In this document: piece after piece, positions 1 to 52,228 of the stretch | How the letters are laid out: every line of letters starts with the position of its first letter | Position numbering within the stretch: the stretch's first letter is position 1 | Notes under the pieces: model-generated | Told to the model about the DNA's origin: nothing | Seen by the model: only the letters and a program-made list of their open reading frames with translations | Database searches by the model: none | Assembly (NCBI GenBank): GCA_022360855.1 | Contig: JAKSBY010000477.1 | Coordinates: forward strand, 1-52,228 | Direction: 5' to 3' | Length of the DNA: 52,228 bases | Source: Sphingomonadales bacterium | Lineage (GTDB): Bacteria > Pseudomonadota > Alphaproteobacteria > Sphingomonadales > JAKSBY01 | Translations under genes and position numbers: made by a program

Positions 1-1
1 G

Positions 2-184
2 GCGGAGACCCTGGCACCCTTGCTGCCAGGGCGGAAACAGGCCAGCTCGATGGCGATGGCCTATTCCATCGTCGGCGTGCTGCAAGGCCTGGCGCAATAC
101 ATCGCCCACGCGGAAGACCCCACCGCCGCCCGAAACTCCGCGAACGGCGTCTTCGGCAAGGTCCTTGAGGGCCTGAAGAATTGA
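2..184 (+). CDS. 3' end of a CDS entering from upstream of the window; product unknown (possibly the helical C-terminal part of a TetR-like regulator)
   Basis: Frame 2 is open from the window edge to TGA at 182-184: AETLAPLLPGRKQASSMAMAYSIVGVLQGLAQYIAHAEDPTAARNSANGVFGKVLEGLKN*. No diagnostic motif. It is absent from the ORF track because it has no in-window start. Confidence 0.3.
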   Translation, partial: AETLAPLLPGRKQASSMAMAYSIVGVLQGLAQYIAHAEDPTAARNSANGVFGKVLEGLKN

Positions 185-299
185 GGGCCCATCTCGGTGC
201 CCTTGGTGGAGGCCTACAATTGCGGCAAGACCTAAAGCGGTTAGCGTTTGATCTGATTCGTCATCGCTGATTCAACACAGGTGTAAACCGCTTTATAAT

Positions 300-832
300 C
301 TAATCATCCAAAGGCTTGTTTGCGGTCTCCACGCCGACGACGGTGACCGCCGTTGCGACGCTCAAAAGACAGAATGTCAGGAAGTACGTCCCGCCCATCG
401 CGCCAAAATTCGCGATCAAGGCCGCCATGACAAAAGGCAGCAGGATCGTTCCGACCCTGGACGTGGCCCGCGATCGAACTGCCTTCGGCGCGCACGGCGG
501 TCGGGAACAGCTCAGGCAGGTAAATTGCCAGGATGATGGTGCACAGGAGCGACATGCACAAAAGCAAAGCCGACAACGATGGCGACCTCACTTCCCACCG
601 TTGATGCGAAAACGAGAGACATGAAGGCCGCTATAAGGGCTACGGAAACGATGGCGCGGCGCCGCCCCCAACGCCCTGCCACGAAAATGCCGATTGCCGC
701 GCCCAACGGAGAACCGGTCGCAATGAGGAGGTTTTGTCCCATCGACATTGACACCGAAAGCCCTTCCGACAAGAGCATTGTCGGCAACCAGGTAATGAAG
801 CCATAAATGGCCATATCGTCGGCGCCGGGCAC
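300..832 (-). pseudogene. MFS transporter remnant: C-terminal half only, broken by two frameshifts
   Basis: Three minus-strand frames must be joined. First: ..AIYGFITWLPTMLLSEGLSV..GRWGRRRAIV..AIVVGFAF (ORF 512-832). Second: LLCTIILAIYLPELFPTAVRAEGSSIA (inside ORF 304-591). Third, my own translation: ATSRVGTILLPFVMAALIANFGAMGGTYFLTFCLLSVATAVTVVGVETANKPLDD*, with TAG at 300-302. The GRxGRR and YLPELFPTxVRAxG motifs are MFS C-half signatures. There is no room for an N-terminal half before the GST gene end at 1071. Confidence 0.7.
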
Positions 833-1070
833 GGGGTCGCTCTGGCGTCCGAAATGTCTATTCCGGAGAAAATCTCGGGCGCCTCGATTCTTCGAATAAA
901 AGATACGGGCTCATTTGTGGTGCTGGGACTTGCCTACAATCCGTCAAATCCAAGCTTGCGGATGATCGAAGCCTTGATTCAGGAGGCCGATCACGCATTC
1001 AATGTCGGGCCCAAATCGAAGTTGCGGTCTGCTTCCGACTGACGCGCACAAGCCATCCCTTGCCACTGAG

Positions 1071-1667
1071 CTAGATGTGCCTGTCCAAAGCGGCCCCGAC
1101 CGCCTTTCGCTCCTGCATGCGCGTCTTGAATTCGAACAGGCGCGGATAGTTTTTGATATCGACATCCAGAAGATGCAAACCGCGAAGCACGGCGAACAGA
1201 TACAGATCCGCCACGGAATAGCAGTTATCAACCAGGAAATCGGCGCCCGCTAACGCATCGTTTGCGAGGGAAAACCGCTGCCAAATCCGGTCTCCGATTT
1301 CGCTTTTTGCATCATCGTCGATACCCCAGAAAAGCAACGTGAAGAATTTATGTATCTCCGATGCAAAATACGACATCCATTCGTAAGTGCGGTATCGCGC
1401 CATGGTGCCGGGTTCCGCGATGAGGCGCCCTTCCGGCTTCAGATCTGCAATATAGGTCAGAATGACCGAGGTTTCCGTCAGGGTTGAACCGTCATCGAGT
1501 TCCAAAACAGGCATGCACCGCTTCGCGCTGACGGTCTCGAACGGTGCGCCGGCAGCGGTCTTCCAATCCTCCGGGTCAATCCTCTCCAGCGCCAGATCGA
1601 GCCCCAACTCTTCCGCGGCGATCAGCGGCGCAATCGACGTCATGGGAGGAAAATAGTAGAGTTTCAC
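1071..1667 (-). CDS. Glutathione S-transferase family protein
   Basis: 198-aa ORF with a GTG start preceded by GGGAGAAA. The N-terminus MKLYYFPPMTSIAPLIAAEELGLDL..MPVLELDDGSTLTETSVILTYIAD resembles the thioredoxin-like GST N-domain. A helical C-domain follows. Confidence 0.85.
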   Translation of the reverse strand: MKLYYFPPMTSIAPLIAAEELGLDLALERIDPEDWKTAAGAPFETVSAKRCMPVLELDDGSTLTETSVILTYIADLKPEGRLIAEPGTMARYRTYEWMSYFASEIHKFFTLLFWGIDDDAKSEIGDRIWQRFSLANDALAGADFLVDNCYSVADLYLFAVLRGLHLLDVDIKNYPRLFEFKTRMQERKAVGAALDRHI

Positions 1668-1682
1668 GGTGCGTTTCTCCCG

Positions 1683-2282
1683 TCAAATGGCGGTTGCACC
1701 ACCGTCGACGGCGAGGATCTGACCCGTAATGTGCCCACCCGCGTCAGAGACCAGGAGCAAGGCGGCTCCTTTCAAATCCTGATCGCCCCCGAGCTTGCCC
1801 AAGGGGATGTTGTCAAGGATGCGCGCGCCGGACTGATCCAGGATCACCTTTGCCATTTTTGACGGGAAATGGCCGGGCGCGAGCGCGTTCACCCTGATCC
1901 CGCGCGGCCCCCACTCCGCCGCGAGCGCGCGCGTGAAGTTTACGACACCGCCTTTTGCCGTGTTGTAGGCGATCGTCCCCGGCAATTCGTGATGATGCCC
2001 GCCAAGCCCCTCTATGGAAGCGATGTTCAGAATTGCGCCTTTTCCATGCGGCAGAAAACACCGTCGCGCGGCCGCCTGAGACAACAGGAACATAGCGGTT
2101 ACGTTCAGGTCGATAACTTTGCGCCACCCGTCGAGGGGATGATCTTCCGCCGGCGCCCCCCAGCTCGCACCGGCATTGTTGACCAGGATATCGAGGCCGC
2201 CATGCCGCGCGATCACTTCCTTTATGAGCACGTCCGCCGCTTCCGGATCGGCAAGACTGGCGGGAATGAAGTCGGCGCTCAC
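1683..2282 (-). pseudogene. Short-chain dehydrogenase/reductase lacking its N-terminal dinucleotide-binding segment
   Basis: It has LDILVNNAG, the catalytic YNTAKGG (YxxxK) and a C-terminal GQILAVDGG. The roughly 55 N-terminal residues carrying TGxxxGxG are absent. The frame opens only at GTG 2282, overlapping the stop of the upstream gene (GTGA). Confidence 0.65.
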
Positions 2283-3205
2283 GCCGCCAGCATGACAAGC
2301 GCAATACCCGTTCCCATTGTGCCGGCGCCGACAACGGCTATGCTGCGAAACTCCTGCGGATCGATTTCTTTTGGCAGCCCCGGGATACGCGAAACGACAC
2401 GTTCGCCGAAAAACGCGTGGCGCAGACCGAGCGATGCTTCCGACGCCATAAGCCTCTCAAACAATCGTCTTTCGATCACGCAGCCTTCATCGAACGACAA
2501 CCTCGCGGCCTCGACACATTCGACAATGCATCTCGCCGCCTCGCTTCTTTTGAGAATTTTTGCGTGCTTTGCTTTTGCGGCCTCGATTTCGGCCGCTGCT
2601 TCGTCTGCCAAAGGCCTTTCGTCCGGGCGTTGCGGCCCGCGCGCAGCCAAGGACCGCGCCGCGGCTAACGGATCTCCATCAACAACCACATCGACAAGGC
2701 CACAGTCACGCGCCTCCCGCGCGCTTATCTGATCGCCGCCGATCATGAGATCGATCGCCGCCGTCGCACCGATCAGCCTCGGCAGCCATTGTGTTCCTCC
2801 ACCGCCCGGCAGCAGGCCCAACGTTACCTCCGGCAACCCGAGTTTGGTAGAGGAATCGCAAAGACGATAGTGCCCTGCGAGCGCCAGTTCCAAGCCGCCG
2901 CCAAGCGCAACGCCGTGCATCGCCATAACGACGGGTTTCGACGCGCTAGAGATCAGGTCATTCAGCGCGCGAGTCTGATCGAGCTTCGCGGGATCACCGT
3001 CGAAATCCGCAATGTCGGCCCCAGCCGAAAAGCACCGCCCCTCCCCCTTCACCACGATCATCTCGACGGAAGGATCGGCAAGTGCGCTTCTGATTGCTTC
3101 CGTCAGTGCGGCGACGACGCCCTGTTGAACAGACAGGGCGTTGACCGGCGGATTTTCTATCGACGCGACCAAAGCGCCGTCAATGACACGGCTTGATACA
3201 GACAT
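2279..3205 (-). CDS. Enoyl-CoA hydratase domain protein; truncated FadB/FadJ-type bifunctional enzyme (3-hydroxyacyl-CoA dehydrogenase half missing)
   Basis: Crotonase motifs GEGRCFSAGADI and HGVALGGGLELALAGHYR are present. After about 285 aa the dehydrogenase Rossmann loop begins (IAVVGAGTMGTGIA), and the frame stops 6 codons later (..LVMLAA*). Confidence 0.7.
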   Translation of the reverse strand: MSVSSRVIDGALVASIENPPVNALSVQQGVVAALTEAIRSALADPSVEMIVVKGEGRCFSAGADIADFDGDPAKLDQTRALNDLISSASKPVVMAMHGVALGGGLELALAGHYRLCDSSTKLGLPEVTLGLLPGGGGTQWLPRLIGATAAIDLMIGGDQISAREARDCGLVDVVVDGDPLAAARSLAARGPQRPDERPLADEAAAEIEAAKAKHAKILKRSEAARCIVECVEAARLSFDEGCVIERRLFERLMASEASLGLRHAFFGERVVSRIPGLPKEIDPQEFRSIAVVGAGTMGTGIALVMLAA

Positions 3206-3229
3206 GAACGAAGCGCCCGACCGCTCGCG

Positions 3230-3988
3230 CTAAGCAGACCAGCCGTCATCGACCGCGATAACCGCGCCGTGGACGCCAACCGAATCTTCGCTCGCCAGGA
3301 AAGCTGCGGCGCCCGCGATGTCGTCCACATCCATAAAAGAGCGCCCGGTCGGCGTATTGTCGCTCATCAGCTTCATATAGTCTTCGTTCCCGGGCCCACG
3401 CAGATGCGCATTGATCGGCGTCGCGACATTACCCGGCGCGATGGCGTTGACGTTGATGTTCTCCTTGGCGAGCTCGGCGGCCAAGGCCCGCGTTAGGAGT
3501 GCGACGCCCCCCTTCGACGCACAGTAGGCGGGGCAGTTCGGGAAGGCCCCGATACCGGCGATCGAGCTCATGTTGATGACTTTTCCGCCACCCTGCTTTC
3601 GAAATATGGGCAGGGCCGTCTGGGTGCAGAAAAATACGCCCTTTAGATTGAGATCAATCTGCTGATCCCAGATTTCTTCGGTCGTTTCGGAGACGGGAAC
3701 CGTTTTGAACGTGCCGGCGTTATTGACGAGAATATCGATCCGGCCGAGCGTTTTTTCGATTTCCTGCATGAACCGGCGGATGTCGGACACGTTTGCGCAA
3801 TCGCCCTTGACGGCAATCGCTTTGCCGCCGTCGGATTCGATGTTCCGGACAACCTCATTCGCCGCAGCGTCATTGCGACTGTACACGATGGCGACGGTTG
3901 CGCCTTCCGCCGCATAGCGGTGCGCGATCGCCTCGCCTATCCCTTGAGATCCGCCGGTGACGACCGCCACTTTATCCTTTAGTCTCAT
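3230..3988 (-). CDS. SDR family oxidoreductase (3-oxoacyl-ACP reductase / glucose 1-dehydrogenase-like)
   Basis: 252 aa with TGGSQGIGEAIA, NNAG and YCASKGG (YxxxK). It lies 11 nt downstream of the hyuB-like gene. Confidence 0.9.
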   Translation of the reverse strand: MRLKDKVAVVTGGSQGIGEAIAHRYAAEGATVAIVYSRNDAAANEVVRNIESDGGKAIAVKGDCANVSDIRRFMQEIEKTLGRIDILVNNAGTFKTVPVSETTEEIWDQQIDLNLKGVFFCTQTALPIFRKQGGGKVINMSSIAGIGAFPNCPAYCASKGGVALLTRALAAELAKENINVNAIAPGNVATPINAHLRGPGNEDYMKLMSDNTPTGRSFMDVDDIAGAAAFLASEDSVGVHGAVIAVDDGWSA

Positions 3989-3999
3989 AAAAACCCTCC

Positions 4000-5712
4000 T
4001 TATGCACCGATCTCGACGCCGTAGACCGTCGCCGCACGCTCGCGGCTGACCCAGCCTTCCTCGACGTCGCGTATTACTTTTTCCCGGTCGCGCTCGCGCG
4101 GGTCGCCATATCCGCCGCCGCCGCAGGTAACGGCGACAACGGATTCTCCGCCTTTCAACCGAAGCACGCTGACTTGATCGACGGCTTGCTCCTCGCCGTC
4201 TACGGAGCGTTTATATTGTCGCGACGCTCCGCCGGCGCCGCCGCCGCGCACGCCCAGCGGCGCGTTGACCGTGCCGTCGCTCACGAATGCAACATCCACC
4301 TCACAGCCCACCGGGCCGAATTCGACTTCAAGGCTCGGCGCGCCGCGCAGCCTGCCCGCGCCTTCGGTATCTGGAAGCAATTTTCTGCTCATCACCCGGA
4401 TCGGCTGACACAATTCATCAAGCTCCACGCTGTCGATGAAGCAAAGCCCGCCATTGCCCGCATGGAGATAAGTCATCCAGGCGTCATTATGCGCCGTGGC
4501 CCCGCCGCCGGTTCCCCCCAGAAACAACTGGTTGATAAACGCCTTGCCGGTGCGCGGATCATGGCCGGACACGACCCCGCTCGAAGGCGAAAGCCCTGCG
4601 CCGACTTCCGCCATACCAATGCCCTCGGCAAGCGCGGCCAATGCGGCCTGCGTTGCCGCGCACACTCTGTCGGCGACATTGGTCGTTGCGGCGGAGCAAC
4701 TGGTGGGGTGATCGGGAATTCCGGCGATACACCCCTTACGCAGCAAGACTTCGACGCGCCGAAAGGCGCCTGCATTTTTGGGGACGCGATGGTCAATCGA
4801 ATTGAAAACGCCGATCAACGCGCTTGTGCGTGCGCAGGCTTCGCTGAGATTGAGCCCACAGGGAAGACAGTCCGGATTGTCGCGAAGGTCCACCATGATC
4901 CGGCCCTCCTTCGCGTCGACGTCGACTTCCGATTTGATAACGACGCCCTGTTCCGGTGTGCCGGGAATATGGTCATGAATGCTTGTCGCGAGGCTCGTTC
5001 CGGACGGTATCTCCGCAATCGCATCGATCATGCGCCTTTCGCTGTAATCGAGCCATTGCCTGACAAAAGCGTCGAGCTCGTCCCAGCCGATTTCTGCCGC
5101 CAATTGGAGGATTTCGCGCTCGCCGATACGAGCGGCGCCGAGCATCGCGAGAAAATCGCCCTTCCACTGCTCCGGCACGCGGATGCGCATTTCGCACATG
5201 CGCACGATGTCATCCTGCGTCTTGTAGTTTCCCTGGATCTTCACGGCAGGGAAAATCAGCGCGCCTTCCTCGTAAACGTCTTTCGCCGTGCCGTGATAGG
5301 TCGTCGGCAAGGAGTTTCCGATATCGGCCTGGTGCGCTTTGGCGACTACGGTGAAACGATGCGTGCCCTGATCGTCGATGACCGGCGCCAGAATCGTGTG
5401 GTCGGCGGGATGCGAACATCCGTGATACGGGGAATTGTGCAGGAAGGCGTCGCCGCGCCGTAATTCGGGATGAAAATCCAGCATGGACCGCGCCATCAGG
5501 TCCGGACCCGACAAAACATGAATCGGCAGGCTTTCCGCCGCCGCCAATAACTGACAGTCCGCCGTCACGATACAGGCCGAAAAGTCACGCGCGCGATTGA
5601 GCACGCCCGACCGGCCCGCCCGCAGCAGCGTATTCGCCATATTTCGCGCAACCCCCTCGAAGCGGTTGTTCAAAATGGCGAGCTGCGCACCGTCAAGGAC
5701 GTGTTCGGTCAT
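4000..5712 (-). CDS. Hydantoinase B / oxoprolinase family protein (HyuB-like), pair 1
   Basis: 570 aa with family-typical sequence along its whole length (LAILNNRFEGVARNMANTLLRAGRSGVLN.., SPYHGCSHPADH, GGGGYGDP near the C-terminus). There is an ATGA start/stop overlap with the upstream hyuA-like gene. Confidence 0.9.
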   Translation of the reverse strand: MTEHVLDGAQLAILNNRFEGVARNMANTLLRAGRSGVLNRARDFSACIVTADCQLLAAAESLPIHVLSGPDLMARSMLDFHPELRRGDAFLHNSPYHGCSHPADHTILAPVIDDQGTHRFTVVAKAHQADIGNSLPTTYHGTAKDVYEEGALIFPAVKIQGNYKTQDDIVRMCEMRIRVPEQWKGDFLAMLGAARIGEREILQLAAEIGWDELDAFVRQWLDYSERRMIDAIAEIPSGTSLATSIHDHIPGTPEQGVVIKSEVDVDAKEGRIMVDLRDNPDCLPCGLNLSEACARTSALIGVFNSIDHRVPKNAGAFRRVEVLLRKGCIAGIPDHPTSCSAATTNVADRVCAATQAALAALAEGIGMAEVGAGLSPSSGVVSGHDPRTGKAFINQLFLGGTGGGATAHNDAWMTYLHAGNGGLCFIDSVELDELCQPIRVMSRKLLPDTEGAGRLRGAPSLEVEFGPVGCEVDVAFVSDGTVNAPLGVRGGGAGGASRQYKRSVDGEEQAVDQVSVLRLKGGESVVAVTCGGGGYGDPRERDREKVIRDVEEGWVSRERAATVYGVEIGA

Positions 5713-7793
5713 GCCGCGGCCTTTCGTTCCATCAGGTCGATGACCAGACTACCGTCCTCGCGCCGCCAAAACGTCGACGCCTCGTCAACCAAAACGGTCG
5801 TAAAAGGCGACTCGACAACCGCCGGACCCGAATGGCGCTCCTCGGTTGTCATGGCAGCGAAGGAGACGACCTCTGCGGAGCATGCGCCCACTCCGGGGAG
5901 CCAGATGCTTCTCTCGCTCTTTCGTTCCGCGTCGTCCGTTTGCGCGGGAAGGCGGCCGATTATGTGATCATGCACGCGGCAGCTTGCGCGCACCGACCAG
6001 CCAATTATCTCGACGGCCGAGTGTTCATCGCGGAAACCGAAAATCCGTTCATGAGACCGATGCATCGCACCGACAAGCTCGGAAATCTGTTCCCCGCTCT
6101 CGAATAGTTCAAAGGCCAGAGGAACTTCGATTTCCCACACCTGTTGCTCGTAGCGCGCTTCGATCGAGTATTGGATGGCGGGATGATGGATGTCCGTTCC
6201 CACCCCATCCAGAAACGCATTGGCCTTCTCTTTGAGACGCGACAGGATGGCATTGGCTTCGTCCAGGTCGAAATCCCCTGTCGTCATGTACTCGACCGCC
6301 CGGTAATCTGCGGCGAGCTCGGACATGAGCGCTCCGGCAGCGCTGAGCGCCGGGCCCAATTCGGGAATGACGAGTCTCGGAATGCCGAGCCGGCGCGCGA
6401 TGAATATCGAATTCAGCCCCGCGGCGCCGCCACCGCCGATCAAGACCGCCTTGCGCGGATCGATGCCCTGGTTAACCGTTATATCCGCGATGGCTTGCAC
6501 CATGTTTTCGGTGGCCAATCTGACGACTGACAGCGCCGCGTCCTCAACGCTCATTGCCAGCGGATTGGCGATCTTCTCTTCGATACCGCGCCGCGCGCCA
6601 TCGAGATCGAGAGACATGGTTCCGCCGAGAAAATAGTTCGGATCGAGATATCCAAGAACGACGCAGGCGTCGCTCAAGGTGGGCTCCGTCCCGCCGCGCC
6701 GATAGCATATCGGTCCGGGATCCGCGCCGGCGCTTTTGGGGCCGACACGGAGCAATCCGCCGCTGTCGACTTGCGCGATACTGCCGCCGCCGGCGCCGAC
6801 ACTTTGTACGTCAACCGACGGAAATCCCGTTAGATGGCCGCGAAACGGCGCGCCGATCCATGCGTCCCGCGTCAACGGAATACGACCATCGCGCACCAGG
6901 CTGACGTCGTAGGTGGTGCCGCCCGTATCCGCAACGATAACGTCGGCATCCGGCATCGCCCTGCCGCTGAAATGCTTGCCCGCAATCGGCGCCAGGGACG
7001 GCCCGGAATTGATGGCGCGAATGGGCGCGGCCGCGATCTCGTCTGCATCGACCATGCCGCCTTGCGAGGTGAGTACAAGCAGACGCCCGTCGAAGCCTGC
7101 CTCATTGAGCCGCGACGAAAGGGATCCGAGATAGGCCCCCATCAATGGCTTTAAGGAGGCGTCGATCGCCGTCGCCGATGCCCGGCGAAACTCGCGGATC
7201 GTCGGATTCAAGACATGCGACAAAGTGTAGGGCGTGCCCGGCAGATGCTGCTCGATCAGTTCTCCTATCCTGAGCTCGTGCTCCGGATTCGCGACCGACC
7301 ACAACAAGCACACCGCCACGGCCTCAATATGTTCGCGACGCATCGCCGCACATATGTCGATGACGGTTGCGTCATCGAGGGGCGTGATAATCCTGCCTTC
7401 GGCGTCGATGCGCTCCGGTATCTCGTAGGTCAATGAACGGGGGACATACGGATCGGGATACGCAATCGTAAAATTAAACGGCTCCTGGCGCCCGCCTTCA
7501 CGCAAAACCAGCACGTCGGGATGACCTTCGGTAGTCAAAAAAGCGGTCTTCGCCGTCTTTTTTGTGATGACCGCGTTGATCGCGTGGGTCGTGCCGTGAA
7601 TGAATGTATCGACGCCGGCCAGGAACGCGCCGACCGATAAGCCTCGCGCCTCCGCCGCAAGCCTCGTCGCTTCGATAACACCGATGACGGGATCGTCGGG
7701 CGTTGTCGACGCCTTGAACATGTCGAGGTTGCCGGTGTCGTCCTCGACAATCAGGTCGGTAAACGTCCCGCCGGTATCGCAGGCGATTCTCAT
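5709..7793 (-). CDS. Hydantoinase A / oxoprolinase family protein (HyuA-like), pair 1
   Basis: The ORF-track frame extends to 7898. ATG 7793 gives the canonical N-terminus MRIACDTGGTFTDL (DxGGTFTD phosphate-binding loop) and sits 13 nt after the upstream stop. 694 aa. Confidence 0.9.
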   Translation of the reverse strand: MRIACDTGGTFTDLIVEDDTGNLDMFKASTTPDDPVIGVIEATRLAAEARGLSVGAFLAGVDTFIHGTTHAINAVITKKTAKTAFLTTEGHPDVLVLREGGRQEPFNFTIAYPDPYVPRSLTYEIPERIDAEGRIITPLDDATVIDICAAMRREHIEAVAVCLLWSVANPEHELRIGELIEQHLPGTPYTLSHVLNPTIREFRRASATAIDASLKPLMGAYLGSLSSRLNEAGFDGRLLVLTSQGGMVDADEIAAAPIRAINSGPSLAPIAGKHFSGRAMPDADVIVADTGGTTYDVSLVRDGRIPLTRDAWIGAPFRGHLTGFPSVDVQSVGAGGGSIAQVDSGGLLRVGPKSAGADPGPICYRRGGTEPTLSDACVVLGYLDPNYFLGGTMSLDLDGARRGIEEKIANPLAMSVEDAALSVVRLATENMVQAIADITVNQGIDPRKAVLIGGGGAAGLNSIFIARRLGIPRLVIPELGPALSAAGALMSELAADYRAVEYMTTGDFDLDEANAILSRLKEKANAFLDGVGTDIHHPAIQYSIEARYEQQVWEIEVPLAFELFESGEQISELVGAMHRSHERIFGFRDEHSAVEIIGWSVRASCRVHDHIIGRLPAQTDDAERKSERSIWLPGVGACSAEVVSFAAMTTEERHSGPAVVESPFTTVLVDEASTFWRREDGSLVIDLMERKAAA

Positions 7794-7806
7794 CGGCTCG
7801 TCCGCC

Positions 7807-9042
7807 CTAATTGCAAGGCTGGCGCAACGGCTGAGGGAGCGCGGACTGATCGATACCGAGCTTATCCGCAAGCCAGTCGCAGATATATTCCTGGCCAATG
7901 GTCGGATTATCGACCTGACAGTGCGCGGCGCCCGTTTCTTCGGTTGTGAAGACCTTGAAGGTTACGTCGAGCCCATGCTTCTGAGAGTATTCGTAGGATT
8001 CAACCGCAAACTGGAAACCGGCAAAATCGCACTCGCCTTCAACGATCAGGAAGGGACACCGGATTTGATGTTGGACTTCGTCCAGCCGAAACTCTTTGCT
8101 CTTTTCCAGCACCGCATCGAAACTATCGACGCCCAGCACCCATTTCAGGTGTCTGCTGGCGATGCGGTCCGCCGTATACTTGCCGTCCACAAGCGTCCGA
8201 TACAGATCGAACATGACACCGTCGCTCACAAGCGCCTTTAAGCGATGCTCGAACGCGGCCGCCCGCGGCGCGTAGTAACCGCCGAGACTCGAGCCATAAA
8301 GAGCGATGCGATCAGGATCCACATCATCGCGAGCCTGAAGGTAATCCACACAGGCACCGACCGGGACTTCCGTATCGACGCGGGCAGCCAATCTACGGCG
8401 GCGCAGGGTCGCTCCCTGCCCCGGCAGATCGACAAGCAGCAGGGATATGCCGCGTGGGAAGGCGTGTTTCGGCATTTCGTGGAGGAGCTCGTCCTTGAAC
8501 TCGTCGAGACCGCCGAAACAGATCACGACTGGGGCGCGTGCCTCAGAATATGGCGCGCGCAGAAAATAGGCGTCCATATAATCGTCATTATCGAAGGGCA
8601 CCTTTACAACCTCGCCTGCGGGCTCAAGGCGCTCCATATATTCTCGCGAACAGGCCTCCATCTTATCGAGCAGCTGCAGGCGGCGCTCGTCGTCGTGATC
8701 GAGGAAAAACTCGGCGGAACGATAGTAATTGGCCGCGCGCAGCCAATTCATCTTTGCCGTCGTCACATAGTTGGACGCGATTGCGTCCTTGGCCCGTTTG
8801 AGGTTTACGTCGCCGAGACGCGTCCACTCCCGATACCATGACTCATCATCGCCCGGCGTGATCCGCGCGCCGGCCTGAAAGCACTCACTGATGGTGCTTG
8901 CGCCTTCCTGAGCTGCGCCCAATGCACGCATGAATTGAAACGAGTAATCCGGATTGTCCGGCCATTGCATCCAACCGACGGGCTGGTATTCGCCTACCGG
9001 CTTCGTGGTGGCGTAGTTGGATGCTTCGGAAACGGTAGTCAT
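7807..9042 (-). CDS. Alpha/beta hydrolase with helical N-domain (FrsA / dihydropseudooxynicotine-hydrolase-like)
   Basis: ATG 9042 (MTTVSEASNY..) is preceded by GAGGGGGTGAG; the ORF-track start at 9165 is rejected. 411 aa. Nucleophile elbow GSSLGG in ..RIALYGSSLGGYYAP... The block PVVICFGGLDEFKDEL..LLLVDLPGQG resembles the FrsA-type core. Confidence 0.8.
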   Translation of the reverse strand: MTTVSEASNYATTKPVGEYQPVGWMQWPDNPDYSFQFMRALGAAQEGASTISECFQAGARITPGDDESWYREWTRLGDVNLKRAKDAIASNYVTTAKMNWLRAANYYRSAEFFLDHDDERRLQLLDKMEACSREYMERLEPAGEVVKVPFDNDDYMDAYFLRAPYSEARAPVVICFGGLDEFKDELLHEMPKHAFPRGISLLLVDLPGQGATLRRRRLAARVDTEVPVGACVDYLQARDDVDPDRIALYGSSLGGYYAPRAAAFEHRLKALVSDGVMFDLYRTLVDGKYTADRIASRHLKWVLGVDSFDAVLEKSKEFRLDEVQHQIRCPFLIVEGECDFAGFQFAVESYEYSQKHGLDVTFKVFTTEETGAAHCQVDNPTIGQEYICDWLADKLGIDQSALPQPLRQPCN

Positions 9043-9061
9043 AACACTCACCCCCTCGAGT

Positions 9062-10423
9062 TCATTTTTTGTCTCTATGCGGACTCGATTCCGATAGCGC
9101 GTTGTAGGCGCGCCTCGAAAGCGAGTAGAAAACCGCCGACAACGGCGCGCCGATCGCGACCACAACCGCGATGGATGCGCCGACCATCATTTCGTCTTTG
9201 AACAGATTATCGGTGATAAGCGCGACCAACGTCGGCCCGATCGCGTAACCGACGAGCGAGAGCACAAGCAGGTAGATTGCGTAGACCAGCCCGCGCATTT
9301 CGTTTGGCACGACGATCTGCAACGCAACGGGCGTCAGAGCGATCGCGGACGCAAGGCCGAACACGCCAACACCGGCAAGCACGAGCGACCAGAAGAAGGT
9401 CGGCGCAAAGGGCGCAAGAATCGCCGGAATGATGGCGAGCAGAACATAGCCACGCGCAACGACAATATGGGAATCCCTGAGCCCTCGGGCGGCGAGATGG
9501 TCGGCGAGCCAACCGGCCGTGACGAGCCCGCTGACGCCGCCGACGAGAACGACCAGGCCGTAGCCGCCGCCCACTTGGCCAGGCGTCAGCCCAAAATTTC
9601 GAATGAGAAAGGTCGGCATCCACGCGTGCAATGCCAAAACGGCAAGCCCGGCGAGCGCCGCGGCGGCAAAATGGGAAACAAAGAAGCGTTTGCGCAGAAA
9701 CATGAACGCAAGAACCTGCGAAATGGAGACAGCCGCCTGCCCGTCGGTGACGCGGCCCGTGCGCTTGGGCTCCCGCACAAGGGCAAACAGAAACGCCAGC
9801 GCCATTCCCGGCAGGCCGACCACAAAGAACGCCGCTTGCCATGGCCGGATTTCTCCGAGCAATGGAACGGTGATGGGCCCCATTCCCGAAACGTAGTCAA
9901 CGACCGCGCCCCCGAAAATGTAGGCGATGCCGGCGCCCGCCGAGCCTCCAATCGAGAAATATGCGATGGGACGCGCCAGTCTTTCCGGCGGAAAGTAATC
10001 GGCAATAAGGGAGTTCGCTGCCGGAGAAAGCCCTGCCTCACCGACACCGACGCCGACGCGAGCCAGAAACAGTTGGATGAAATTCGACGCCGCGCCGCAC
10101 AGTGCCGTCGCCAAGCTCCAGAAAAAGATGCTGACGCCGGCAATGGTACGTCGGCTGTAGCGGTCGGTCAGCCGCCCCATCGGCAGACCGACAACCACGT
10201 AGAGCAACGTGAAGGCCAATCCGTGAAGCAGGCTGATCTCGGTATCACTTAGGCCAAAATCCGCCTTGATCGGTTCGACCAGAAGCGTGAGGATCATCCG
10301 GTCGATCATTGAAAAAGTGAACGCAACCGTTAGCAGGCCAACGACACTCCAAGCGTAAACTTCACTTCTCCAAGCGAAGTCGGACTGCGAGGCTTCTTCT
10401 AAATTTTGAGCAGTAGGGTTCAT
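9062..10423 (-). CDS. MFS transporter
   Basis: 453 aa with about 12 hydrophobic helices. Motif A is GRLTDRYSRR after TM2. ATG at 10423. Confidence 0.85.
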   Translation of the reverse strand: MNPTAQNLEEASQSDFAWRSEVYAWSVVGLLTVAFTFSMIDRMILTLLVEPIKADFGLSDTEISLLHGLAFTLLYVVVGLPMGRLTDRYSRRTIAGVSIFFWSLATALCGAASNFIQLFLARVGVGVGEAGLSPAANSLIADYFPPERLARPIAYFSIGGSAGAGIAYIFGGAVVDYVSGMGPITVPLLGEIRPWQAAFFVVGLPGMALAFLFALVREPKRTGRVTDGQAAVSISQVLAFMFLRKRFFVSHFAAAALAGLAVLALHAWMPTFLIRNFGLTPGQVGGGYGLVVLVGGVSGLVTAGWLADHLAARGLRDSHIVVARGYVLLAIIPAILAPFAPTFFWSLVLAGVGVFGLASAIALTPVALQIVVPNEMRGLVYAIYLLVLSLVGYAIGPTLVALITDNLFKDEMMVGASIAVVVAIGAPLSAVFYSLSRRAYNALSESSPHRDKK

Positions 10424-10467
10424 TTCATCCCTAGGTTTGCGTTTTCATTTCGGTCATCAGGCCGAGT

Positions 10468-10501
10468 GCGGAGCGGGCCAGCCCAACACGTCCCGCTCCG
10501 C
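10468..10501 (-). terminator. Intercistronic GC-rich stem-loop between the TonB receptor and MFS genes (not followed by a T-tract)
   Basis: Perfect 10-bp inverted repeat GCGGAGCGGG (10468-10477) / CCCGCTCCGC (10492-10501) with a 14-nt loop. It lies 21 nt after the receptor stop. No U-run follows, so it is more likely an mRNA-processing or partial-termination element than a strong terminator. Confidence 0.4.
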
Positions 10502-10521
10502 CGCACGGCGATTGCTCCGGC

Positions 10522-12603
10522 TCAGAAGCGAGCCGAAACGGACCCGACGACCAAACGCGGCTGGCCGCGGCGTGCCAGAACGTCGCCGTCAAATGGCTGA
10601 AGTTCCGAATGATAGGCTTCGTCAGTCAGGTTTTCTCCGCGCACGGCAACTTCCCATCTTCCGTCAGGAGGAGAGATCGCAATGCGCGCGCCGAAAACAG
10701 CGTAGGAGTCCTGCTCCAGCGTGTTGATGGTGTCCCAGAAGAAAGCGGAGCTGTATGAAACATCGGCGCGCAGCGAAAGAACCAGCGAAGACGTGATTTC
10801 CGTTTCGTAATCAACACTGGCGCCGCCGGAGAAATCGGGCGCATACGGCACCTCGAAGCCGTCAAACATTCCCGCCGTGAACTTCGAGTCCATGACGCCG
10901 CCGTTAATGGTGAACGAAAGCTCGGCTACCGGGCGCACGGTCAGCGCGAACTCACCGCCGAATGTGCGCGCATCGCCGACATTGCCGATCGCCTCGTTCG
11001 GGACGCCGCTGGGATCAAGCACCAATGTTTCGAGCTGACGATCCTTGCTTTGGATAAAGAAGGCGGCAATTTCGTATGTCAGCAGGGCATTTGGGGTCTG
11101 TCCTTTTACACCCACTTCAAAATTACGCGCCTTCTCCGGCTCGTAAGGCAGCAGAGGCGTCGCATTGAACAGGGTGAATCGAGCGGGCTCATAACCTTCC
11201 GCCAGGTTGAAATAAACCATCACGGCGGGACCGACCTCATAAGAAAGCGTCAGCTTCGGCAGAACGACCGTATCTTTGACACTCAAGCTCTCGTCGATCA
11301 CCCGATTGAGCCCGAAGAAATCACTATGGTTCAGCCGGGCGCCCAACGACGCTTCAAATGGTCCGGATGAATAGGTTACCGTCGCAAACCCGGCCAGGAT
11401 TTCCTCAAGGCTGGTATTGTCGTGGAAACCCAGAATGAAATCCGGCGCGCCGCCGAAATCCGTACCGATAACAACATCCGCAGCCGTGTTCACGGGCAAC
11501 CGGTCGCGCAAGCGTGCGTAATAGCCGCCGACCAGCCAATTCCAGCCGTCGTCGAAATTCGACTGCAAGCGAACTTCCTGGGTAAACACCTTGGTGTCCA
11601 CCGGATCGGTCTGAAAGACCCAAACGCCATCCAGCGGGCTATAATCCAGGTCCCACAGGATTTCGCTTTTCCGTTCGGTGTAGGACGTCAACGACGTCAC
11701 TGATAAATCGCTGGTGACGTCGTGTTCTATGTTGAGAATCCCGGCTAGAATCCTGCGCTTGTTAAAGACGTCCAGGTTCAGATTCGATTCGAGCCTGAAT
11801 ACCGACGGCGACGGCGTCGTGTAGTAGTCGTTGCCGCCGTTCTCGAGATCGCTGTACCGAAAGCTCAGATTGACGTCGGTCGCGTCCGAAGGCGTGAAAC
11901 GGAGAGCCACCCGGATACCGTGTTCTTTTGACTTGTCGTTGTTGATACCGGTTACGTTGTTTTCCAGAAAGCCGTTATTGGTGTCGATATACCCGGAGAC
12001 CCGCGCCGCAAACATGTCCGACAGCGGAATGTTGATCGAGCCATTTCCGTTTTTGATTTTCTGTTGGCCGACCTCGATGGTCGCCTGCCCCTCAAATCCC
12101 TCCACCGACGGCTTTTTGGTGACATATTTTACCGCGCCACCAACGGAGCTGCCGCCATAAAGCGTGCCTTGCGGCCCTTTCAGCACCTCAATGCGTTCCA
12201 AATCGACAAGGCGGCTCGCCTGATCCGTAAAGTTCTGAACATCGTCGATATAAAAACCGATGCCCTGAACGTTGCCGAAGGACCCGACGCCGCGAATGAC
12301 GACGTTCGGCTCATTGTCGCCGCGGCGGCTCAGAACGACGTTGGGAACGGACAGTCCCAGCTTGTCGATATTGATGATGCTCCCTTTTTTGAGCGCATCT
12401 TCCGAGAAGGCACTGATCGTCTCCGGCACGTCGGTGATTGATTCAGCGCGCTTGCGCGCCGTAACGGTGATGCTATCAATGACGATAACCTCCCCCGCGG
12501 CTGCACCGTCATCCGATTGTGCAAGCGCGCTCGGACCGCTCGCAAACACCAAGGCGACAATACAAGAGCTTGTCAGCATCGATGTTGTCATGATTTTAGG
12601 CAT
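10522..12603 (-). CDS. TonB-dependent outer-membrane receptor (locus 1)
   Basis: 693 aa. Signal peptide ..FASGPSALA/QS, a TonB-box-like VIVIDSITVTA, and the plug motif IEVLKGPQGTLYGGSSVGGAV. A long barrel ends in a terminal aromatic (..SVSARF). AAGGGAGG precedes ATG 12603. Confidence 0.9.
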   Translation of the reverse strand: MPKIMTTSMLTSSCIVALVFASGPSALAQSDDGAAAGEVIVIDSITVTARKRAESITDVPETISAFSEDALKKGSIINIDKLGLSVPNVVLSRRGDNEPNVVIRGVGSFGNVQGIGFYIDDVQNFTDQASRLVDLERIEVLKGPQGTLYGGSSVGGAVKYVTKKPSVEGFEGQATIEVGQQKIKNGNGSINIPLSDMFAARVSGYIDTNNGFLENNVTGINNDKSKEHGIRVALRFTPSDATDVNLSFRYSDLENGGNDYYTTPSPSVFRLESNLNLDVFNKRRILAGILNIEHDVTSDLSVTSLTSYTERKSEILWDLDYSPLDGVWVFQTDPVDTKVFTQEVRLQSNFDDGWNWLVGGYYARLRDRLPVNTAADVVIGTDFGGAPDFILGFHDNTSLEEILAGFATVTYSSGPFEASLGARLNHSDFFGLNRVIDESLSVKDTVVLPKLTLSYEVGPAVMVYFNLAEGYEPARFTLFNATPLLPYEPEKARNFEVGVKGQTPNALLTYEIAAFFIQSKDRQLETLVLDPSGVPNEAIGNVGDARTFGGEFALTVRPVAELSFTINGGVMDSKFTAGMFDGFEVPYAPDFSGGASVDYETEITSSLVLSLRADVSYSSAFFWDTINTLEQDSYAVFGARIAISPPDGRWEVAVRGENLTDEAYHSELQPFDGDVLARRGQPRLVVGSVSARF

Positions 12604-12634
12604 TGAGAATACCTCCCTTTTACCGCCCGCCTTT

Positions 12635-12692
12635 CACGGATCGCTTGTTACGTATCCGTATCATGACTATTACGTATCCGTAAGTCAAGTGT
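12635..12692 (-). promoter_or_regulatory. Candidate promoter/operator of the TonB-receptor operon
   Basis: Direct repeat TTACGTATCCGTA at 12648-12660 and 12670-12682 (22-bp phase). An inverted ACGGAT half-site sits at 12636-12641. On the minus strand, TTGACT (12684-12689), a 17-nt spacer, then CATGAT. The 22-mer 12670-12691 matches 14491-14512 at 19/22. Confidence 0.4.
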
Positions 12693-12736
12693 GGAAAGGC
12701 ATTCCAGGCCGAGCGCCGCCGACTTCTGGCGGAAGC

Positions 12737-13498
12737 CTATTCTTCCCACTCAAGATTACCGCTCACGGAGATAAGTTCGCCGGTAATGTTCGGAACCGCT
12801 TCGGATGTCAAAAACAGGACCGTTTCCGCCAGCTCGGCCATCGAAACCTTTGAACGAGTGGAGATGTATTTCAGATAATCCCGTTCCAGTTCGGCGGTTG
12901 ACACGCCCTGATCCGCGGCCCGCTGCTCGATGATGCGTCGCATGCGATCATTGTCGATGATGCCCGGCAGAATTGCGTTGCATCGAATCCCGAAAACGCC
13001 GAGTTCCCGCGCGGCGTTCAGCGTCAAGCCCTCGAGCGCGAATTTCGAAGCAACATAGGCCGTTCGAAACGGAAGACGCGTACGCGTGGACGACGTTGAA
13101 AAATTGATAATCGCGCCACCGCCATTCTGTTTCATATGAGGAATGGAGTGCTGCATCGTGTAGAGAATGCCATGCACGTTGACGTCAAAAGTCTTGCGCC
13201 ATTCGGCGTCATCGAGCTCGTCGACCGGCGCCCGCGGTCCCGCAACGCCGACGCAATTCACCAGTGTGGTCAGCGGCCCTATCTTATCGGCCACATCCCG
13301 AAACATGCCCGCGACCGACGCAGCATCCGCGATTGACCGAACGGAGCCTGCCATGCCGGGATTGGCGGCCAGCGTCTCCGCCACGGCATCTTCGCGAATA
13401 TCGCAGATGTAAACGCGATCCCCGCGCGCGCGCATCTTTTCGGCGATCACGCGACCGACGCTGTCGCCCGCGCCGGTGATTAACGCTCCCTGGCCCAT
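12737..13498 (-). CDS. SDR family oxidoreductase
   Basis: 253 aa with ITGAGDSVGRVIA (Rossmann loop) and YVASKFA (YxxxK). It lies 15 nt downstream of the BKACE gene. Confidence 0.9.
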   Translation of the reverse strand: MGQGALITGAGDSVGRVIAEKMRARGDRVYICDIREDAVAETLAANPGMAGSVRSIADAASVAGMFRDVADKIGPLTTLVNCVGVAGPRAPVDELDDAEWRKTFDVNVHGILYTMQHSIPHMKQNGGGAIINFSTSSTRTRLPFRTAYVASKFALEGLTLNAARELGVFGIRCNAILPGIIDNDRMRRIIEQRAADQGVSTAELERDYLKYISTRSKVSMAELAETVLFLTSEAVPNITGELISVSGNLEWEE

Positions 13499-13513
13499 GA
13501 CCTGTTCGCCGCC

Positions 13514-14449
13514 CTAGAACGCCACGGCGTCGCCGCCTTTTAGCGACAGCATTTCGCGGGCCTCATCCGGTGAAGCCGTCTCGATGCCTAATTCTTCGAG
13601 GATGCGCTTTATCTTCGTCACTTGCTCGGCGTTGCCGGCCGCCAATCTGCCGCGCGAGATATATAGACTGTCCTCAAGCCCGACCCGGACGCTTCCGCCA
13701 AGCATCGCCGACATCGTGCAGAACCGCATTTGGTTCTTTCCGGCCGCGAATGTCGAAAGGTAATATTGATCGCCGAACAGGCCGTCCGCCACGGTCTGAA
13801 AATGTGCGAGATTGCGCAAATCAGGGCCGATACCTCCCAGCACGCCAAATATGCCCTGCACAAGAAACGGCGGCTTCGCCAGGCCGCGGTCTGCAAAATG
13901 GGCCAGCGTATAGAGGTGGCCTATATCGTAGCATTCATACTCAAATCGGGTATCGAACGCGTCTCCAACTTCGGTCAGGATCCGTTCGATATAGTAGTTT
14001 GTGTTGTACATGACCCGATCGTACGATCCGTCCACATACGGCTTCTCCCAATCATACTTCCATTCCTGCACGCGTTTCCCCGCCGCGGAATAGTCGAAGA
14101 TCAGCGGCCCCATGTTCAACGAACAAACTTCCGGCTGCGCGCGCTTCGGGGCCTCAAGCCGCTCATCGAGCGACATCAAATGGCTGCCGCCCGTGGTGAT
14201 GTTGACCACGGCCTTGGTGCTCTGCTTGATGCGCGGCAAAAATTCCATGAAAACGTCCGCGCTCGGCGTGGGGCTGCCGTCCGAGGGATCGCGCGCGTGC
14301 AAATGCAGAATCGCCGCTCCGGCCTCCGCCGCCGCGATCGCCTCCGACGCGATTTCGTCCGGGGTGATCGGCAAGTGCGGCGACATCGAGGGCGTGTGAA
14401 TGGAGCCGGTCACCGCGCAGCTAATTATTGCTTTACCTGTACGTGCCAT
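13514..14449 (-). CDS. Beta-keto acid cleavage enzyme family protein (BKACE, DUF849; 3-keto-5-aminohexanoate cleavage enzyme-like)
   Basis: The ORF-track frame runs on to 14992 through intergenic DNA. ATG 14449 gives MARTGKAIISCAVTGSIHTPSMSPHLPITPDEIA..AAILHLHARDP, the typical BKACE start and metal-ligand region. 311 aa. Confidence 0.85.
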   Translation of the reverse strand: MARTGKAIISCAVTGSIHTPSMSPHLPITPDEIASEAIAAAEAGAAILHLHARDPSDGSPTPSADVFMEFLPRIKQSTKAVVNITTGGSHLMSLDERLEAPKRAQPEVCSLNMGPLIFDYSAAGKRVQEWKYDWEKPYVDGSYDRVMYNTNYYIERILTEVGDAFDTRFEYECYDIGHLYTLAHFADRGLAKPPFLVQGIFGVLGGIGPDLRNLAHFQTVADGLFGDQYYLSTFAAGKNQMRFCTMSAMLGGSVRVGLEDSLYISRGRLAAGNAEQVTKIKRILEELGIETASPDEAREMLSLKGGDAVAF

Positions 14450-14450
14450 T

Positions 14451-14512
14451 ACCGTATTTCCGTTATCCTTACCGATCCGAAAGTAAGTCATTACGGATCG
14501 GTAAGTCAAGAG
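14451..14512. promoter_or_regulatory. Candidate shared operator in the divergent BKACE / XRE-cupin spacer
   Basis: Perfect 12-bp inverted repeat CTTACCGATCCG (14468-14479) / CGGATCGGTAAG (14494-14505) with a 14-nt spacer. GTAAGTCA is repeated at 14483-14490 and 14501-14508. Minus-strand TTGACT at 14504-14509 lies 55-60 nt upstream of the BKACE ATG. Confidence 0.45.
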
Positions 14513-14572
14513 ATGAAGGATTGCATGCGGCGACCAGGCTGTGCAACAATTCGGGGTTGAAAGAAGCAGAGC

Positions 14573-15286
14573 ATGAAGCAGGCGGCTGGGAAGGTAAGGA
14601 AAGCGAAAACAGTCGCGAGCGGCCCCGCAAGAGAACGGGTCGCTTGGCGCCGCGACGCCAAGGATCAGCACGTCACGGGCCGCTTGGGCGAACGCATTCG
14701 CGCGCATCGTGAACGGCTTGGACTGTCGATTAGCGCAGCAAGCGAACTGACGGGCATCCCGGGGGCATCTCTGTCGCGTATTGAAAACAACAAAATGTCG
14801 CCGACATTTCCCGTCTTGCTGAAACTCATGACGGGCTTGCGCCTGCCCTGGGCCGAATTGATGTCCGAATCGGAAATCGCGTCGCCGGGAAAAGACGAAA
14901 TAAGCATAGATTCGCCGATCGCCGCCAAACATGCCGATCTGCCGGGCTACGCCTATTCCGTCCTTCACATGGATAGTCCCCACCGACAACATTTTCTGCC
15001 AATGGTCACTGACGTACTGGCGACAACAATCGAGGAAGCGGGTGGGCTACGAGGGCACGAGGGCGTTGAGTTCTGCTACGTTTTGAGCGGCACTTTGCAG
15101 GTCCACTTCGAAGGCCGTCCGACGCAGGAGTTGCCGAAAGGAGCGAGCGCTCTGTTCAACTGCGAAATACCGCATGCCTATGTCAGCAAAAAAAGATCAA
15201 AAACGACTATTCTGATCATTGTCGTTACCGATCCGCTTGCCCACGACATCAGCGAAGAACCGTTCAGACGGCGAACGACGGAATAA
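14573..15286 (+). CDS. XRE-family HTH transcriptional regulator with C-terminal cupin domain
   Basis: 237 aa. HTH_3 region LGERIRAHRERLGLSISAASELTGIPGASLSRIENNKMSPTFPVLLKL. Cupin-like C-terminal half (..GVEFCYVLSGTLQVHFEG..ALFNCEIPHAY). The exact start is uncertain. Confidence 0.85.
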   Translation: MKQAAGKVRKAKTVASGPARERVAWRRDAKDQHVTGRLGERIRAHRERLGLSISAASELTGIPGASLSRIENNKMSPTFPVLLKLMTGLRLPWAELMSESEIASPGKDEISIDSPIAAKHADLPGYAYSVLHMDSPHRQHFLPMVTDVLATTIEEAGGLRGHEGVEFCYVLSGTLQVHFEGRPTQELPKGASALFNCEIPHAYVSKKRSKTTILIIVVTDPLAHDISEEPFRRRTTE

Positions 15287-15433
15287 TGACTGCCAAGGTA
15301 TAACCGCCAGGCCGCGGTTTCGTACCAAGACGGCCTGGGCAGAGGCGCTGGAACGCGCACCCATCGTGATCAGCGGCCTTATTGCGACTATCAGGTTTTT
15401 GCCAAAAGCCAGAGCGGCGACTGCGCTGCGGCC

Positions 15434-15907
15434 ATGGCCTATCTGACCGAACGCCGCATCGGCTACAAGCGCGTAGTAGAAACGGCCTCACTCGATCAAG
15501 CAATCACCATAAAAACCGGCCAGGCCCCTGCCATCAAGCCCGATAGAGAGGCCTTGAAAACCACATTGGAGCGCGCGGGCTATCCGGAAAGAGCTGACAG
15601 CGAAACTGTCCAGCCGCTCAAAGCCATTTTGATCATCACCGCCATGACCTTGCTGTCAGCGATTACCTATGGACCCGCCGCAGCGCTGCTGGTCGAAATG
15701 TTTCCTGCCAATATGCGCTATACGTCAATCTCCATCCCCTACCACTTCGGCGCTGGCTATGTCGGCGGGTTCTTGCCCTTACTGCTCGTAATAGAAACAG
15801 GCAGCATCTACGCCGAGCTTTACTACACGATCGGCGTTCCGATCATCGCCCTGGCGGTTTCACTGGCCTTTCTGCCGGAGACCAAAGACCGCGATATGAT
15901 GGTCTGA
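15434..15907 (+). pseudogene. C-terminal fragment of an MHS-type MFS transporter
   Basis: Only the last ~100 residues look transporter-like: ..ITYGPAAALLVEMFPANMRYTSISIPYHFGAGYVGGFLPLLL..LAFLPETKDRDM. This is the metabolite:H+ symporter C-terminus including the PETK motif. No upstream helices are present in any frame between 15287 and 15600. Confidence 0.55.
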
Positions 15908-15925
15908 CCGGGGCCGGGAAGAAAC

Positions 15926-16780
15926 TCAGTCCGCGAAAACCACGGTCTTGGTGTCGTTGGCGATGATGCGGTGTTCCAGGTGGTAGCGGACAGCTCTGGC
16001 AAGCACCCGGCATTCTATCTCCCGCCCTTTCCGGATGAGTGCCTCAGGGGTGTCGGCGTGGCTGATGCGCTGGACGTCTTGCTCAATAATCGGGCCTTCA
16101 TCAAGGTCAGGCGTCACATAATGCGCCGTTGCGCCGATCACCTTCACGCCGCGTTCGAATGCCTGATGATAGGGCCGCGCACCCTTGAAGCTGGGCAGGA
16201 AACTGTGATGGATGTTTATGCAATTGCCTTTCAGCGCTTGAGACAGGCTATCGGAGAGAATCTGCATATAGCGTGCGAGAACCACCAGTTGTGTGTCGGT
16301 GTCTTTGACGAGCTTTAGCAGTGCTTCTTCCTGCGCGGGCTTGGTCTCCTTCGTTACCGGCAAATGGTGAAACGCAATATCTCCAAAATCCAGACCGCGA
16401 AATGTTTCAATGGGGTGGTTTGAAACAATAGCCGTAATCTTCATAGGCATTTCGCCAATGCGCGAGCGATAGAGCAAATCTGCCAGACAATGATCGAATT
16501 TGGACACCATAATCAAAACCCGGGTCGGCTCCGCACGGCTGCGTAGGGACCAATCCATGTCAAGCGTTTTGGCGACTTGAGCGAAGGCGGCCTTAAACGC
16601 AGCGATATCGCTGTCAATCCGAAAGAGAACACGCATGAAAAACCGGTGGCTTACGGGGTCGTCGAACTGCTGGGCTTCAAAAATATCACCGCCAAACTCA
16701 ACCAGTTTCGTGGACACCTGCGCCACAATGCCAGGCGCGTTGGTGCAAGATAGAACCAACGCGTACTCATGTGTGTTCAT
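15926..16780 (-). CDS. purU: Formyltetrahydrofolate deformylase
   Basis: ATG 16780 ([23 protein letters not shown].., ACT domain), 284 aa. The formyltransferase core has [11 protein letters not shown] and [16 protein letters not shown]. The longer ORF-track frame to 17068 would overlap the upstream gene by about 300 nt. Confidence 0.9.
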
Positions 16781-17285
16781 GCGGAAAATGCCTTTCTTGA
16801 AGGGTCTTATGATGTTCAAGCCAGCCGTTAAAAGACATGCCGTAACTCGCTGGGACGCCAGCGGCCAACCTTTCCGGCGCATTGCGCCAAAGTAGGACGG
16901 GGATATGATCAATGACCGTGGCCGCTGCAGTGCCAACCGGGAAAGCTTCTTCACGCAGATCAACCGCTGTGCCGGCGGCCAGGATCTCACGCGCGTGTTT
17001 GATTGGCAGCAGAAAAACCGCCCTGGCATGGGACTGATTGGACACCGGAGTATGATCCGGGGGATCAAAGCGGCCCAAAATCAGCCACTGATCACGGCCT
17101 GTCCATATAATGCTGTGCGTGCGGTTAGAGGCCGTGCCGCCGACTTCAGGCATGGTAAGGCCCGTCTGCTCCCTAACGATAGGCGCGAGGACGCCCCGCG
17201 GCGCGAAGGCCATTTGGGCATTATCGATCATCAGCAGCGGATAGGCTGGTTCGGAAACAAGCGGGGTTTTGCCAAGATCAGACAT
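16767..17285 (-). CDS. mgdD: N-methylglutamate dehydrogenase / sarcosine oxidase family, gamma subunit (SoxG-like)
   Basis: 172 aa from ATG 17285 ([10 protein letters not shown]..). It overlaps the alpha-subunit stop by 8 nt and the purU start by 14 nt. Size and position match SoxG/MgdD. Sequence conservation in this family is weak, so the call is largely positional. Confidence 0.75.
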
Positions 17286-20175
17286 GCAGCCGTGCGCCCT
17301 CCGGATCAAAGAAATGAGGGCTGGTGACGATCACCCGCGTCTCCCGGCCCCGCACCGGATCCGCCGCCACGAGTTCGCGCTCCATCCAGTTCTGTGCATT
17401 CGAGACAAAGCCAAGCGCGATATAGGTTTCAAGATGGGGAGAATAGGCCGCCGAGGACACATGGCCGAGATCATTGTCCGCCGTGCACGCGCCATCTGGC
17501 CTGAGCAGATGCGCGCCCGCGCTGATCGGTTGTTGCGCGTCAACGGATGTCAGGCCCACAAGGCGTGGCCGCTCGGCGCCGGTCAAGGCAGCGCGCTGCG
17601 CCATGCGGCGACCGATATAATCCTTCTTCATAGACATCATCCGGCCAAGGCCAAGATCATGGGCGGTAGTCTGCCCGTTGAGTTCAGGGCCGGCGGCATG
17701 GCCCTTTTCAATGCGCAGGACGCCAAGCGCTTCGGTGCCGTAAGGACAGATGTCATAGGCCCGGCCCGCGCGCATGAGCGCCTCAGCCAGGCTTTGGCCA
17801 TAGGCCGCCGGAACCGCCAGTTCATAGGCAAGTTCGCCGGAGAACGAGAGGCGGTAAACCCACCCGGCAATGCCACTAATCTCAGCGGCACGAACGCCAA
17901 GATATGGCAGCGCCTCGTTCGAGACATCTTGAGACACAAGACCCGCCAGAACTTCACGCGCACTGGGACCCGCCAGAGCAAACTGCGCCCACTGGTCGGT
18001 CGCGCTGGCAAAAGCAACGTCAAGCTGGGGAAACAGACATTGATGCACAAACTTCATATGCTGAAACACGCGCCCAGCCTGCGCTGTTGTTGTCGTCATC
18101 ATAAAGTGGGTTTCGCCCAGACGGCTGGTAGTCCCATCATCGAGGACAAAGCCATCCTCGCGCAGCATCAGGCCATAGCGCGCTTTTCCAATCGGCAGCT
18201 TGCGCCAATTATTGATGTAGAGCCAGTCCAGAAAGGTGGCGCTGTCCGAGCCGAAAATCTCAATTTTTCCAAGGGTGGAGACGTCACAGAAACCAACGCT
18301 AGACCGCACAGTTTTGACCTCGCGGTCAACGCTTTCGCGCCAATGCCTCTCCCCCGCCTTGGGGAAAAACTGAGCCCGTTTCCAGTAGCCAGCATCGGTA
18401 AATACCGCGCCTTGCGCTTCAGCCCAGCGATGACTGGGTGTATGGCGGACCGGCCGGAAGGCCAGCCCTGTGCGCCCGCCTGCCAGCGCGCCGACTGAGA
18501 CAGGGCCACAAGGCGGGCGCGCCCGGGTCGCACCGATATCGCGTAGCGCCTTTTGCTGCGCATCGGCCAGAACGGCAAGACCGTTCAAGCTGCCAGCCTG
18601 CCCCTGATCGGTTGCCATGCCCAATGTCGTATAACGCTTAGCATGTTCGCTGGCGGCAAAACCTTCGCGCTCGGCCTGGCGCATGTCTCTCACCGTTACG
18701 TCATGCTGAAAATCGACAAAGGCCTTGCCCTTGGCATCGTCCACAAACCACATGGGCACTTGGCCGCTATAGTCTTGCAAAGGCAAGTCCGGCACGGCCT
18801 CGCCACAGCCCTCAAAGCCAAGTTTCTGAAGTGCGCGCCTGCTATGTTCGGCCGCGTCCTTTAAGACTTCAGCCGTCGCTAAATGACCGGATATGCTACC
18901 GCATACGTCGACAGAGCTGTGTAACCTGCCGGGACCGAAGGATTTTAAACTGTTACCCCATAAAGGGGCGTGCCCCAAATGTGTCGTCAGCGCAATATTC
19001 GGTGTCCAACCTCCCGAGACTCCAAGAGCACGACATGAAAAGCGGCGGGTCTTACAATCGCCGCCTGTAACGATGATGCTTTTCAGGCCAGTGCGCCCTG
19101 TCGTAGCGGTTACAACGCTGCCCAGACAATGCTCGCCATCCACCGCTGAAAGACAAGCCGGATCGACACTGCTGCGTGGATCGATAACGGCGGCAATCTC
19201 CAGACCTTTGCTCTGCAGCCGTGCCGCGACGTGCCACCCGAAATCCGTGGACGTAAACAAGGCGATAGGACCATCGGGTACGGCGGCAAAACGCTGCGCA
19301 TAGGCATTTAGCGCGCCAGCGAGCATAACGCCCGGGCGGTCATTCCCCGAAAAAGCAATGGGCCGTTCAAGCGCACCAGCGGCAATCATCACGCGTCGCG
19401 GATAAATCTTCCAATAGCGCTGCAAACCGTCGGCCCGTGATTCCAGCGCGCCGCATGTCGGACCATCATAAAGTCCGAACACGCAGGTCAGAGGAAGCAC
19501 GGTCACATTGCTGGCAGTTTTGAGTTCGCCAACGACTTCATTAAGCCATGAGGTGGCTTCATCCCGGCTGAGCAGTTCACCGCCAAGCTCAAAGTCCTCT
19601 TCAGCCAGGATCACCTCCGCGCCCGCGCGGGCAGCCATCAACGCTGCGGTGAGCCCCGCCGGTCCTGCGCCGATGACAAGCAGGTCGCAGTGCGCATGCC
19701 GCCGCACATAGGCGCCGCGGTCCGGCTGCCCGTCCAGTTGGCCCAGGCCTGCTGCCTTGCGGATGAGGGGCTCATACAGTTTTTCCCAAGCCGCTTTTGG
19801 CCACATAAAGGTCTTGTAATAAAAGCCCGCGGAAAGAAGCGGCCCCAGCAGGCCGTTGCCGGCCAGCACATCATGCTTTAGCGACGGCCAGCGATTTTGG
19901 CTGACGGCACTTAGGCCATCGCGCAGCATAACCTGCGTCATCTTCAAATTTGGCCGGCCGTCAATGGTTGACAATCCATTTGGCTCGGCGCTGCCCGCTG
20001 TCACAAGACCGCGCGGACGGTGGTATTTGAACGATCTGCCAACGAGGCGCACATCATTCGCCAGCAATGCAGAGGCCAGAGTGTCGCCCCTGAACCCGGT
20101 GTAGCGGGTGCCGTCAAAGGTAAAAGTGATTGGCCGGCTACGGTCAATGCGCCCGCCTTCCGTTAGGCGGGTCAT
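17278..20175 (-). CDS. mgdC: N-methylglutamate dehydrogenase / sarcosine oxidase family, alpha subunit (SoxA-like)
   Basis: 965 aa. Dinucleotide-binding DLLVIGAGPAGLTAAL, then a C-terminal GcvT-like folate-binding aminomethyltransferase region. ATGA overlap with the delta subunit. Confidence 0.9.
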   Translation of the reverse strand: MTRLTEGGRIDRSRPITFTFDGTRYTGFRGDTLASALLANDVRLVGRSFKYHRPRGLVTAGSAEPNGLSTIDGRPNLKMTQVMLRDGLSAVSQNRWPSLKHDVLAGNGLLGPLLSAGFYYKTFMWPKAAWEKLYEPLIRKAAGLGQLDGQPDRGAYVRRHAHCDLLVIGAGPAGLTAALMAARAGAEVILAEEDFELGGELLSRDEATSWLNEVVGELKTASNVTVLPLTCVFGLYDGPTCGALESRADGLQRYWKIYPRRVMIAAGALERPIAFSGNDRPGVMLAGALNAYAQRFAAVPDGPIALFTSTDFGWHVAARLQSKGLEIAAVIDPRSSVDPACLSAVDGEHCLGSVVTATTGRTGLKSIIVTGGDCKTRRFSCRALGVSGGWTPNIALTTHLGHAPLWGNSLKSFGPGRLHSSVDVCGSISGHLATAEVLKDAAEHSRRALQKLGFEGCGEAVPDLPLQDYSGQVPMWFVDDAKGKAFVDFQHDVTVRDMRQAEREGFAASEHAKRYTTLGMATDQGQAGSLNGLAVLADAQQKALRDIGATRARPPCGPVSVGALAGGRTGLAFRPVRHTPSHRWAEAQGAVFTDAGYWKRAQFFPKAGERHWRESVDREVKTVRSSVGFCDVSTLGKIEIFGSDSATFLDWLYINNWRKLPIGKARYGLMLREDGFVLDDGTTSRLGETHFMMTTTTAQAGRVFQHMKFVHQCLFPQLDVAFASATDQWAQFALAGPSAREVLAGLVSQDVSNEALPYLGVRAAEISGIAGWVYRLSFSGELAYELAVPAAYGQSLAEALMRAGRAYDICPYGTEALGVLRIEKGHAAGPELNGQTTAHDLGLGRMMSMKKDYIGRRMAQRAALTGAERPRLVGLTSVDAQQPISAGAHLLRPDGACTADNDLGHVSSAAYSPHLETYIALGFVSNAQNWMERELVAADPVRGRETRVIVTSPHFFDPEGARLHV

Positions 20176-20426
20176 GGCCGGACCAGCTCCACGTTCAAGA
20201 TCTCATGGCTCGCCGTATCCCGCGCAACCTTCAGCCACGCGCCGCAGCCTGCGCCGTGATACCACAGCTCCTCATGCGTGCCCCGCGGATTGTGGCGCAG
20301 ATACACATAGTCCGTCCAAACGCGTTCAGGCGCATCATGTTCCGGGCGGTTCAGCAATGCTGCATCGCCTAGATAGCTGAATTCATGGGACGACCGAGTT
20401 TTGCAATATGGGCAGGTGATCAGCAT
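20172..20426 (-). CDS. mgdB: N-methylglutamate dehydrogenase / sarcosine oxidase family, delta subunit (SoxD-like)
   Basis: 84 aa, MLITCPYCKTRSSHEFSYLGDA..WYHGAGCGAWL. This is the Cys/His zinc-ribbon pattern typical of SoxD. Confidence 0.9.
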   Translation of the reverse strand: MLITCPYCKTRSSHEFSYLGDAALLNRPEHDAPERVWTDYVYLRHNPRGTHEELWYHGAGCGAWLKVARDTASHEILNVELVRP

Positions 20427-20428
20427 GG

Positions 20429-21679
20429 CTAGTGTAGATTGGGCTGTGCGCCCATGCCTTTTTCATCCAAGAGCGCACCTTCGCCGAACCGATCCAGCCG
20501 GTAGGCCGCGGCTTCTTCCAGGGAAACTTCGCGGGCCAGCAAGTGCGCGAAAGCCAACCCGCTTGCCGGCGTCGCCTTGAACCCGCCATAGCACCAGCCG
20601 GCATTGAGATAGAGGCCATCGACCGGCGTCTTGTCGATAATGGGGCTGCCATCCATGCTCATGTCCACAATGCCGCCCCAATGGCGCAAGATACGCGCAG
20701 CGCCCAGCGCCGGCATCATGGATATCGCACCTTCGCAAACATCCTCAACCGTCGCCAGATTGCCGCGCTGGGCATAGCTGTTATAGCCGTCGAGATCGCC
20801 GCCGAAGACGAGCCCGCCCTTGTCTGACTGGCTGATGTAGAAATGGCCAGCGCCATAAGTGACGACCGTATTGATCACCGGCTTCAGCGCTTCGCTGACA
20901 AAGGCCTGCAGGACATGGCTCTCGACGGGCAACTTTAGCCCTGCCATCTGCGCAAGCAGACCGCTGGAGCCCGCAACCGCGACACCGATCCTGCCTGCAT
21001 TGATCGGGCCGCGCGTAGTCTCCACACCAAACACCTTGCCGTTGGAAATGTTGAAGCCGGTTACCTCGCAGTTTTGAACGATCGATACGCCGCGCGCGCC
21101 GGCGGCGCGGGCATAGCCCCACGCGACAGCGTCATGGCGCACCGTGCCGCCGCGCGGCTGAAACAGGCCGCCCAGTATCGGAAACCGGGCATCCTCCACA
21201 TTCAGATGTGGCACCAGTCTCAAAACCTCGCCGACATCGAGAAGCTGCGCATCCACGCCATGCAAACGCATTGCATTTCCGCGCCGAGCGAAGGCGTCGC
21301 GCTGGCCATCGCTATGGTAGAGATTGAGGACGCCACGCTGGCTGATCATGGCGTTGTAGTTGATGTCCTGTTCCAGATCTTCCCACAGCTGCATGGACAG
21401 CTCGTAAAAGGGAATGTTGCCGGGAAGCAGATAATTGGAGCGGATGATCGTCGTATTACGGCCCACATTGCCGCCGCCGATCCAGCCTTTTTCCAAAACG
21501 GCGACATTGGTAATTCCAAATTCCTTGGCCAAATAATAGGCCGTGGCGAGCCCATGCCCGCCGCCGCCGATGATCAGGATATCGTAGCCATCCTTGGGGT
21601 TATCGTCACGCCACAGCGGCTGCCAATTCTTATGACCGCTCAGCGCGTTTTTGAGCAGGGAGAGGGCCGAATAACGCAT
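20429..21679 (-). CDS. mgdA: N-methylglutamate dehydrogenase / sarcosine oxidase family, beta subunit (SoxB-like FAD oxidoreductase)
   Basis: 416 aa with the FAD loop DILIIGGGGHGLATAYYLA. DAO-family sequence throughout. Confidence 0.9.
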   Translation of the reverse strand: MRYSALSLLKNALSGHKNWQPLWRDDNPKDGYDILIIGGGGHGLATAYYLAKEFGITNVAVLEKGWIGGGNVGRNTTIIRSNYLLPGNIPFYELSMQLWEDLEQDINYNAMISQRGVLNLYHSDGQRDAFARRGNAMRLHGVDAQLLDVGEVLRLVPHLNVEDARFPILGGLFQPRGGTVRHDAVAWGYARAAGARGVSIVQNCEVTGFNISNGKVFGVETTRGPINAGRIGVAVAGSSGLLAQMAGLKLPVESHVLQAFVSEALKPVINTVVTYGAGHFYISQSDKGGLVFGGDLDGYNSYAQRGNLATVEDVCEGAISMMPALGAARILRHWGGIVDMSMDGSPIIDKTPVDGLYLNAGWCYGGFKATPASGLAFAHLLAREVSLEEAAAYRLDRFGEGALLDEKGMGAQPNLH

Positions 21680-21715
21680 GGCTCAGGCGAACATATGTTC
21701 CGTGCGAGCTCTTAA

Positions 21716-23023
21716 CTAGCAGTCCAACGTGGTATCGCGTTCCCATTGCGTCAGATGCCGGCTATAGTCCTGCCATTCAGCGATGCGCAGCTTGACATAA
21801 GCGGATACAAAGTCCGTCCCGAGGCCACTGCGCAGGGCGTGCGAGCCTTCCAACTCTCGCAGGGCATCGATCAGGTTGAGGGGCAATTTACGGTCTGCAT
21901 AGGCTGGATCGTTGCCAGCTTCGTACATGTCGATGTCCAGGCGCTGGCCTGGATCTGCTTTGCGCTCCATGCCATCAAGCCCCGCTGCGAGCACACCTGC
22001 CGCAAGGAGATAAGGATTGGTGGACCCGTCAGCCAGCCGCAATTCAATCCGATCATCGTCGGGGATGCGGATCATATGCGTTCTGTTGTTGCCGGTATAG
22101 GAGATGGTGTTGGGCGACCAGGTAGCGCCCGAAAGTGTTGTGGGTGCATTGATACGCTTATAGCTGTTCACCGTCGGGTTTGTCAGAGCGGTCAGGGCTT
22201 TTGCGTTGTCAAGCAACCCGGCGATGAAGTGATACGCTGTTTGCGACAGCCCTAACTCTCCAGTGTTGTCGTGAAAGGCATTATTGCCATCCTCATCCCA
22301 CAGCGATGCATGCATATGGCAGCCGTTGCCTGTCAGCTCCGCAAAAAGCTTGGGCATGAAGGTAGCGCGCATTCCGTGTTTTTCAGCAATGGCTTTGACC
22401 ATGAACTTGAAAAAGGCATGACGGTCCGCCGTGATGAGCGCATCGGCATAGCCCCAGTTCATCTCGAACTGGCCGTTCGCGTCCTCATGATCGTTCTGGT
22501 AGGGCTCCCAACCCAAGGTCAGCATAGCGTCGCAAATCTCTGCGATCACGTCGTAGCGCCGCAGCAGAGCCTGCTGGTCATAGCAGGGCTTTGATTGCCC
22601 GTCGTGCGGGTCGGACAGGGCGTCGCCCTCCGGCGAGAGCAGCATAAATTCGCATTCCACACCGGTTTTCAGGACATATCCCGCCTCTGCCGCGCGGGCC
22701 ATCTGGGCTTTGAGGACGTTGCGCGGGGCATGGGCGAGTGGCGCACCATTGATCACCGGATCAGCCGGCAGCCAGCCAACCTCAGGCTTCCATGGCAATT
22801 GAATAAGCTGTTGTGTATCCGGGACGGCAAACATATCCGCGTCCGCCGGTCCCAGATCGAGCCACGCGGCAAATCCGGCAAACCCAGCCCCGCTTTCGGC
22901 CATAGCGTCGATCGCTTGGGCTGGCACCAGCTTGGAGCGCTGAACGCCGAACAGGTCGGTGAAAGAGACCAGGAAGTACTGAATGCCTGTGTCTTTCGCG
23001 ATTGCTGAGAGGGGTTGAGACAT
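21716..23023 (-). CDS. gmaS: Gamma-glutamylmethylamide synthetase (type III glutamine-synthetase-like; the glnT-type GS of rhizobia)
   Basis: 435 aa. GS catalytic-domain motifs are present (GVECEFMLL, NGCHMHASLW, NRTHMIRIP). It is placed between mgsABC and mgdABCD, as in known N-methylglutamate pathway clusters. Confidence 0.8.
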   Translation of the reverse strand: MSQPLSAIAKDTGIQYFLVSFTDLFGVQRSKLVPAQAIDAMAESGAGFAGFAAWLDLGPADADMFAVPDTQQLIQLPWKPEVGWLPADPVINGAPLAHAPRNVLKAQMARAAEAGYVLKTGVECEFMLLSPEGDALSDPHDGQSKPCYDQQALLRRYDVIAEICDAMLTLGWEPYQNDHEDANGQFEMNWGYADALITADRHAFFKFMVKAIAEKHGMRATFMPKLFAELTGNGCHMHASLWDEDGNNAFHDNTGELGLSQTAYHFIAGLLDNAKALTALTNPTVNSYKRINAPTTLSGATWSPNTISYTGNNRTHMIRIPDDDRIELRLADGSTNPYLLAAGVLAAGLDGMERKADPGQRLDIDMYEAGNDPAYADRKLPLNLIDALRELEGSHALRSGLGTDFVSAYVKLRIAEWQDYSRHLTQWERDTTLDC

Positions 23024-23053
23024 GGGTATCCGCTCCTGTTTTCCTGTGCGGCT

Positions 23054-24385
23054 TTAAAGTGCGTTTGTCTGTGTCTGACCTGGGATCCAGTTGGTCCCGG
23101 CAAGCGGCACACGCGCCATCGCCGCCGCTTCGATCGTCAAGGCAACCAGATCTTCCGGTTCAAGGTTGCGCAGATGGCTTTTTCCGCAGGCCCGCGCGAT
23201 CGTCTGTGCCTCCAGGGTCAGAACGCTGAGGAAATTCTTCAGCCGGCGGCCTGCGGCAACCGGATCGAGCCGTCTTGCAAGATCGGGGTCCTGTGTGGAG
23301 ATCCCCGCTGGATCGCGGCCTTCGTGCCAATCGTCATAAGCCCCCGCCGTCGTGCCCAGTGCTTCATAATCGGCTTGCCAGCGCGGATGATTGTCCCCAA
23401 GGGCGACAAGCGCCGCAGTGCCGATGGAGACCGCGTCAGCGCCCAGCGCCAAGGCTTTGGCCACATCTGCGCCATTGCGTATGCCGCCGGAGACGATCAA
23501 TTGAACTTTCCGGTGAAGGCCAAGCTCCCGCAGGGCATCGACCGCAGGGCGGATCGCGGCCAGTGTGGGAATGCCCACATGTTCGATAAAGACTTCCTGC
23601 GTCGCCGCCGTGCCTCCCTGCATGCCATCAAGCACGACCACATCCGCACCAGCCTTGCAGGCCAAGGCGACATCATAATAAGGGCGTGTCGCACCGATCT
23701 TCACGAATACCGGCTTTTGCCAGTTGGTGATCTCGCGCAGTTCTTCGATCTTGATTTCAAGATCGTCAGGACCGGTCCAATCCGGGTGGCGGCAGGCCGA
23801 GCGCTGATCGACGCCTTTGGGCAAAGTGCGCATCCGAGCGACCCGATCGGAGATTTTCTGGCCCAGCAACATGCCGCCGCCGCCCGGCTTGGCGCCCTGC
23901 CCCACCACGACTTCAATCGCGTCAGCCTTGCGCAGATCATCCGGGTTCATGCCATAGCGCGATGGCAGATATTGATAGACCAAGTACTTTGATTGGCAGC
24001 GTTCCTCCGGCGTCATTCCGCCATCGCCAGTGGTTGTGGAGGTCCCGGCCGCCGATGCCCCCCGGCCAAGGGCTTCCTTCGCCTGCGCAGACAACGAGCC
24101 AAAGCTCATCCCCGCTATGGTGATGGGAATGTCCAGTTCCAGCGGCTTTTCGGCAAAGCGGGTGCCCAAAGTCACGCGCGTGTCGCACGCTTCGCGGTAT
24201 CCCTCCAGCGGATAGCGTGAGACAGACGCACCGAGAAACAAGAGGTCGTCAAAATGCGGCACTTTGCGTTTCGCGCCAGCACCACGAATGTCATAGATAC
24301 CAGTGTCGGCGGCACGGTGGATTTCAGCCAGCGTGTAATCGTCAAACGTCGCGGAAAAACGCGGCGGTGTCGTCGGGCGCGCCAT
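23054..24385 (-). CDS. mgsC: N-methylglutamate synthase subunit C (FMN-binding glutamate-synthase central-domain protein)
   Basis: 443 aa from ATG 24385, with an ATGA overlap onto the mgsB stop. The ORF track starts one codon earlier at TTG 24388. Motifs GQGAKPGGGG and VLDGMQGGTAAT are GltB FMN-domain signatures. Confidence 0.85.
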   Translation of the reverse strand: MARPTTPPRFSATFDDYTLAEIHRAADTGIYDIRGAGAKRKVPHFDDLLFLGASVSRYPLEGYREACDTRVTLGTRFAEKPLELDIPITIAGMSFGSLSAQAKEALGRGASAAGTSTTTGDGGMTPEERCQSKYLVYQYLPSRYGMNPDDLRKADAIEVVVGQGAKPGGGGMLLGQKISDRVARMRTLPKGVDQRSACRHPDWTGPDDLEIKIEELREITNWQKPVFVKIGATRPYYDVALACKAGADVVVLDGMQGGTAATQEVFIEHVGIPTLAAIRPAVDALRELGLHRKVQLIVSGGIRNGADVAKALALGADAVSIGTAALVALGDNHPRWQADYEALGTTAGAYDDWHEGRDPAGISTQDPDLARRLDPVAAGRRLKNFLSVLTLEAQTIARACGKSHLRNLEPEDLVALTIEAAAMARVPLAGTNWIPGQTQTNAL

Positions 24386-25059
24386 CAATAGGCTCCCGCG
24401 TTATCGAAGCTGAAATTATAGAGCTGCCGTGCGGAGCCATAGAAGCGGAAGGCGTCTGCCGTTTCATCGACGTTCGCTTCACGCAGCAGCTGCTCAAGCG
24501 TTTCCGATGTGCTCTGCGTCATCGGTTTTTCCTCACAGTCGGCGCCAAGGCTCCTGACTGTGCCGCGCACGAAAATGTTCACCTCATAAAGGCTGTCGCC
24601 AAGCGCTTCTCCCGCATCGCCAAGCACGATCAAATTGCCGGCCTGCCCCATAAACGCCGCCATCGACCCCACGGAGCCTTTTACCAGAATATCCGCGCCC
24701 TTCATGGAAATGCCGCAGCGCGCCGAGGCGTTGCCGTCAATGATCAGGAGGCCACCATGGGCCGTCGCGCCTGCCGACTGGCTTGCATCGCCCTTCACAT
24801 GCACCCGGCCAGACATCATGTTCTCCGCCACGCCGACACCTGCTGATCCTTCGATGGTCACATGCGCCTGCTGGTTCATGCCCGCGCAATAATAACCCAC
24901 CGGACCGGCAATGATCACATTGAGCGGCTGCGTCAAACCAGCAGCGAGCGCGTGCTGGCCGGCTGGATTCAGAACCATGATCTGATTGTCGCTCCCATGC
25001 CAGGTTTGCAGCGTTTGATTGAGCGTGCGGCGACTGATGTCTTTGAGATCGATATCCAT
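24385..25059 (-). CDS. mgsB: N-methylglutamate synthase subunit B (GXGXG glutamate-synthase C-terminal-domain protein)
   Basis: 224 aa from ATG 25059 (MDIDLKDIS..), with an ATGA overlap onto the mgsA stop. It carries repeated GxGxG beta-helix turns (GSAGVGVAENM, GDASQSAGATAHGG, GNASARCGISMKG, GSVGSMAAFMGQAG). Confidence 0.85.
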   Translation of the reverse strand: MDIDLKDISRRTLNQTLQTWHGSDNQIMVLNPAGQHALAAGLTQPLNVIIAGPVGYYCAGMNQQAHVTIEGSAGVGVAENMMSGRVHVKGDASQSAGATAHGGLLIIDGNASARCGISMKGADILVKGSVGSMAAFMGQAGNLIVLGDAGEALGDSLYEVNIFVRGTVRSLGADCEEKPMTQSTSETLEQLLREANVDETADAFRFYGSARQLYNFSFDNAGAY

Positions 25060-25928
25060 CAGGCCGCGCGCTCCCAGAAATAGACCGTTGCGGGCTCGGG
25101 TTCCCATACGTGCGCGTTTTCCACATCCGGCAACATGGCGAGCGCCCGGTACTCAGAGCCAAACGCGATCAAATCGTCGGTTTCGCACATCACGGCGGGC
25201 TTGCAGGCAATAGGGTCACGAAGCACGCCAAGACCGCGTTCCGTCCCCACGACGAAAGTGAAAAAGCCGTCCAGATCGTCCAGCGCGTGCTCCAACGCCT
25301 CCTTCAGCCCATCGCCTTCGTTCATACGCCAGTTGAGATAGCCAGCGGCAACTTCAGAATCATTTTGAGTTTCAAATTGAATGCCCTGTTTCGACAACAC
25401 CCGACGCAACGACGCATGATTTGACAGTGAGCCATTGTGGACAAGGCACAAATCCGGACCGGTGTTGAACGGATGCGCGCCGTCGGTCGTGACCGCTGAT
25501 TCCGTCGCCATGCGCGTATGGCCGAGTCCGTGTGTGGCAGCCATATCGGCCAGACCGAACTGACTGCACACCGCGCGGGGCAGCCCCACACCTTTGTAAA
25601 GCTCCATGCGCGAGCCCACACCAACGATGGTCAGACCGGCCGCGCGCAAATCTCGAGCGGTCTGCATCGCCGCGTCTTCCGGCACCTTGACCACGGCGTG
25701 GTTCGACCTGACAACCGGCTCAAAGCTGCTCAGCCAATCGGGCAGCTCCTCGCCCTCGTTGAGGCGGAGTGTCAGCCGCACTTGACCAGGCGCTTGATTA
25801 CCGTAAACGGCAAATCCCGCGCTATCGGGGCCGCGGTCCGTCATTGTTTCAAGCATCTCAGACAGATAATGGCCCAGCTGCTCTTCATAGCGGGGCGTCT
25901 TCGCAAACAGGCCGACAATTCCACACAT
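25059..25928 (-). CDS. mgsA: N-methylglutamate synthase subunit A (class II glutamine amidotransferase-like)
   Basis: 289 aa with the N-terminal nucleophile MCGIVGLFAK.. (Ntn Cys after Met) and GltB/PurF-type amidotransferase sequence. Confidence 0.85.
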   Translation of the reverse strand: MCGIVGLFAKTPRYEEQLGHYLSEMLETMTDRGPDSAGFAVYGNQAPGQVRLTLRLNEGEELPDWLSSFEPVVRSNHAVVKVPEDAAMQTARDLRAAGLTIVGVGSRMELYKGVGLPRAVCSQFGLADMAATHGLGHTRMATESAVTTDGAHPFNTGPDLCLVHNGSLSNHASLRRVLSKQGIQFETQNDSEVAAGYLNWRMNEGDGLKEALEHALDDLDGFFTFVVGTERGLGVLRDPIACKPAVMCETDDLIAFGSEYRALAMLPDVENAHVWEPEPATVYFWERAA

Positions 25929-25965
25929 TTTGCACCGCCCCTCTGCCGCCTATCGGGTAAAGCAA

Positions 25966-25987
25966 ACCAAAACATTCGAACTTTTTG
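25966..25987. promoter_or_regulatory. 22-bp near-palindrome CCAAAACATTC|GAACTTTTTGG (motif 1, site a) in the mgsA / XRE-cupin divergent spacer
   Basis: 9 of 11 positions per arm are self-complementary around the TTCGAA centre. The centre lies about 49 nt upstream of the mgsA ATG (25928). The 16-mer 25972-25987 is identical to 41689-41704. Confidence 0.45.
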
Positions 25988-26097
25988 GCAACGATCTCAA
26001 CACGCCAGATTCACCGATAATCGTCAAGAGAAAATTTTTCTTCTTAAGAAATATCGGGAGAAAGCTTGCACTGAGCTGGATTTCGCGTCACGAAACA

Positions 26098-26718
26098 ATG
26101 ATGAGCGGAAAATCAGACGTCGCCGCGGACGCGAAACGCGGATCATCAGATCACAGCCTGGAAAGCGCGATCGGCATTACCGTGCGCCAGCTTCGTCAGC
26201 AACTCAATCTAACGGTTGGCAAGCTAGCGAGCCAAGCGGGCGTGTCCGTGGCCATGCTGTCAAAGGTGGAAAATGGCCAGATCAGCCCGTCTCTGTCCAC
26301 TCTCGACAAACTGGCCGAAGGGCTCAACGTCCCCATCAGCCGTCTGTTCAGCGAACTTGACGAACGGCGCGACCGATCTTTCGTCGCGGCTGGAGAAGGA
26401 GTTGTCATCGACCGGCGCGGCACCAAGATGGGGCACGAATACCGGCTTTTGGGCGCGACCCTGGCTGGAGAGATCGCCGTTGAGCCCTATCTGATCACCC
26501 TTGATGAGGATGCAACGCCAGACACGACCTTCCGGCATGACGGCGTGGAGTTTTTGTTCATGCTGTCGGGCCAGATTGACTACCGGCACGGTGATGCCGT
26601 CTACACTCTTGCGCCGGGCGATGCGTTTTTGTTCGATTCCGCCGCATCGCATGGGCCTGAACGCATGGATGAGCTGCCGGCCACCTATTTATCGATTATT
26701 GTTCATTCCCGCCGCTGA
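26098..26718 (+). CDS. XRE-family HTH regulator with cupin domain (probable regulator of the methylamine operon)
   Basis: I chose ATG 26098 (MMSGKSDVAAD..); the ORF-track frame opens at 25930. 206 aa. HTH_3 region IGITVRQLRQQLNLTVGKLASQAGVSVAMLSKVENGQISPSLSTLDKLAEGL. Cupin region HDGVEFLFMLSGQIDYRHGD..AFLFDSAASHGP. Confidence 0.8.
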   Translation: MMSGKSDVAADAKRGSSDHSLESAIGITVRQLRQQLNLTVGKLASQAGVSVAMLSKVENGQISPSLSTLDKLAEGLNVPISRLFSELDERRDRSFVAAGEGVVIDRRGTKMGHEYRLLGATLAGEIAVEPYLITLDEDATPDTTFRHDGVEFLFMLSGQIDYRHGDAVYTLAPGDAFLFDSAASHGPERMDELPATYLSIIVHSRR

Positions 26719-27835
26719 AACGCGGGCGATGGCCGCTAGCGGCTTCCCGATAGGGCGGCAGGCTTAAATTAGGCATTGCGGGTTCCCCAGCAAATTTTAT
26801 CGGCACACCGAGATGGGTTTGCTTGTCGCTGTCATGAAGAAGCATGGAGCGCACTTTTACATGGGGATGCTCAAAAGCCTCCTTCAGCGTGAGCACGGGC
26901 GCCCAGCAGATATCAAGGTTGCCGAGAAACGCCATCCAATGATCCAAAGGTTTGGCGGCAAAGCTATTCTTGAAAAACGCACGCAGCGGCGCTTGCTCCG
27001 GCCCCGGCTCTATGGTTGCGTAGGAATAAAGGTCGGGCCGCTCAAGCGCGTCCAGCAGGACTCTCGCAAATTTCGGTTCTGAACCGCCCAAGACGATGAA
27101 TTTTCCGTCTGATGTTTCATAGATGTTGTACATCCCCGCCCCGCCAAAGGAGCGCATGGTTTTGGGCTCTGGCGCTCTGTCTTCGGCGAACACAGGTCCG
27201 GTGACATTCGCGGTCCATGAGAGCAGGCAATCATGCATGGAGATGTCCAGCACATCCCCCTGCCCCGTGCTCCGGCGGCGGTAAAGCGCCATTAAAATGC
27301 CGGAAAACGCCATCAGCGAAGCGCACATGTCGGCGGCTGGGATGTTCGGCATTGCCGGCTTGTCATCCTCCAGCCCCCGATTGAGATCCGTGGTGCCAGC
27401 CAGCGCCTGTACGGCAAGGTCATGGGCGGGCCTGTCTCTGAGCGGACCGTCCTGACCGAAAGCGGAAATAGAGCAATAGACCAAGCCAGGGTTTTCCGCG
27501 CGCAAAGCCGCTGGGCCAATGCCAAGGCGCTCAACAACGCCAGGGCGGAAAGCCTCAACGACAACGTCCGCCTCCCTGGCCAAAGAACGGAAATAGGCCA
27601 GGTCGCCCGCCTCTTTCAGGTTCAGCGCTACGGCCTCCTTTCCGCGCCCGATATTGCGAAACCAGACGGAAACACCGTCATCGGCCCGGTAGCCGATATC
27701 GCGCGCTGGTTCCCCCCGCCCGTTGGCGACTTCGATCATGATGACGTCCGCGCCGTGATCTGCCATCATCATGCTCATATGCGGACCGGGCAAAAAGCTG
27801 CTCAAATCCAGCACTTTAAGTCCTGCCAGTTTCAT
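26696..27835 (-). CDS. Family III CoA-transferase (CaiB/BaiF type)
   Basis: 379 aa with the N-terminus MKLAGLKVLDLSSFLPGPHMSMMMADHGADVIMIE typical of the family. ATGA overlap with the acyl-CoA dehydrogenase stop. Its 3' end overlaps the convergent regulator gene by 23 nt. Confidence 0.9.
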   Translation of the reverse strand: MKLAGLKVLDLSSFLPGPHMSMMMADHGADVIMIEVANGRGEPARDIGYRADDGVSVWFRNIGRGKEAVALNLKEAGDLAYFRSLAREADVVVEAFRPGVVERLGIGPAALRAENPGLVYCSISAFGQDGPLRDRPAHDLAVQALAGTTDLNRGLEDDKPAMPNIPAADMCASLMAFSGILMALYRRRSTGQGDVLDISMHDCLLSWTANVTGPVFAEDRAPEPKTMRSFGGAGMYNIYETSDGKFIVLGGSEPKFARVLLDALERPDLYSYATIEPGPEQAPLRAFFKNSFAAKPLDHWMAFLGNLDICWAPVLTLKEAFEHPHVKVRSMLLHDSDKQTHLGVPIKFAGEPAMPNLSLPPYREAASGHRPRFSGGNEQ

Positions 27836-29031
27836 GCCTCCGACCTGGCAATCAATTGCTTGGCAATGATGATGCGCTGCATCTCATTGGTTCCTTCCCC
27901 GATGCACATGAGCGGTGCTTCGCGGTAGAGGCGCTCGATGGGGTATTCCTTCGAATAGCCGTAACCGCCATGGATTCGCATCGCCTCCAAAGCGTTTTCG
28001 ACCGCTGTCTCAGAGGCAAAGTATTTGGCCATGCCCGCCTCCATATCGCAGCGCTCGCCAGCATCATAGGCGCGAGCGGCATCCTCCGTCAGCAGTTCCG
28101 CCGCGCGGGTGTGCGCCGCCATTTCGCCCAGCTTGAGCTGAATGGCCTGATGATTCGCGATGGGCTTGCCGAAGGTTTTTCGTTCTTTCGCATAAGCCAC
28201 GCTCTCGTTGAGCGCGCGCCGTGCGATCCCGACAGAGCGCGCGGCGATGTTGATGCGGCCGAGCTCCAGCCCGCCCACGGCCATGTAAAAGCCCTCGCCT
28301 TCCTCACCGCCGATCAGGTGCCGTCTGGCATCAATGCGGTAATTGTCGAACATCAACTCAGCGGAATCGATGCCCTTATAGCCCAGCTTCTGCATTTTAC
28401 CGCTGGTGGTATAGCCGTCATAGGCCTTCCCCGTGTCTGGATCGACCTTCGGCGTGAGCAGGATGGACATGCCCGCGCGCGGCGGTTTTGCCTCAGGATC
28501 GGTTTTCACAAGCAGCGCCACAGCCCCACCTTCGATCCCGTTGGATATCCATGTCTTGTTGCCGTTCACCACATAATCATCACCGTCGCGCAGCGCCACA
28601 GTGCGGATCGCCTGCAGATCGGTCCCTGCATCGGGCTCGGTGAGCCCCAAAGCCCCGCGGATCTCCCCAGCAGCAAATCTCGGCAACCAATACTCTTTTT
28701 GGAAATCCGTACCGAACTTCTCAACGATCGTCGCCATCATCAGGTGGGAGTTGAAGATACCGGTCAGCGACATCCAGACCTCCGAAATCTGGGTCACGAT
28801 CCGGGCGTAGGTGGTCGCCGACAGGCCAAGCCCCCCATAGTCTGGCGAAATCGTCGCGCCGAACAGGCCGAAGTCCTTCATCTGTTCGACCATCTCATGG
28901 GGATACTCATCGGCATGCTCCATGCGCATCACATGGTCTTTCACATCCCGGTCCAGCCACCGGCCGATCTGATCGAGCATGGCGCGTTCGTCAGATTCGG
29001 AAATGCCGCGTTCGTCAGATGCCGTTGCCAT
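27832..29031 (-). CDS. Acyl-CoA dehydrogenase
   Basis: 399 aa from ATG 29031, preceded by AAGGAAA. The ORF-track start at 29073 would overlap the MaoC gene. Motifs GLTEPDAGTD and the C-terminal catalytic-base region IGEGTNEMQRIIIA. Confidence 0.9.
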   Translation of the reverse strand: MATASDERGISESDERAMLDQIGRWLDRDVKDHVMRMEHADEYPHEMVEQMKDFGLFGATISPDYGGLGLSATTYARIVTQISEVWMSLTGIFNSHLMMATIVEKFGTDFQKEYWLPRFAAGEIRGALGLTEPDAGTDLQAIRTVALRDGDDYVVNGNKTWISNGIEGGAVALLVKTDPEAKPPRAGMSILLTPKVDPDTGKAYDGYTTSGKMQKLGYKGIDSAELMFDNYRIDARRHLIGGEEGEGFYMAVGGLELGRINIAARSVGIARRALNESVAYAKERKTFGKPIANHQAIQLKLGEMAAHTRAAELLTEDAARAYDAGERCDMEAGMAKYFASETAVENALEAMRIHGGYGYSKEYPIERLYREAPLMCIGEGTNEMQRIIIAKQLIARSEA

Positions 29032-29047
29032 GGCAGATTTCCTTTTG

Positions 29048-29569
29048 TCAGTAGCGTGGATTTTTATCTTCAACTGCTTGTCCCTTTGCAGGGATCAGCA
29101 TATTCCGGTCAAACGTGCAGACCTGCTCATCGCGCTGATTGGTGCCGATTGTGCGGATTGTCACGATGCCCTGGCCGGGGCGGGACTTGGATTCGCGCTT
29201 GGCGAGAACCTCACTTTGGGCATAGAGCGTATCTCCCGCATAAACGGGCGCGGTGAACTTGATACCGTCCATCCCCAGGTTCGCGATGGCTTTCTGGCTG
29301 ACATCTGTGACCGACATGCCGATCAGAAGAGCTAGGGTATAGGTCGAGACGACCAGATTGCCGTCAAACTCCGACGTTTTGGCAAACTCTGCGTCAAAAT
29401 GCATGGGATGGGTGTTGAGAGTAACCAGCGTGAAGAGGTGATTGTCATACTCCGTCACCGTCTTTCCCGGGCGGTGATCATAGGTGTCGCCCACGGCGAA
29501 GTCCTCGAAATAGCGCCCGAAGGTCTCACGGTAATGATTGTCCCCGATTTCTTTCCAGCCCTGTACCAA
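29048..29569 (-). CDS. MaoC-like (hot-dog fold) enoyl-CoA hydratase/dehydratase
   Basis: 173 aa. TTG start 12 nt after GAAAGGA. Sequence ..GRYFEDFAVGDTYDHRPGKTVTEYDNHLFTLVTLNTHPMHFDAEFA.. matches single-hot-dog MaoC dehydratases. Confidence 0.85.
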   Translation of the reverse strand: MVQGWKEIGDNHYRETFGRYFEDFAVGDTYDHRPGKTVTEYDNHLFTLVTLNTHPMHFDAEFAKTSEFDGNLVVSTYTLALLIGMSVTDVSQKAIANLGMDGIKFTAPVYAGDTLYAQSEVLAKRESKSRPGQGIVTIRTIGTNQRDEQVCTFDRNMLIPAKGQAVEDKNPRY

Positions 29570-29573
29570 AGTT

Positions 29574-30407
29574 TTATGTCCTTTCGTGCGCCAGCAGGCG
29601 CTCAGCCGCCAAAATCACTGGTTTTTCAATGAGTTTGCCATTCAGCAATGCGGCGCTGCCCTTGGCGTCTTCAAGCGCCGCAATGACGCGCCGGGCATGA
29701 TCCAGCTCTGCATGTGTGTGGGCAAGGGCGTCATGAATGCCGGCAATCTGCTTGGGGTGAATAGCCGCGCGCGCGGCCAGGCCAAGCGCCTTTGCCCGAC
29801 GCGTTTCCTCTATCAGCCCCGCGCTGTCTTCCACATCCAGATAGGGCACATCGAACACCGGCACACCCGCGCTCGCCGCTGCGACGGCAAGCTGGCTGCG
29901 GGCAAAAAACAAACCGTCCCACTCCAGGCTGCAACCAACATCGGCGCTATAATCGACGCCGCCGAAGAGAACCGCCCCGCAGCGAAGGTGATTGAGAATA
30001 TCTGCCGCTGCGAGCAGACCTGCACCGCTTTCAATGACGGGAATGAGAGGCTTCGGCGCGCCCAGCCAGCCGGCGACAAGCTCAATGTCATGGCTGCTGA
30101 CAACCTTTGGCAGCATGAGAAAATCGGCCCGATCGAGATCTAAAGCCAACGTACTGATATCCTTGCATCCATCCAGGGACGTCACGGCGTTGATGCGCAC
30201 GCCGACCGCGGGCCCAGCCCCTCTAGAGTGCGCTAGACACTCCGCCACAGCCTCACGGGCAGCGGCTTTTTGGTCAGGCGCAACCGCGTCTTCGAGATCA
30301 ATGCATATGCTGTCGGCGCCTGCCGCGCGGGCCTTGTCAAACCGATCAGGCCGGTTGCCAGGCACGAACAGCAGTGAGCGCCAGGCACTCATGGGCAAGT
30401 CAGTCAT
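29574..30407 (-). CDS. HpcH/HpaI aldolase / citrate lyase beta (CitE)-like acyl-CoA lyase
   Basis: 277 aa with RSLLFVPGNRPDRFDKA..ADSICIDLEDAV, the CitE / malyl- or citramalyl-CoA lyase family signature. Confidence 0.85.
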   Translation of the reverse strand: MTDLPMSAWRSLLFVPGNRPDRFDKARAAGADSICIDLEDAVAPDQKAAAREAVAECLAHSRGAGPAVGVRINAVTSLDGCKDISTLALDLDRADFLMLPKVVSSHDIELVAGWLGAPKPLIPVIESGAGLLAAADILNHLRCGAVLFGGVDYSADVGCSLEWDGLFFARSQLAVAAASAGVPVFDVPYLDVEDSAGLIEETRRAKALGLAARAAIHPKQIAGIHDALAHTHAELDHARRVIAALEDAKGSAALLNGKLIEKPVILAAERLLAHERT

Positions 30408-30465
30408 AACAATTGCTTTTTAAGACCGTATCCGTTCTGCCCTGCATTGAAAGCGCGGAGGGGCT

Positions 30466-31098
30466 TTAGGCGGCTTTGCGTTGCAGTTTGGAAAAATAAT
30501 CAAGGGTCTCGGCAAGGGTAACCACATCCGCATAGCGTCGGCTGACATCGCGCAAATTGGCCTCATGCGCATCCATTTCCATGTCGCCGACGCATTCCTC
30601 GGGGATCATGGTTCTAAACCCGTAAGAAAAACTGTCATTGGTCGTTGCGCGCACGCAGCCAGACGTGGTGCAGCCGGTCACGAAGACGGTATCGACATTC
30701 TGCTTGGTCAGGAAGGTGATCAGCGGTGTATCGAAGAACATCGACGGCGCGCCCTTCGTAAAAGCGAAGTCGTAATCCTTATCGTGTATTTTCGGTTCCA
30801 GCTCCGTCGAGGGATCGCCATAGAACATGCCTTCATAAAGCATGGGGACTTTCCAATAGCTCATATCCTTCTTGCTGCCCCAAGCGACATTGCACACAGC
30901 AACGGGAATGCCAAGCGCGCGCGCTTCTTTCAGCAGCGTGGCGGTGTTGTCGACCGCTTTATGGATATAGGGCGAAATACCGGCGGGATAATCCGGGCGG
31001 GTGAAGCCGACCTGAAAGTCCACGACCAGGATCGCCGGGCGTTCGCCAAAGCCGATGCCGGCCTGGCCATAGCCAATCTCGTCAAAACGGTTACTCAT
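30466..31098 (-). CDS. Isochorismatase-fold cysteine amidohydrolase (N-carbamoylsarcosine amidase / maleamate amidohydrolase-like)
   Basis: 210 aa. The Asp-Lys-Cys triad context is visible: PAILVVDFQ (Asp), FAFTKGAPS (Lys), VTGCTTSGCVRAT (Cys). The Cys marks the amidohydrolase branch rather than true isochorismatases. Confidence 0.85.
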   Translation of the reverse strand: MSNRFDEIGYGQAGIGFGERPAILVVDFQVGFTRPDYPAGISPYIHKAVDNTATLLKEARALGIPVAVCNVAWGSKKDMSYWKVPMLYEGMFYGDPSTELEPKIHDKDYDFAFTKGAPSMFFDTPLITFLTKQNVDTVFVTGCTTSGCVRATTNDSFSYGFRTMIPEECVGDMEMDAHEANLRDVSRRYADVVTLAETLDYFSKLQRKAA

Positions 31099-31112
31099 AT
31101 CCTCGTCTCCTC

Positions 31113-32216
31113 TTAAGGCAGATAAAATGTCTGGTAGTCGGTCTCACAAGGCGGCCCAAACGCCACATCCACACGCCCGGCTGCGGGGTCCGCAACCAGG
31201 GAAGCCACCGTCATCCATTGATCGGCATCGTAGCGCGACGTCTCAGCGCGATGGCGGCAAATGCTGCTGGGGTGGTTTTGATGGTCTTTCAAAACTGATT
31301 TCACTTGCTCAAACAGATCGCCCTCTCCGACATCAATCTCCTCCAGACGCGCTGCCCCCTGGGCGCGCCGCACGGTGGAATCCGGAAGGATATCCAAAAG
31401 GCGCTCATCCCCGCGAAATCGCTCGCAAACATAATGGTTGGTGTGAAACAGCCTGCCGTCTTCGGCGGTTAACGTCTCAACCTCGTCCACGGTTTGCTCA
31501 AGATTGCGGATATCGCCTGAGGGGTCGGTGAAAAGCAGGTTGATGGTCGAGGCACGCTCCAGCCCCCGGATAGTTTCTTCAGCTTTTGCCGCGGTCTTCT
31601 GTTCCAGAGCCAACCGGCAACTCAAATAACGCGGGAAGCCTACGCGCCAGCCATCCGACAGAAGCGCGTTGCCGAACACGCTCAGGCCCTCGCTGTTGAT
31701 GCCCAAATATCCGATCATGCCCGGATAATAGGCGTAAAACAGCATATCCGGGCCATAGTCCGGCCGCATCTCCACAACCGTGCCCAGACGGCAATGCTCC
31801 TCAACCGTATCGACATTCTGGCCAGTGAAGACATGCCCGTCAGCCCGTTTAATCGCGAAAGACGAGCAGCCATCCCCGCCGCGCCCATCAAAGCCCACAG
31901 CTTCAAAACGCAGCTGGAGCAGGAGCGCGTCTTCAAATGGAACAGCAGCACCGCGAGCCAGCCCACGGATTTCCTCAACCAGGTAAGGCGCCACCTTTTC
32001 AATGGCCGAAACATAGGCTTGCGCCCGCGCGCGAAAGTGTGTGATGGGACCGATTTTCTCCATCTCGCCATGGACCAGTGCCAGCGCCTCGGCGATGCTC
32101 GGCCGGCACGCCTCGCCCAGTTGTTCGCCCATTTGGCGATTGCTGCCGGAGACGCAGACGCGGCGTGTTTCACCGACACCAAACGAGTGTTGATCATCTT
32201 GCAGCAAGGTCACCAT
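31113..32216 (-). CDS. Peptidase C45 family Ntn-hydrolase (acyl-CoA:6-aminopenicillanate acyltransferase-like)
   Basis: 367 aa. There is a putative autoprocessing and nucleophile site ..GRGGDG|CSSFAIK... Downstream are YYPGMIGYLGINSEGLSVFGN and TNHY motifs typical of C45 members. AAGGAAGGGA precedes ATG 32216. Confidence 0.75.
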   Translation of the reverse strand: MVTLLQDDQHSFGVGETRRVCVSGSNRQMGEQLGEACRPSIAEALALVHGEMEKIGPITHFRARAQAYVSAIEKVAPYLVEEIRGLARGAAVPFEDALLLQLRFEAVGFDGRGGDGCSSFAIKRADGHVFTGQNVDTVEEHCRLGTVVEMRPDYGPDMLFYAYYPGMIGYLGINSEGLSVFGNALLSDGWRVGFPRYLSCRLALEQKTAAKAEETIRGLERASTINLLFTDPSGDIRNLEQTVDEVETLTAEDGRLFHTNHYVCERFRGDERLLDILPDSTVRRAQGAARLEEIDVGEGDLFEQVKSVLKDHQNHPSSICRHRAETSRYDADQWMTVASLVADPAAGRVDVAFGPPCETDYQTFYLP

Positions 32217-32265
32217 TTTTCCCTTCCTTTGGACGAAACCCAGTTGGGCGCGCCTTCCTCCTCAC

Positions 32266-34587
32266 TTAGAAATTATAGGTGAGCTCCGCGCCGAACGTGC
32301 GCTCCAGCCCCCGGCGCGCAAAGTTCAGCAGGAACTGTGGTGGCGTATCCGGGCCAGGCGTTGCAGCGTAGGAAATGATGTTCTCAGCATTGTATTTTTC
32401 GTTGAAGAGGTTTCGCGCCCACACGGTGAGGGACCAGTTTTCAGAGCGCACGCCGCCGCGCAGGTTCACTAAATTGACCGGATCGCGCACAGTGCGCGGG
32501 CCGCCATTGATGTCCCAAGGCGTTTCGCCAAGGCGCTGATAGTCAATTCGGCTGAACCAATCGAACGCATTGGAAATCGGAAGGTTGACCTCCGCACCCA
32601 GATTCAGCGTTGTTTTAGGCACGGACGGCAGATCATTTCCGACCGCAAAGGGATTGGCGTCATATTGAGTGACCGTCGCGTCGGTGAATCCAAAGGCAGC
32701 CGACAAGACGACATACTCGTGCGCCTGCAGCGTGGCATCAAATTCAAAGCCTTTGATTTCGGTGCCATCGATATTGGTTCTGGCCCGGGTCGATGTCACG
32801 GGCGTAAACTCGAAAATCTGAGTGTTGCTGGTATCCGTCAGGAACGCTGATACGTTGAAGGTCAGCCGGTCATCAAGCCACCGTGTTTTCATACCGATTT
32901 CCCAGCCTTTGACGACCTCCTCATCATAGGTGTCAAAGATATTGACGCTGCCGGGATCGAGCGTGGGAAAGTCAAACGCCAAGACAGTAGCGCGCGTGCC
33001 CGGACCGTTAAACCCGCCGGCGCGGAAACCCTCGCCATAGCTGGCAAAGACGCTGATATTCTCCTTCGGTAGCCAGCGCAGAGACACGCGCGGCTGAAAG
33101 CGGTCAAAGCTTGCTTCGCGCACGAGGCCTTCAAATCCAGCGAGGGTGGGGAGCCCAGCAAAGTCGGAGCTAAGAAAGTTCGTCGCGTTACGATCTTCCG
33201 AATCCCAGCGGCCGGAAACAGCAAGCTCAAGATTTGGAAGGATATCGTAAAACAGCTGCCCGTAGAGGGAGAACACATCTGTCTGGGTTCCCTGATCCTC
33301 CGTCACATTGAGCGTCAAAGGCCCAGGATTTACAGAAGAAATCTGTCCACCGTTTTCGTCTCGTTGAAGCGACACGAAAACGGTGCGTTCAATGTTTGCG
33401 TAATAGCCACCAAAACTCCAATTCAGGCGACTATCAAAGGCGTCGCCAGACAGACGTGTTTCCAGCGTGCGTGTTTTGCCGTTGCGTTCCTGAAACGCGA
33501 TGGTCCCTTCGGCAGGCGTATAACCAATCAGATTGAAGTCGTTGTTTGCGTTGCCATCCGGTCCCACACCCTCAAACCCAAACGCGGAGTTGATGATGAA
33601 GTCGGCGCCAAAGGCGTTGTCGTTATCATTGTAGCCCGCAGCGAAAAACCAATCGGCAAAGCCCATATCCCATTCGATCTTGCCGCTGAGATCAATGCGT
33701 TCAGCCGGGTTGATGGAGTTTACGTTCGGCGCGAAGGGAAGGCTTGTATCGTTGACATTCGGCCCGTCAGCGAATTGCGGGGTAATGTTTGGGAAGAATG
33801 CCGTTTGGAAATTAAAGTAGATCGCGCTGCCGTCAATGTCTGCATATTCGGCAATGAGGTCCACCGACAGGTCCTCCGTCGGCGTGAACAAAACCCGGCC
33901 CCGCACGCGCAGTTCTTCATAGTAATCGACGGTATTGCCGAGAAACTCATTTTCAAAAATACCGCCCCTGTCGGTATAGGAGGCTGATATGCTCGCTCCC
34001 AACGTATCTTCAATGACGGGGCCGGACAAATAGCCGGTGAAACGGTAGTGATCGCCGTTTCCAATTTCCGCCGTCACCCTGCCTTCAAGCTCTTCACCCG
34101 GCTTTTTCGTGGTAATGAGGATGGCACCCCCGACCGCATTACGCCCGTAAAGGCTGCTGACCGGTCCTTTGACCACCTCAATTTGCTGAATTGCCACCAG
34201 ATCTCGATTGAGGGCGAAGGCATCAGGCTGCTGAACGCCGTCGATCACCAGCGCATAGGATGGGTCCACATCCCTGGAATTGAGAATGCCACGGATGATG
34301 ACCTGCGTATCGCCCGCTTCCGCGGTATCAAGCATGAGAACATTGGGCACCAGTTGGGCAAAATCGGTCGGCCGCTGAATGCCAGCGCGCTGAATTGCCT
34401 GCTCGCTAAACGCATCCACGGTGATCGGCGTTTCCACCAGGGTTTCCGGCGTCCGGCGGGCCGTAATAAAGATTTGCTCGACCGCATCATCCACTTGGTC
34501 ACCTTGGGCAAGCGCGCTTGACGTCCCCGTGGCCGCGATCATTGCCGCGAGGCTGAGCCCACCCGCTATTTCCTGCTTAAAAGCCAT
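32266..34587 (-). CDS. TonB-dependent outer-membrane receptor (locus 2)
   Basis: 773 aa. Signal peptide ..TSSALA/QG, TonB-box-like EQIFITARR, and plug motif IEVVKGPVSSLYGRNAVGGAI. The barrel ends ..AELTYNF. GGGAGG precedes ATG 34587. Confidence 0.9.
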   Translation of the reverse strand: MAFKQEIAGGLSLAAMIAATGTSSALAQGDQVDDAVEQIFITARRTPETLVETPITVDAFSEQAIQRAGIQRPTDFAQLVPNVLMLDTAEAGDTQVIIRGILNSRDVDPSYALVIDGVQQPDAFALNRDLVAIQQIEVVKGPVSSLYGRNAVGGAILITTKKPGEELEGRVTAEIGNGDHYRFTGYLSGPVIEDTLGASISASYTDRGGIFENEFLGNTVDYYEELRVRGRVLFTPTEDLSVDLIAEYADIDGSAIYFNFQTAFFPNITPQFADGPNVNDTSLPFAPNVNSINPAERIDLSGKIEWDMGFADWFFAAGYNDNDNAFGADFIINSAFGFEGVGPDGNANNDFNLIGYTPAEGTIAFQERNGKTRTLETRLSGDAFDSRLNWSFGGYYANIERTVFVSLQRDENGGQISSVNPGPLTLNVTEDQGTQTDVFSLYGQLFYDILPNLELAVSGRWDSEDRNATNFLSSDFAGLPTLAGFEGLVREASFDRFQPRVSLRWLPKENISVFASYGEGFRAGGFNGPGTRATVLAFDFPTLDPGSVNIFDTYDEEVVKGWEIGMKTRWLDDRLTFNVSAFLTDTSNTQIFEFTPVTSTRARTNIDGTEIKGFEFDATLQAHEYVVLSAAFGFTDATVTQYDANPFAVGNDLPSVPKTTLNLGAEVNLPISNAFDWFSRIDYQRLGETPWDINGGPRTVRDPVNLVNLRGGVRSENWSLTVWARNLFNEKYNAENIISYAATPGPDTPPQFLLNFARRGLERTFGAELTYNF

Positions 34588-34680
34588 AATTCTACCTCCC
34601 TGTAAGGTCCTGTATATGCTTGGTATTCCTGCGCACAGTCCCAGAACGGTACCGCGAGTGCGCCGATCCTGTGTTGCGCC

Positions 34681-36597
34681 TCAGCTGGCCTTTAGAGCCA
34701 GATCGTCTTGTCTCGACAGGCCCATGCCAGCGGCCGCGCTGTCTTTTGCAAACGTGGGGGCGACCGGCGCGGGAAGCCCCGTTTCGGCCTTGCAGCGCTC
34801 ACGCAGTTCCTCAAGCGTGCCGCCTTTGTCGAACAACTGCGCCTCGCCCGCGTTCTGGCACATCTCCCCGCGCAGCCGCGCGGTCGCCAGTTCATCGATG
34901 GCCAACTCATCACTGCAGACCACGCCATACCGGCGCGCGCCATGCGGCGTGACGAGCCCGCTCTCAAGATCATAGACAACGGCCGCAAGATCGCGCTCCA
35001 AAGGATCGCCCCACCCGCCGCCGCCCCAGGTCTCGAACAGCACGAAATCACCGGCCTCGACCAGGATGTTATCGCATTTGGCCGGCACCAGTTCCTCGCT
35101 GCCATCAGCCCTTATCACCGTCTTGCGGCTGCGTTGGCCGGGATGGCCGCCTTTCACGCCCCATGGATAGGTCAGCCAGCGATCATCATGGATGGAAACC
35201 CGGCCAGGCCGCAAAAACCGGTAACCAACCCGCATAGCGTTGCCGCCGCGGTGCTTGCCGGGGCCGCCGCTGTCGGCAATCGTTTCGCTGATCTCGATGC
35301 GTACGGGGAAATAGCTTTCCACAAACTCATTCGGAATGTTGATGAATTTGGGCCAGAGGGAATGTCCGTCCGGACCGTCCCCGCTTGGCTTGCCGGGAAT
35401 CCCGCCGAAACCGATCTGGAAGAACAAGAACCATTTGTCCCGGTCGTCGATGCCGGAGAACATGAAGTGCGGGCTGGAGGAGAAGCCGGCAGCGCACAGA
35501 TAGTCGGGATTGGCGCTGCCGAACAGCCCACTGATGATGTCAAAGATACGGCCCATGGCGTGGGTCCTGCCGTTCAAAGCCGCCGGCCGGAGCGGCGCCA
35601 GCAGGCTTCCCTCGGGAATACGCACCTCCATCAGGTCAAAAAAGCCGTCGTTGAGCAGGATATCGGGGTCAAACATCATGACCATGAACTGCCCGCAGAA
35701 CATCTTGAACATCTGATCCGACAGCAGGAAATTTATGCAGCCCAGAGACTGTGAATCGGTCCGGCCGAAGTCGAAAATCATCGTCTCGCCTTCGCGCCAC
35801 ATGTCGCAGGCGATCTTATAGGGCCCCATGCCTTGACCATCATCGCAGACATAGTCTTCGAAGCTGACCTCCTTCTCCGGAACAGTGGTCAGAATCAGCT
35901 GACGCATGGAGCGCTTGTTGCGCTCCAGCAGTTCATCGAGCGCTGAGACGTAGGTGTTCACGCCGTAGCGTTCCGCCATCTCCAGGCAGCGGTTGGCACC
36001 GGCCTTGCACGCAGCCACAATGGCGTTGAAATCACTCTCATTCCACTGCGGCACGCGGCAGTTATGCAGGATGATATTGAGCACATCTTTCTGCAGCTTG
36101 CCCTTCGCGTAGATTTTTACCGGCGGAATGCAGATGCCTTCTTCATACAGGTCCACGGAATCGACCGGCATCGAGCCCGGAATCTTGCCGCCGATGTCCG
36201 TCATGTGACCAAACATGGCCGACCAGTTCATCAGCCGGCCGTCCTTGAAGACGGGCATCAAAACCAGCCAGTCATTGACGTGACTGATCGAGCCGTTACA
36301 GGCATAGGGGTCGGACGTGAGGAGGATATCGCCTTCTTCGATGCCGCCTTCATAGAGGTCCATAAAGCCTTTGACGGGTGAGCCGAACTGACCGGCGACC
36401 AGCCGGCCGTAGCGATCAGTGATGACGGGAAACCCATCGCGCTGCTCGCGAATGATCGGGCTCATGGCGGTGCGAAAAAGCAGCGCATCCATCTGGCCAC
36501 GCGCGCTCACCAGACCGTTTTCAATTAGTTCCAGCGTGATGGGGTCGACCCCTACGGTTTCATAAGGGGCCGTGTTGGTTTCTATCAAAGTCGCCAT
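34681..36597 (-). CDS. Hydantoinase B / oxoprolinase family protein (HyuB-like), pair 2
   Basis: 638 aa, with VDPITLELIENGLVSARGQMDALLFRTAMSPIIRE.. and family sequence throughout. It is about 70 aa longer than the pair-1 HyuB. It lies 12 nt downstream of hyuA-like pair 2. Confidence 0.9.
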   Translation of the reverse strand: MATLIETNTAPYETVGVDPITLELIENGLVSARGQMDALLFRTAMSPIIREQRDGFPVITDRYGRLVAGQFGSPVKGFMDLYEGGIEEGDILLTSDPYACNGSISHVNDWLVLMPVFKDGRLMNWSAMFGHMTDIGGKIPGSMPVDSVDLYEEGICIPPVKIYAKGKLQKDVLNIILHNCRVPQWNESDFNAIVAACKAGANRCLEMAERYGVNTYVSALDELLERNKRSMRQLILTTVPEKEVSFEDYVCDDGQGMGPYKIACDMWREGETMIFDFGRTDSQSLGCINFLLSDQMFKMFCGQFMVMMFDPDILLNDGFFDLMEVRIPEGSLLAPLRPAALNGRTHAMGRIFDIISGLFGSANPDYLCAAGFSSSPHFMFSGIDDRDKWFLFFQIGFGGIPGKPSGDGPDGHSLWPKFINIPNEFVESYFPVRIEISETIADSGGPGKHRGGNAMRVGYRFLRPGRVSIHDDRWLTYPWGVKGGHPGQRSRKTVIRADGSEELVPAKCDNILVEAGDFVLFETWGGGGWGDPLERDLAAVVYDLESGLVTPHGARRYGVVCSDELAIDELATARLRGEMCQNAGEAQLFDKGGTLEELRERCKAETGLPAPVAPTFAKDSAAAGMGLSRQDDLALKAS

Positions 36598-36609
36598 GAT
36601 CCGCGCCTC

Positions 36610-38667
36610 TTAGGAATCCATCGGACGGATGAGAATATTGCCGAACGCATCCACCTCGCCGACATGAGCGGGCAGGATCAGCGTTGTGGAGTCCATCTCT
36701 GTGATGATCGCCGGTCCGGTGATGGCATTGCCGGCCTTCAGCCTGGCCCTGTCATAAATGATCGCCGGCCAATCCTCGCCGTCGGCAAAGATCGTGGTTT
36801 CAAGGGATTTCGCCGCGCTTGGATCAGCACCGCCTTCTTCGATCTTGCGCGCTTCGGCAATCGGCGCAGCACCCTGCGCGACTGCGCGCAAGTTGATAAA
36901 TTCGTGCTCCGCATCAAGAGAGAAGGTGTAGAGCTTTTCATGCTCGGCATCAAAATAGCCGCGAATGGGCTCCAGCCCGTTCGCGCGCAGGTCTTCCAGA
37001 TCCGCCGGCACGGTGATCTGCAGCGCTTGGCCATGATAGCGCACATCCAGTTCATAGAGGAGGCTCTGCTCCTCACGCGGCACACCGTCCTCATCCAGCG
37101 TCCCTCGCGCTTTGGCGCCAAGCTCCTCAAGCATATTGACGAGCTCTTCAGCAGAGACCTGCCCAAAGCGCCGGATGAAGGTTTGCGAGGCTTCATCACG
37201 CAGCCGCGTCGTCGCGTCCCCACTGGCGCACAGCACGCCCGGCCCGCGCGGAATGATCACCGGCCAGCAGCCCAGCAGCTTGCCAAGCGCATTGCCATGC
37301 AGAGGCCCGGCGCCGCCAAAGCCCATGAGGGCAAAACCGCGCGGGTCAAAGCCCTGCTCGACCGAGACCAGCCGCAGGGCGCCGAACATATTCTCATTCA
37401 CAATGTCGATAATGCCGGCCGCCGCTTCCTTCAGGCTCAAGCCGAGTGGCTCGGCGATGCTTTGAACCGCCGCCTCTGCTTTTGCCTTATCGATCGCCAT
37501 TTTGCCGCCAAGCTGCGCGCCGTACGGAAGATATCCGAGCACGACATTCGCGTCTGTCACCGTTGGCTGTGTTCCGCCTTTGCAATAGGCTGCTGGCCCA
37601 GGCACGGCGCCAGCGCTTTGCGGGCCCACACGCAGCGCTTTGGTCAACTCCGGCACATGGGCAATCGAGCCGCCGCCAGCGCCGACCGTGCTGATATCCA
37701 CGGACGAAGCACGCACGGTCACGTCGCCCACCGTCGTCTCCCGGCGCAGGCGGGCCTGGCCACCGGTGATGAGCGCGACGTCCGTGGACGTGCCCCCCAT
37801 ATCGAAGGTGATGATGTCTTCAAAACCGGCCTGGCTGGCCACCCACAAGGCACCCGCAACGCCGCCCGCGGGTCCGCTCATTAGCAGATTGACGGGATAT
37901 TGCGCCGCGGCCTCGGCAGAGGACAACCCGCCATCGGAGCGCAGAATATTCAGCGAGACACCGCCCATCCGTTCCGTTAGTTCACGGCTGAGATTGTTCA
38001 CATATTTCGACACCACCGGACGGACGAAGGAATTGGCCACGGTGGTCACCGCGCGCTCATATTCCTGCATTTCAGGTATAACGTTGGAGGAGATCGACAC
38101 CTCCACCCCCGGAAGCTCCTCTTCGACGATCACGCGGGCCTGTTCTTCATGAGCGCCATTGGCGAAGGAATTGATGAAGCAAATGGTCACCGCGTCAACG
38201 CCGGCTTGCTTGAAAACGCCGAGCTGTTCGCGCAGGGCCTGCGGGTCAAGCGGGGTAACGACCGACCCATCCGCGCCCATGCGCTCGTCCGTTTCGATCG
38301 TCCATTTCAGCGGCGCCATCGGCGCGCTTTTGTTATAGATCACCCAGCCGCCAAGCCCGCCTGGAATGAAGGAACGGGCGATGTGCAGGATTTGGCGATG
38401 CCCCTTGGTGGTGATAAGTCCGACTTTTGCGCCCTTGCCCGTCAACACGGCGTTTGTGGCGACGGTGGTGCCGTGCATCACATGGCTGATCTGGGCTGGG
38501 TCGATCTGGGCCTCACCACAAATGCGCGCAATGCCATTCAAGACGCCGATAGAGGAATCTTCCGGCGTTGAAGGGACTTTGGCGGCATAAACGCGTGAAC
38601 TTTCGATGTCGATCAAGGCAAGATCGGTAAACGTCCCGCCCACATCCACACCAAGCCGAAATGTCAT
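36610..38667 (-). CDS. Hydantoinase A / oxoprolinase family protein (HyuA-like), pair 2
   Basis: 685 aa with the N-terminus MTFRLGVDVGGTFTDL (DxGGTFTD loop). Confidence 0.9.
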   Translation of the reverse strand: MTFRLGVDVGGTFTDLALIDIESSRVYAAKVPSTPEDSSIGVLNGIARICGEAQIDPAQISHVMHGTTVATNAVLTGKGAKVGLITTKGHRQILHIARSFIPGGLGGWVIYNKSAPMAPLKWTIETDERMGADGSVVTPLDPQALREQLGVFKQAGVDAVTICFINSFANGAHEEQARVIVEEELPGVEVSISSNVIPEMQEYERAVTTVANSFVRPVVSKYVNNLSRELTERMGGVSLNILRSDGGLSSAEAAAQYPVNLLMSGPAGGVAGALWVASQAGFEDIITFDMGGTSTDVALITGGQARLRRETTVGDVTVRASSVDISTVGAGGGSIAHVPELTKALRVGPQSAGAVPGPAAYCKGGTQPTVTDANVVLGYLPYGAQLGGKMAIDKAKAEAAVQSIAEPLGLSLKEAAAGIIDIVNENMFGALRLVSVEQGFDPRGFALMGFGGAGPLHGNALGKLLGCWPVIIPRGPGVLCASGDATTRLRDEASQTFIRRFGQVSAEELVNMLEELGAKARGTLDEDGVPREEQSLLYELDVRYHGQALQITVPADLEDLRANGLEPIRGYFDAEHEKLYTFSLDAEHEFINLRAVAQGAAPIAEARKIEEGGADPSAAKSLETTIFADGEDWPAIIYDRARLKAGNAITGPAIITEMDSTTLILPAHVGEVDAFGNILIRPMDS

Positions 38668-38722
38668 CCCGAAACCTCCCGCAGTCTATTCTCTCAAGAT
38701 GAAACACTTTTTCCTCTGCGTC

Positions 38723-38740
38723 AATAGTTCGAACTTTTAT
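38723..38740. promoter_or_regulatory. Near-palindrome AATAGTTC|GAACTTTTAT (motif 1, site b) in the GntR / hyuA divergent spacer
   Basis: 7 of 8 positions per arm are complementary. The centre lies about 63 nt upstream of the hyuA-like ATG (38667) and about 120 nt upstream of the GntR ATG (38853). The core GTTCGAAC fits the generic GntR-family GT-Nx-AC operator shape. Confidence 0.5.
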
Positions 38741-38852
38741 TTTGCTTTTTTCCTTGATTTATCATCCCAAGCTGGCGGACATCTGACGATGCGCTTCTCT
38801 ATAGGGGTGAGGACGACGCCCACGCACCGCAGCACGACGGACATATGTTGGC

Positions 38853-39593
38853 ATGACAATTGATTCAAATCTGAGCCAGGCTTCGGAACCAGACAAGATT
38901 TATGCGCGGCTAAGGTCGGTTCTGGAAGGCGGCGCCTTTGAAATCGGCGACATGTTTCCCACCGAGACGGACCTGTGCGCGCAATATGATGTCAGCCGCT
39001 ATGCGCTACGCGAAGCCCTGAAAAAGCTTGAGCAGGAAGGGTACCTTTCGCGCAGGCGCGGCGCGGGCACCCATGTGCTCTCGACAAAGCCCAACACAGG
39101 TGTTTTTCATCACCGGGTTGGCTCCAGTGGCGACCTTGAACTGTTTGCCCGCGGCACCCGCATTCGCTTTGAAGGATGCGAGGTCATCGAGACAGACGCA
39201 ATGCTGGCCAGAGATTTAAGGTGCGATGAGCTGCGCCGGTGGTATAAGCTGGAGGGCATTCGATATGACGGCGACCGGCCCTTCGGCCTGACGACTCTCT
39301 ATCTGGACGCAAGCCGCATCTCCGCACCAAACCCGCGGCAATTCGACCATGAACCGGTCTATCGCTGGATGGAAGGTGCCGCCGATCTGAAAATCGCTGG
39401 CGTTTCGCAGGATATTTCAGCTGTCTTATTATCAGAACGCCAAGCGGAGATCTTTGGCGAAACAGCGGGCGCGCCTGCCCTGCAAATAGCGCGCCGCTAT
39501 TTCGATACCGGCAATCAGATTTTTGAAATCGCCATCACGGTCCATCGCAGCACGGACTTCGTGCACAATATGCGCATCAAGTTTGATACATGA
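38853..39593 (+). CDS. GntR family transcriptional regulator, HutC subfamily (wHTH + UTRA effector domain)
   Basis: 246 aa. Sequence FPTETDLCAQYDVSRYALREALKKLEQEGYLSRRRGAGTHV is the GntR wHTH. The C-terminal ~150 aa are UTRA-like. Confidence 0.9.
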   Translation: MTIDSNLSQASEPDKIYARLRSVLEGGAFEIGDMFPTETDLCAQYDVSRYALREALKKLEQEGYLSRRRGAGTHVLSTKPNTGVFHHRVGSSGDLELFARGTRIRFEGCEVIETDAMLARDLRCDELRRWYKLEGIRYDGDRPFGLTTLYLDASRISAPNPRQFDHEPVYRWMEGAADLKIAGVSQDISAVLLSERQAEIFGETAGAPALQIARRYFDTGNQIFEIAITVHRSTDFVHNMRIKFDT

Positions 39594-39608
39594 CGGGCGC
39601 TGCGAGGG

Positions 39609-40772
39609 TTATTCCGCCGCGGTCTTTGCCCAGGCACCGTTAAGAACACTCTCGGTATCCGCGCCCAGTTTCGGCCCGGCGGCAAGCGCAAGGCGCTTAC
39701 CATTCACCCGGATAGGATTGGACAAGACATTCAAAGAGCCTGCGTTGGGATGATCGATGGCCGTTACCATCTGCGCTTCGTCCCGCAGGAAGGGACTTGA
39801 CAACGCTTTGTCCAGCTCATTGATCGGCGCAACCGGAATTTTTGTAGCAAGGTGTTTGAGCCATGTATCGGTGGTATCCGTCTGGAAGCACTCGTCCAGC
39901 AGATCCGTCAAGACCGCGCGGTTTTTCAGTCGGTCATCCGCACTCTGAAAGCGCGGGTCTTCGATGAGTGCTTCCAAACCGATGGCGCGCGCGAGAATGG
40001 CCCAAAATTTCTGGTGCATACAAGCAATATAAATCCAACCATCCGCCGTTTTTTGAAGCTGGCATGGCACATTGCTAGGGTGGGCCGAGCGCGGCTGGCG
40101 CGGGGTCACACTATGCCCATTGAGCGCCCAGGTGCCCTGATAGGCAAGCTGATGAACGGCAACATCGAACAAGGACACGTCTATATCGCACCCCTCGCCG
40201 CTTTCCCGTGCTCTATAAATGGCGCCCATGACAGCAAACGCCAGCGTCATGCCCGTCATATAATCGACCATCGACAGACCAAGACGGGTCGGCGGCGCGC
40301 CAGGATCCCCCGTCAGCGCCATGAATCCGGCTTCCGCCTGCATCAGAAAATCATAGCCCGGCCAATCCTTGCGGGAATTTTCTCGGCCATAGGCGGAGAT
40401 GTGACCACAGACCAGACGTTCATTCAGTTTTGACAGGTCTTTATATTCAAGGCCGAGCTTGGCGGGTTGGCTGCCGCGCAGATTGTTGATAACTGCGTCG
40501 CAATTCGGGACCAGCGCGTCGAAATCCTCCCGCCCTTGAACGGATTTGATGTCCAAAGCGACGCTTTTCTTGTTGAGATTAAACGCCTGAAAATAGAGGC
40601 TGTCATTCTCGCCGAGAGTGTCCGTACCGGTGTGGCGCGCATAATCCCCGCCAGTGGCTGGAACTTCGACCTTGATAACAGTCGCGCCCATAGCAGCAAA
40701 GAACATAGACGCATAAGGTCCAGCGCCGAATTGCTCGAAACTGACCAACGTAATTCCGTCCAGAACGCACAT
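39609..40772 (-). CDS. Family III CoA-transferase (second copy)
   Basis: 387 aa from ATG 40772, preceded by GGGGGTG; the ORF-track TTG at 40793 is rejected. The N-terminus MCVLDGITLVSFEQFGAGPYASMFFAAMGATVIKVE is family-typical. Confidence 0.85.
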   Translation of the reverse strand: MCVLDGITLVSFEQFGAGPYASMFFAAMGATVIKVEVPATGGDYARHTGTDTLGENDSLYFQAFNLNKKSVALDIKSVQGREDFDALVPNCDAVINNLRGSQPAKLGLEYKDLSKLNERLVCGHISAYGRENSRKDWPGYDFLMQAEAGFMALTGDPGAPPTRLGLSMVDYMTGMTLAFAVMGAIYRARESGEGCDIDVSLFDVAVHQLAYQGTWALNGHSVTPRQPRSAHPSNVPCQLQKTADGWIYIACMHQKFWAILARAIGLEALIEDPRFQSADDRLKNRAVLTDLLDECFQTDTTDTWLKHLATKIPVAPINELDKALSSPFLRDEAQMVTAIDHPNAGSLNVLSNPIRVNGKRLALAAGPKLGADTESVLNGAWAKTAAE

Positions 40773-40837
40773 TAAGACACCCCCAATCCTCAAATGAGAC
40801 GCATGACCTTAAGATCGTTAATCTGATTTTTCAATTT

Positions 40838-40848
40838 AAAAGTTCGAA
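40838..40848. promoter_or_regulatory. Motif 1, site c: AAAAGTTCGAA
   Basis: The 11-mer directly abuts the stop codon (40849-40851) of the alpha/beta hydrolase gene. It lies about 73 nt upstream of the CoA-transferase ATG 40772. Only one arm is conserved. Confidence 0.35.
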
Positions 40849-41652
40849 TTAAATACTTGCATAAAAGCCCTGTATCAGGCGCGCAAATTCCTGTTTGAGC
40901 GCTTTGCCAGCAATAACGTGCGCAGCTCCTTCCAGCATAAAGCCGCGCGCATTCGGCATTGCCTCCTCAATTGGCTTGGTCGTGCGCAGTCCAGTGACTG
41001 CATCCAGCGGTGCATGCACAATCAAAGCTGGAGTTTCCACCGATTTCAATTGATTGAGGACGTCATGCTTCACGCTTGCTTCGACAAAGCGCTGATGGGT
41101 CGAGACATTGCCGTTGAGATGATGCCACACCCCGTCCTCGCCCAGCAGTCGTCCAATGTTTTTGTTATAATAATCCTCCTCAAACGATATGATGGAAACG
41201 AGACGCTGAAAGGCCAGAAATCCCATAGATTTATGCACATCCAAGAAGAGAGAGAGATGATCTTCAAGATGCCGGTCGACCGTTGCCCAGCCGCCCGTGT
41301 TGATCATAGACCGCGCCAGATCCGGACGCTTGATACAAACCAGCTGCGTTAAACAGGCACCCATACCAACCATGCCGAGCATATGGACGTTCGTCAGCTC
41401 CAGATGATCTAAAATCGCAATGATATCATCAGCATAGATGTCTAGGCTTGGCTCCAGACCGGTGTCGTCTGTCGAGTCTCCCAGGCCGCGATAATCAAGG
41501 ATGATCACCTTGTGGCGATCCACCAGCCCCCAAGGCAGGTGGTTGGTTTCTCCATGGCAGAAGCTGCCCCACCCGCCGACACACACCACCGGGTCACCTT
41601 CACCGTGGATTTCATAATAGATTTCCGCGTTACCGCGTTTGATCGCAGGCAT
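40849..41652 (-). CDS. Alpha/beta-fold protein, apparently without the canonical Ser nucleophile
   Basis: 267 aa from ATG 41652 (MPAIKRGNAEIYYEIHGEGDPVV..); the ORF-track start at 41772 is rejected. The fold is clear (ILDYRGLGDS; His region EGAAHV; acid region HAPLDAV). The elbow reads VHMLGMVGMGA where GxSxG is expected. I checked this against the DNA: ggc atg gtt ggt atg ggt. Confidence 0.8.
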   Translation of the reverse strand: MPAIKRGNAEIYYEIHGEGDPVVCVGGWGSFCHGETNHLPWGLVDRHKVIILDYRGLGDSTDDTGLEPSLDIYADDIIAILDHLELTNVHMLGMVGMGACLTQLVCIKRPDLARSMINTGGWATVDRHLEDHLSLFLDVHKSMGFLAFQRLVSIISFEEDYYNKNIGRLLGEDGVWHHLNGNVSTHQRFVEASVKHDVLNQLKSVETPALIVHAPLDAVTGLRTTKPIEEAMPNARGFMLEGAAHVIAGKALKQEFARLIQGFYASI

Positions 41653-41688
41653 TAAGGCACCCCCTATTGTTGCGAATAATACCACAAT

Positions 41689-41704
41689 ACATTCGAACTT
41701 TTTG
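41689..41704. promoter_or_regulatory. Motif 1, site d: ACATTCGAACTTTTTG
   Basis: This 16-mer is identical to 25972-25987. Its centre lies about 42 nt upstream of the alpha/beta hydrolase ATG 41652. On the minus strand it is followed by TGGTATTAT, an extended -10-like sequence (TGnTATTAT). Confidence 0.4.
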
Positions 41705-41778
41705 AATTGCCATGCCTTTTCGGCATCTGACTGGAAAAGAGACCTCCTTAAGCAGCAAAGTCGCAATACCAAGGGGTC

Positions 41779-42381
41779 TTAGAAAGCTGGGGTTATCAGG
41801 AAGGTATTGATGTCGACCCGCGCGTCCGGGTAATCGTTCGGATGCCACGTGCCGCCAATGTCGCTCCGGCGATCAATAATTTTGTATCGAATGCCCAGGC
41901 GCTCAAGCTGAACTGCGATCGCAATACCGCTGACGCCCGCTCCTATGATTGTAACCTGCAAATCGCCTGCGTTCCGAGGTGCCCGCTTGGCGCTCCAAGA
42001 TACGTCTCGGGGGAATTCCTCGAATGCCAGCTCCTCGAAGCCATAGTCCAACTCGGTTTCACTGGGTGGCTTTCCAGTAAATAGAGCCATGAGCTCGCGT
42101 GCTTCGGTCTTGCTCGGCCTGAGGTTCCGCGCTTCTACACCCGACAGAAGGTATCGGGCGGCTTTTTCCCGCACCTCTTCATGATGCGTTTCGTCGAGCA
42201 TGAAGGCCGAAAGCGCCCCACCCCGAATAGGCACCTTCTGCACCTGCATTGCTCTTAAAGAATAATCCCCCGTCTGCTGATAAAGGGCGATCCTCAGCAC
42301 GTTGAGATTGGACTGCTCCACCGCACGTCGAACAAACGCTTCATTTACACATTCGTTCACGTTTTCCTTTTCTTTGATCAT
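41779..42381 (-). pseudogene. N-terminal ~200 aa of a type I Baeyer-Villiger (flavin) monooxygenase; remainder deleted
   Basis: ATG 42381 is preceded by GGAAGGGTGGGA. An N-terminal extension (..NLNVLRIALYQQTGD..) is followed by the FAD loop VTIIGAGVSGIAIA and DIGGTWHPNDYPDARVD. The frame then ends (..NTFLITPAF*), before the BVMO fingerprint and the NADP domain. Confidence 0.7.
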
Positions 42382-42818
42382 AGTTCCCACCCTTCCGCTT
42401 CATCACAAATGCCTCGCCATTGGGCGTAACCCGCATCTGATTCAGAATCGGGAAATCTCTATGATTCTGCGATTTGGTCTGCAGTGGGAGTTTTGACTAT
42501 CTTAGTTCGAGAGTACCAATCGCTTGTTCATATCCAATAGAATTGGCCGCATGAATAGTTGAGAATGCTGCGGCGACAGGCCGCAATCGTCACGCGACGA
42601 TAACAGAGCGCCTTGCAGACTTGGTCGCCGAGACAACGTACTGGCCACCACCCGAATGGCATCCACATCTTTACCCGGAGACCGCCCAGAGCCGTGGCCG
42701 GGTACGATGAACACACGGCGCTGGCTTTCAGAATCTGACAACTTGCCTGAACTGCCCGCCAGCCGCTTCGTGAATTCAGTTTCCCGAGAAGTCCAAAAAG
42801 CAGAGTCTGCTTCGGTGG

Positions 42819-43016
42819 CTGACGGAGAACAATCCGAAATCCGACGTGGTTGATGCCCAATCCCCTGTCCTGTGGCTGACGCGCGGCAGGGCGGTAGTGC
42901 CTGCAGTAGTTCGGCGCGCGCAGGAAGGAGCCGCCCTTGATATGAGCGAGGGCGGGCGTGTCCGGTGCGAGGCATATGGCCTTGGACTGGCCAGACGAAC
43001 CCAAGGTGGCAATCAG
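42819..43016 (-). pseudogene. C-terminal remnant of a formylglycine-generating enzyme (FGE/SUMF1) family protein
   Basis: Within ORF 42528-43088, only ..HIKGGSFLRAPNYCRHYRPAARQPQDRGLGINHVGFRIVLR is recognisable. It matches the FGE C-terminal signature (KGGSxLCAPNYCxRYRPAAR..GFRC). The upstream ~250 residues of the domain are absent, and the czcA stop lies at 43105. Confidence 0.55.
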
Positions 43017-43104
43017 GCCGTAGCCCGCCAAACCCGCCGCACCGGTGCCCGAGAAATGAAAATCAATGCCCGGCCCATCGCCCACCATACACTCGAGATA
43101 AAAT

Positions 43105-46269
<3,165 letters not shown>

Positions 46270-46283
46270 CTAAAACGCTATGT

Positions 46284-46526
46284 GCCGATGCTGAAACATC
46301 GGCTGCTTCACATTGAATCTGTCATGGCGAGGCGCGCCGGCGCCGCGGCAATCCCGTGGCCCGCTGTCCTGTTCATTCGCGCCTTTACATCCCTGGTCAT
46401 TCCCGTTTCTCCACACCGTCATTCCCGCGAAAGCGGGAATCCATGTCACCGACAGACTGGATGCCCGTTTGCACGGGCATGACCGAGATGGTGGCACTGG
46501 ATTGCTTCCCCCCGCTTTCGCGGGGG
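46284..46526. repeat. Cluster of REP-like GC-rich hairpins filling the czcB-czcA spacer
   Basis: Four hairpins: GCCGATG-N6-CATCGGC (46284-46303), ATTCCCGC-GAAA-GCGGGAAT (46421-46440), ATGCCCG-TTTGCA-CGGGCAT (46461-46480) and CCCCCGC-TTTC-GCGGGGG (46509-46526). GTCATTCCCG is directly repeated at 46396-46405 and 46418-46427. Translations give the VIPAKAGIH / IPAFAGMT peptides seen in spurious ORFs over such repeats. Confidence 0.6.
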
Positions 46527-46552
46527 TCGCAATAACCATGTGGATCCAGCTC

Positions 46553-47806
46553 CTAGTGATCGTGGGACGCGCCGGATTTCTCCACGTCCGCCTTGATGAG
46601 GAAGCTATTCTCGGTGACGTAGTCCCGGCCCGGCCGGATGCCGCCGAGGACCTCGGTCCATTCGGGCGTTTGCCGGCCGAGCTTCAGCATGCGGACCTCA
46701 TAGGTCTCGCCGATCCGGGCGAAGACGACGGTGAAATCTCGGAAGCGCTGCAGCGCCGCGGTGCGCACTGCGAGCGGTACCTCCTCGCGGCCGACGACGA
46801 TGTCGCCGCCCACCGTCATGCCCGGCATCCAGCCCCCGTCAGGATTGGACAGCGGCGCGCGGGCCAGCACGGTCTGGGTTTCCAGCTCCTTGGTCGGCAG
46901 GAACGCCGCAATCCGCGTGGTTCCCGTCAGGCGGCCGTCGATAGAGCGGATTTGTACCGGCTGGCCGAGCGCGACCCGGTGCAGATCCTTGGGGAAGACA
47001 TGGAAGTCGATGCTGAGCCGCGCCGGATCGCCGACCACGAACAGCGCCGCGTTGCCGGCCACGTCGCCGACATTAGTGCGGCCTTCGAGCACGACGCCGT
47101 CCATGGGCGAAACGATATCGTAAGCCTGCAGGCTCTCATTGCTTTCCACCCGCGCCAGCCGCTCGCCGGCCGCCACGCCTTCGCCCACCGTCTTGTAGAC
47201 CGCGACCACTTGGCCGGGGAAGCGGGCCCGGAGCTCCGCCCGCGCGCCCGGCGCCAGATCGACCCGGCCGAGCACGTCGAGCGTCTCCTCGATCATGGCC
47301 GGGCCGGCGGGCGCGACCGCAACGCCGGCCGCGCGCGCCATCTCGGCAGCGATGGTGGTGCGGCCCTCGTGGGACTGATAGTCCCAGGCGAACCGGTTGC
47401 CACGGTGAGCCGCCGCGACGCGCACGTCGAAGGAGTGCGGCTCGGTGACCACGCCGTCGCCGACGAGGTAGTCGGCCTCGGGCCGGAACCGGAAACGGTC
47501 GACCGGGCCGCCGAGGCGTTCCAGCTCGATGGTCAGCTCCACCTGGGCCGGGTCCACCGGCTGGCCGTCGAGAGAGGGGTAGATGCGAAACTGGGGCGGC
47601 ACGCCGGCTTCGAAGATGGTGATTTCCAGGGCGAACGGGCCGTCGGCGAGCAGCCGCCCGCCATTGGGGCCGCGTTCGTAGTCATCATGGGCCTCCGCTT
47701 CGTGACCGTGCCCGTGTGCATGGTCCTGCTCGGCAGCATGGTCGCAGCCGGCAAGGAACGCCAGCATCAGGATGGCCAGGGCATGGGGTGTTTTACGGAT
47801 CGTCAT
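46553..47806 (-). CDS. czcB: Heavy-metal efflux RND periplasmic adaptor (membrane fusion protein), CzcB family
   Basis: 417 aa from ATG 47806, with an ATGA overlap onto the czcC stop; the ORF-track start at 48124 is rejected. Lipobox LAFLAGC. A His-rich stretch DHAHGHGHEAEAHDD and a C-terminal SHDH. HlyD-type core (..YDIVSPMDGVVLEG..). Confidence 0.85.
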   Translation of the reverse strand: MTIRKTPHALAILMLAFLAGCDHAAEQDHAHGHGHEAEAHDDYERGPNGGRLLADGPFALEITIFEAGVPPQFRIYPSLDGQPVDPAQVELTIELERLGGPVDRFRFRPEADYLVGDGVVTEPHSFDVRVAAAHRGNRFAWDYQSHEGRTTIAAEMARAAGVAVAPAGPAMIEETLDVLGRVDLAPGARAELRARFPGQVVAVYKTVGEGVAAGERLARVESNESLQAYDIVSPMDGVVLEGRTNVGDVAGNAALFVVGDPARLSIDFHVFPKDLHRVALGQPVQIRSIDGRLTGTTRIAAFLPTKELETQTVLARAPLSNPDGGWMPGMTVGGDIVVGREEVPLAVRTAALQRFRDFTVVFARIGETYEVRMLKLGRQTPEWTEVLGGIRPGRDYVTENSFLIKADVEKSGASHDH

Positions 47807-49074
47807 CGTGAGGTCTCCTCGCCGGAAACGGCGTCGTCGGAAGTCGCCAGCAGACGGTCGAGGGCCGCCTTGGCGAGATGAGAACGTTGCAGGGCCGCGA
47901 TCTCGCGGGCACGGAGGTCCTGCAGCGCCGTCTGCGCCGCCAGGACCTCCAGATAGGTGAAGGCGCCGCGCCCGTAGCCGGCGCGGGTTTCGTCCAGCGC
48001 CTTTAACGCCGTGGGCAGGATACGGTCGCGCAAGGCCGCCGCCTCGGCGCCGGCAGCACCGAGCGTGGCCAGGTGAGCCGCGACCGCGCGTTCCAGCCGC
48101 AGGCGTGCATCGCTGGTCTGCCATTGCGCCCGCCGGCGTTCCGCCGCCGCGCGGTCGATGTTGCCGCGATTGACGTCGAACAGCGCCAGCGGCAGGGAGA
48201 CCGAGACCATGGCGGCGACATCGTTCGTCGCCTCGAGCCGGCGCAGGCCGAGCCCCACGGTCGGATCCTGCTTGGCCCTGGCGCGCTCCAGCGTGAGTGC
48301 CGCAGCCGCGCGGTCCACCGCATGGCGCGCCATCAGCAAGTCCGGCGCGTTGTCCAGCCGGTCGCGAACCGCCGCCTCGTCGGCGGCCGGCACGTCAAAG
48401 AAACGCGGCCGATCGATGGCGAAGCCGTCTCCGGCCCCACCCCACAGGGCCGCCAGGTTTTGCTTCGCCAAGCCAAGCGCATGGCGTGCCTGTTCCACGT
48501 CCGCTTCCGCCTCCAGCGCGCGGGCCAGGACCCGCTGCTCCGCGGCCACCGAATCGCGGGCGCTCCGGACCCGTCGGCGCACGGTCTCTTGCAGCTCGGC
48601 GGCAATGCCCGCCCGCCGCTCGGCCGTATCGAGCACGGCGGCGACGGCCATGGCCTCCACATAGGCGCGGCGCGCCTCGAAGCTCACGTCAAGGCGGGTG
48701 AGAACCGCTTCGAGCCGTGCCAATTGCCGGTCTGCCTCGGCCAAGCCGACCCGGGCCCCGCGTTTGCCGCCGCGTTCGATACGCTGGTCGATGCCGAGCG
48801 TGAACTCGGCCCGGTCGAAGGCGCTGAACGCGCCGGAGCCAACGACGTTCTCGGCTTGTAAGGAAAGTGTCGGATTAGGCCGGAGACGGGCCTGACGCAG
48901 CGCGCCACTGGCCGCGCGGACCGCCTCGTCGCCGGCGGAGAGCGAGGGTGCGGCATCGAGCGCGCGCGCGACCGCCTCCTCCATGGTAAGAACGGTCCCA
49001 CCGTCCTGCGCCCGGGCCTGGAACACCAGGCCACATAGAAATGCGACGGCGCACACCGCGATCATGTTGTGCAT
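47803..49074 (-). CDS. czcC: Outer-membrane efflux protein (TolC/CzcC family)
   Basis: 423 aa with the signal peptide MHNMIAVCAVAFLCGLVFQARA/QD. It contains two Ala/Arg/Leu-rich coiled OEP repeats and sits at the operon position upstream of czcB. Confidence 0.85.
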   Translation of the reverse strand: MHNMIAVCAVAFLCGLVFQARAQDGGTVLTMEEAVARALDAAPSLSAGDEAVRAASGALRQARLRPNPTLSLQAENVVGSGAFSAFDRAEFTLGIDQRIERGGKRGARVGLAEADRQLARLEAVLTRLDVSFEARRAYVEAMAVAAVLDTAERRAGIAAELQETVRRRVRSARDSVAAEQRVLARALEAEADVEQARHALGLAKQNLAALWGGAGDGFAIDRPRFFDVPAADEAAVRDRLDNAPDLLMARHAVDRAAAALTLERARAKQDPTVGLGLRRLEATNDVAAMVSVSLPLALFDVNRGNIDRAAAERRRAQWQTSDARLRLERAVAAHLATLGAAGAEAAALRDRILPTALKALDETRAGYGRGAFTYLEVLAAQTALQDLRAREIAALQRSHLAKAALDRLLATSDDAVSGEETSR

Positions 49075-49155
49075 ACTCAGTCTCTCGGTAAAGGAAACAG
49101 ACCGCAGCCGAGCCCGGGATGCCCGGGCCGGTGACGGCGAAAATGTGCGAGAGAC

Positions 49156-49494
49156 TTAAGCTAGCGGTGGCGGAACCGGCGGCGGGAGACTGCGTCCGTG
49201 ATCGCGTCTGGCCCGGATCACGAAGCGATTGCCGTCGGGCACGGCCATTGCCAGCAACACGTCGCCGGAAAGGCAAGTGATATTGTGATAGTCATGGACC
49301 GACCCGTGCAGCGCGTCCAATCCGCCGTCATGGTCCGCGCCATCATGCGGCACTCCCGAATCCAGGTCGTGGGGCTCGCTATAGTGATGGGCTACTGCAT
49401 CGGCATGCGAATCCGCCGCATCCAGAACCGCCACATGGACGAACTGAAGGCTCAAAAACGAGACTACCGCAAAGATGGCCGCAATCCTGCCCAT
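49156..49494 (-). CDS. Small His/Asp-rich exported or membrane-anchored protein upstream of czcC (function unknown; candidate metal-binding accessory protein)
   Basis: 112 aa if it starts at ATG 49494 (MGRIAAIFAVVSFLSLQFVHVAVL.., one hydrophobic segment). Alternative starts exist at 49572 and 49575. A 46-aa stretch contains 9 His and 10 Asp: DAADSHADAVAHHYSEPHDLDSGVPHDGADHDGGLDALHGSVHDYH. The tail is Pro-rich (PPPVPPPLA). No strong SD. Confidence 0.5.
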   Translation of the reverse strand: MGRIAAIFAVVSFLSLQFVHVAVLDAADSHADAVAHHYSEPHDLDSGVPHDGADHDGGLDALHGSVHDYHNITCLSGDVLLAMAVPDGNRFVIRARRDHGRSLPPPVPPPLA

Positions 49495-49686
49495 GGCCGA
49501 CCCGTAATGCCTAACTACACCAGACCACAGCTTATAGCCGCCCGATTCAAGAGAATCCACCGCGACCTTCATCAAGCGCGCTTGGAGGGCCGCAGGGACG
49601 ACGGCATATGCCTGTTCACCTGCAAGCCAGCCTGCTTCACCCGGTTCTCGATTTGCCTTTTATCCAGATAATGGAGTTTTCTTTTC

Positions 49687-50191
49687 TTACCGAATGCGCT
49701 CGCCCACGGCATCCCAGATTTCAACTTCGCCGTAATCCAATGAGCGCACGCTCTCTTCGATCTTACTCAGGTCCCCGATAACGACCCAGACCAACCTCTC
49801 AGGGTCAAGCATATCCTTAGCGGTTTGACGAACTTGATCAAGGGTCACAGCAGCGAACCGCTCCCACGTAGATTGTATAAGCCCGATGGTGCGGGACGGC
49901 GAAAACAGCATTTGCCCATTTGGCAAGAATTCGCTTGACGAAATACCTGAGAATTTTGCCGTACTGGGCTTTTTCCCGCGCAGCGACGTATCGCGTATAT
50001 GGCTGCAATAACGCGATGGACCGATCTGGAAGGCCGATGCAGAGAGCTAATCCGGTCGGAGAAGGCGTCAAGACTGGCCCAAATGCTGTGAATTTTGGGG
50101 AGATCGATTCACCGTTTCGCCCGAAATCCACGACGGATTTTATTCCGACGACAAGACACCCCTCAGCCGCAGTTTTTTCCAATGAAATCAA
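49687..50191 (-). pseudogene. Fragment of an M16 (pitrilysin-family) peptidase paralogue, C-terminal end, frame-disrupted upstream
   Basis: The fragment reads AVTLDQVRQTAKDMLDPERLVWVVIGDLSKIEESVRSLDYGEVEIWDAVGERIR*. It aligns with the C-terminus of the gene at 50726: AVTLEQVNATAKELIDPGKLTWVIVGDLAKIEAGVRALDYGAVEVWDAYGDPIR*. Upstream similarity fades and switches frame; confident homology covers about 49687-49860. Confidence 0.6.
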
Positions 50192-50500
50192 TTATTTACC
50201 TTCCAGATTCGATTCCGCTCCGGCATCATGAATTTTCAACGAATCAATGGCTTAGGAAAGCGCGCAGATTACTGCACCGCAGCAGATGTCCCTGTAGCAA
50301 CCAGTTGAAAAGAGGCTGGAGGACGGTGCGTGGGCAGACGATGTTGCTTGTCATCTGTTGCCCATTGAACAGCAAATGCCCATGGCCGTGTTCTTTAGTT
50401 AGTTAGACATTCACTGAAATCTGCAGTCCTAAATGGACAGAGAACGACAACGGTCGAATGACGGGCCGTCGAAACTCAATAGAATAGCACCCCTACACAC

Positions 50501-50713
50501 TCACATCGGCTCCCAGCCGTCATTACACTCAACCAAGTTGGCGTAAACGGGTGCTGCGAGCGACGGGTCATCGGCAGTGAGCGTGCCTGCGAAGTTACCT
50601 TTCGTTACCGTGAAGGCTCCCATCGCGAGTCCTGTTCGGGAATTGGCCAGATACTGCACAACCCGTAAGAAGAGCGCCTCCGGCGATGGCTCGCCGGAGG
50701 CCAGGTCAGGCAC
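50501..50713 (-). CDS. Hypothetical small ORF immediately downstream of the M16 peptidase gene (may be a gene fragment)
   Basis: 70 codons with a GTG start 12 nt after the M16 stop. No recognisable motif (..LFLRVVQYLANSRTGLAMGAFTVTKGNFAGTLTADDPSLAAP..). Codon usage looks coding-like, but support is weak. Confidence 0.25.
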   Translation of the reverse strand: MPDLASGEPSPEALFLRVVQYLANSRTGLAMGAFTVTKGNFAGTLTADDPSLAAPVYANLVECNDGWEPM

Positions 50714-50725
50714 CAGAAGATGGGC

Positions 50726-52228
50726 TTATCGGATAGGGTCGCCATAGGCGTCCCAAACTTCGACCGCGCCATAGTCGAGCGCGCGAACGCCCGCCTCGAT
50801 CTTGGCCAGGTCGCCGACGATGACCCAGGTCAGCTTGCCCGGATCGATCAGCTCCTTCGCCGTTGCGTTGACTTGCTCCAGCGTGACGGCGCGGATGCGC
50901 GACGCAGCGCTTTCGGCATGATCGAGGGGCAGACCGAACCGGGCCGACCGCGACATGCTGGAAAGAAACGTGAATCCGGTCGAGAAGGATCCGGGAAGCG
51001 AGCGGGTGCGGTTTTCGAAGACGCGCTCCAATTCCGACGCGGTCGCCGGGCGGCTTGAGACGAACTCGGCATATTCCTTCATGATCTCCGCCATGCTTTC
51101 GGTGGTCTTGTCGGTCTGAACGCTGCCGGAAACCGCAAGCGTCTGATCCCCGCTCGGGTTCGACTGCAGCCTGGACCGCATGCCGTAGGACCAGCCCTTG
51201 TCCTCCCTCAGGTTCATATTGATCCGCGCCTCGAAGCCGCCGCCGAAGATCCTGTTCATGATATCGAGCGTGGTCGCCGCCTCAGCATCGAAGCCGGGCA
51301 GAGTGAGCCCGGCGACGATCGTGCTCTGAACCGCATTCGGCTGGTTGACCAGGATAACCCGCGGTGTGGCATCCTGGGCCTTTCCGACGGCGCGCAGCCG
51401 CGAGGCGCTTTTCGCCTTCCACTTGCCGAAGGCCTTCTCGAGCGCCGCTTCGGCGTCATCCAACTCAAGGCTGCCCACGAGATAGACGGTCATATTCTCC
51501 GGCGCGATCTCGCGGGCGTGAAAGGCGATCAGGTCATCGCGGGAAATGCTGGACACCATCTCCTTGGTCCGGATTTTGCCCAAGGGGCCTGCTGGATCAT
51601 AGACCGCGCGGTCGAAATAGTCGGATGCGTTCCGGGCCGGGTTGGTCTCGCGTCCGGCGATCGTGACCAGCCATTTGTTCCGTTCCTTCTCCAGCTCCTC
51701 TACCGGGAAAGACGGGTTCTGCACCATCTCGGCGGCAATCTTCAGCGACTCCGCAAAATGCGGCGTCAGGATCGTGTAGTTGATGAAGCTGGCCTCGCGC
51801 CCGGCGCGGATCCCGGGCCGCATGGCGATCTCATCCATTTCCGTCGCGAGTTCGGAGGCCGAGTATTTTTTAGTGCCCGAATTGAGCAAGTCGAAAACGG
51901 CCCCTGCCACGCCGACCTTGCCGTCCGTATCGGCGTTCCGGCCGGTGGCGAACTCGATACCGACATTGACCAGCGGCAGCGACCCGTGCTTGGCGAACAC
52001 GAGCTTGGCGCCGTTGGAAAGCACGCGGGTCTCGATCTCGGGAAAGCTGAAATCCGACACATTGCCGACCGCCGGAATCTTCGACCGGTCAACGGTCGGT
52101 TCCGCCGAGGTCAGCGCAGGAAAGGGCAGAACGGTCAGCTCGTAGTAGCCGCGGGTCAGCCACTCTTCCGCCACGCTGCGCACCTCCGCCGCCGTGGCCG
52201 CATTCAGCCAGCCGAGCTCTTTCTTGTA
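50726..52228 (-). CDS. M16 family zinc peptidase, large two-unit type; 5' end lies beyond the window
   Basis: The frame stays open past the ORF-track GTG (52183) to the window edge (..YKKELGWLNAATAAEVRSVAEEWLTRGYYELTVLPF..). This is the end of one M16 unit, followed by a complete second N/C domain pair (..RVLSNGAKLVFAKHGSLPLVNVGIEF..). Confidence 0.85.
   Translation of the reverse strand, partial: YKKELGWLNAATAAEVRSVAEEWLTRGYYELTVLPFPALTSAEPTVDRSKIPAVGNVSDFSFPEIETRVLSNGAKLVFAKHGSLPLVNVGIEFATGRNADTDGKVGVAGAVFDLLNSGTKKYSASELATEMDEIAMRPGIRAGREASFINYTILTPHFAESLKIAAEMVQNPSFPVEELEKERNKWLVTIAGRETNPARNASDYFDRAVYDPAGPLGKIRTKEMVSSISRDDLIAFHAREIAPENMTVYLVGSLELDDAEAALEKAFGKWKAKSASRLRAVGKAQDATPRVILVNQPNAVQSTIVAGLTLPGFDAEAATTLDIMNRIFGGGFEARINMNLREDKGWSYGMRSRLQSNPSGDQTLAVSGSVQTDKTTESMAEIMKEYAEFVSSRPATASELERVFENRTRSLPGSFSTGFTFLSSMSRSARFGLPLDHAESAASRIRAVTLEQVNATAKELIDPGKLTWVIVGDLAKIEAGVRALDYGAVEVWDAYGDPIR

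Follow-up and report, generated by a model that had tools for sequence, protein, structure and literature searches.

A jointly regulated HyuAB, SDR and BKACE gene set in a Sphingomonadales genome and a candidate route for cleavage of a small cyclic compound

The window, the whole stretch of Sphingomonadales DNA that was analysed (52,228 nucleotides of contig JAKSBY010000477.1), contains a compact gene set, locus 1, with the following features.

1071–1667, minus strand: beta-class glutathione S-transferase (GST), GST_N and GST_C domains
1683–2282, minus strand: SDR fragment, adh_short_C2 match from profile position 45
2279–3205, minus strand: truncated fadB/fadJ-like gene, ECH_1/ECH_2 (enoyl-CoA hydratase domain)
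3230–3988, minus strand: SDR1, adh_short
4000–5712, minus strand: HyuB, metal-site subunit, Hydantoinase_B (394 bits)
5709–7793, minus strand: HyuA, ATP-binding (ASKHA) subunit, Hydantoinase_A with N and C domains (Hydant_A_N)
7807–9042, minus strand: FrsA-like alpha/beta serine hydrolase, PF06500 (50.6 bits; cut-off 22 bits)
9062–10423, minus strand: MFS inner-membrane transporter, MFS_1
10522–12603, minus strand: TonB-dependent outer-membrane receptor, plug and beta-barrel domains, N-terminal signal-like sequence
12648–12688, unstranded: promoter (TTGACT-17-CATGAT) and operator pair 5' of the receptor operon
12737–13498, minus strand: SDR2, adh_short
13514–14449, minus strand: BKACE, triacetate (3,5-dioxohexanoate) lyase type, BKACE domain (318 bits) and NF053538
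14469–14504, unstranded: operator pair 5' of BKACE, two 14-nt TTAC-N6-GTAA palindromic boxes with starts 22 nt apart
14573–15286, plus strand: XRE-family HTH and cupin transcriptional regulator, HTH_31/HTH_3 and Cupin_2

The nine genes from SDR1 to the regulator had been called in an earlier note on this DNA, and an ORF and domain check found all nine in place with agreeing families. Gaps recomputed from the gene coordinates gave the same range (-4 to 98 nt), and the starts chosen for HyuA, the hydrolase and BKACE agree with homologue N-termini, whereas longer mechanical ORFs do not. The minus-strand array is tight and co-directional as described, but its end point was placed too early, since a truncated fadB-like gene, a truncated SDR and the GST continue it past SDR1 to 1071. 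The operon probably extends downstream to this GST. The fadB/fadJ-like gene aligns to FadJ positions 23–328 of 708, and its frame stops just past GAGTMG, which leaves no more of the dehydrogenase Rossmann motif than its first residues; no orthologue occurs among the related loci. The SDR fragment lacks the N-terminal cofactor-binding motif, and no glycine-rich motif lies upstream of it in any frame. The best PDB matches of the GST are bacterial beta-class enzymes. Its orthologues follow SDR1 in Exilibacterium (58–60% identity) and Sphingopyxis (44–45%), and a GST follows HyuB in related locus L088; the GST is a conserved tail gene of the operon.

The XRE-cupin regulator is the probable repressor of both transcription units. 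Its top NCBIfam match is PuuR (50.6 bits, far under the 211-bit cut-off), and both Exilibacterium and Sphingopyxis have orthologues in their loci (45–52% identity). In group-B marine loci, too, HyuA is flanked by XRE-cupin genes. On the BKACE side, the distal operator box abuts TTGACT, a -35-like hexamer. The receptor promoter is overlapped by two TTAC-N6-GTAA boxes, again with starts 22 nt apart. L005 and L035 have an equal arrangement of promoter and boxes 5' of the receptor, and the same paired boxes in the XRE/BKACE spacer. The same boxes also occur at the equivalent Exilibacterium promoters and, in Sphingopyxis, near XRE, receptor and HyuA genes. Counted by strand, the four 14-nt boxes account for 9 matches where chance would give 0.34, and genome-wide the paired boxes are confined to these two promoters, with one single intragenic site otherwise. 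The operator-like block that had been proposed for both promoters is borne out by this excess and by its conservation across genera. Judged from sequence, the two transcription units have one conserved operator in common.

The HyuA-HyuB-SDR1 triad is conserved in 46 of 80 related loci, where SDR1 lies directly 3' of HyuB with 58–77% identity. A triacetate-lyase-type BKACE (NF053538 match with E <= 1e-129, roughly the model cut-off) adjoins this HyuAB family in nine loci, which belong to several subclades in the HyuA tree. All nine gene types occur in L085, in rearranged order, and L087 has, co-directionally, a cupin regulator, receptor, esterase, SDR, MFS, BKACE, HyuA, HyuB and SDR. In a 401-genome sample of the same class, BKACE is present in 14 of the 21 other HyuA-positive genomes, compared with 79 of 401 overall; in four of those HyuA-positive genomes, HyuA and BKACE adjoin or lie at most about 1.6 kb apart. 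As the related genomes are kin, all these counts of loci and genomes overstate independence. The closest HyuAB relatives (73–80%) are in Exilibacterium, where the BKACE is a different, Kce-like enzyme with 31% identity, and Sphingopyxis has no BKACE. The BKACE step is therefore not universal. The synteny that the earlier note proposed to look for, of BKACE, SDR, receptor, MFS, hydrolase and HyuAB, does recur across genomes, although gene orders differ, and its view of these genes and the XRE-cupin regulator as one functional unit agrees with their co-occurrence in L005, L035, L085 and L087. A chance neighbourhood of two independent cassettes, one made up of BKACE and SDR2 and the other running from the receptor to SDR1, is very improbable and already disfavoured. 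The two promoters are separate, the nearest HyuAB relatives have a different BKACE or none, and the locus has a mosaic look, with HyuAB, hydrolase, MFS and receptor closest to Exilibacterium and BKACE closest to L013 and L085. However, both units have operator pairs that are conserved across genera, at least nine loci, differing in arrangement, have BKACE beside this HyuAB family, and HyuA-positive genomes are enriched in BKACE. Locus 1 is a genuine, jointly regulated gene set that is also present in many marine bacteria.

The BKACE family call was confirmed, but as a specific rather than a generic type, since the protein passes the triacetate lyase equivalog NF053538 over its full length (479.6 bits; cut-off 430 bits). 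Triacetate lyase (TAL) is the last enzyme of phloroglucinol breakdown (PMC10470551). Among solved structures, the protein scores 416 bits against PDB 3e02 and 325 bits against P. denitrificans BKACE15 (PDB 8RIO), which is reported to cleave 3,5-dioxohexanoate, 5-hydroxy-3-oxohexanoate, 3-oxohexanoate and 3-oxopentanoate (PMC11961710). His49, His51 and Glu259 are invariant (alignment A1), and Ile17 stands where Kce has Glu14 and CsTAL has Trp16 (comparison with PMC10470551). BKACE belongs to the neutral-pocket, triacetate lyase type. SDR2 has an Asp after beta-strand 2 (VYICD), an NAD-type signature, and is predicted to be an NAD-dependent 3-hydroxy-acid dehydrogenase that produces the beta-keto acid. 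SDR2-like genes with 39–57% identity accompany BKACE in L013, L038, L057, L072, L084, L085 and L087.

SDR1 has a conserved Y-[S/K]-[R/S] signature after beta-strand 2 and is predicted to be an NADPH-dependent keto-reductase integral to the pathway; cofactor preference for both SDRs was read from sequence rules alone. The serine hydrolase has a GSSLG nucleophile elbow and no signal peptide, as expected of a cytoplasmic esterase, lactonase or possibly C-C hydrolase. Its best solved relatives are SMU_737 (77 bits), 2,6-dihydroxy-pseudo-oxynicotine hydrolase (70 bits) and Ayg1/AntI (40 bits). Orthologues occur in Exilibacterium (73%), L078 (59%) and L085 (29%), and most related loci have a serine hydrolase, drawn by lineage from four unrelated families. 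Receptors with 63–65% identity adjoin the MFS gene in Exilibacterium and Sphingopyxis, the L085 receptor is 37% identical, and L087 also has one. The MFS transporter, whose receptor-adjoining orthologues are 58–62% identical, has TIGR00893 (D-galactonate / anion:cation symporter type) as its best NCBIfam subfamily (122.7 bits, below cut-off).

The last 4 nt of hyuA overlap the start of hyuB. HyuA carries the phosphate motifs DTGGTFTD (residue 6) and DTGGT (289) and the adenosine motif GADPGP (356), with ATP motifs defined as in PMC8453981. HyuB Asp43, His100, Asp103 and His126 correspond in the alignment to Asp41, His99, Asp102 and His124, the metal ligands of CapB; HyuB lacks the vicinal Cys-Cys of CapB. 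Both the ATP and metal sites are intact by these motifs. Against PDB, HyuA scores 396 bits with CapA, 348 with N-methylhydantoinase, 270 with ApcC and 200 with AcxB. The corresponding HyuB scores are 194 (CapB), 138 (N-methylhydantoinase), 92 (ApcD) and 23 (AcxA), the carboxylase subunits being far more distant from HyuB than the first two. In an NCBIfam search the only models hit were those for caprolactamase and acetophenone carboxylase, each scoring far under its cut-off, and there was no sign of the housekeeping orthology that would have spoken against a catabolic role. By similarity, HyuAB is nearest the ATP-dependent lactamases and hydantoinases, yet equal to no characterised enzyme. The lactam or hydantoin-type ring of the earlier note is a candidate that draws on the lactamase proximity of HyuB, the two-subunit format and the aminotransferase neighbours in a few loci. 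Class-III aminotransferases adjoin HyuAB in loci without BKACE (L006, L007, L078, L061), a hint of an amine product.

The main rival, which we consider unlikely, is that HyuAB is not a hydrolase but a two-subunit ATP-dependent methyl-ketone carboxylase feeding BKACE. An ester would give a secondary alcohol, an SDR would oxidise it to a methyl ketone, HyuAB would carboxylate this to a beta-keto acid, and BKACE would form acyl-CoA and acetoacetate; because BKACE turns the acid directly into acyl-CoA, no CoA ligase would be required. From their chemistry, the four reported BKACE15 substrates would be carboxylated butanone, 2-pentanone, acetylacetone and 4-hydroxy-2-pentanone (PMC11961710). BKACE directly abuts hyuA in L086, L087 and L088, as expected of consecutive steps. 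HyuAB shares its superfamily, ATP motifs and metal tetrad with acetone and acetophenone carboxylases, and caprolactamase itself needs bicarbonate (PMC8453981). Against carboxylation stand the HyuB scores above and its length of 570 aa, that of a lactamase (CapB, 581) rather than a carboxylase (684–776). The packed operon also has no room for a gamma or epsilon-type small subunit gene, the NADPH-type signature of SDR1 favours reduction over alcohol oxidation, and a TonB-dependent receptor with an anion-type MFS is unexpected for small neutral ketones or alcohols.

Our preferred reading, to which we give about even odds, sees locus 1 as a single catabolic regulon under XRE-cupin control that serves to import a small cyclic compound, open its ring and cleave the product. 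The NADPH-type SDR1 and NAD-type SDR2 signatures suggest a sequence of reduction, opening, re-oxidation and cleavage. The compound, probably anionic or ester-masked, would enter through the receptor and the anion-type MFS, and the cytoplasmic serine hydrolase would remove an ester or open a lactone. SDR1 would then reduce a ring carbonyl with NADPH, abolishing resonance stabilisation. HyuA would phosphorylate the enol or iminol oxygen at the expense of ATP, and the ring, most likely a lactam or cyclic amide, would be opened hydrolytically at the HyuB metal site. SDR2 would oxidise the 3-hydroxy acid to a 3-oxo acid, which BKACE would join with acetyl-CoA to give acetoacetate and a CoA thioester that is two carbons shorter. 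With 3,5-dioxohexanoate as the acid, this thioester would be acetoacetyl-CoA. Our leading guess for the substrate is a lactam-type or beta-dicarbonyl C6 ring. Lactam opening would yield an amine, but the window contains no aminotransferase or deaminase, and the BKACE Ile in place of Glu14 of the amino-substrate enzyme Kce speaks against an amino substrate.

A reading of locus 1 as an aerobic form of phloroglucinol or triketide breakdown is rather improbable, although several features fit it. SDR1 would be the reductase, the serine hydrolase or HyuAB would open the reduced ring to 3-hydroxy-5-oxohexanoate, SDR2 would form triacetate, and BKACE, which passes the triacetate lyase cut-off, would cleave it. 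In number and direction, the redox steps are those of PGR (NADPH) and TfD (NAD(P)+) (PMC10470551). The relatives of the FrsA-like hydrolase include the retro-Claisen C-C hydrolases DHPON hydrolase, Ayg1 and AntI, and it may also deacylate acylphloroglucinol-type polyketides; these likenesses are weak (40–77 bits). The source is a coral-reef metagenome, where we would expect algal phloroglucinol derivatives, and the pathway is reported from marine alpha- and gammaproteobacteria (PMC10470551). However, the locus has no cyclase-family (PF04199) gene, the four genomic copies lying in unrelated contexts, and TfD belongs to the 3-hydroxyacyl-CoA-dehydrogenase family rather than the SDRs. The top matches of SDR1 show no special likeness to solved phloroglucinol reductase. 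Dihydrophloroglucinol opening needs no ATP, and the best-conserved genes, HyuAB, would therefore have no role.

A second locus in the window (32266–38667) resembles locus 1 in having a TonB-dependent receptor adjoining a HyuA/HyuB pair. The earlier note took it for a second, non-identical copy and a possible recurring module, but the pairs are distant paralogues (33% identity for HyuA, 26% for HyuB), which weakens the case for such a module. When the locus-2 sequence is used to root a HyuA tree, a long branch separates it from the entire locus-1 family. Its accessory genes and regulator also differ, and it is a separate family.

No paper was found in the literature that describes the combined HyuAB, SDR and BKACE enzyme set, and known systems match the preferred ring-opening route in part. 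The anaerobic phloroglucinol pathway of Clostridium scatologenes and Collinsella consists of PGR, DPGC, TfD and TAL (PMC10470551). It has in common with locus 1 the terminal BKACE subtype (NCBIfam equivalog), an NADPH-type SDR, an NAD-type dehydrogenase, an MFS and regulator in the cluster, and the order of reduction, opening, re-oxidation and cleavage to acetoacetate. Locus 1 would mirror this order with an ATP-dependent opener in place of the cyclase-family ring hydrolase; its dehydrogenase is an SDR, and it adds HyuAB, the serine hydrolase, the receptor and the GST. CapAB of Pseudomonas jessenii and OplBA of P. putida are likewise two-subunit enzymes of equal size with ATP motifs and metal tetrad (PMC8453981, PMC6061476), and these caprolactam/valerolactam enzymes are the best relatives of HyuAB among solved structures. 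Scores against the CapA and CapB equivalogs are 537 of 1000 bits for HyuA and 252 of 1000 for HyuB, which lacks the CapB vicinal disulfide. The caprolactam cluster has a class-III aminotransferase, as do some HyuAB-related loci (e.g., Sphingopyxis), but its downstream enzymes are an aminotransferase and aldehyde dehydrogenase instead of an SDR and BKACE. Acx and Apc carboxylases belong to the HyuAB superfamily, use ATP-dependent enol phosphorylation and produce a beta-keto acid, the substrate class of BKACE (PMC5214803), but have extra small subunits and much larger, distant HyuB-type subunits (23–92 bits). The oxidative 2-deoxyribonate operon of Pseudomonas simiae (bioRxiv 10.1101/205583) has a lactonase, SDR, BKACE and MFS, a likeness by enzyme type. 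Like locus 1, it combines a lactonase/esterase, an SDR forming a 3-keto acid and a BKACE yielding acetoacetate and acyl-CoA with an anion-type MFS and a local repressor; unlike locus 1, it has no HyuAB or receptor, and its BKACE substrate is a polyhydroxy acid.

Locus 1 (3230-15286) holds a minus-strand gene array preceded by a BKACE-SDR pair and a divergent regulator. Every gene that the earlier note had placed there was recovered with identical boundaries, but the array does not end at 3230 as it had held; it runs on to a glutathione S-transferase (GST) gene at 1071. The features are as follows.

14573-15286, divergent from the array: HTH-cupin regulator
13514-14449, minus strand: BKACE, upstream of the receptor
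12737-13498, minus strand: SDR2, upstream of the receptor, with BKACE
10522-12603, minus strand: TonB-dependent receptor
9062-10423, minus strand: MFS transporter
7807-9042, minus strand: FrsA-like alpha/beta hydrolase
5709-7793, minus strand: HyuA
4000-5712, minus strand: HyuB
3230-3988, minus strand: SDR1
2279-3205, minus strand: fadB/fadJ-like gene, ending just past the first glycine-rich (Rossmann) motif of the dehydrogenase domain
1683-2282, minus strand: SDR fragment, missing its first ~45 residues including the N-terminal cofactor motif
1071-1667, minus strand: beta-class GST, after the SDR fragment

The fadB/fadJ-like gene is separated from SDR1 by 24 nt and overlaps the SDR fragment by 4 nt. 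Both fragments are without counterparts among the related loci, and together they look like a deletion junction, at about 2280, toward the end of the operon. The GST is kept at the same position in relatives. Downstream of it (1-1070, minus strand) stop codons break up an MFS-like frame, which is probably a transporter pseudogene. An open reading frame at 15434-15907 (orf157) was considered as an acetone-carboxylase gamma-like subunit and rejected, having no Pfam or NCBIfam match and no homolog in the related loci. The DNA comes from coral-reef metagenomes; the runs listed as containing it are coral-reef and marine metagenomes, with no RNA data among them.

An operator-like block had been proposed as common to the two promoters, and each indeed carries a pair of 14-nt palindromes of the form TTAC-N6-GTAA.

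12648 and 12670 (starts, 22 nt apart): operator boxes of the receptor-operon promoter
14469 and 14491 (starts, 22 nt apart): operator boxes of the BKACE promoter

There are nine strand-wise matches to this form, against 0.34 expected by chance, and the receptor-side pair overlaps a promoter-like site (TTGACT-17-CATGAT, 12688-12660). In two Exilibacterium genomes the same paired boxes stand ahead of the receptor and in the spacer that separates XRE from BKACE, and in two Sphingopyxis genomes single boxes adjoin HyuA, the receptor and the XRE gene; no boxes were found in the remaining related loci. The regulator has an N-terminal HTH_3 and a C-terminal Cupin_2 domain, the XRE-cupin layout of PuuR, and scores 50.6 bits against the PuuR equivalog, below the cut-off of 211. 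The conserved boxes constitute a phylogenetic footprint of a regulon predicted to be controlled by this XRE-cupin protein, and we infer that the palindrome is its cognate operator. A scan of the 4.5-Mb assembly yielded one further match only, at 1812-1825 of contig C601, where a near-perfect operator-like palindrome (TTACGCATCCGTAA) lies within a coding region. As a single intragenic box it is probably a chance match and was not counted as a further member of the regulon.

Scanning one genome per species identified 286 relatives of HyuA; the analysis covered the 80 best, which share 54-74% identity with it. The expected linkage of HyuA-HyuB-SDR1 and of BKACE is conserved in other genomes: SDR1 orthologs (58-77%) directly follow HyuB in 46 loci among these best 80 of 286. 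Exilibacterium repeats the order of the window (XRE, BKACE, SDR2, receptor, MFS, FrsA-like hydrolase, HyuA, HyuB, SDR1, GST), but its BKACE differs, being Kce-like (31% identity; Kce is the lysine-fermentation BKACE) and failing the triacetate-lyase-type model NF053538. BKACEs of the triacetate-lyase type (60-76% identity) occur beside this HyuAB family in HyuA-related loci of other genomes (L013, L038, L066, L072 and L085-L088, the last four from genomes found independently by a class-wide search), and all nine HyuAB-linked BKACEs, including that of the window, match NF053538 at E <= 1e-129. L087 has a co-directional row of cupin regulator, receptor, EstB-like esterase, SDR, MFS, BKACE, HyuA, HyuB and SDR. 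The order in L085 is rearranged (MFS, FrsA-like hydrolase, receptor; XRE; SDR1-HyuB-HyuA; SDR2, thioesterase, BKACE). A chance juxtaposition of two cassettes is disfavored by the shared operator and by this synteny in other genomes.

The BKACE-linked loci are spread over several separate subclades of the HyuA tree. Among 401 genomes of the same class as the window, BKACE occurs in 79 (including the unpublished genome G240, on which nothing else here depends), locus-1-type HyuA in 22, and BKACE is also present in 14 of the 21 other HyuA-positive genomes; these counts are descriptive only, since kinship among the genomes makes them non-independent. Genomes of marine Alphaproteobacteria commonly carry the HyuA-HyuB-SDR triad, and many MAGs hold two paralogous sets. 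The second set (group-B loci L044-L076, e.g., L046:8365-16822) comprises an XRE-cupin regulator, a PcaD-like hydrolase, HyuA, two to three HyuB-like frames, an EstB-like esterase and an SDR, with an adjoining sugar-type ABC transporter. The block from receptor to SDR1 (3230-12603) shares 61-80% identity with its counterpart in Exilibacterium, a gammaproteobacterium (L005 and L035). The best HyuA matches in the 401 same-class genomes reach only 62% and come from genomes with the two-paralog pattern of the marine MAGs, and the window BKACE is closest to yet other genomes. Locus 1 thus looks mosaic, possibly through transfer between classes.

HyuA has intact ASKHA motifs (DTGGTFTD at residue 6, DTGGT at 289 for phosphate and GADPGP at 356 for adenosine), and HyuB keeps the metal tetrad, with Asp43, His100, Asp103 and His126 aligned to Asp41, His99, Asp102 and His124 of CapB. 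The family motifs DxGGTxxD, DxGGT and GxxPGP and the Asp-His-Asp-His metal site are as defined for caprolactamase, CapAB (PMC8453981). Against solved structures, HyuA scores highest with CapA (396 bits), followed by N-methylhydantoinase (348), the acetophenone carboxylase subunit ApcC (270) and the acetone carboxylase subunit AcxB (200); HyuB follows the same order, with CapB (194), N-methylhydantoinase (138), ApcD (92) and AcxA (23). The pair is not assigned to caprolactamase, as it scores 537.6 and 252.2 bits against equivalogs NF050156 and NF050157, whose cut-offs are 1000, and lacks the vicinal Cys410-Cys411 disulfide of the CapB substrate pocket. Orthology to a housekeeping enzyme, which the earlier note had named as a finding that would count against its reading, was not found for 5-oxoprolinase or N-methylhydantoinase by NCBIfam equivalogs or PDB scores: no equivalog was passed by the HyuAB pair, and N-methylhydantoinase (PDB 7hk5) scores below caprolactamase. 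The supposed second copy at 32266-38667 is a distant paralog only (33% identical for HyuA and 26% for HyuB). HyuAB is best described from its sequence as an uncharacterized member of the superfamily, nearer the hydrolytic branch.

The BKACE passes the equivalog NF053538 (3,5-dioxohexanoate:acetyl-CoA acetone transferase; 479.6 bits, cut-off 430) over its full length (protein residues 1-311, model 1-310). Alignment A1 shows no variation at His49, His51 and Glu259, presumably the zinc ligands (two His and one Glu) as in the Kce structure. The activity named by NF053538 is taken to be the published triacetate acetoacetate-lyase of the phloroglucinol pathway (PMC10470551). Ile17 aligns with Glu14 of Kce, which binds the substrate amine, and with Trp16 of CsTAL, the triacetate lyase of that pathway, so this position is non-acidic (PMC10470551). 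A 325-bit relative with solved structures, BKACE15 of P. denitrificans, is reported to accept 3,5-dioxohexanoate, 5-hydroxy-3-oxohexanoate, 3-oxohexanoate and 3-oxopentanoate, thus using neutral C5-C6 beta-keto acids promiscuously (PMC11961710). Because of the NF053538 match, the Ile at the Kce Glu14 position and the substrate range of BKACE15, the in vivo substrate is predicted to be a neutral C5-C6 beta-keto acid, for which triacetate is the candidate with most support. In L085, a 4HBT-type thioesterase with weak resemblance to the carnitine 3-dehydrogenase thioesterase domain lies between SDR2 and BKACE (11747-12229, plus strand), which suggests that the acyl-CoA made by BKACE is hydrolyzed there and not passed to a thiolase. 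A glycine C-acetyltransferase and a Zn-dependent alcohol dehydrogenase (probably threonine dehydrogenase) in L085 were judged an unrelated kbl-tdh-type pair.

The hydrolase matches PF06500 (FrsA-like; 50.6 bits, gathering score 22), has a nucleophile elbow (GSSLG at residue 250) and is cytoplasmic by sequence. Its solved relatives are distant and include the C-C hydrolases DHPON hydrolase, Ayg1 and AntI; sequence does not discriminate between ester and C-C bond cleavage. In most loci examined, a serine hydrolase of the FrsA-like, hormone-sensitive-lipase, PcaD-like or beta-lactamase-fold EstB-like family lies beside HyuAB. Because these families replace one another non-orthologously, their presence suggests a necessary step of the ester or lactone type for which an enzyme is easily recruited. 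Standard SDR rules read the residues after beta-strand 2 as cofactor preference. SDR1 orthologs carry a basic/Ser signature there (NADPH type) and SDR2 an Asp (NAD type), so SDR1 is probably NADPH-dependent and SDR2 NAD-dependent. The top solved relatives of SDR1 revealed no specific similarity to phloroglucinol reductase, though its signature is NADPH-type.

The genes present, their motifs, their joint conservation and the operator common to both promoters are observed; every chemical step and the substrate class are proposed from these. A resonance-stabilized ring, most likely lactam-type or a beta-dicarbonyl-derived C6 ring, would be imported, de-esterified or de-lactonized, reduced by SDR1 and opened by HyuAB with ATP; SDR2 would oxidize the opened product and BKACE would cleave it to acetoacetate and an acyl-CoA. 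This order (reduce, open, re-oxidize, cleave) is proposed because the reductase is tied to the ATP-dependent enzyme and the dehydrogenase to BKACE. Opening of a lactam leaves an amine; the window lacks an aminotransferase and its BKACE has a neutral pocket, both of which count against a lactam substrate. Class-III aminotransferases adjoin HyuAB in several loci without BKACE, a hint that those lineages form an amine product. Just beyond the regulator (15926-25928, minus strand) lie purU, a sarcosine-oxidase-like four-subunit dehydrogenase, a glutamine-synthetase-like gene and three glutamate-synthase-like genes, the N-methylglutamate gene set for methylamine use. This arrangement is absent from all related loci; the adjacency would make sense if the substrate of locus 1 were N-methylated, for example an N-methyl lactam.

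The main rival to ring opening is carboxylation: HyuAB would act on a ketone and supply BKACE with the resulting beta-keto acid. The chemistry makes this attractive, since each of the four known BKACE15 substrates corresponds to a methyl ketone after carboxylation, and hyuA and BKACE are direct neighbors in three loci. The affinities and size of HyuB, the lack of a small subunit, the NADPH type of SDR1 and the presence of a receptor and an anion transporter argue against it. Judged by extra small subunits, a large HyuB-type subunit and equivalog scores, HyuAB does not match an acetone or acetophenone carboxylase: HyuB has 570 aa, no small-subunit ORF fits the operon, and scores are 84.7 bits against the ApcD model (cut-off 1500) and 23 bits against AcxA. 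A plain phloroglucinol or triketide pathway gives HyuAB no role, and the cyclase-family hydrolase it calls for is missing from the locus; no PF04199 domain, the criterion for dihydrophloroglucinol cyclohydrolase, occurs in the window. The genome has four PF04199 copies on other contigs, with FPP synthase and TlyA methyltransferase as neighbors at the one examined, and these unrelated contexts do not indicate a canonical phloroglucinol cluster elsewhere. Returning to HyuAB, we consider it possible, if somewhat unlikely, that the family has an unrecognized hydantoinase/oxoprolinase-superfamily activity coupled to BKACE chemistry, either as an ATP-driven opener of a resonance-stabilized aza- or oxa-analog of phloroglucinol or triacetic acid lactone (for example a 2,4-dioxopiperidine, a 4-hydroxy-2-pyridone or a tetramic-acid-type ring), or as a minimal two-subunit ketone carboxylase handing a beta-keto acid straight to BKACE. 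If either is true, the locus would encode a widespread marine route ending in acetoacetate.

Once the triad is tied to a triacetate-lyase-type BKACE, a defined operator and cultured carriers, what was annotated only as "hydantoinase" becomes a pathway open to testing. The carriers, Exilibacterium tricleocarpae R142 and Sphingopyxis panaciterrae DSM 27164, hold the orthologous regulon in culture, and the locus is therefore directly testable. Should the substrate prove to be a lactam, pyridone, polyketide-type ring or ketone, this would be a new reaction for the ATP-dependent hydantoinase/carboxylase superfamily, a new physiological role for BKACE and a route for an unaccounted class of marine dissolved organic compounds. 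Each enzyme family in locus 1 is already known. Their combination had not been recognized as a characterized pathway, and full-text searches agree: in none of the papers they returned is a BKACE/DUF849 enzyme connected to genes for a hydantoinase or oxoprolinase. Three known systems each share only part of the proposed scheme: the phloroglucinol pathway, which has in common the logic of reduction, opening, re-oxidation and cleavage (PMC10470551); caprolactam catabolism; and the deoxyribonate operon, with its lactonase-SDR-BKACE-MFS arrangement (bioRxiv 10.1101/205583).

Follow-up and report, generated by a model that had tools for sequence, protein, structure and literature searches.

On the evidence of the genes present, their catalytic motifs and orthology, their conserved co-localisation and a common cis-element, we propose that a locus within the analysed window, a 52,228-nt stretch of contig JAKSBY010000477.1 of a Sphingomonadales bacterium, would form an inducible regulon for the catabolism of a nitrogenous ring compound with the carbon skeleton of a methyl-branched C4-dicarboxylate; this proposal has about an even chance of being correct. 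In its most plausible form, a cyclic imide or lactam with a methyl branch would be converted into methylsuccinate and ammonia or methylamine. An initial annotation had described here nine genes and a divergent regulator for the degradation of a cyclic amide, imide or hydantoin; its observation is confirmed as a whole and its overall interpretation is partly supported.

All nine minus-strand ORFs are present at the coordinates first given (Table 1), each family assignment is upheld by Pfam and NCBIfam, and the divergent regulator indeed carries GntR and UTRA domains (Pfam). The intergenic gaps, said to range from -4 to 93 nt, are 12, 93, 49, 14, 58, 4, 16 and -4 nt from hyuA to CoAT1; the ACAD ORF has two possible starts (TTG 29073 or ATG 29031), of which the ATG had been chosen. 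None of the enzymes of the cluster reaches an NCBIfam equivalog cutoff, and no terminator or promoter signal stands above shuffled expectation. The nine genes and the regulator are all real, but the unit as first drawn omits the CoAT2 and ABH genes, although both are co-conserved; the functional unit is larger than nine genes and includes them. The window as a whole is a mosaic of catabolic clusters.

Table 1. Features of the locus and of its surroundings in the window.
Feature	Position	Strand	Evidence or context
Methylamine/N-methylglutamate operon, tentatively co-regulated	15926..25928	-	Pfam; common 10-mer
TTCGAACTTT	25975..25984		47 nt upstream of mgsA-like first gene of the methylamine/N-methylglutamate operon
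Family III CoA-transferase, lineage T1 (CoAT1)	26696..27835	-	PF02515
Acyl-CoA dehydrogenase (ACAD), probable methylsuccinyl-C4-CoA dehydrogenase (Mcd-like)	27832..29031	-	ACAD domains; cluster identity
MaoC hot-dog hydratase, itaconyl/mesaconyl-C4-CoA-hydratase-like (Ich/RipB-like)	29048..29569	-	NF038241; PF19315
CitE-type acyl-CoA lyase, (S)-citramalyl-CoA-lyase-like (Ccl/RipC-like)	29574..30407	-	HpcH/CitE; NF038242
Isochorismatase-fold Cys amidohydrolase (Isoch), N-carbamoylsarcosine-amidase/maleamate-amidase clade	30466..31098	-	Pfam, PDB matches
C45 Ntn (Cys) amide hydrolase/acyltransferase, cytoplasmic	31113..32216	-	NF040521, 211 bits vs cutoff 85
TonB-dependent outer-membrane receptor (TBDR), signal peptide	32266..34587	-	Plug + TonB barrel (Pfam)
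HyuB-type subunit	34681..36597	-	PF02538 (Hydantoinase_B), 487 bits
HyuA-type subunit, ATP-dependent lactamase/hydantoinase	36610..38667	-	Pfam PF05378/PF01968/PF19278
Operator-like TTCGAACTTT, within palindrome AGTTCGAACT	38728..38737		61 nt upstream of hyuA
GntR/UTRA regulator, HutC-subfamily, divergent	38853..39593	+	PF00392 + PF07702
Family III CoA-transferase, lineage T2 (CoAT2), Ict-type	39609..40793	-	PF02515, 356 bits
TTCGAACTTT	40839..40848		46 nt upstream of CoAT2; position kept in L001 (1025-1034)
Alpha/beta-hydrolase-fold protein (ABH)	40849..41652	-	Pfam Abhydrolase
TTCGAACTTT	41692..41701		40 nt upstream of ABH; position kept in L001 (103-112)

These genes stay together, in three different orders, in both Alpha- and Gammaproteobacteria, which argues against a chance juxtaposition and supports a functional coupling. 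All eleven genes recur, in another order, on a 1.7-Mb metagenome contig (L005); Eilatimonas (L001) has HyuA-HyuB-TBDR-C45-Isoch together with CoAT2, ABH and GntR, and Pseudohaliea rubra (L019) has all genes but those for the receptor and C45. The GntR orthologues of the latter two species (59% and 39% identity, respectively) keep the divergent position. The TBDR-C45-HyuAB set is also found in L006, L008 and L012, and a simpler one, comprising HyuAB, isochorismatase, CoA-transferase and hydroxyacyl-CoA lyase, in L010, L011, Novosphingobium and Acidiphilium plasmids. Ring opening and one amidase thus pair recurrently with a CoA-transferase and a lyase, as would be predicted if the product were an acid cleavable as its CoA ester; the CoA-transferases and lyases that repeatedly share an operon with HyuAB-Isoch belong to three enzyme families. 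In L001 and L006, no CoA module lies within 10 kb, so this coupling is not obligatory. A DUF819 carrier is encoded in sister loci.

The CoA genes give the clearest indication of the product. The ACAD is 60-67% identical to that of lyase-MaoC-MmgE/PrpD-ACAD-CoA-transferase clusters, which is an (RS)-methylsuccinyl-C4-CoA dehydrogenase (PMC12290011), and 63-65% identical to its counterparts in L005 and L019. MaoC (59-61% identity in L005/L019; 53-56% in L020-L022) scores 221 bits with NF038241 RipB_Ich, below the cutoff of 340, and CitE (best PDB chain 3qll; 41% identity in both L005 and L019; 36-43% to the 'CoA ester lyase' of L021/L022) scores 216 bits with NF038242 RipC_Ccl, below the cutoff of 375. 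CoAT1 shares 54% identity with its relative in L005b, 47% with that in L019 and 49% with the transferase of Aminobacter L020, but only 25% with CoAT2. The latter (64% identity in L001, 52% in L005, 58% in L019; 46-50% to the transferase adjoining ACAD in L020/L021) is the best Ict match, outside the interval first delimited. The dicarboxylate product proposed initially still fits, but orthology of the CoA genes to the methylsuccinate/itaconate pathway narrows its range from C4-C6 to a methyl-branched C5 compound. The module also occurs standing alone in other genomes.

In the upstream half, HyuA has an N-terminal ASKHA-type motif (DVGGTFTD) and Hydant_A_N/Hydantoinase_A/Hydant_A_C domains (Pfam); its nearest NCBIfam model is caprolactamase alpha (547 bits, below the cutoff of 1000) and in the PDB it comes closest to N-methylhydantoinase 7hk5 (452 bits) and 6yra (400 bits). 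It is 60-79% identical in L001, L005, L006, L008, L012 and L019, and HyuB, whose orthogroup counts thousands of proteins, 64-84% across all sister loci. The isochorismatase (61-81% identity in L001, L005, L006 and L019) matches 26st CSHase (118 bits), 4l07 (106), 3ot4/3uao (97) and 1nba (93). The Asp-Lys-Cys set first pointed out holds: Asp27, Lys115 and Cys148, the catalytic triad, align with conserved residues of N-carbamoylsarcosine amidase and maleamate-amidase-type chains, Cys148 facing the Ala position of 4L08, a sequence identical elsewhere. A paralogue in L009 is far closer to 3ot4/3uao, the maleamate amidohydrolase NicF, than to CSHase (241 vs 150 bits), and the enzyme of the cluster is assigned by similarity to this CSHase/NicF (maleamate-amidase) clade.

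The claimed C45 processing site was borne out, G116-C117 aligning with G102|C103, where isopenicillin-N acyltransferase (2x1d) processes itself, and being invariant in 19 homologues; no signal peptide is apparent by inspection. The receptor and C45, both counted in the initial gene set, are present but accessory rather than core, as few loci carry them. Only 39 C45 relatives were found, whereas HyuB orthologues number in the thousands and those of the isochorismatase in the hundreds. In a second type of context, which lacks HyuAB, C45 again has a CoA-transferase and a CitE-like lyase as neighbours. In P. rubra, an amidase-signature (AS) enzyme, encoded beside the regulator, takes the place of C45; this displacement is seen in one genome, and the amidases of different loci are only 29-39% alike. 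Receptor orthologues (48-72% identity in L001, L005, L006, L008 and L012) are missing from P. rubra; the receptor reaches no NCBIfam equivalog or siderophore-subfamily cutoff, its similarity to siderophore and heme receptor subfamilies being weak (146 bits against a cutoff of 223). The nucleophile elbow of ABH (G-M-V-G-M-G-A-C) offers no Ser/Asp/Cys, a trait conserved in four orthologues; orthologues occur in L001 (68%), L019 (56%, within the operon and weakly similar to RutD/PcaD) and L005 (partial).

The palindrome noticed in the regulator spacer is real (AGTTCGAACT at 38726-38735), and the exact 10-mer TTCGAACTTT has four copies in the window against 0.05 expected. Related sites with a TTCGAA core occupy the corresponding spacers in L001 and L019 and were found only where a UTRA-type GntR is present. 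The location of the 10-mer upstream of both the cluster units and the adjacent methylamine operon is suggestive of a single regulon and of a substrate that is N-methylated. This operon, a link missed initially, encodes mgsABC-like proteins, a GS-like (gmaS-type) enzyme, sarcosine-oxidase/N-methylglutamate-dehydrogenase-like subunits and a purU-like protein, and in L009 such a module flanks HyuAB-isochorismatase-amidase. Its membership of the regulon is tentative, as the link depends on the two being neighbours in two loci and on a single short motif.

The order first proposed, ATP-dependent ring opening followed by deamidation and CoA steps, fits all the comparative data in its logic, but the substrate, like every reaction and the identity of the element-binding protein, is one that we infer. 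The receptor would carry the ring compound, or a conjugate of it, through the outer membrane; transport through the inner membrane is not encoded here. HyuA/HyuB would hydrolyse the stable ring amide in the cytoplasm at the expense of ATP. A cyclic imide of the methylsuccinimide or methylmaleimide type, which may be N-methylated, would be the likeliest ring, ahead of a lactam or hydantoin. To our knowledge, the hydrolysis of cyclic imides does not usually require ATP, which makes an imide a less than obvious substrate for HyuAB; moreover, the nearest relatives, N-methylhydantoinase for HyuA and carbamoylsarcosine amidase for the isochorismatase, would favour a hydantoin. The isochorismatase-fold amidase would release ammonia from a half-amide or carbamoyl group, and C45 (the AS enzyme in P. 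rubra) might, at a guess, cleave a second amide, which may be N-substituted (N-methyl) and thus feed methylamine into the neighbouring N-methylglutamate pathway; an auxiliary step for the nucleophile-less ABH is likewise a guess. CoAT2 would convert the free diacid, of the methylsuccinate/itaconate/mesaconate type, into its C4-CoA ester, from which the Mcd-like ACAD would form mesaconyl-C4-CoA, the Ich-like MaoC (S)-citramalyl-CoA, and the Ccl-like CitE pyruvate and acetyl-CoA. Since an MmgE/PrpD isomerase is absent, CoAT1 could conceivably handle the other enantiomer or regioisomer. The GntR/UTRA protein is the putative repressor acting through the TTCGAACTTT sites.

Alternatively, although we consider this unlikely, two pathways may share one island: a creatinine-type HyuAB-isochorismatase branch (N-methylhydantoin to N-carbamoylsarcosine to sarcosine, then oxidised by the neighbouring sox/mgd-like enzymes) and a stand-alone itaconate/methylsuccinate CoA cluster. 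The identity of the best solved relatives, the sarcosine-oxidase-like genes and purU downstream, the position of HyuAB-Isoch between sox and mgs genes in L009, the 10-mer shared with the mgs/sox operon, and a CoA module that stands alone elsewhere and that L001 and L006 lack all speak for it. However, creatinine deaminase and creatininase are not present, HyuA is equally near caprolactamase, the sox-linked isochorismatase of L009 is much nearer to 3ot4/3uao than to CSHase, and sarcosine formation leaves unexplained the HyuAB-Isoch operons with three families of CoA-transferase/lyase enzymes. Slightly more doubtful still is an imported conjugate whose head group, an amino-lactam or hydantoin, carries an amide-linked acyl group of the methylsuccinyl or itaconyl type: the C45/AS amidase would split it, possibly acylating CoA directly in the reverse of its relative isopenicillin-N acyltransferase, the CoA module would use the acid, and HyuAB and the isochorismatase would turn the ring into an amino acid. 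The kinship of C45 with amide acyl-transferases/hydrolases, its second context, a receptor suited to a larger molecule, and three hydrolases plus a hydrolase-fold protein hinting at several scissile bonds agree with such a substrate. Yet HyuAB-Isoch, CoA-transferase and lyase also occur together in loci without a third amidase, which implies that the acid comes from the ring itself, and an aminotransferase or deaminase for the amino acid is not present. Juxtaposition of unrelated genes, by chance or on a genomic island, is very improbable: the mosaic window, the lack of terminator/promoter signals and the patchy CoA module would suit it, but the gene set is kept in three orders and two classes, three separate units share the cis-element, and the nine genes have short or overlapping gaps. 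Least probable of all is salvage of an imported citrate/succinate-type xenosiderophore or peptidic metabolite with lactam/imide rings, which the TonB receptor with its weak siderophore/heme similarity, the several amide hydrolases and the kinship of CitE with citryl-CoA lyase recall, but the receptor falls below every such cutoff and P. rubra can dispense with it, neither a Fur box nor genes for a reductase, an ABC importer or a peptidase are present, and the CoA enzymes are specifically Mcd/Ich/Ccl-like.

Returning to the ring-compound regulon, HyuAB, the CSHase/NicF-clade amidase, C45, ABH and the receptor together match no described pathway, and the claim of an undescribed system stands for the whole set, but not for the CoA part of the route. 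The four genes encoding ACAD, MaoC, CitE and CoAT2 are orthologous to the characterised Mcd, Ich, Ccl and Ict of the methylsuccinate-itaconate pathway (Gonner et al. 2025; PMC12290011).

The nine minus-strand genes and the divergent regulator of the initial annotation were all reproduced at the same coordinates, with intergenic distances of 12, 93, 49, 14, 58, 4, 16 and -4 nt (taking ATG 29031 as the start of the acyl-CoA dehydrogenase gene). All of its family calls were upheld by Pfam and NCBIfam: HyuA with three hydantoinase-A domains, HyuB, a TonB-dependent receptor (TBDR) with plug and barrel, a C45 proenzyme, an isochorismatase-fold Cys amidohydrolase (Isoch), a HpcH/CitE lyase, a hot-dog protein of the MaoC/mesaconyl-CoA-hydratase type, an acyl-CoA dehydrogenase (ACAD), a family III CoA-transferase (CoAT1) and a GntR regulator with a UTRA domain. 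The functional unit is larger than these nine genes, comprising eleven structural genes and the regulator, since a second family III CoA-transferase (CoAT2) and an alpha/beta-hydrolase-fold protein (ABH), encoded beyond the regulator, are conserved together with them. In Eilatimonas milleporae (L001) the order is ABH-CoAT2-<GntR>-HyuA-HyuB-TBDR-C45-Isoch (59-84% identity to the window), with no CitE, MaoC, ACAD or CoAT1 gene within 10 kb. A 1.7-Mb metagenome contig (L005) carries 11 of the 11 genes, rearranged as GntR<>TBDR-C45-HyuA-HyuB-Isoch-CitE-MaoC-ACAD-CoAT-CoAT-ABH (41-69% identity), and the cultured gammaproteobacterium Pseudohaliea rubra (L019) has CoAT-CoAT-Amidase-GntR/UTRA<>HyuA-HyuB-Isoch-ABH-CitE-MaoC-ACAD (39-65%), without a receptor and with an amidase-signature enzyme in place of C45. 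Three further loci (L006, L008, L012) share the order DUF819-GntR<>TBDR-C45-HyuA-HyuB(-Isoch), DUF819 being a member of the CPA/AT transporter superfamily (PMC8396727). The synteny whose absence, according to the initial annotation, would speak against a catabolic system is thus conserved in L001, L005 and L019 and partly in the latter three. The receptor and C45 are the components most readily dispensed with. Most of these gene-context data come from look-ups with exact protein sequences, C45-seeded scans having yielded one locus from genome contigs and three from metagenome contigs; promoter and terminator scans gave signals no higher than shuffled background and are therefore uninformative on operon structure. 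The margin of the P. rubra locus holds a gene of the Asp/Glu/hydantoin-racemase superfamily, which includes hydantoin racemases and maleate isomerases; this gene has no NCBIfam match and no homologue in the window.

Table. Coordinates of features in the window and in comparison loci
Feature	Coordinates	Strand	Remarks
Second HyuAB catabolic cluster	1071-15286	minus	GST, two SDRs, enoyl-CoA hydratase, HyuB, HyuA, FrsA/S9-type esterase, MFS transporter, TonB-dependent receptor, SDR, BKACE; separate from the studied locus
HyuB of second cluster	4000-5712	minus	
HyuA of second cluster	5709-7898	minus	
TonB-dependent receptor of second cluster	10522-12603	minus	
BKACE beta-keto-acid cleavage enzyme	13514-14992	minus	
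Regulator of second cluster	about 14573-15286		XRE + cupin, divergent
Methylamine/N-methylglutamate-type operon	15926-25928	minus	complete; GATase (mgsA-like), GXGXG (mgsB-like), Glu-synthase FMN domain (mgsC-like), GS-like (gmaS-type), sarcosine-oxidase/N-methylglutamate-dehydrogenase beta/delta/alpha/gamma-like, purU-like
10-mer TTCGAACTTT	25975-25984		47 nt upstream of mgsA-like gene
Regulator of methylamine operon	26098-26718	plus	XRE + cupin, divergent
CoAT1	26696-27835	minus	3' end overlapped by 23 nt by the 3' end of the XRE + cupin regulator
Palindrome AGTTCGAACT	38726-38735		spacer between hyuA and the GntR gene
CoAT2	39609-40793		outside the interval of the initial annotation
ABH	40849-41652		from likely start
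Short ORF	41779-42390		ends shortly past an FAD/NAD-binding Rossmann motif
ORF	42528-43088		weak C-terminal FGE-sulfatase match only
RND efflux system	43105-49074		
AcrB-like protein	43105-46260		
Membrane-fusion protein	46553-48124		
Outer-membrane factor	47803-49074		
ABH orthologue, L001	159-965		
ABH orthologue, L019	10677-11483		
Racemase-superfamily gene, L019	371-1120		
HyuA-HyuB-Isoch-Amidase, L009	7926-14168		
Region with a C45 gene amid IS elements, L013	4751-11759		RpiR-isochorismatase-CoA-transferase-thiolase-DUF35-HyuA close by

On the sequence evidence, the downstream half of the locus is the characterised methylsuccinate/itaconate pathway, with orthologous transferase, ACAD, hydratase and lyase. 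Plasmid ACADs of Aminobacter, Azospirillum and Pseudosulfitobacter share 60-67% identity with the window ACAD; the Azospirillum and Pseudosulfitobacter plasmids carry clusters of the order CoA ester lyase-MaoC-MmgE/PrpD-ACAD-CoA transferase-GntR beside dicarboxylate transporters, and the corresponding cluster of Aminobacter (L020) contains these CoA genes without MmgE/PrpD. In this cluster type, the ACAD is a dehydrogenase acting on (RS)-methylsuccinyl-C4-CoA, the MmgE/PrpD protein is a (S)-(R)-methylsuccinate isomerase, the transferase Ict prefers (R)-methylsuccinate, mesaconyl-C4-CoA is hydrated by Ich, and Ccl releases pyruvate and acetyl-CoA (Gonner et al. 2025, PMC12290011). The MaoC and CitE proteins of the window are 53-56% and 36-43% identical to their counterparts in these plasmid clusters (L020-L022), CoAT2 is an Ict orthologue (46-50% identical to the cluster-type transferase), and CoAT1 represents a second transferase lineage, also found beside a Mcd-like ACAD in Aminobacter; these identities refer to the L020-L022 genes of the published cluster type and not to PA0879 or Q0K3E4 directly. 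The top NCBIfam matches are RipB/Ich for MaoC (221 bits, cutoff 340) and RipC/Ccl for CitE (216 bits, cutoff 375), both short of the cutoff and both named for Yersinia Rip proteins, whose cluster has been described as convergent with the P. aeruginosa type (PMC12290011). No MmgE/PrpD gene occurs in the window locus, L005 or L019, and we infer that the second transferase may replace the isomerase by taking the other enantiomer or regioisomer. The claim that no characterised pathway has such a gene set stands, in the literature searched, for the whole set and for its upstream half, but not for the CoA module, which is of the Ict/Mcd/Ich/Ccl type.

None of the locus enzymes attained an NCBIfam equivalog cutoff in the profile search, and it is for this reason that we infer all enzyme specificities. 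The adjoining hyuA and hyuB genes (12-nt gap) are assigned by their Pfam domains (Hydant_A_N 161, Hydantoinase_A 291 and Hydant_A_C 46 bits in HyuA; Hydantoinase_B 487 bits in HyuB) to the ATP-dependent hydantoinase/oxoprolinase hydrolase-carboxylase family. In NCBIfam, both remain below the equivalog level of caprolactamase (547 bits for HyuA with CapA and 204 for HyuB with CapB, each with a cutoff of 1000) and acetophenone carboxylase (Apc) subunits score lower still, so that substrate specificity is not transferable; HyuA is roughly equidistant from the CapA model, an N-methylhydantoinase chain (452 bits) and the 6yra chain (400 bits), the last deposited as a 5-oxoprolinase and presumably the P. 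jessenii caprolactamase. The Asp-Lys-Cys triad noticed earlier in Isoch proved sound: D27, K115 and C148 are in register with conserved residues of 26st, 4l07, 3ot4 and 1nba, with Ala opposite C148 in the otherwise identical 4L08 sequence. These four solved chains are of the carbamoylsarcosine- or maleamate-amidase type, with scores of 118 (26st, CSHase), 106 (4l07, which we take to be the maleamate amidohydrolase Ami), 97 (3ot4/3uao, presumably the maleamate amidohydrolase NicF) and 93 bits (1nba, CSHase). Isoch matched no NCBIfam equivalog and is equidistant from CSHase and maleamate amidase, so the choice between them was dropped; a 48% match from a plasmid search was set aside because of its unrelated gene context.

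C45 exceeds the cutoffs of NF040521 (211 bits against 85) and PF03417 (64 against 23), and its DG|C processing site is confirmed by the alignment of G116|C117 with G102|C103 of isopenicillin-N acyltransferase and by invariance in 19 homologues; it is an Ntn hydrolase of the peptidase C45/isopenicillin-N acyltransferase-like type, predicted to be self-processing. By inspection, a signal peptide is present in the receptor and absent from C45. A plasmid search with C45 returned only matches of at most 31% identity, a different subfamily, and a single orthogroup for the amidase-signature enzymes of different loci was rejected, as these are only 29-39% alike. The same C45 subfamily (52-54% identity) occurs in a second conserved context, without HyuAB, in five loci (L002, L003, L004, L007 and L014, at about 6-17 kb of each), with amidase, luciferase-like monooxygenase, M19 dipeptidase, HpcH/CitE-like lyase, TauD, CoA-transferase, acyl-CoA ligase, peptide deformylase, arginase and polysaccharide deacetylase genes; the set resembles a further amide-rich catabolic cluster, likewise undescribed. 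The ABH orthologues of the window, L001 and L019 lack the G-x-Ser/Asp/Cys-x-G nucleophile elbow: its presumed position reads G-[ML]-V-G-[MI]-G-A-C, without Ser, Asp or Cys in 4 of 4 orthologues, with the C-terminal Asp and His motifs retained. The nearest named relatives are, weakly, RutD and PcaD, and ABH, within its fold, is possibly a non-hydrolytic protein of decarboxylase- or lyase-like kind. The two ORFs that border the locus past ABH look like gene remnants. The RND efflux system beyond them, in a stretch where G+C climbs from about 0.55 to 0.67, is possibly a separate acquisition.

The regulator (PF00392, 64 bits; PF07702, UTRA, 72 bits) belongs by these matches to the HutC/UTRA subfamily of the GntR family, below the HutC equivalog level (84 bits, cutoff 220), and the palindrome reported in the spacer before its gene is real. 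The exact 10-mer TTCGAACTTT is present in four copies in the 52-kb window against 0.05 expected (at most one in 100 shuffles), all 40-61 nt upstream of start codons, those of hyuA, CoAT2, the ABH gene and the mgsA-like gene. In Eilatimonas the same 10-mer precedes the ABH gene and CoAT2, variants with a TTCGAA core occur in the hyuA spacer of both Eilatimonas and P. rubra, and the element is missing from loci whose GntR is a different, non-UTRA protein. This supports a single regulon of the three units of the locus, with the 10-mer as candidate operator; in the window organism the regulon seems to extend to the methylamine/N-methylglutamate operon, and this sharing is the chief ground for suspecting that the substrate is N-methylated or that the product is methylamine or an N-methyl amino acid. 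No riboswitch or tRNA clues to the ligand were found. Homarine catabolism, the nearest recent marine N-methyl pathway, was considered for the N-methylglutamate link and rejected, the enzymes of the hom operon being unrelated to those of the locus.

The best reading, to which we give about an even chance of being right, is that a compound taken up by the TonB receptor, a methyl-branched five-membered imide or lactam, would be opened by HyuAB at the cost of ATP; two amidases would remove the nitrogen, and the resulting methylsuccinate-type acid would be converted into pyruvate and acetyl-CoA by the Ict/Mcd/Ich/Ccl-type enzymes. Imides are usually held to need no ATP, and an imide substrate conflicts with that view; since 2,3-disubstituted maleamic acids easily form the ring again, coupling to ATP could be justified. 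Candidate natural substrates include methyl-, methyl-ethyl- and methyl-vinyl-maleimides, hematinic acid and the 'BOX' monopyrroles (lactam plus primary amide), all products of oxidative chlorophyll/heme breakdown (PMC7318184). Biotin, anserine/methylhistidine-derived methylhydantoin-propionate, andrimid-type acyl-methylsuccinimides, N-methyl-pyridone carboxamides and pyoverdine side chains each fit only part of the gene set.

That the locus instead joins two independent pathways, a creatinine-type N-methylhydantoin branch and a stand-alone itaconate cluster, is unlikely, though the first among the alternatives. Homologues of N-methylhydantoinase, N-carbamoylsarcosine amidase and sarcosine oxidase are all present in or beside the locus, at the family level only, and no creatinine deaminase (amidohydrolase superfamily) or creatininase is found among the annotated window ORFs. 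In one comparison locus (L009), HyuA-HyuB-Isoch-Amidase genes have soxBDAG and a serine dehydratase gene on one side and mgsABC/gmaS-type genes on the other; the isochorismatase there scores 241 bits to 3ot4/3uao against 150 to carbamoylsarcosine amidase, so even sox-linked copies resemble half-amide rather than carbamoylsarcosine amidases, and automated 'creatinine pathway' labels on such loci may be wrong. Second in rank, and unlikely as well, is a conjugate whose acyl part and ring part would be separated by C45. The repeated partners of the ATP-dependent ring-opening genes and one Cys-amidase are a CoA-transferase and a C-C lyase, of three enzyme families, and this recurrent pairing is the strongest argument that the CoA-cleavable acid arises from the ring itself, as would be the case if a cyclic imide or equivalent ring gave a half-amide and then a dicarboxylate. 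Chance juxtaposition is highly improbable, the gene set being conserved in three different orders. Siderophore salvage is the least credible of all, the siderophore-receptor reading having been rejected because the protein, a generic TonB-dependent receptor only, misses the subfamily cutoffs (siderophore TIGR01783, 146 bits against 223.5; heme TIGR01785, 113 against 317).

At a threshold of at least 64% identity, thousands of proteins fall into the HyuB orthogroup, marine Gammaproteobacteria contributing most of them; the type-A isochorismatase counts hundreds of relatives, the C45 subfamily 39. A widespread compact module, so far undescribed in function, of GntR, HMG-CoA-lyase-like protein, HyuA, HyuB, family III CoA-transferase and isochorismatase, with or without a TonB receptor, is carried by marine contigs (L010, L011) and by plasmids of Novosphingobium capsulatum (L017) and Acidiphilium multivorum (L018), its amidase bearing the PGAP label 'N-carbamoylsarcosine amidohydrolase'. 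LeuCD in L010 was down-weighted as a dedicated citraconate hydratase, since it passes the leuC equivalog cutoff and may be housekeeping. Isochorismatase, CoA-transferase, thiolase/DUF35 and HyuA genes also occur together in L013, where a dihydropyrimidinase-like amidohydrolase near the C45 gene scores slightly below the D-hydantoinase cutoff (387 bits against 393). In an all-against-all comparison of these loci, close sharing is limited to HyuAB (55-71%), with amidases and transferases of separate lineages. A long shot, held with more doubt than either of the first two alternatives, is that the locus and this larger HyuAB-isochorismatase-CoA-transferase-lyase family represent a widespread unrecognised route mineralising beta-methyl five-membered cyclic imides and lactams, such as methyl-maleimide/succinimide-type monopyrrole debris or N-methyl imides, in which ATP would open re-closing rings; the debris would stem from oxidative chlorophyll and heme breakdown (PMC7318184), and the route would supply the environment naturally with methylsuccinate-type acids, of presently unclear origin (PMC12290011), and with methylamine.

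All enzyme families of the locus are already known; undescribed in the literature searched, which held no matching gene combination, are the combination itself, the chemistry of the upstream half, the catabolic C45 subfamily and the candidate operator shared with the methylamine operon. A pathway whose half from methylsuccinate to pyruvate plus acetyl-CoA was not characterised until 2025 would, if the model holds, gain its missing first half from the locus, which would also indicate another natural source of methylsuccinate; the origin of this acid was called unclear until recently (PMC12290011). The locus would then also add a substrate class to the HyuAB ATP-dependent hydrolases, whose close homologues number thousands and are labelled wholesale 'N-methylhydantoinase' or '5-oxoprolinase' in marine metagenomes, provide the first catabolic role for a bacterial C45 Ntn-hydrolase subfamily, and link methylamine/N-methylglutamate nitrogen metabolism with a carbon pathway by way of a shared candidate operator. 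In practice, it would caution against taking HyuAB plus isochorismatase in marine genomes for 'creatinine degradation'.

With the itaconate-methylsuccinate cluster of P. aeruginosa and Cupriavidus necator (Ict, Mcd = PA0879, Msi = MmgE/PrpD, Ich, Ccl) the locus has a GntR regulator in common too, and its CoA reactions are predicted to be the same: methylsuccinyl-C4-CoA to mesaconyl-C4-CoA, then to (S)-citramalyl-CoA, then to pyruvate plus acetyl-CoA. It differs in lacking the MmgE/PrpD isomerase and a dicarboxylate TRAP/TTT transporter, in having a second, unrelated CoA-transferase, and in the fusion of the CoA module to ring-opening and amidase genes. The creatinine pathway (see PMC8864220) consists of ATP-dependent N-methylhydantoinase, N-carbamoylsarcosine amidase and sarcosine oxidase. 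Like it, the locus pairs a HyuA/HyuB-type ATP-dependent hydrolase with an isochorismatase-fold Cys amidase, whose nearest solved relatives are the first two of these enzymes, and adjoins sox-like genes; the resemblance is no more than moderate (452 and 118 bits), and the link to CoA-transferase and lyase has no counterpart there. In the nicotinate/nicotine maleamate branch, the deformylase NicD is an alpha/beta-hydrolase and the maleamate amidohydrolase NicF/Ami has the isochorismatase fold; the locus resembles it in combining such a hydrolase-fold protein with a Cys-triad amidase (half-amide to dicarboxylate), with Ami (4l07) and NicF (3uao) among the top matches. There, however, the half-amide comes from dioxygenase ring cleavage and the product passes to maleate isomerase, whereas in the locus ATP-dependent hydrolysis would furnish the half-amide, the product would enter the CoA pathway, and the hydrolase-fold protein appears to lack a nucleophile.

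An ATP-dependent HyuAB-type lactamase as the first committed step is shared with the caprolactam (CapAB), valerolactam/5-oxoproline and N-methylpyrrolidone (nmp) pathways (see PMC8453981 and PMC6061476), and CapA is the best NCBIfam match of HyuA (547 bits). In these pathways an omega-amino acid follows, handled by a transaminase or an oxidase; the locus has neither, and in their place come two or three amidases and a CoA route for a dicarboxylate. The N-methylpyrrolidone route also releases methylamine. As in the Rut pyrimidine pathway (RutB and RutD), an isochorismatase-fold amidase stands beside an alpha/beta-hydrolase-fold helper, and RutD is the top NCBIfam match of the P. rubra ABH orthologue (66 bits, far under the cutoff); unlike that pathway, the locus has no RutA monooxygenase, and the carbon skeleton differs. 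Finally, C45 resembles isopenicillin-N acyltransferase (IAT)/peptidase C45 in its predicted Gly|Cys self-processing to an N-terminal Cys nucleophile, with the NF040521 subfamily cutoff passed, and differs from IAT (about 25% identity by eye) in forming a distinct, rare bacterial subfamily of 39 relatives found in catabolic contexts.
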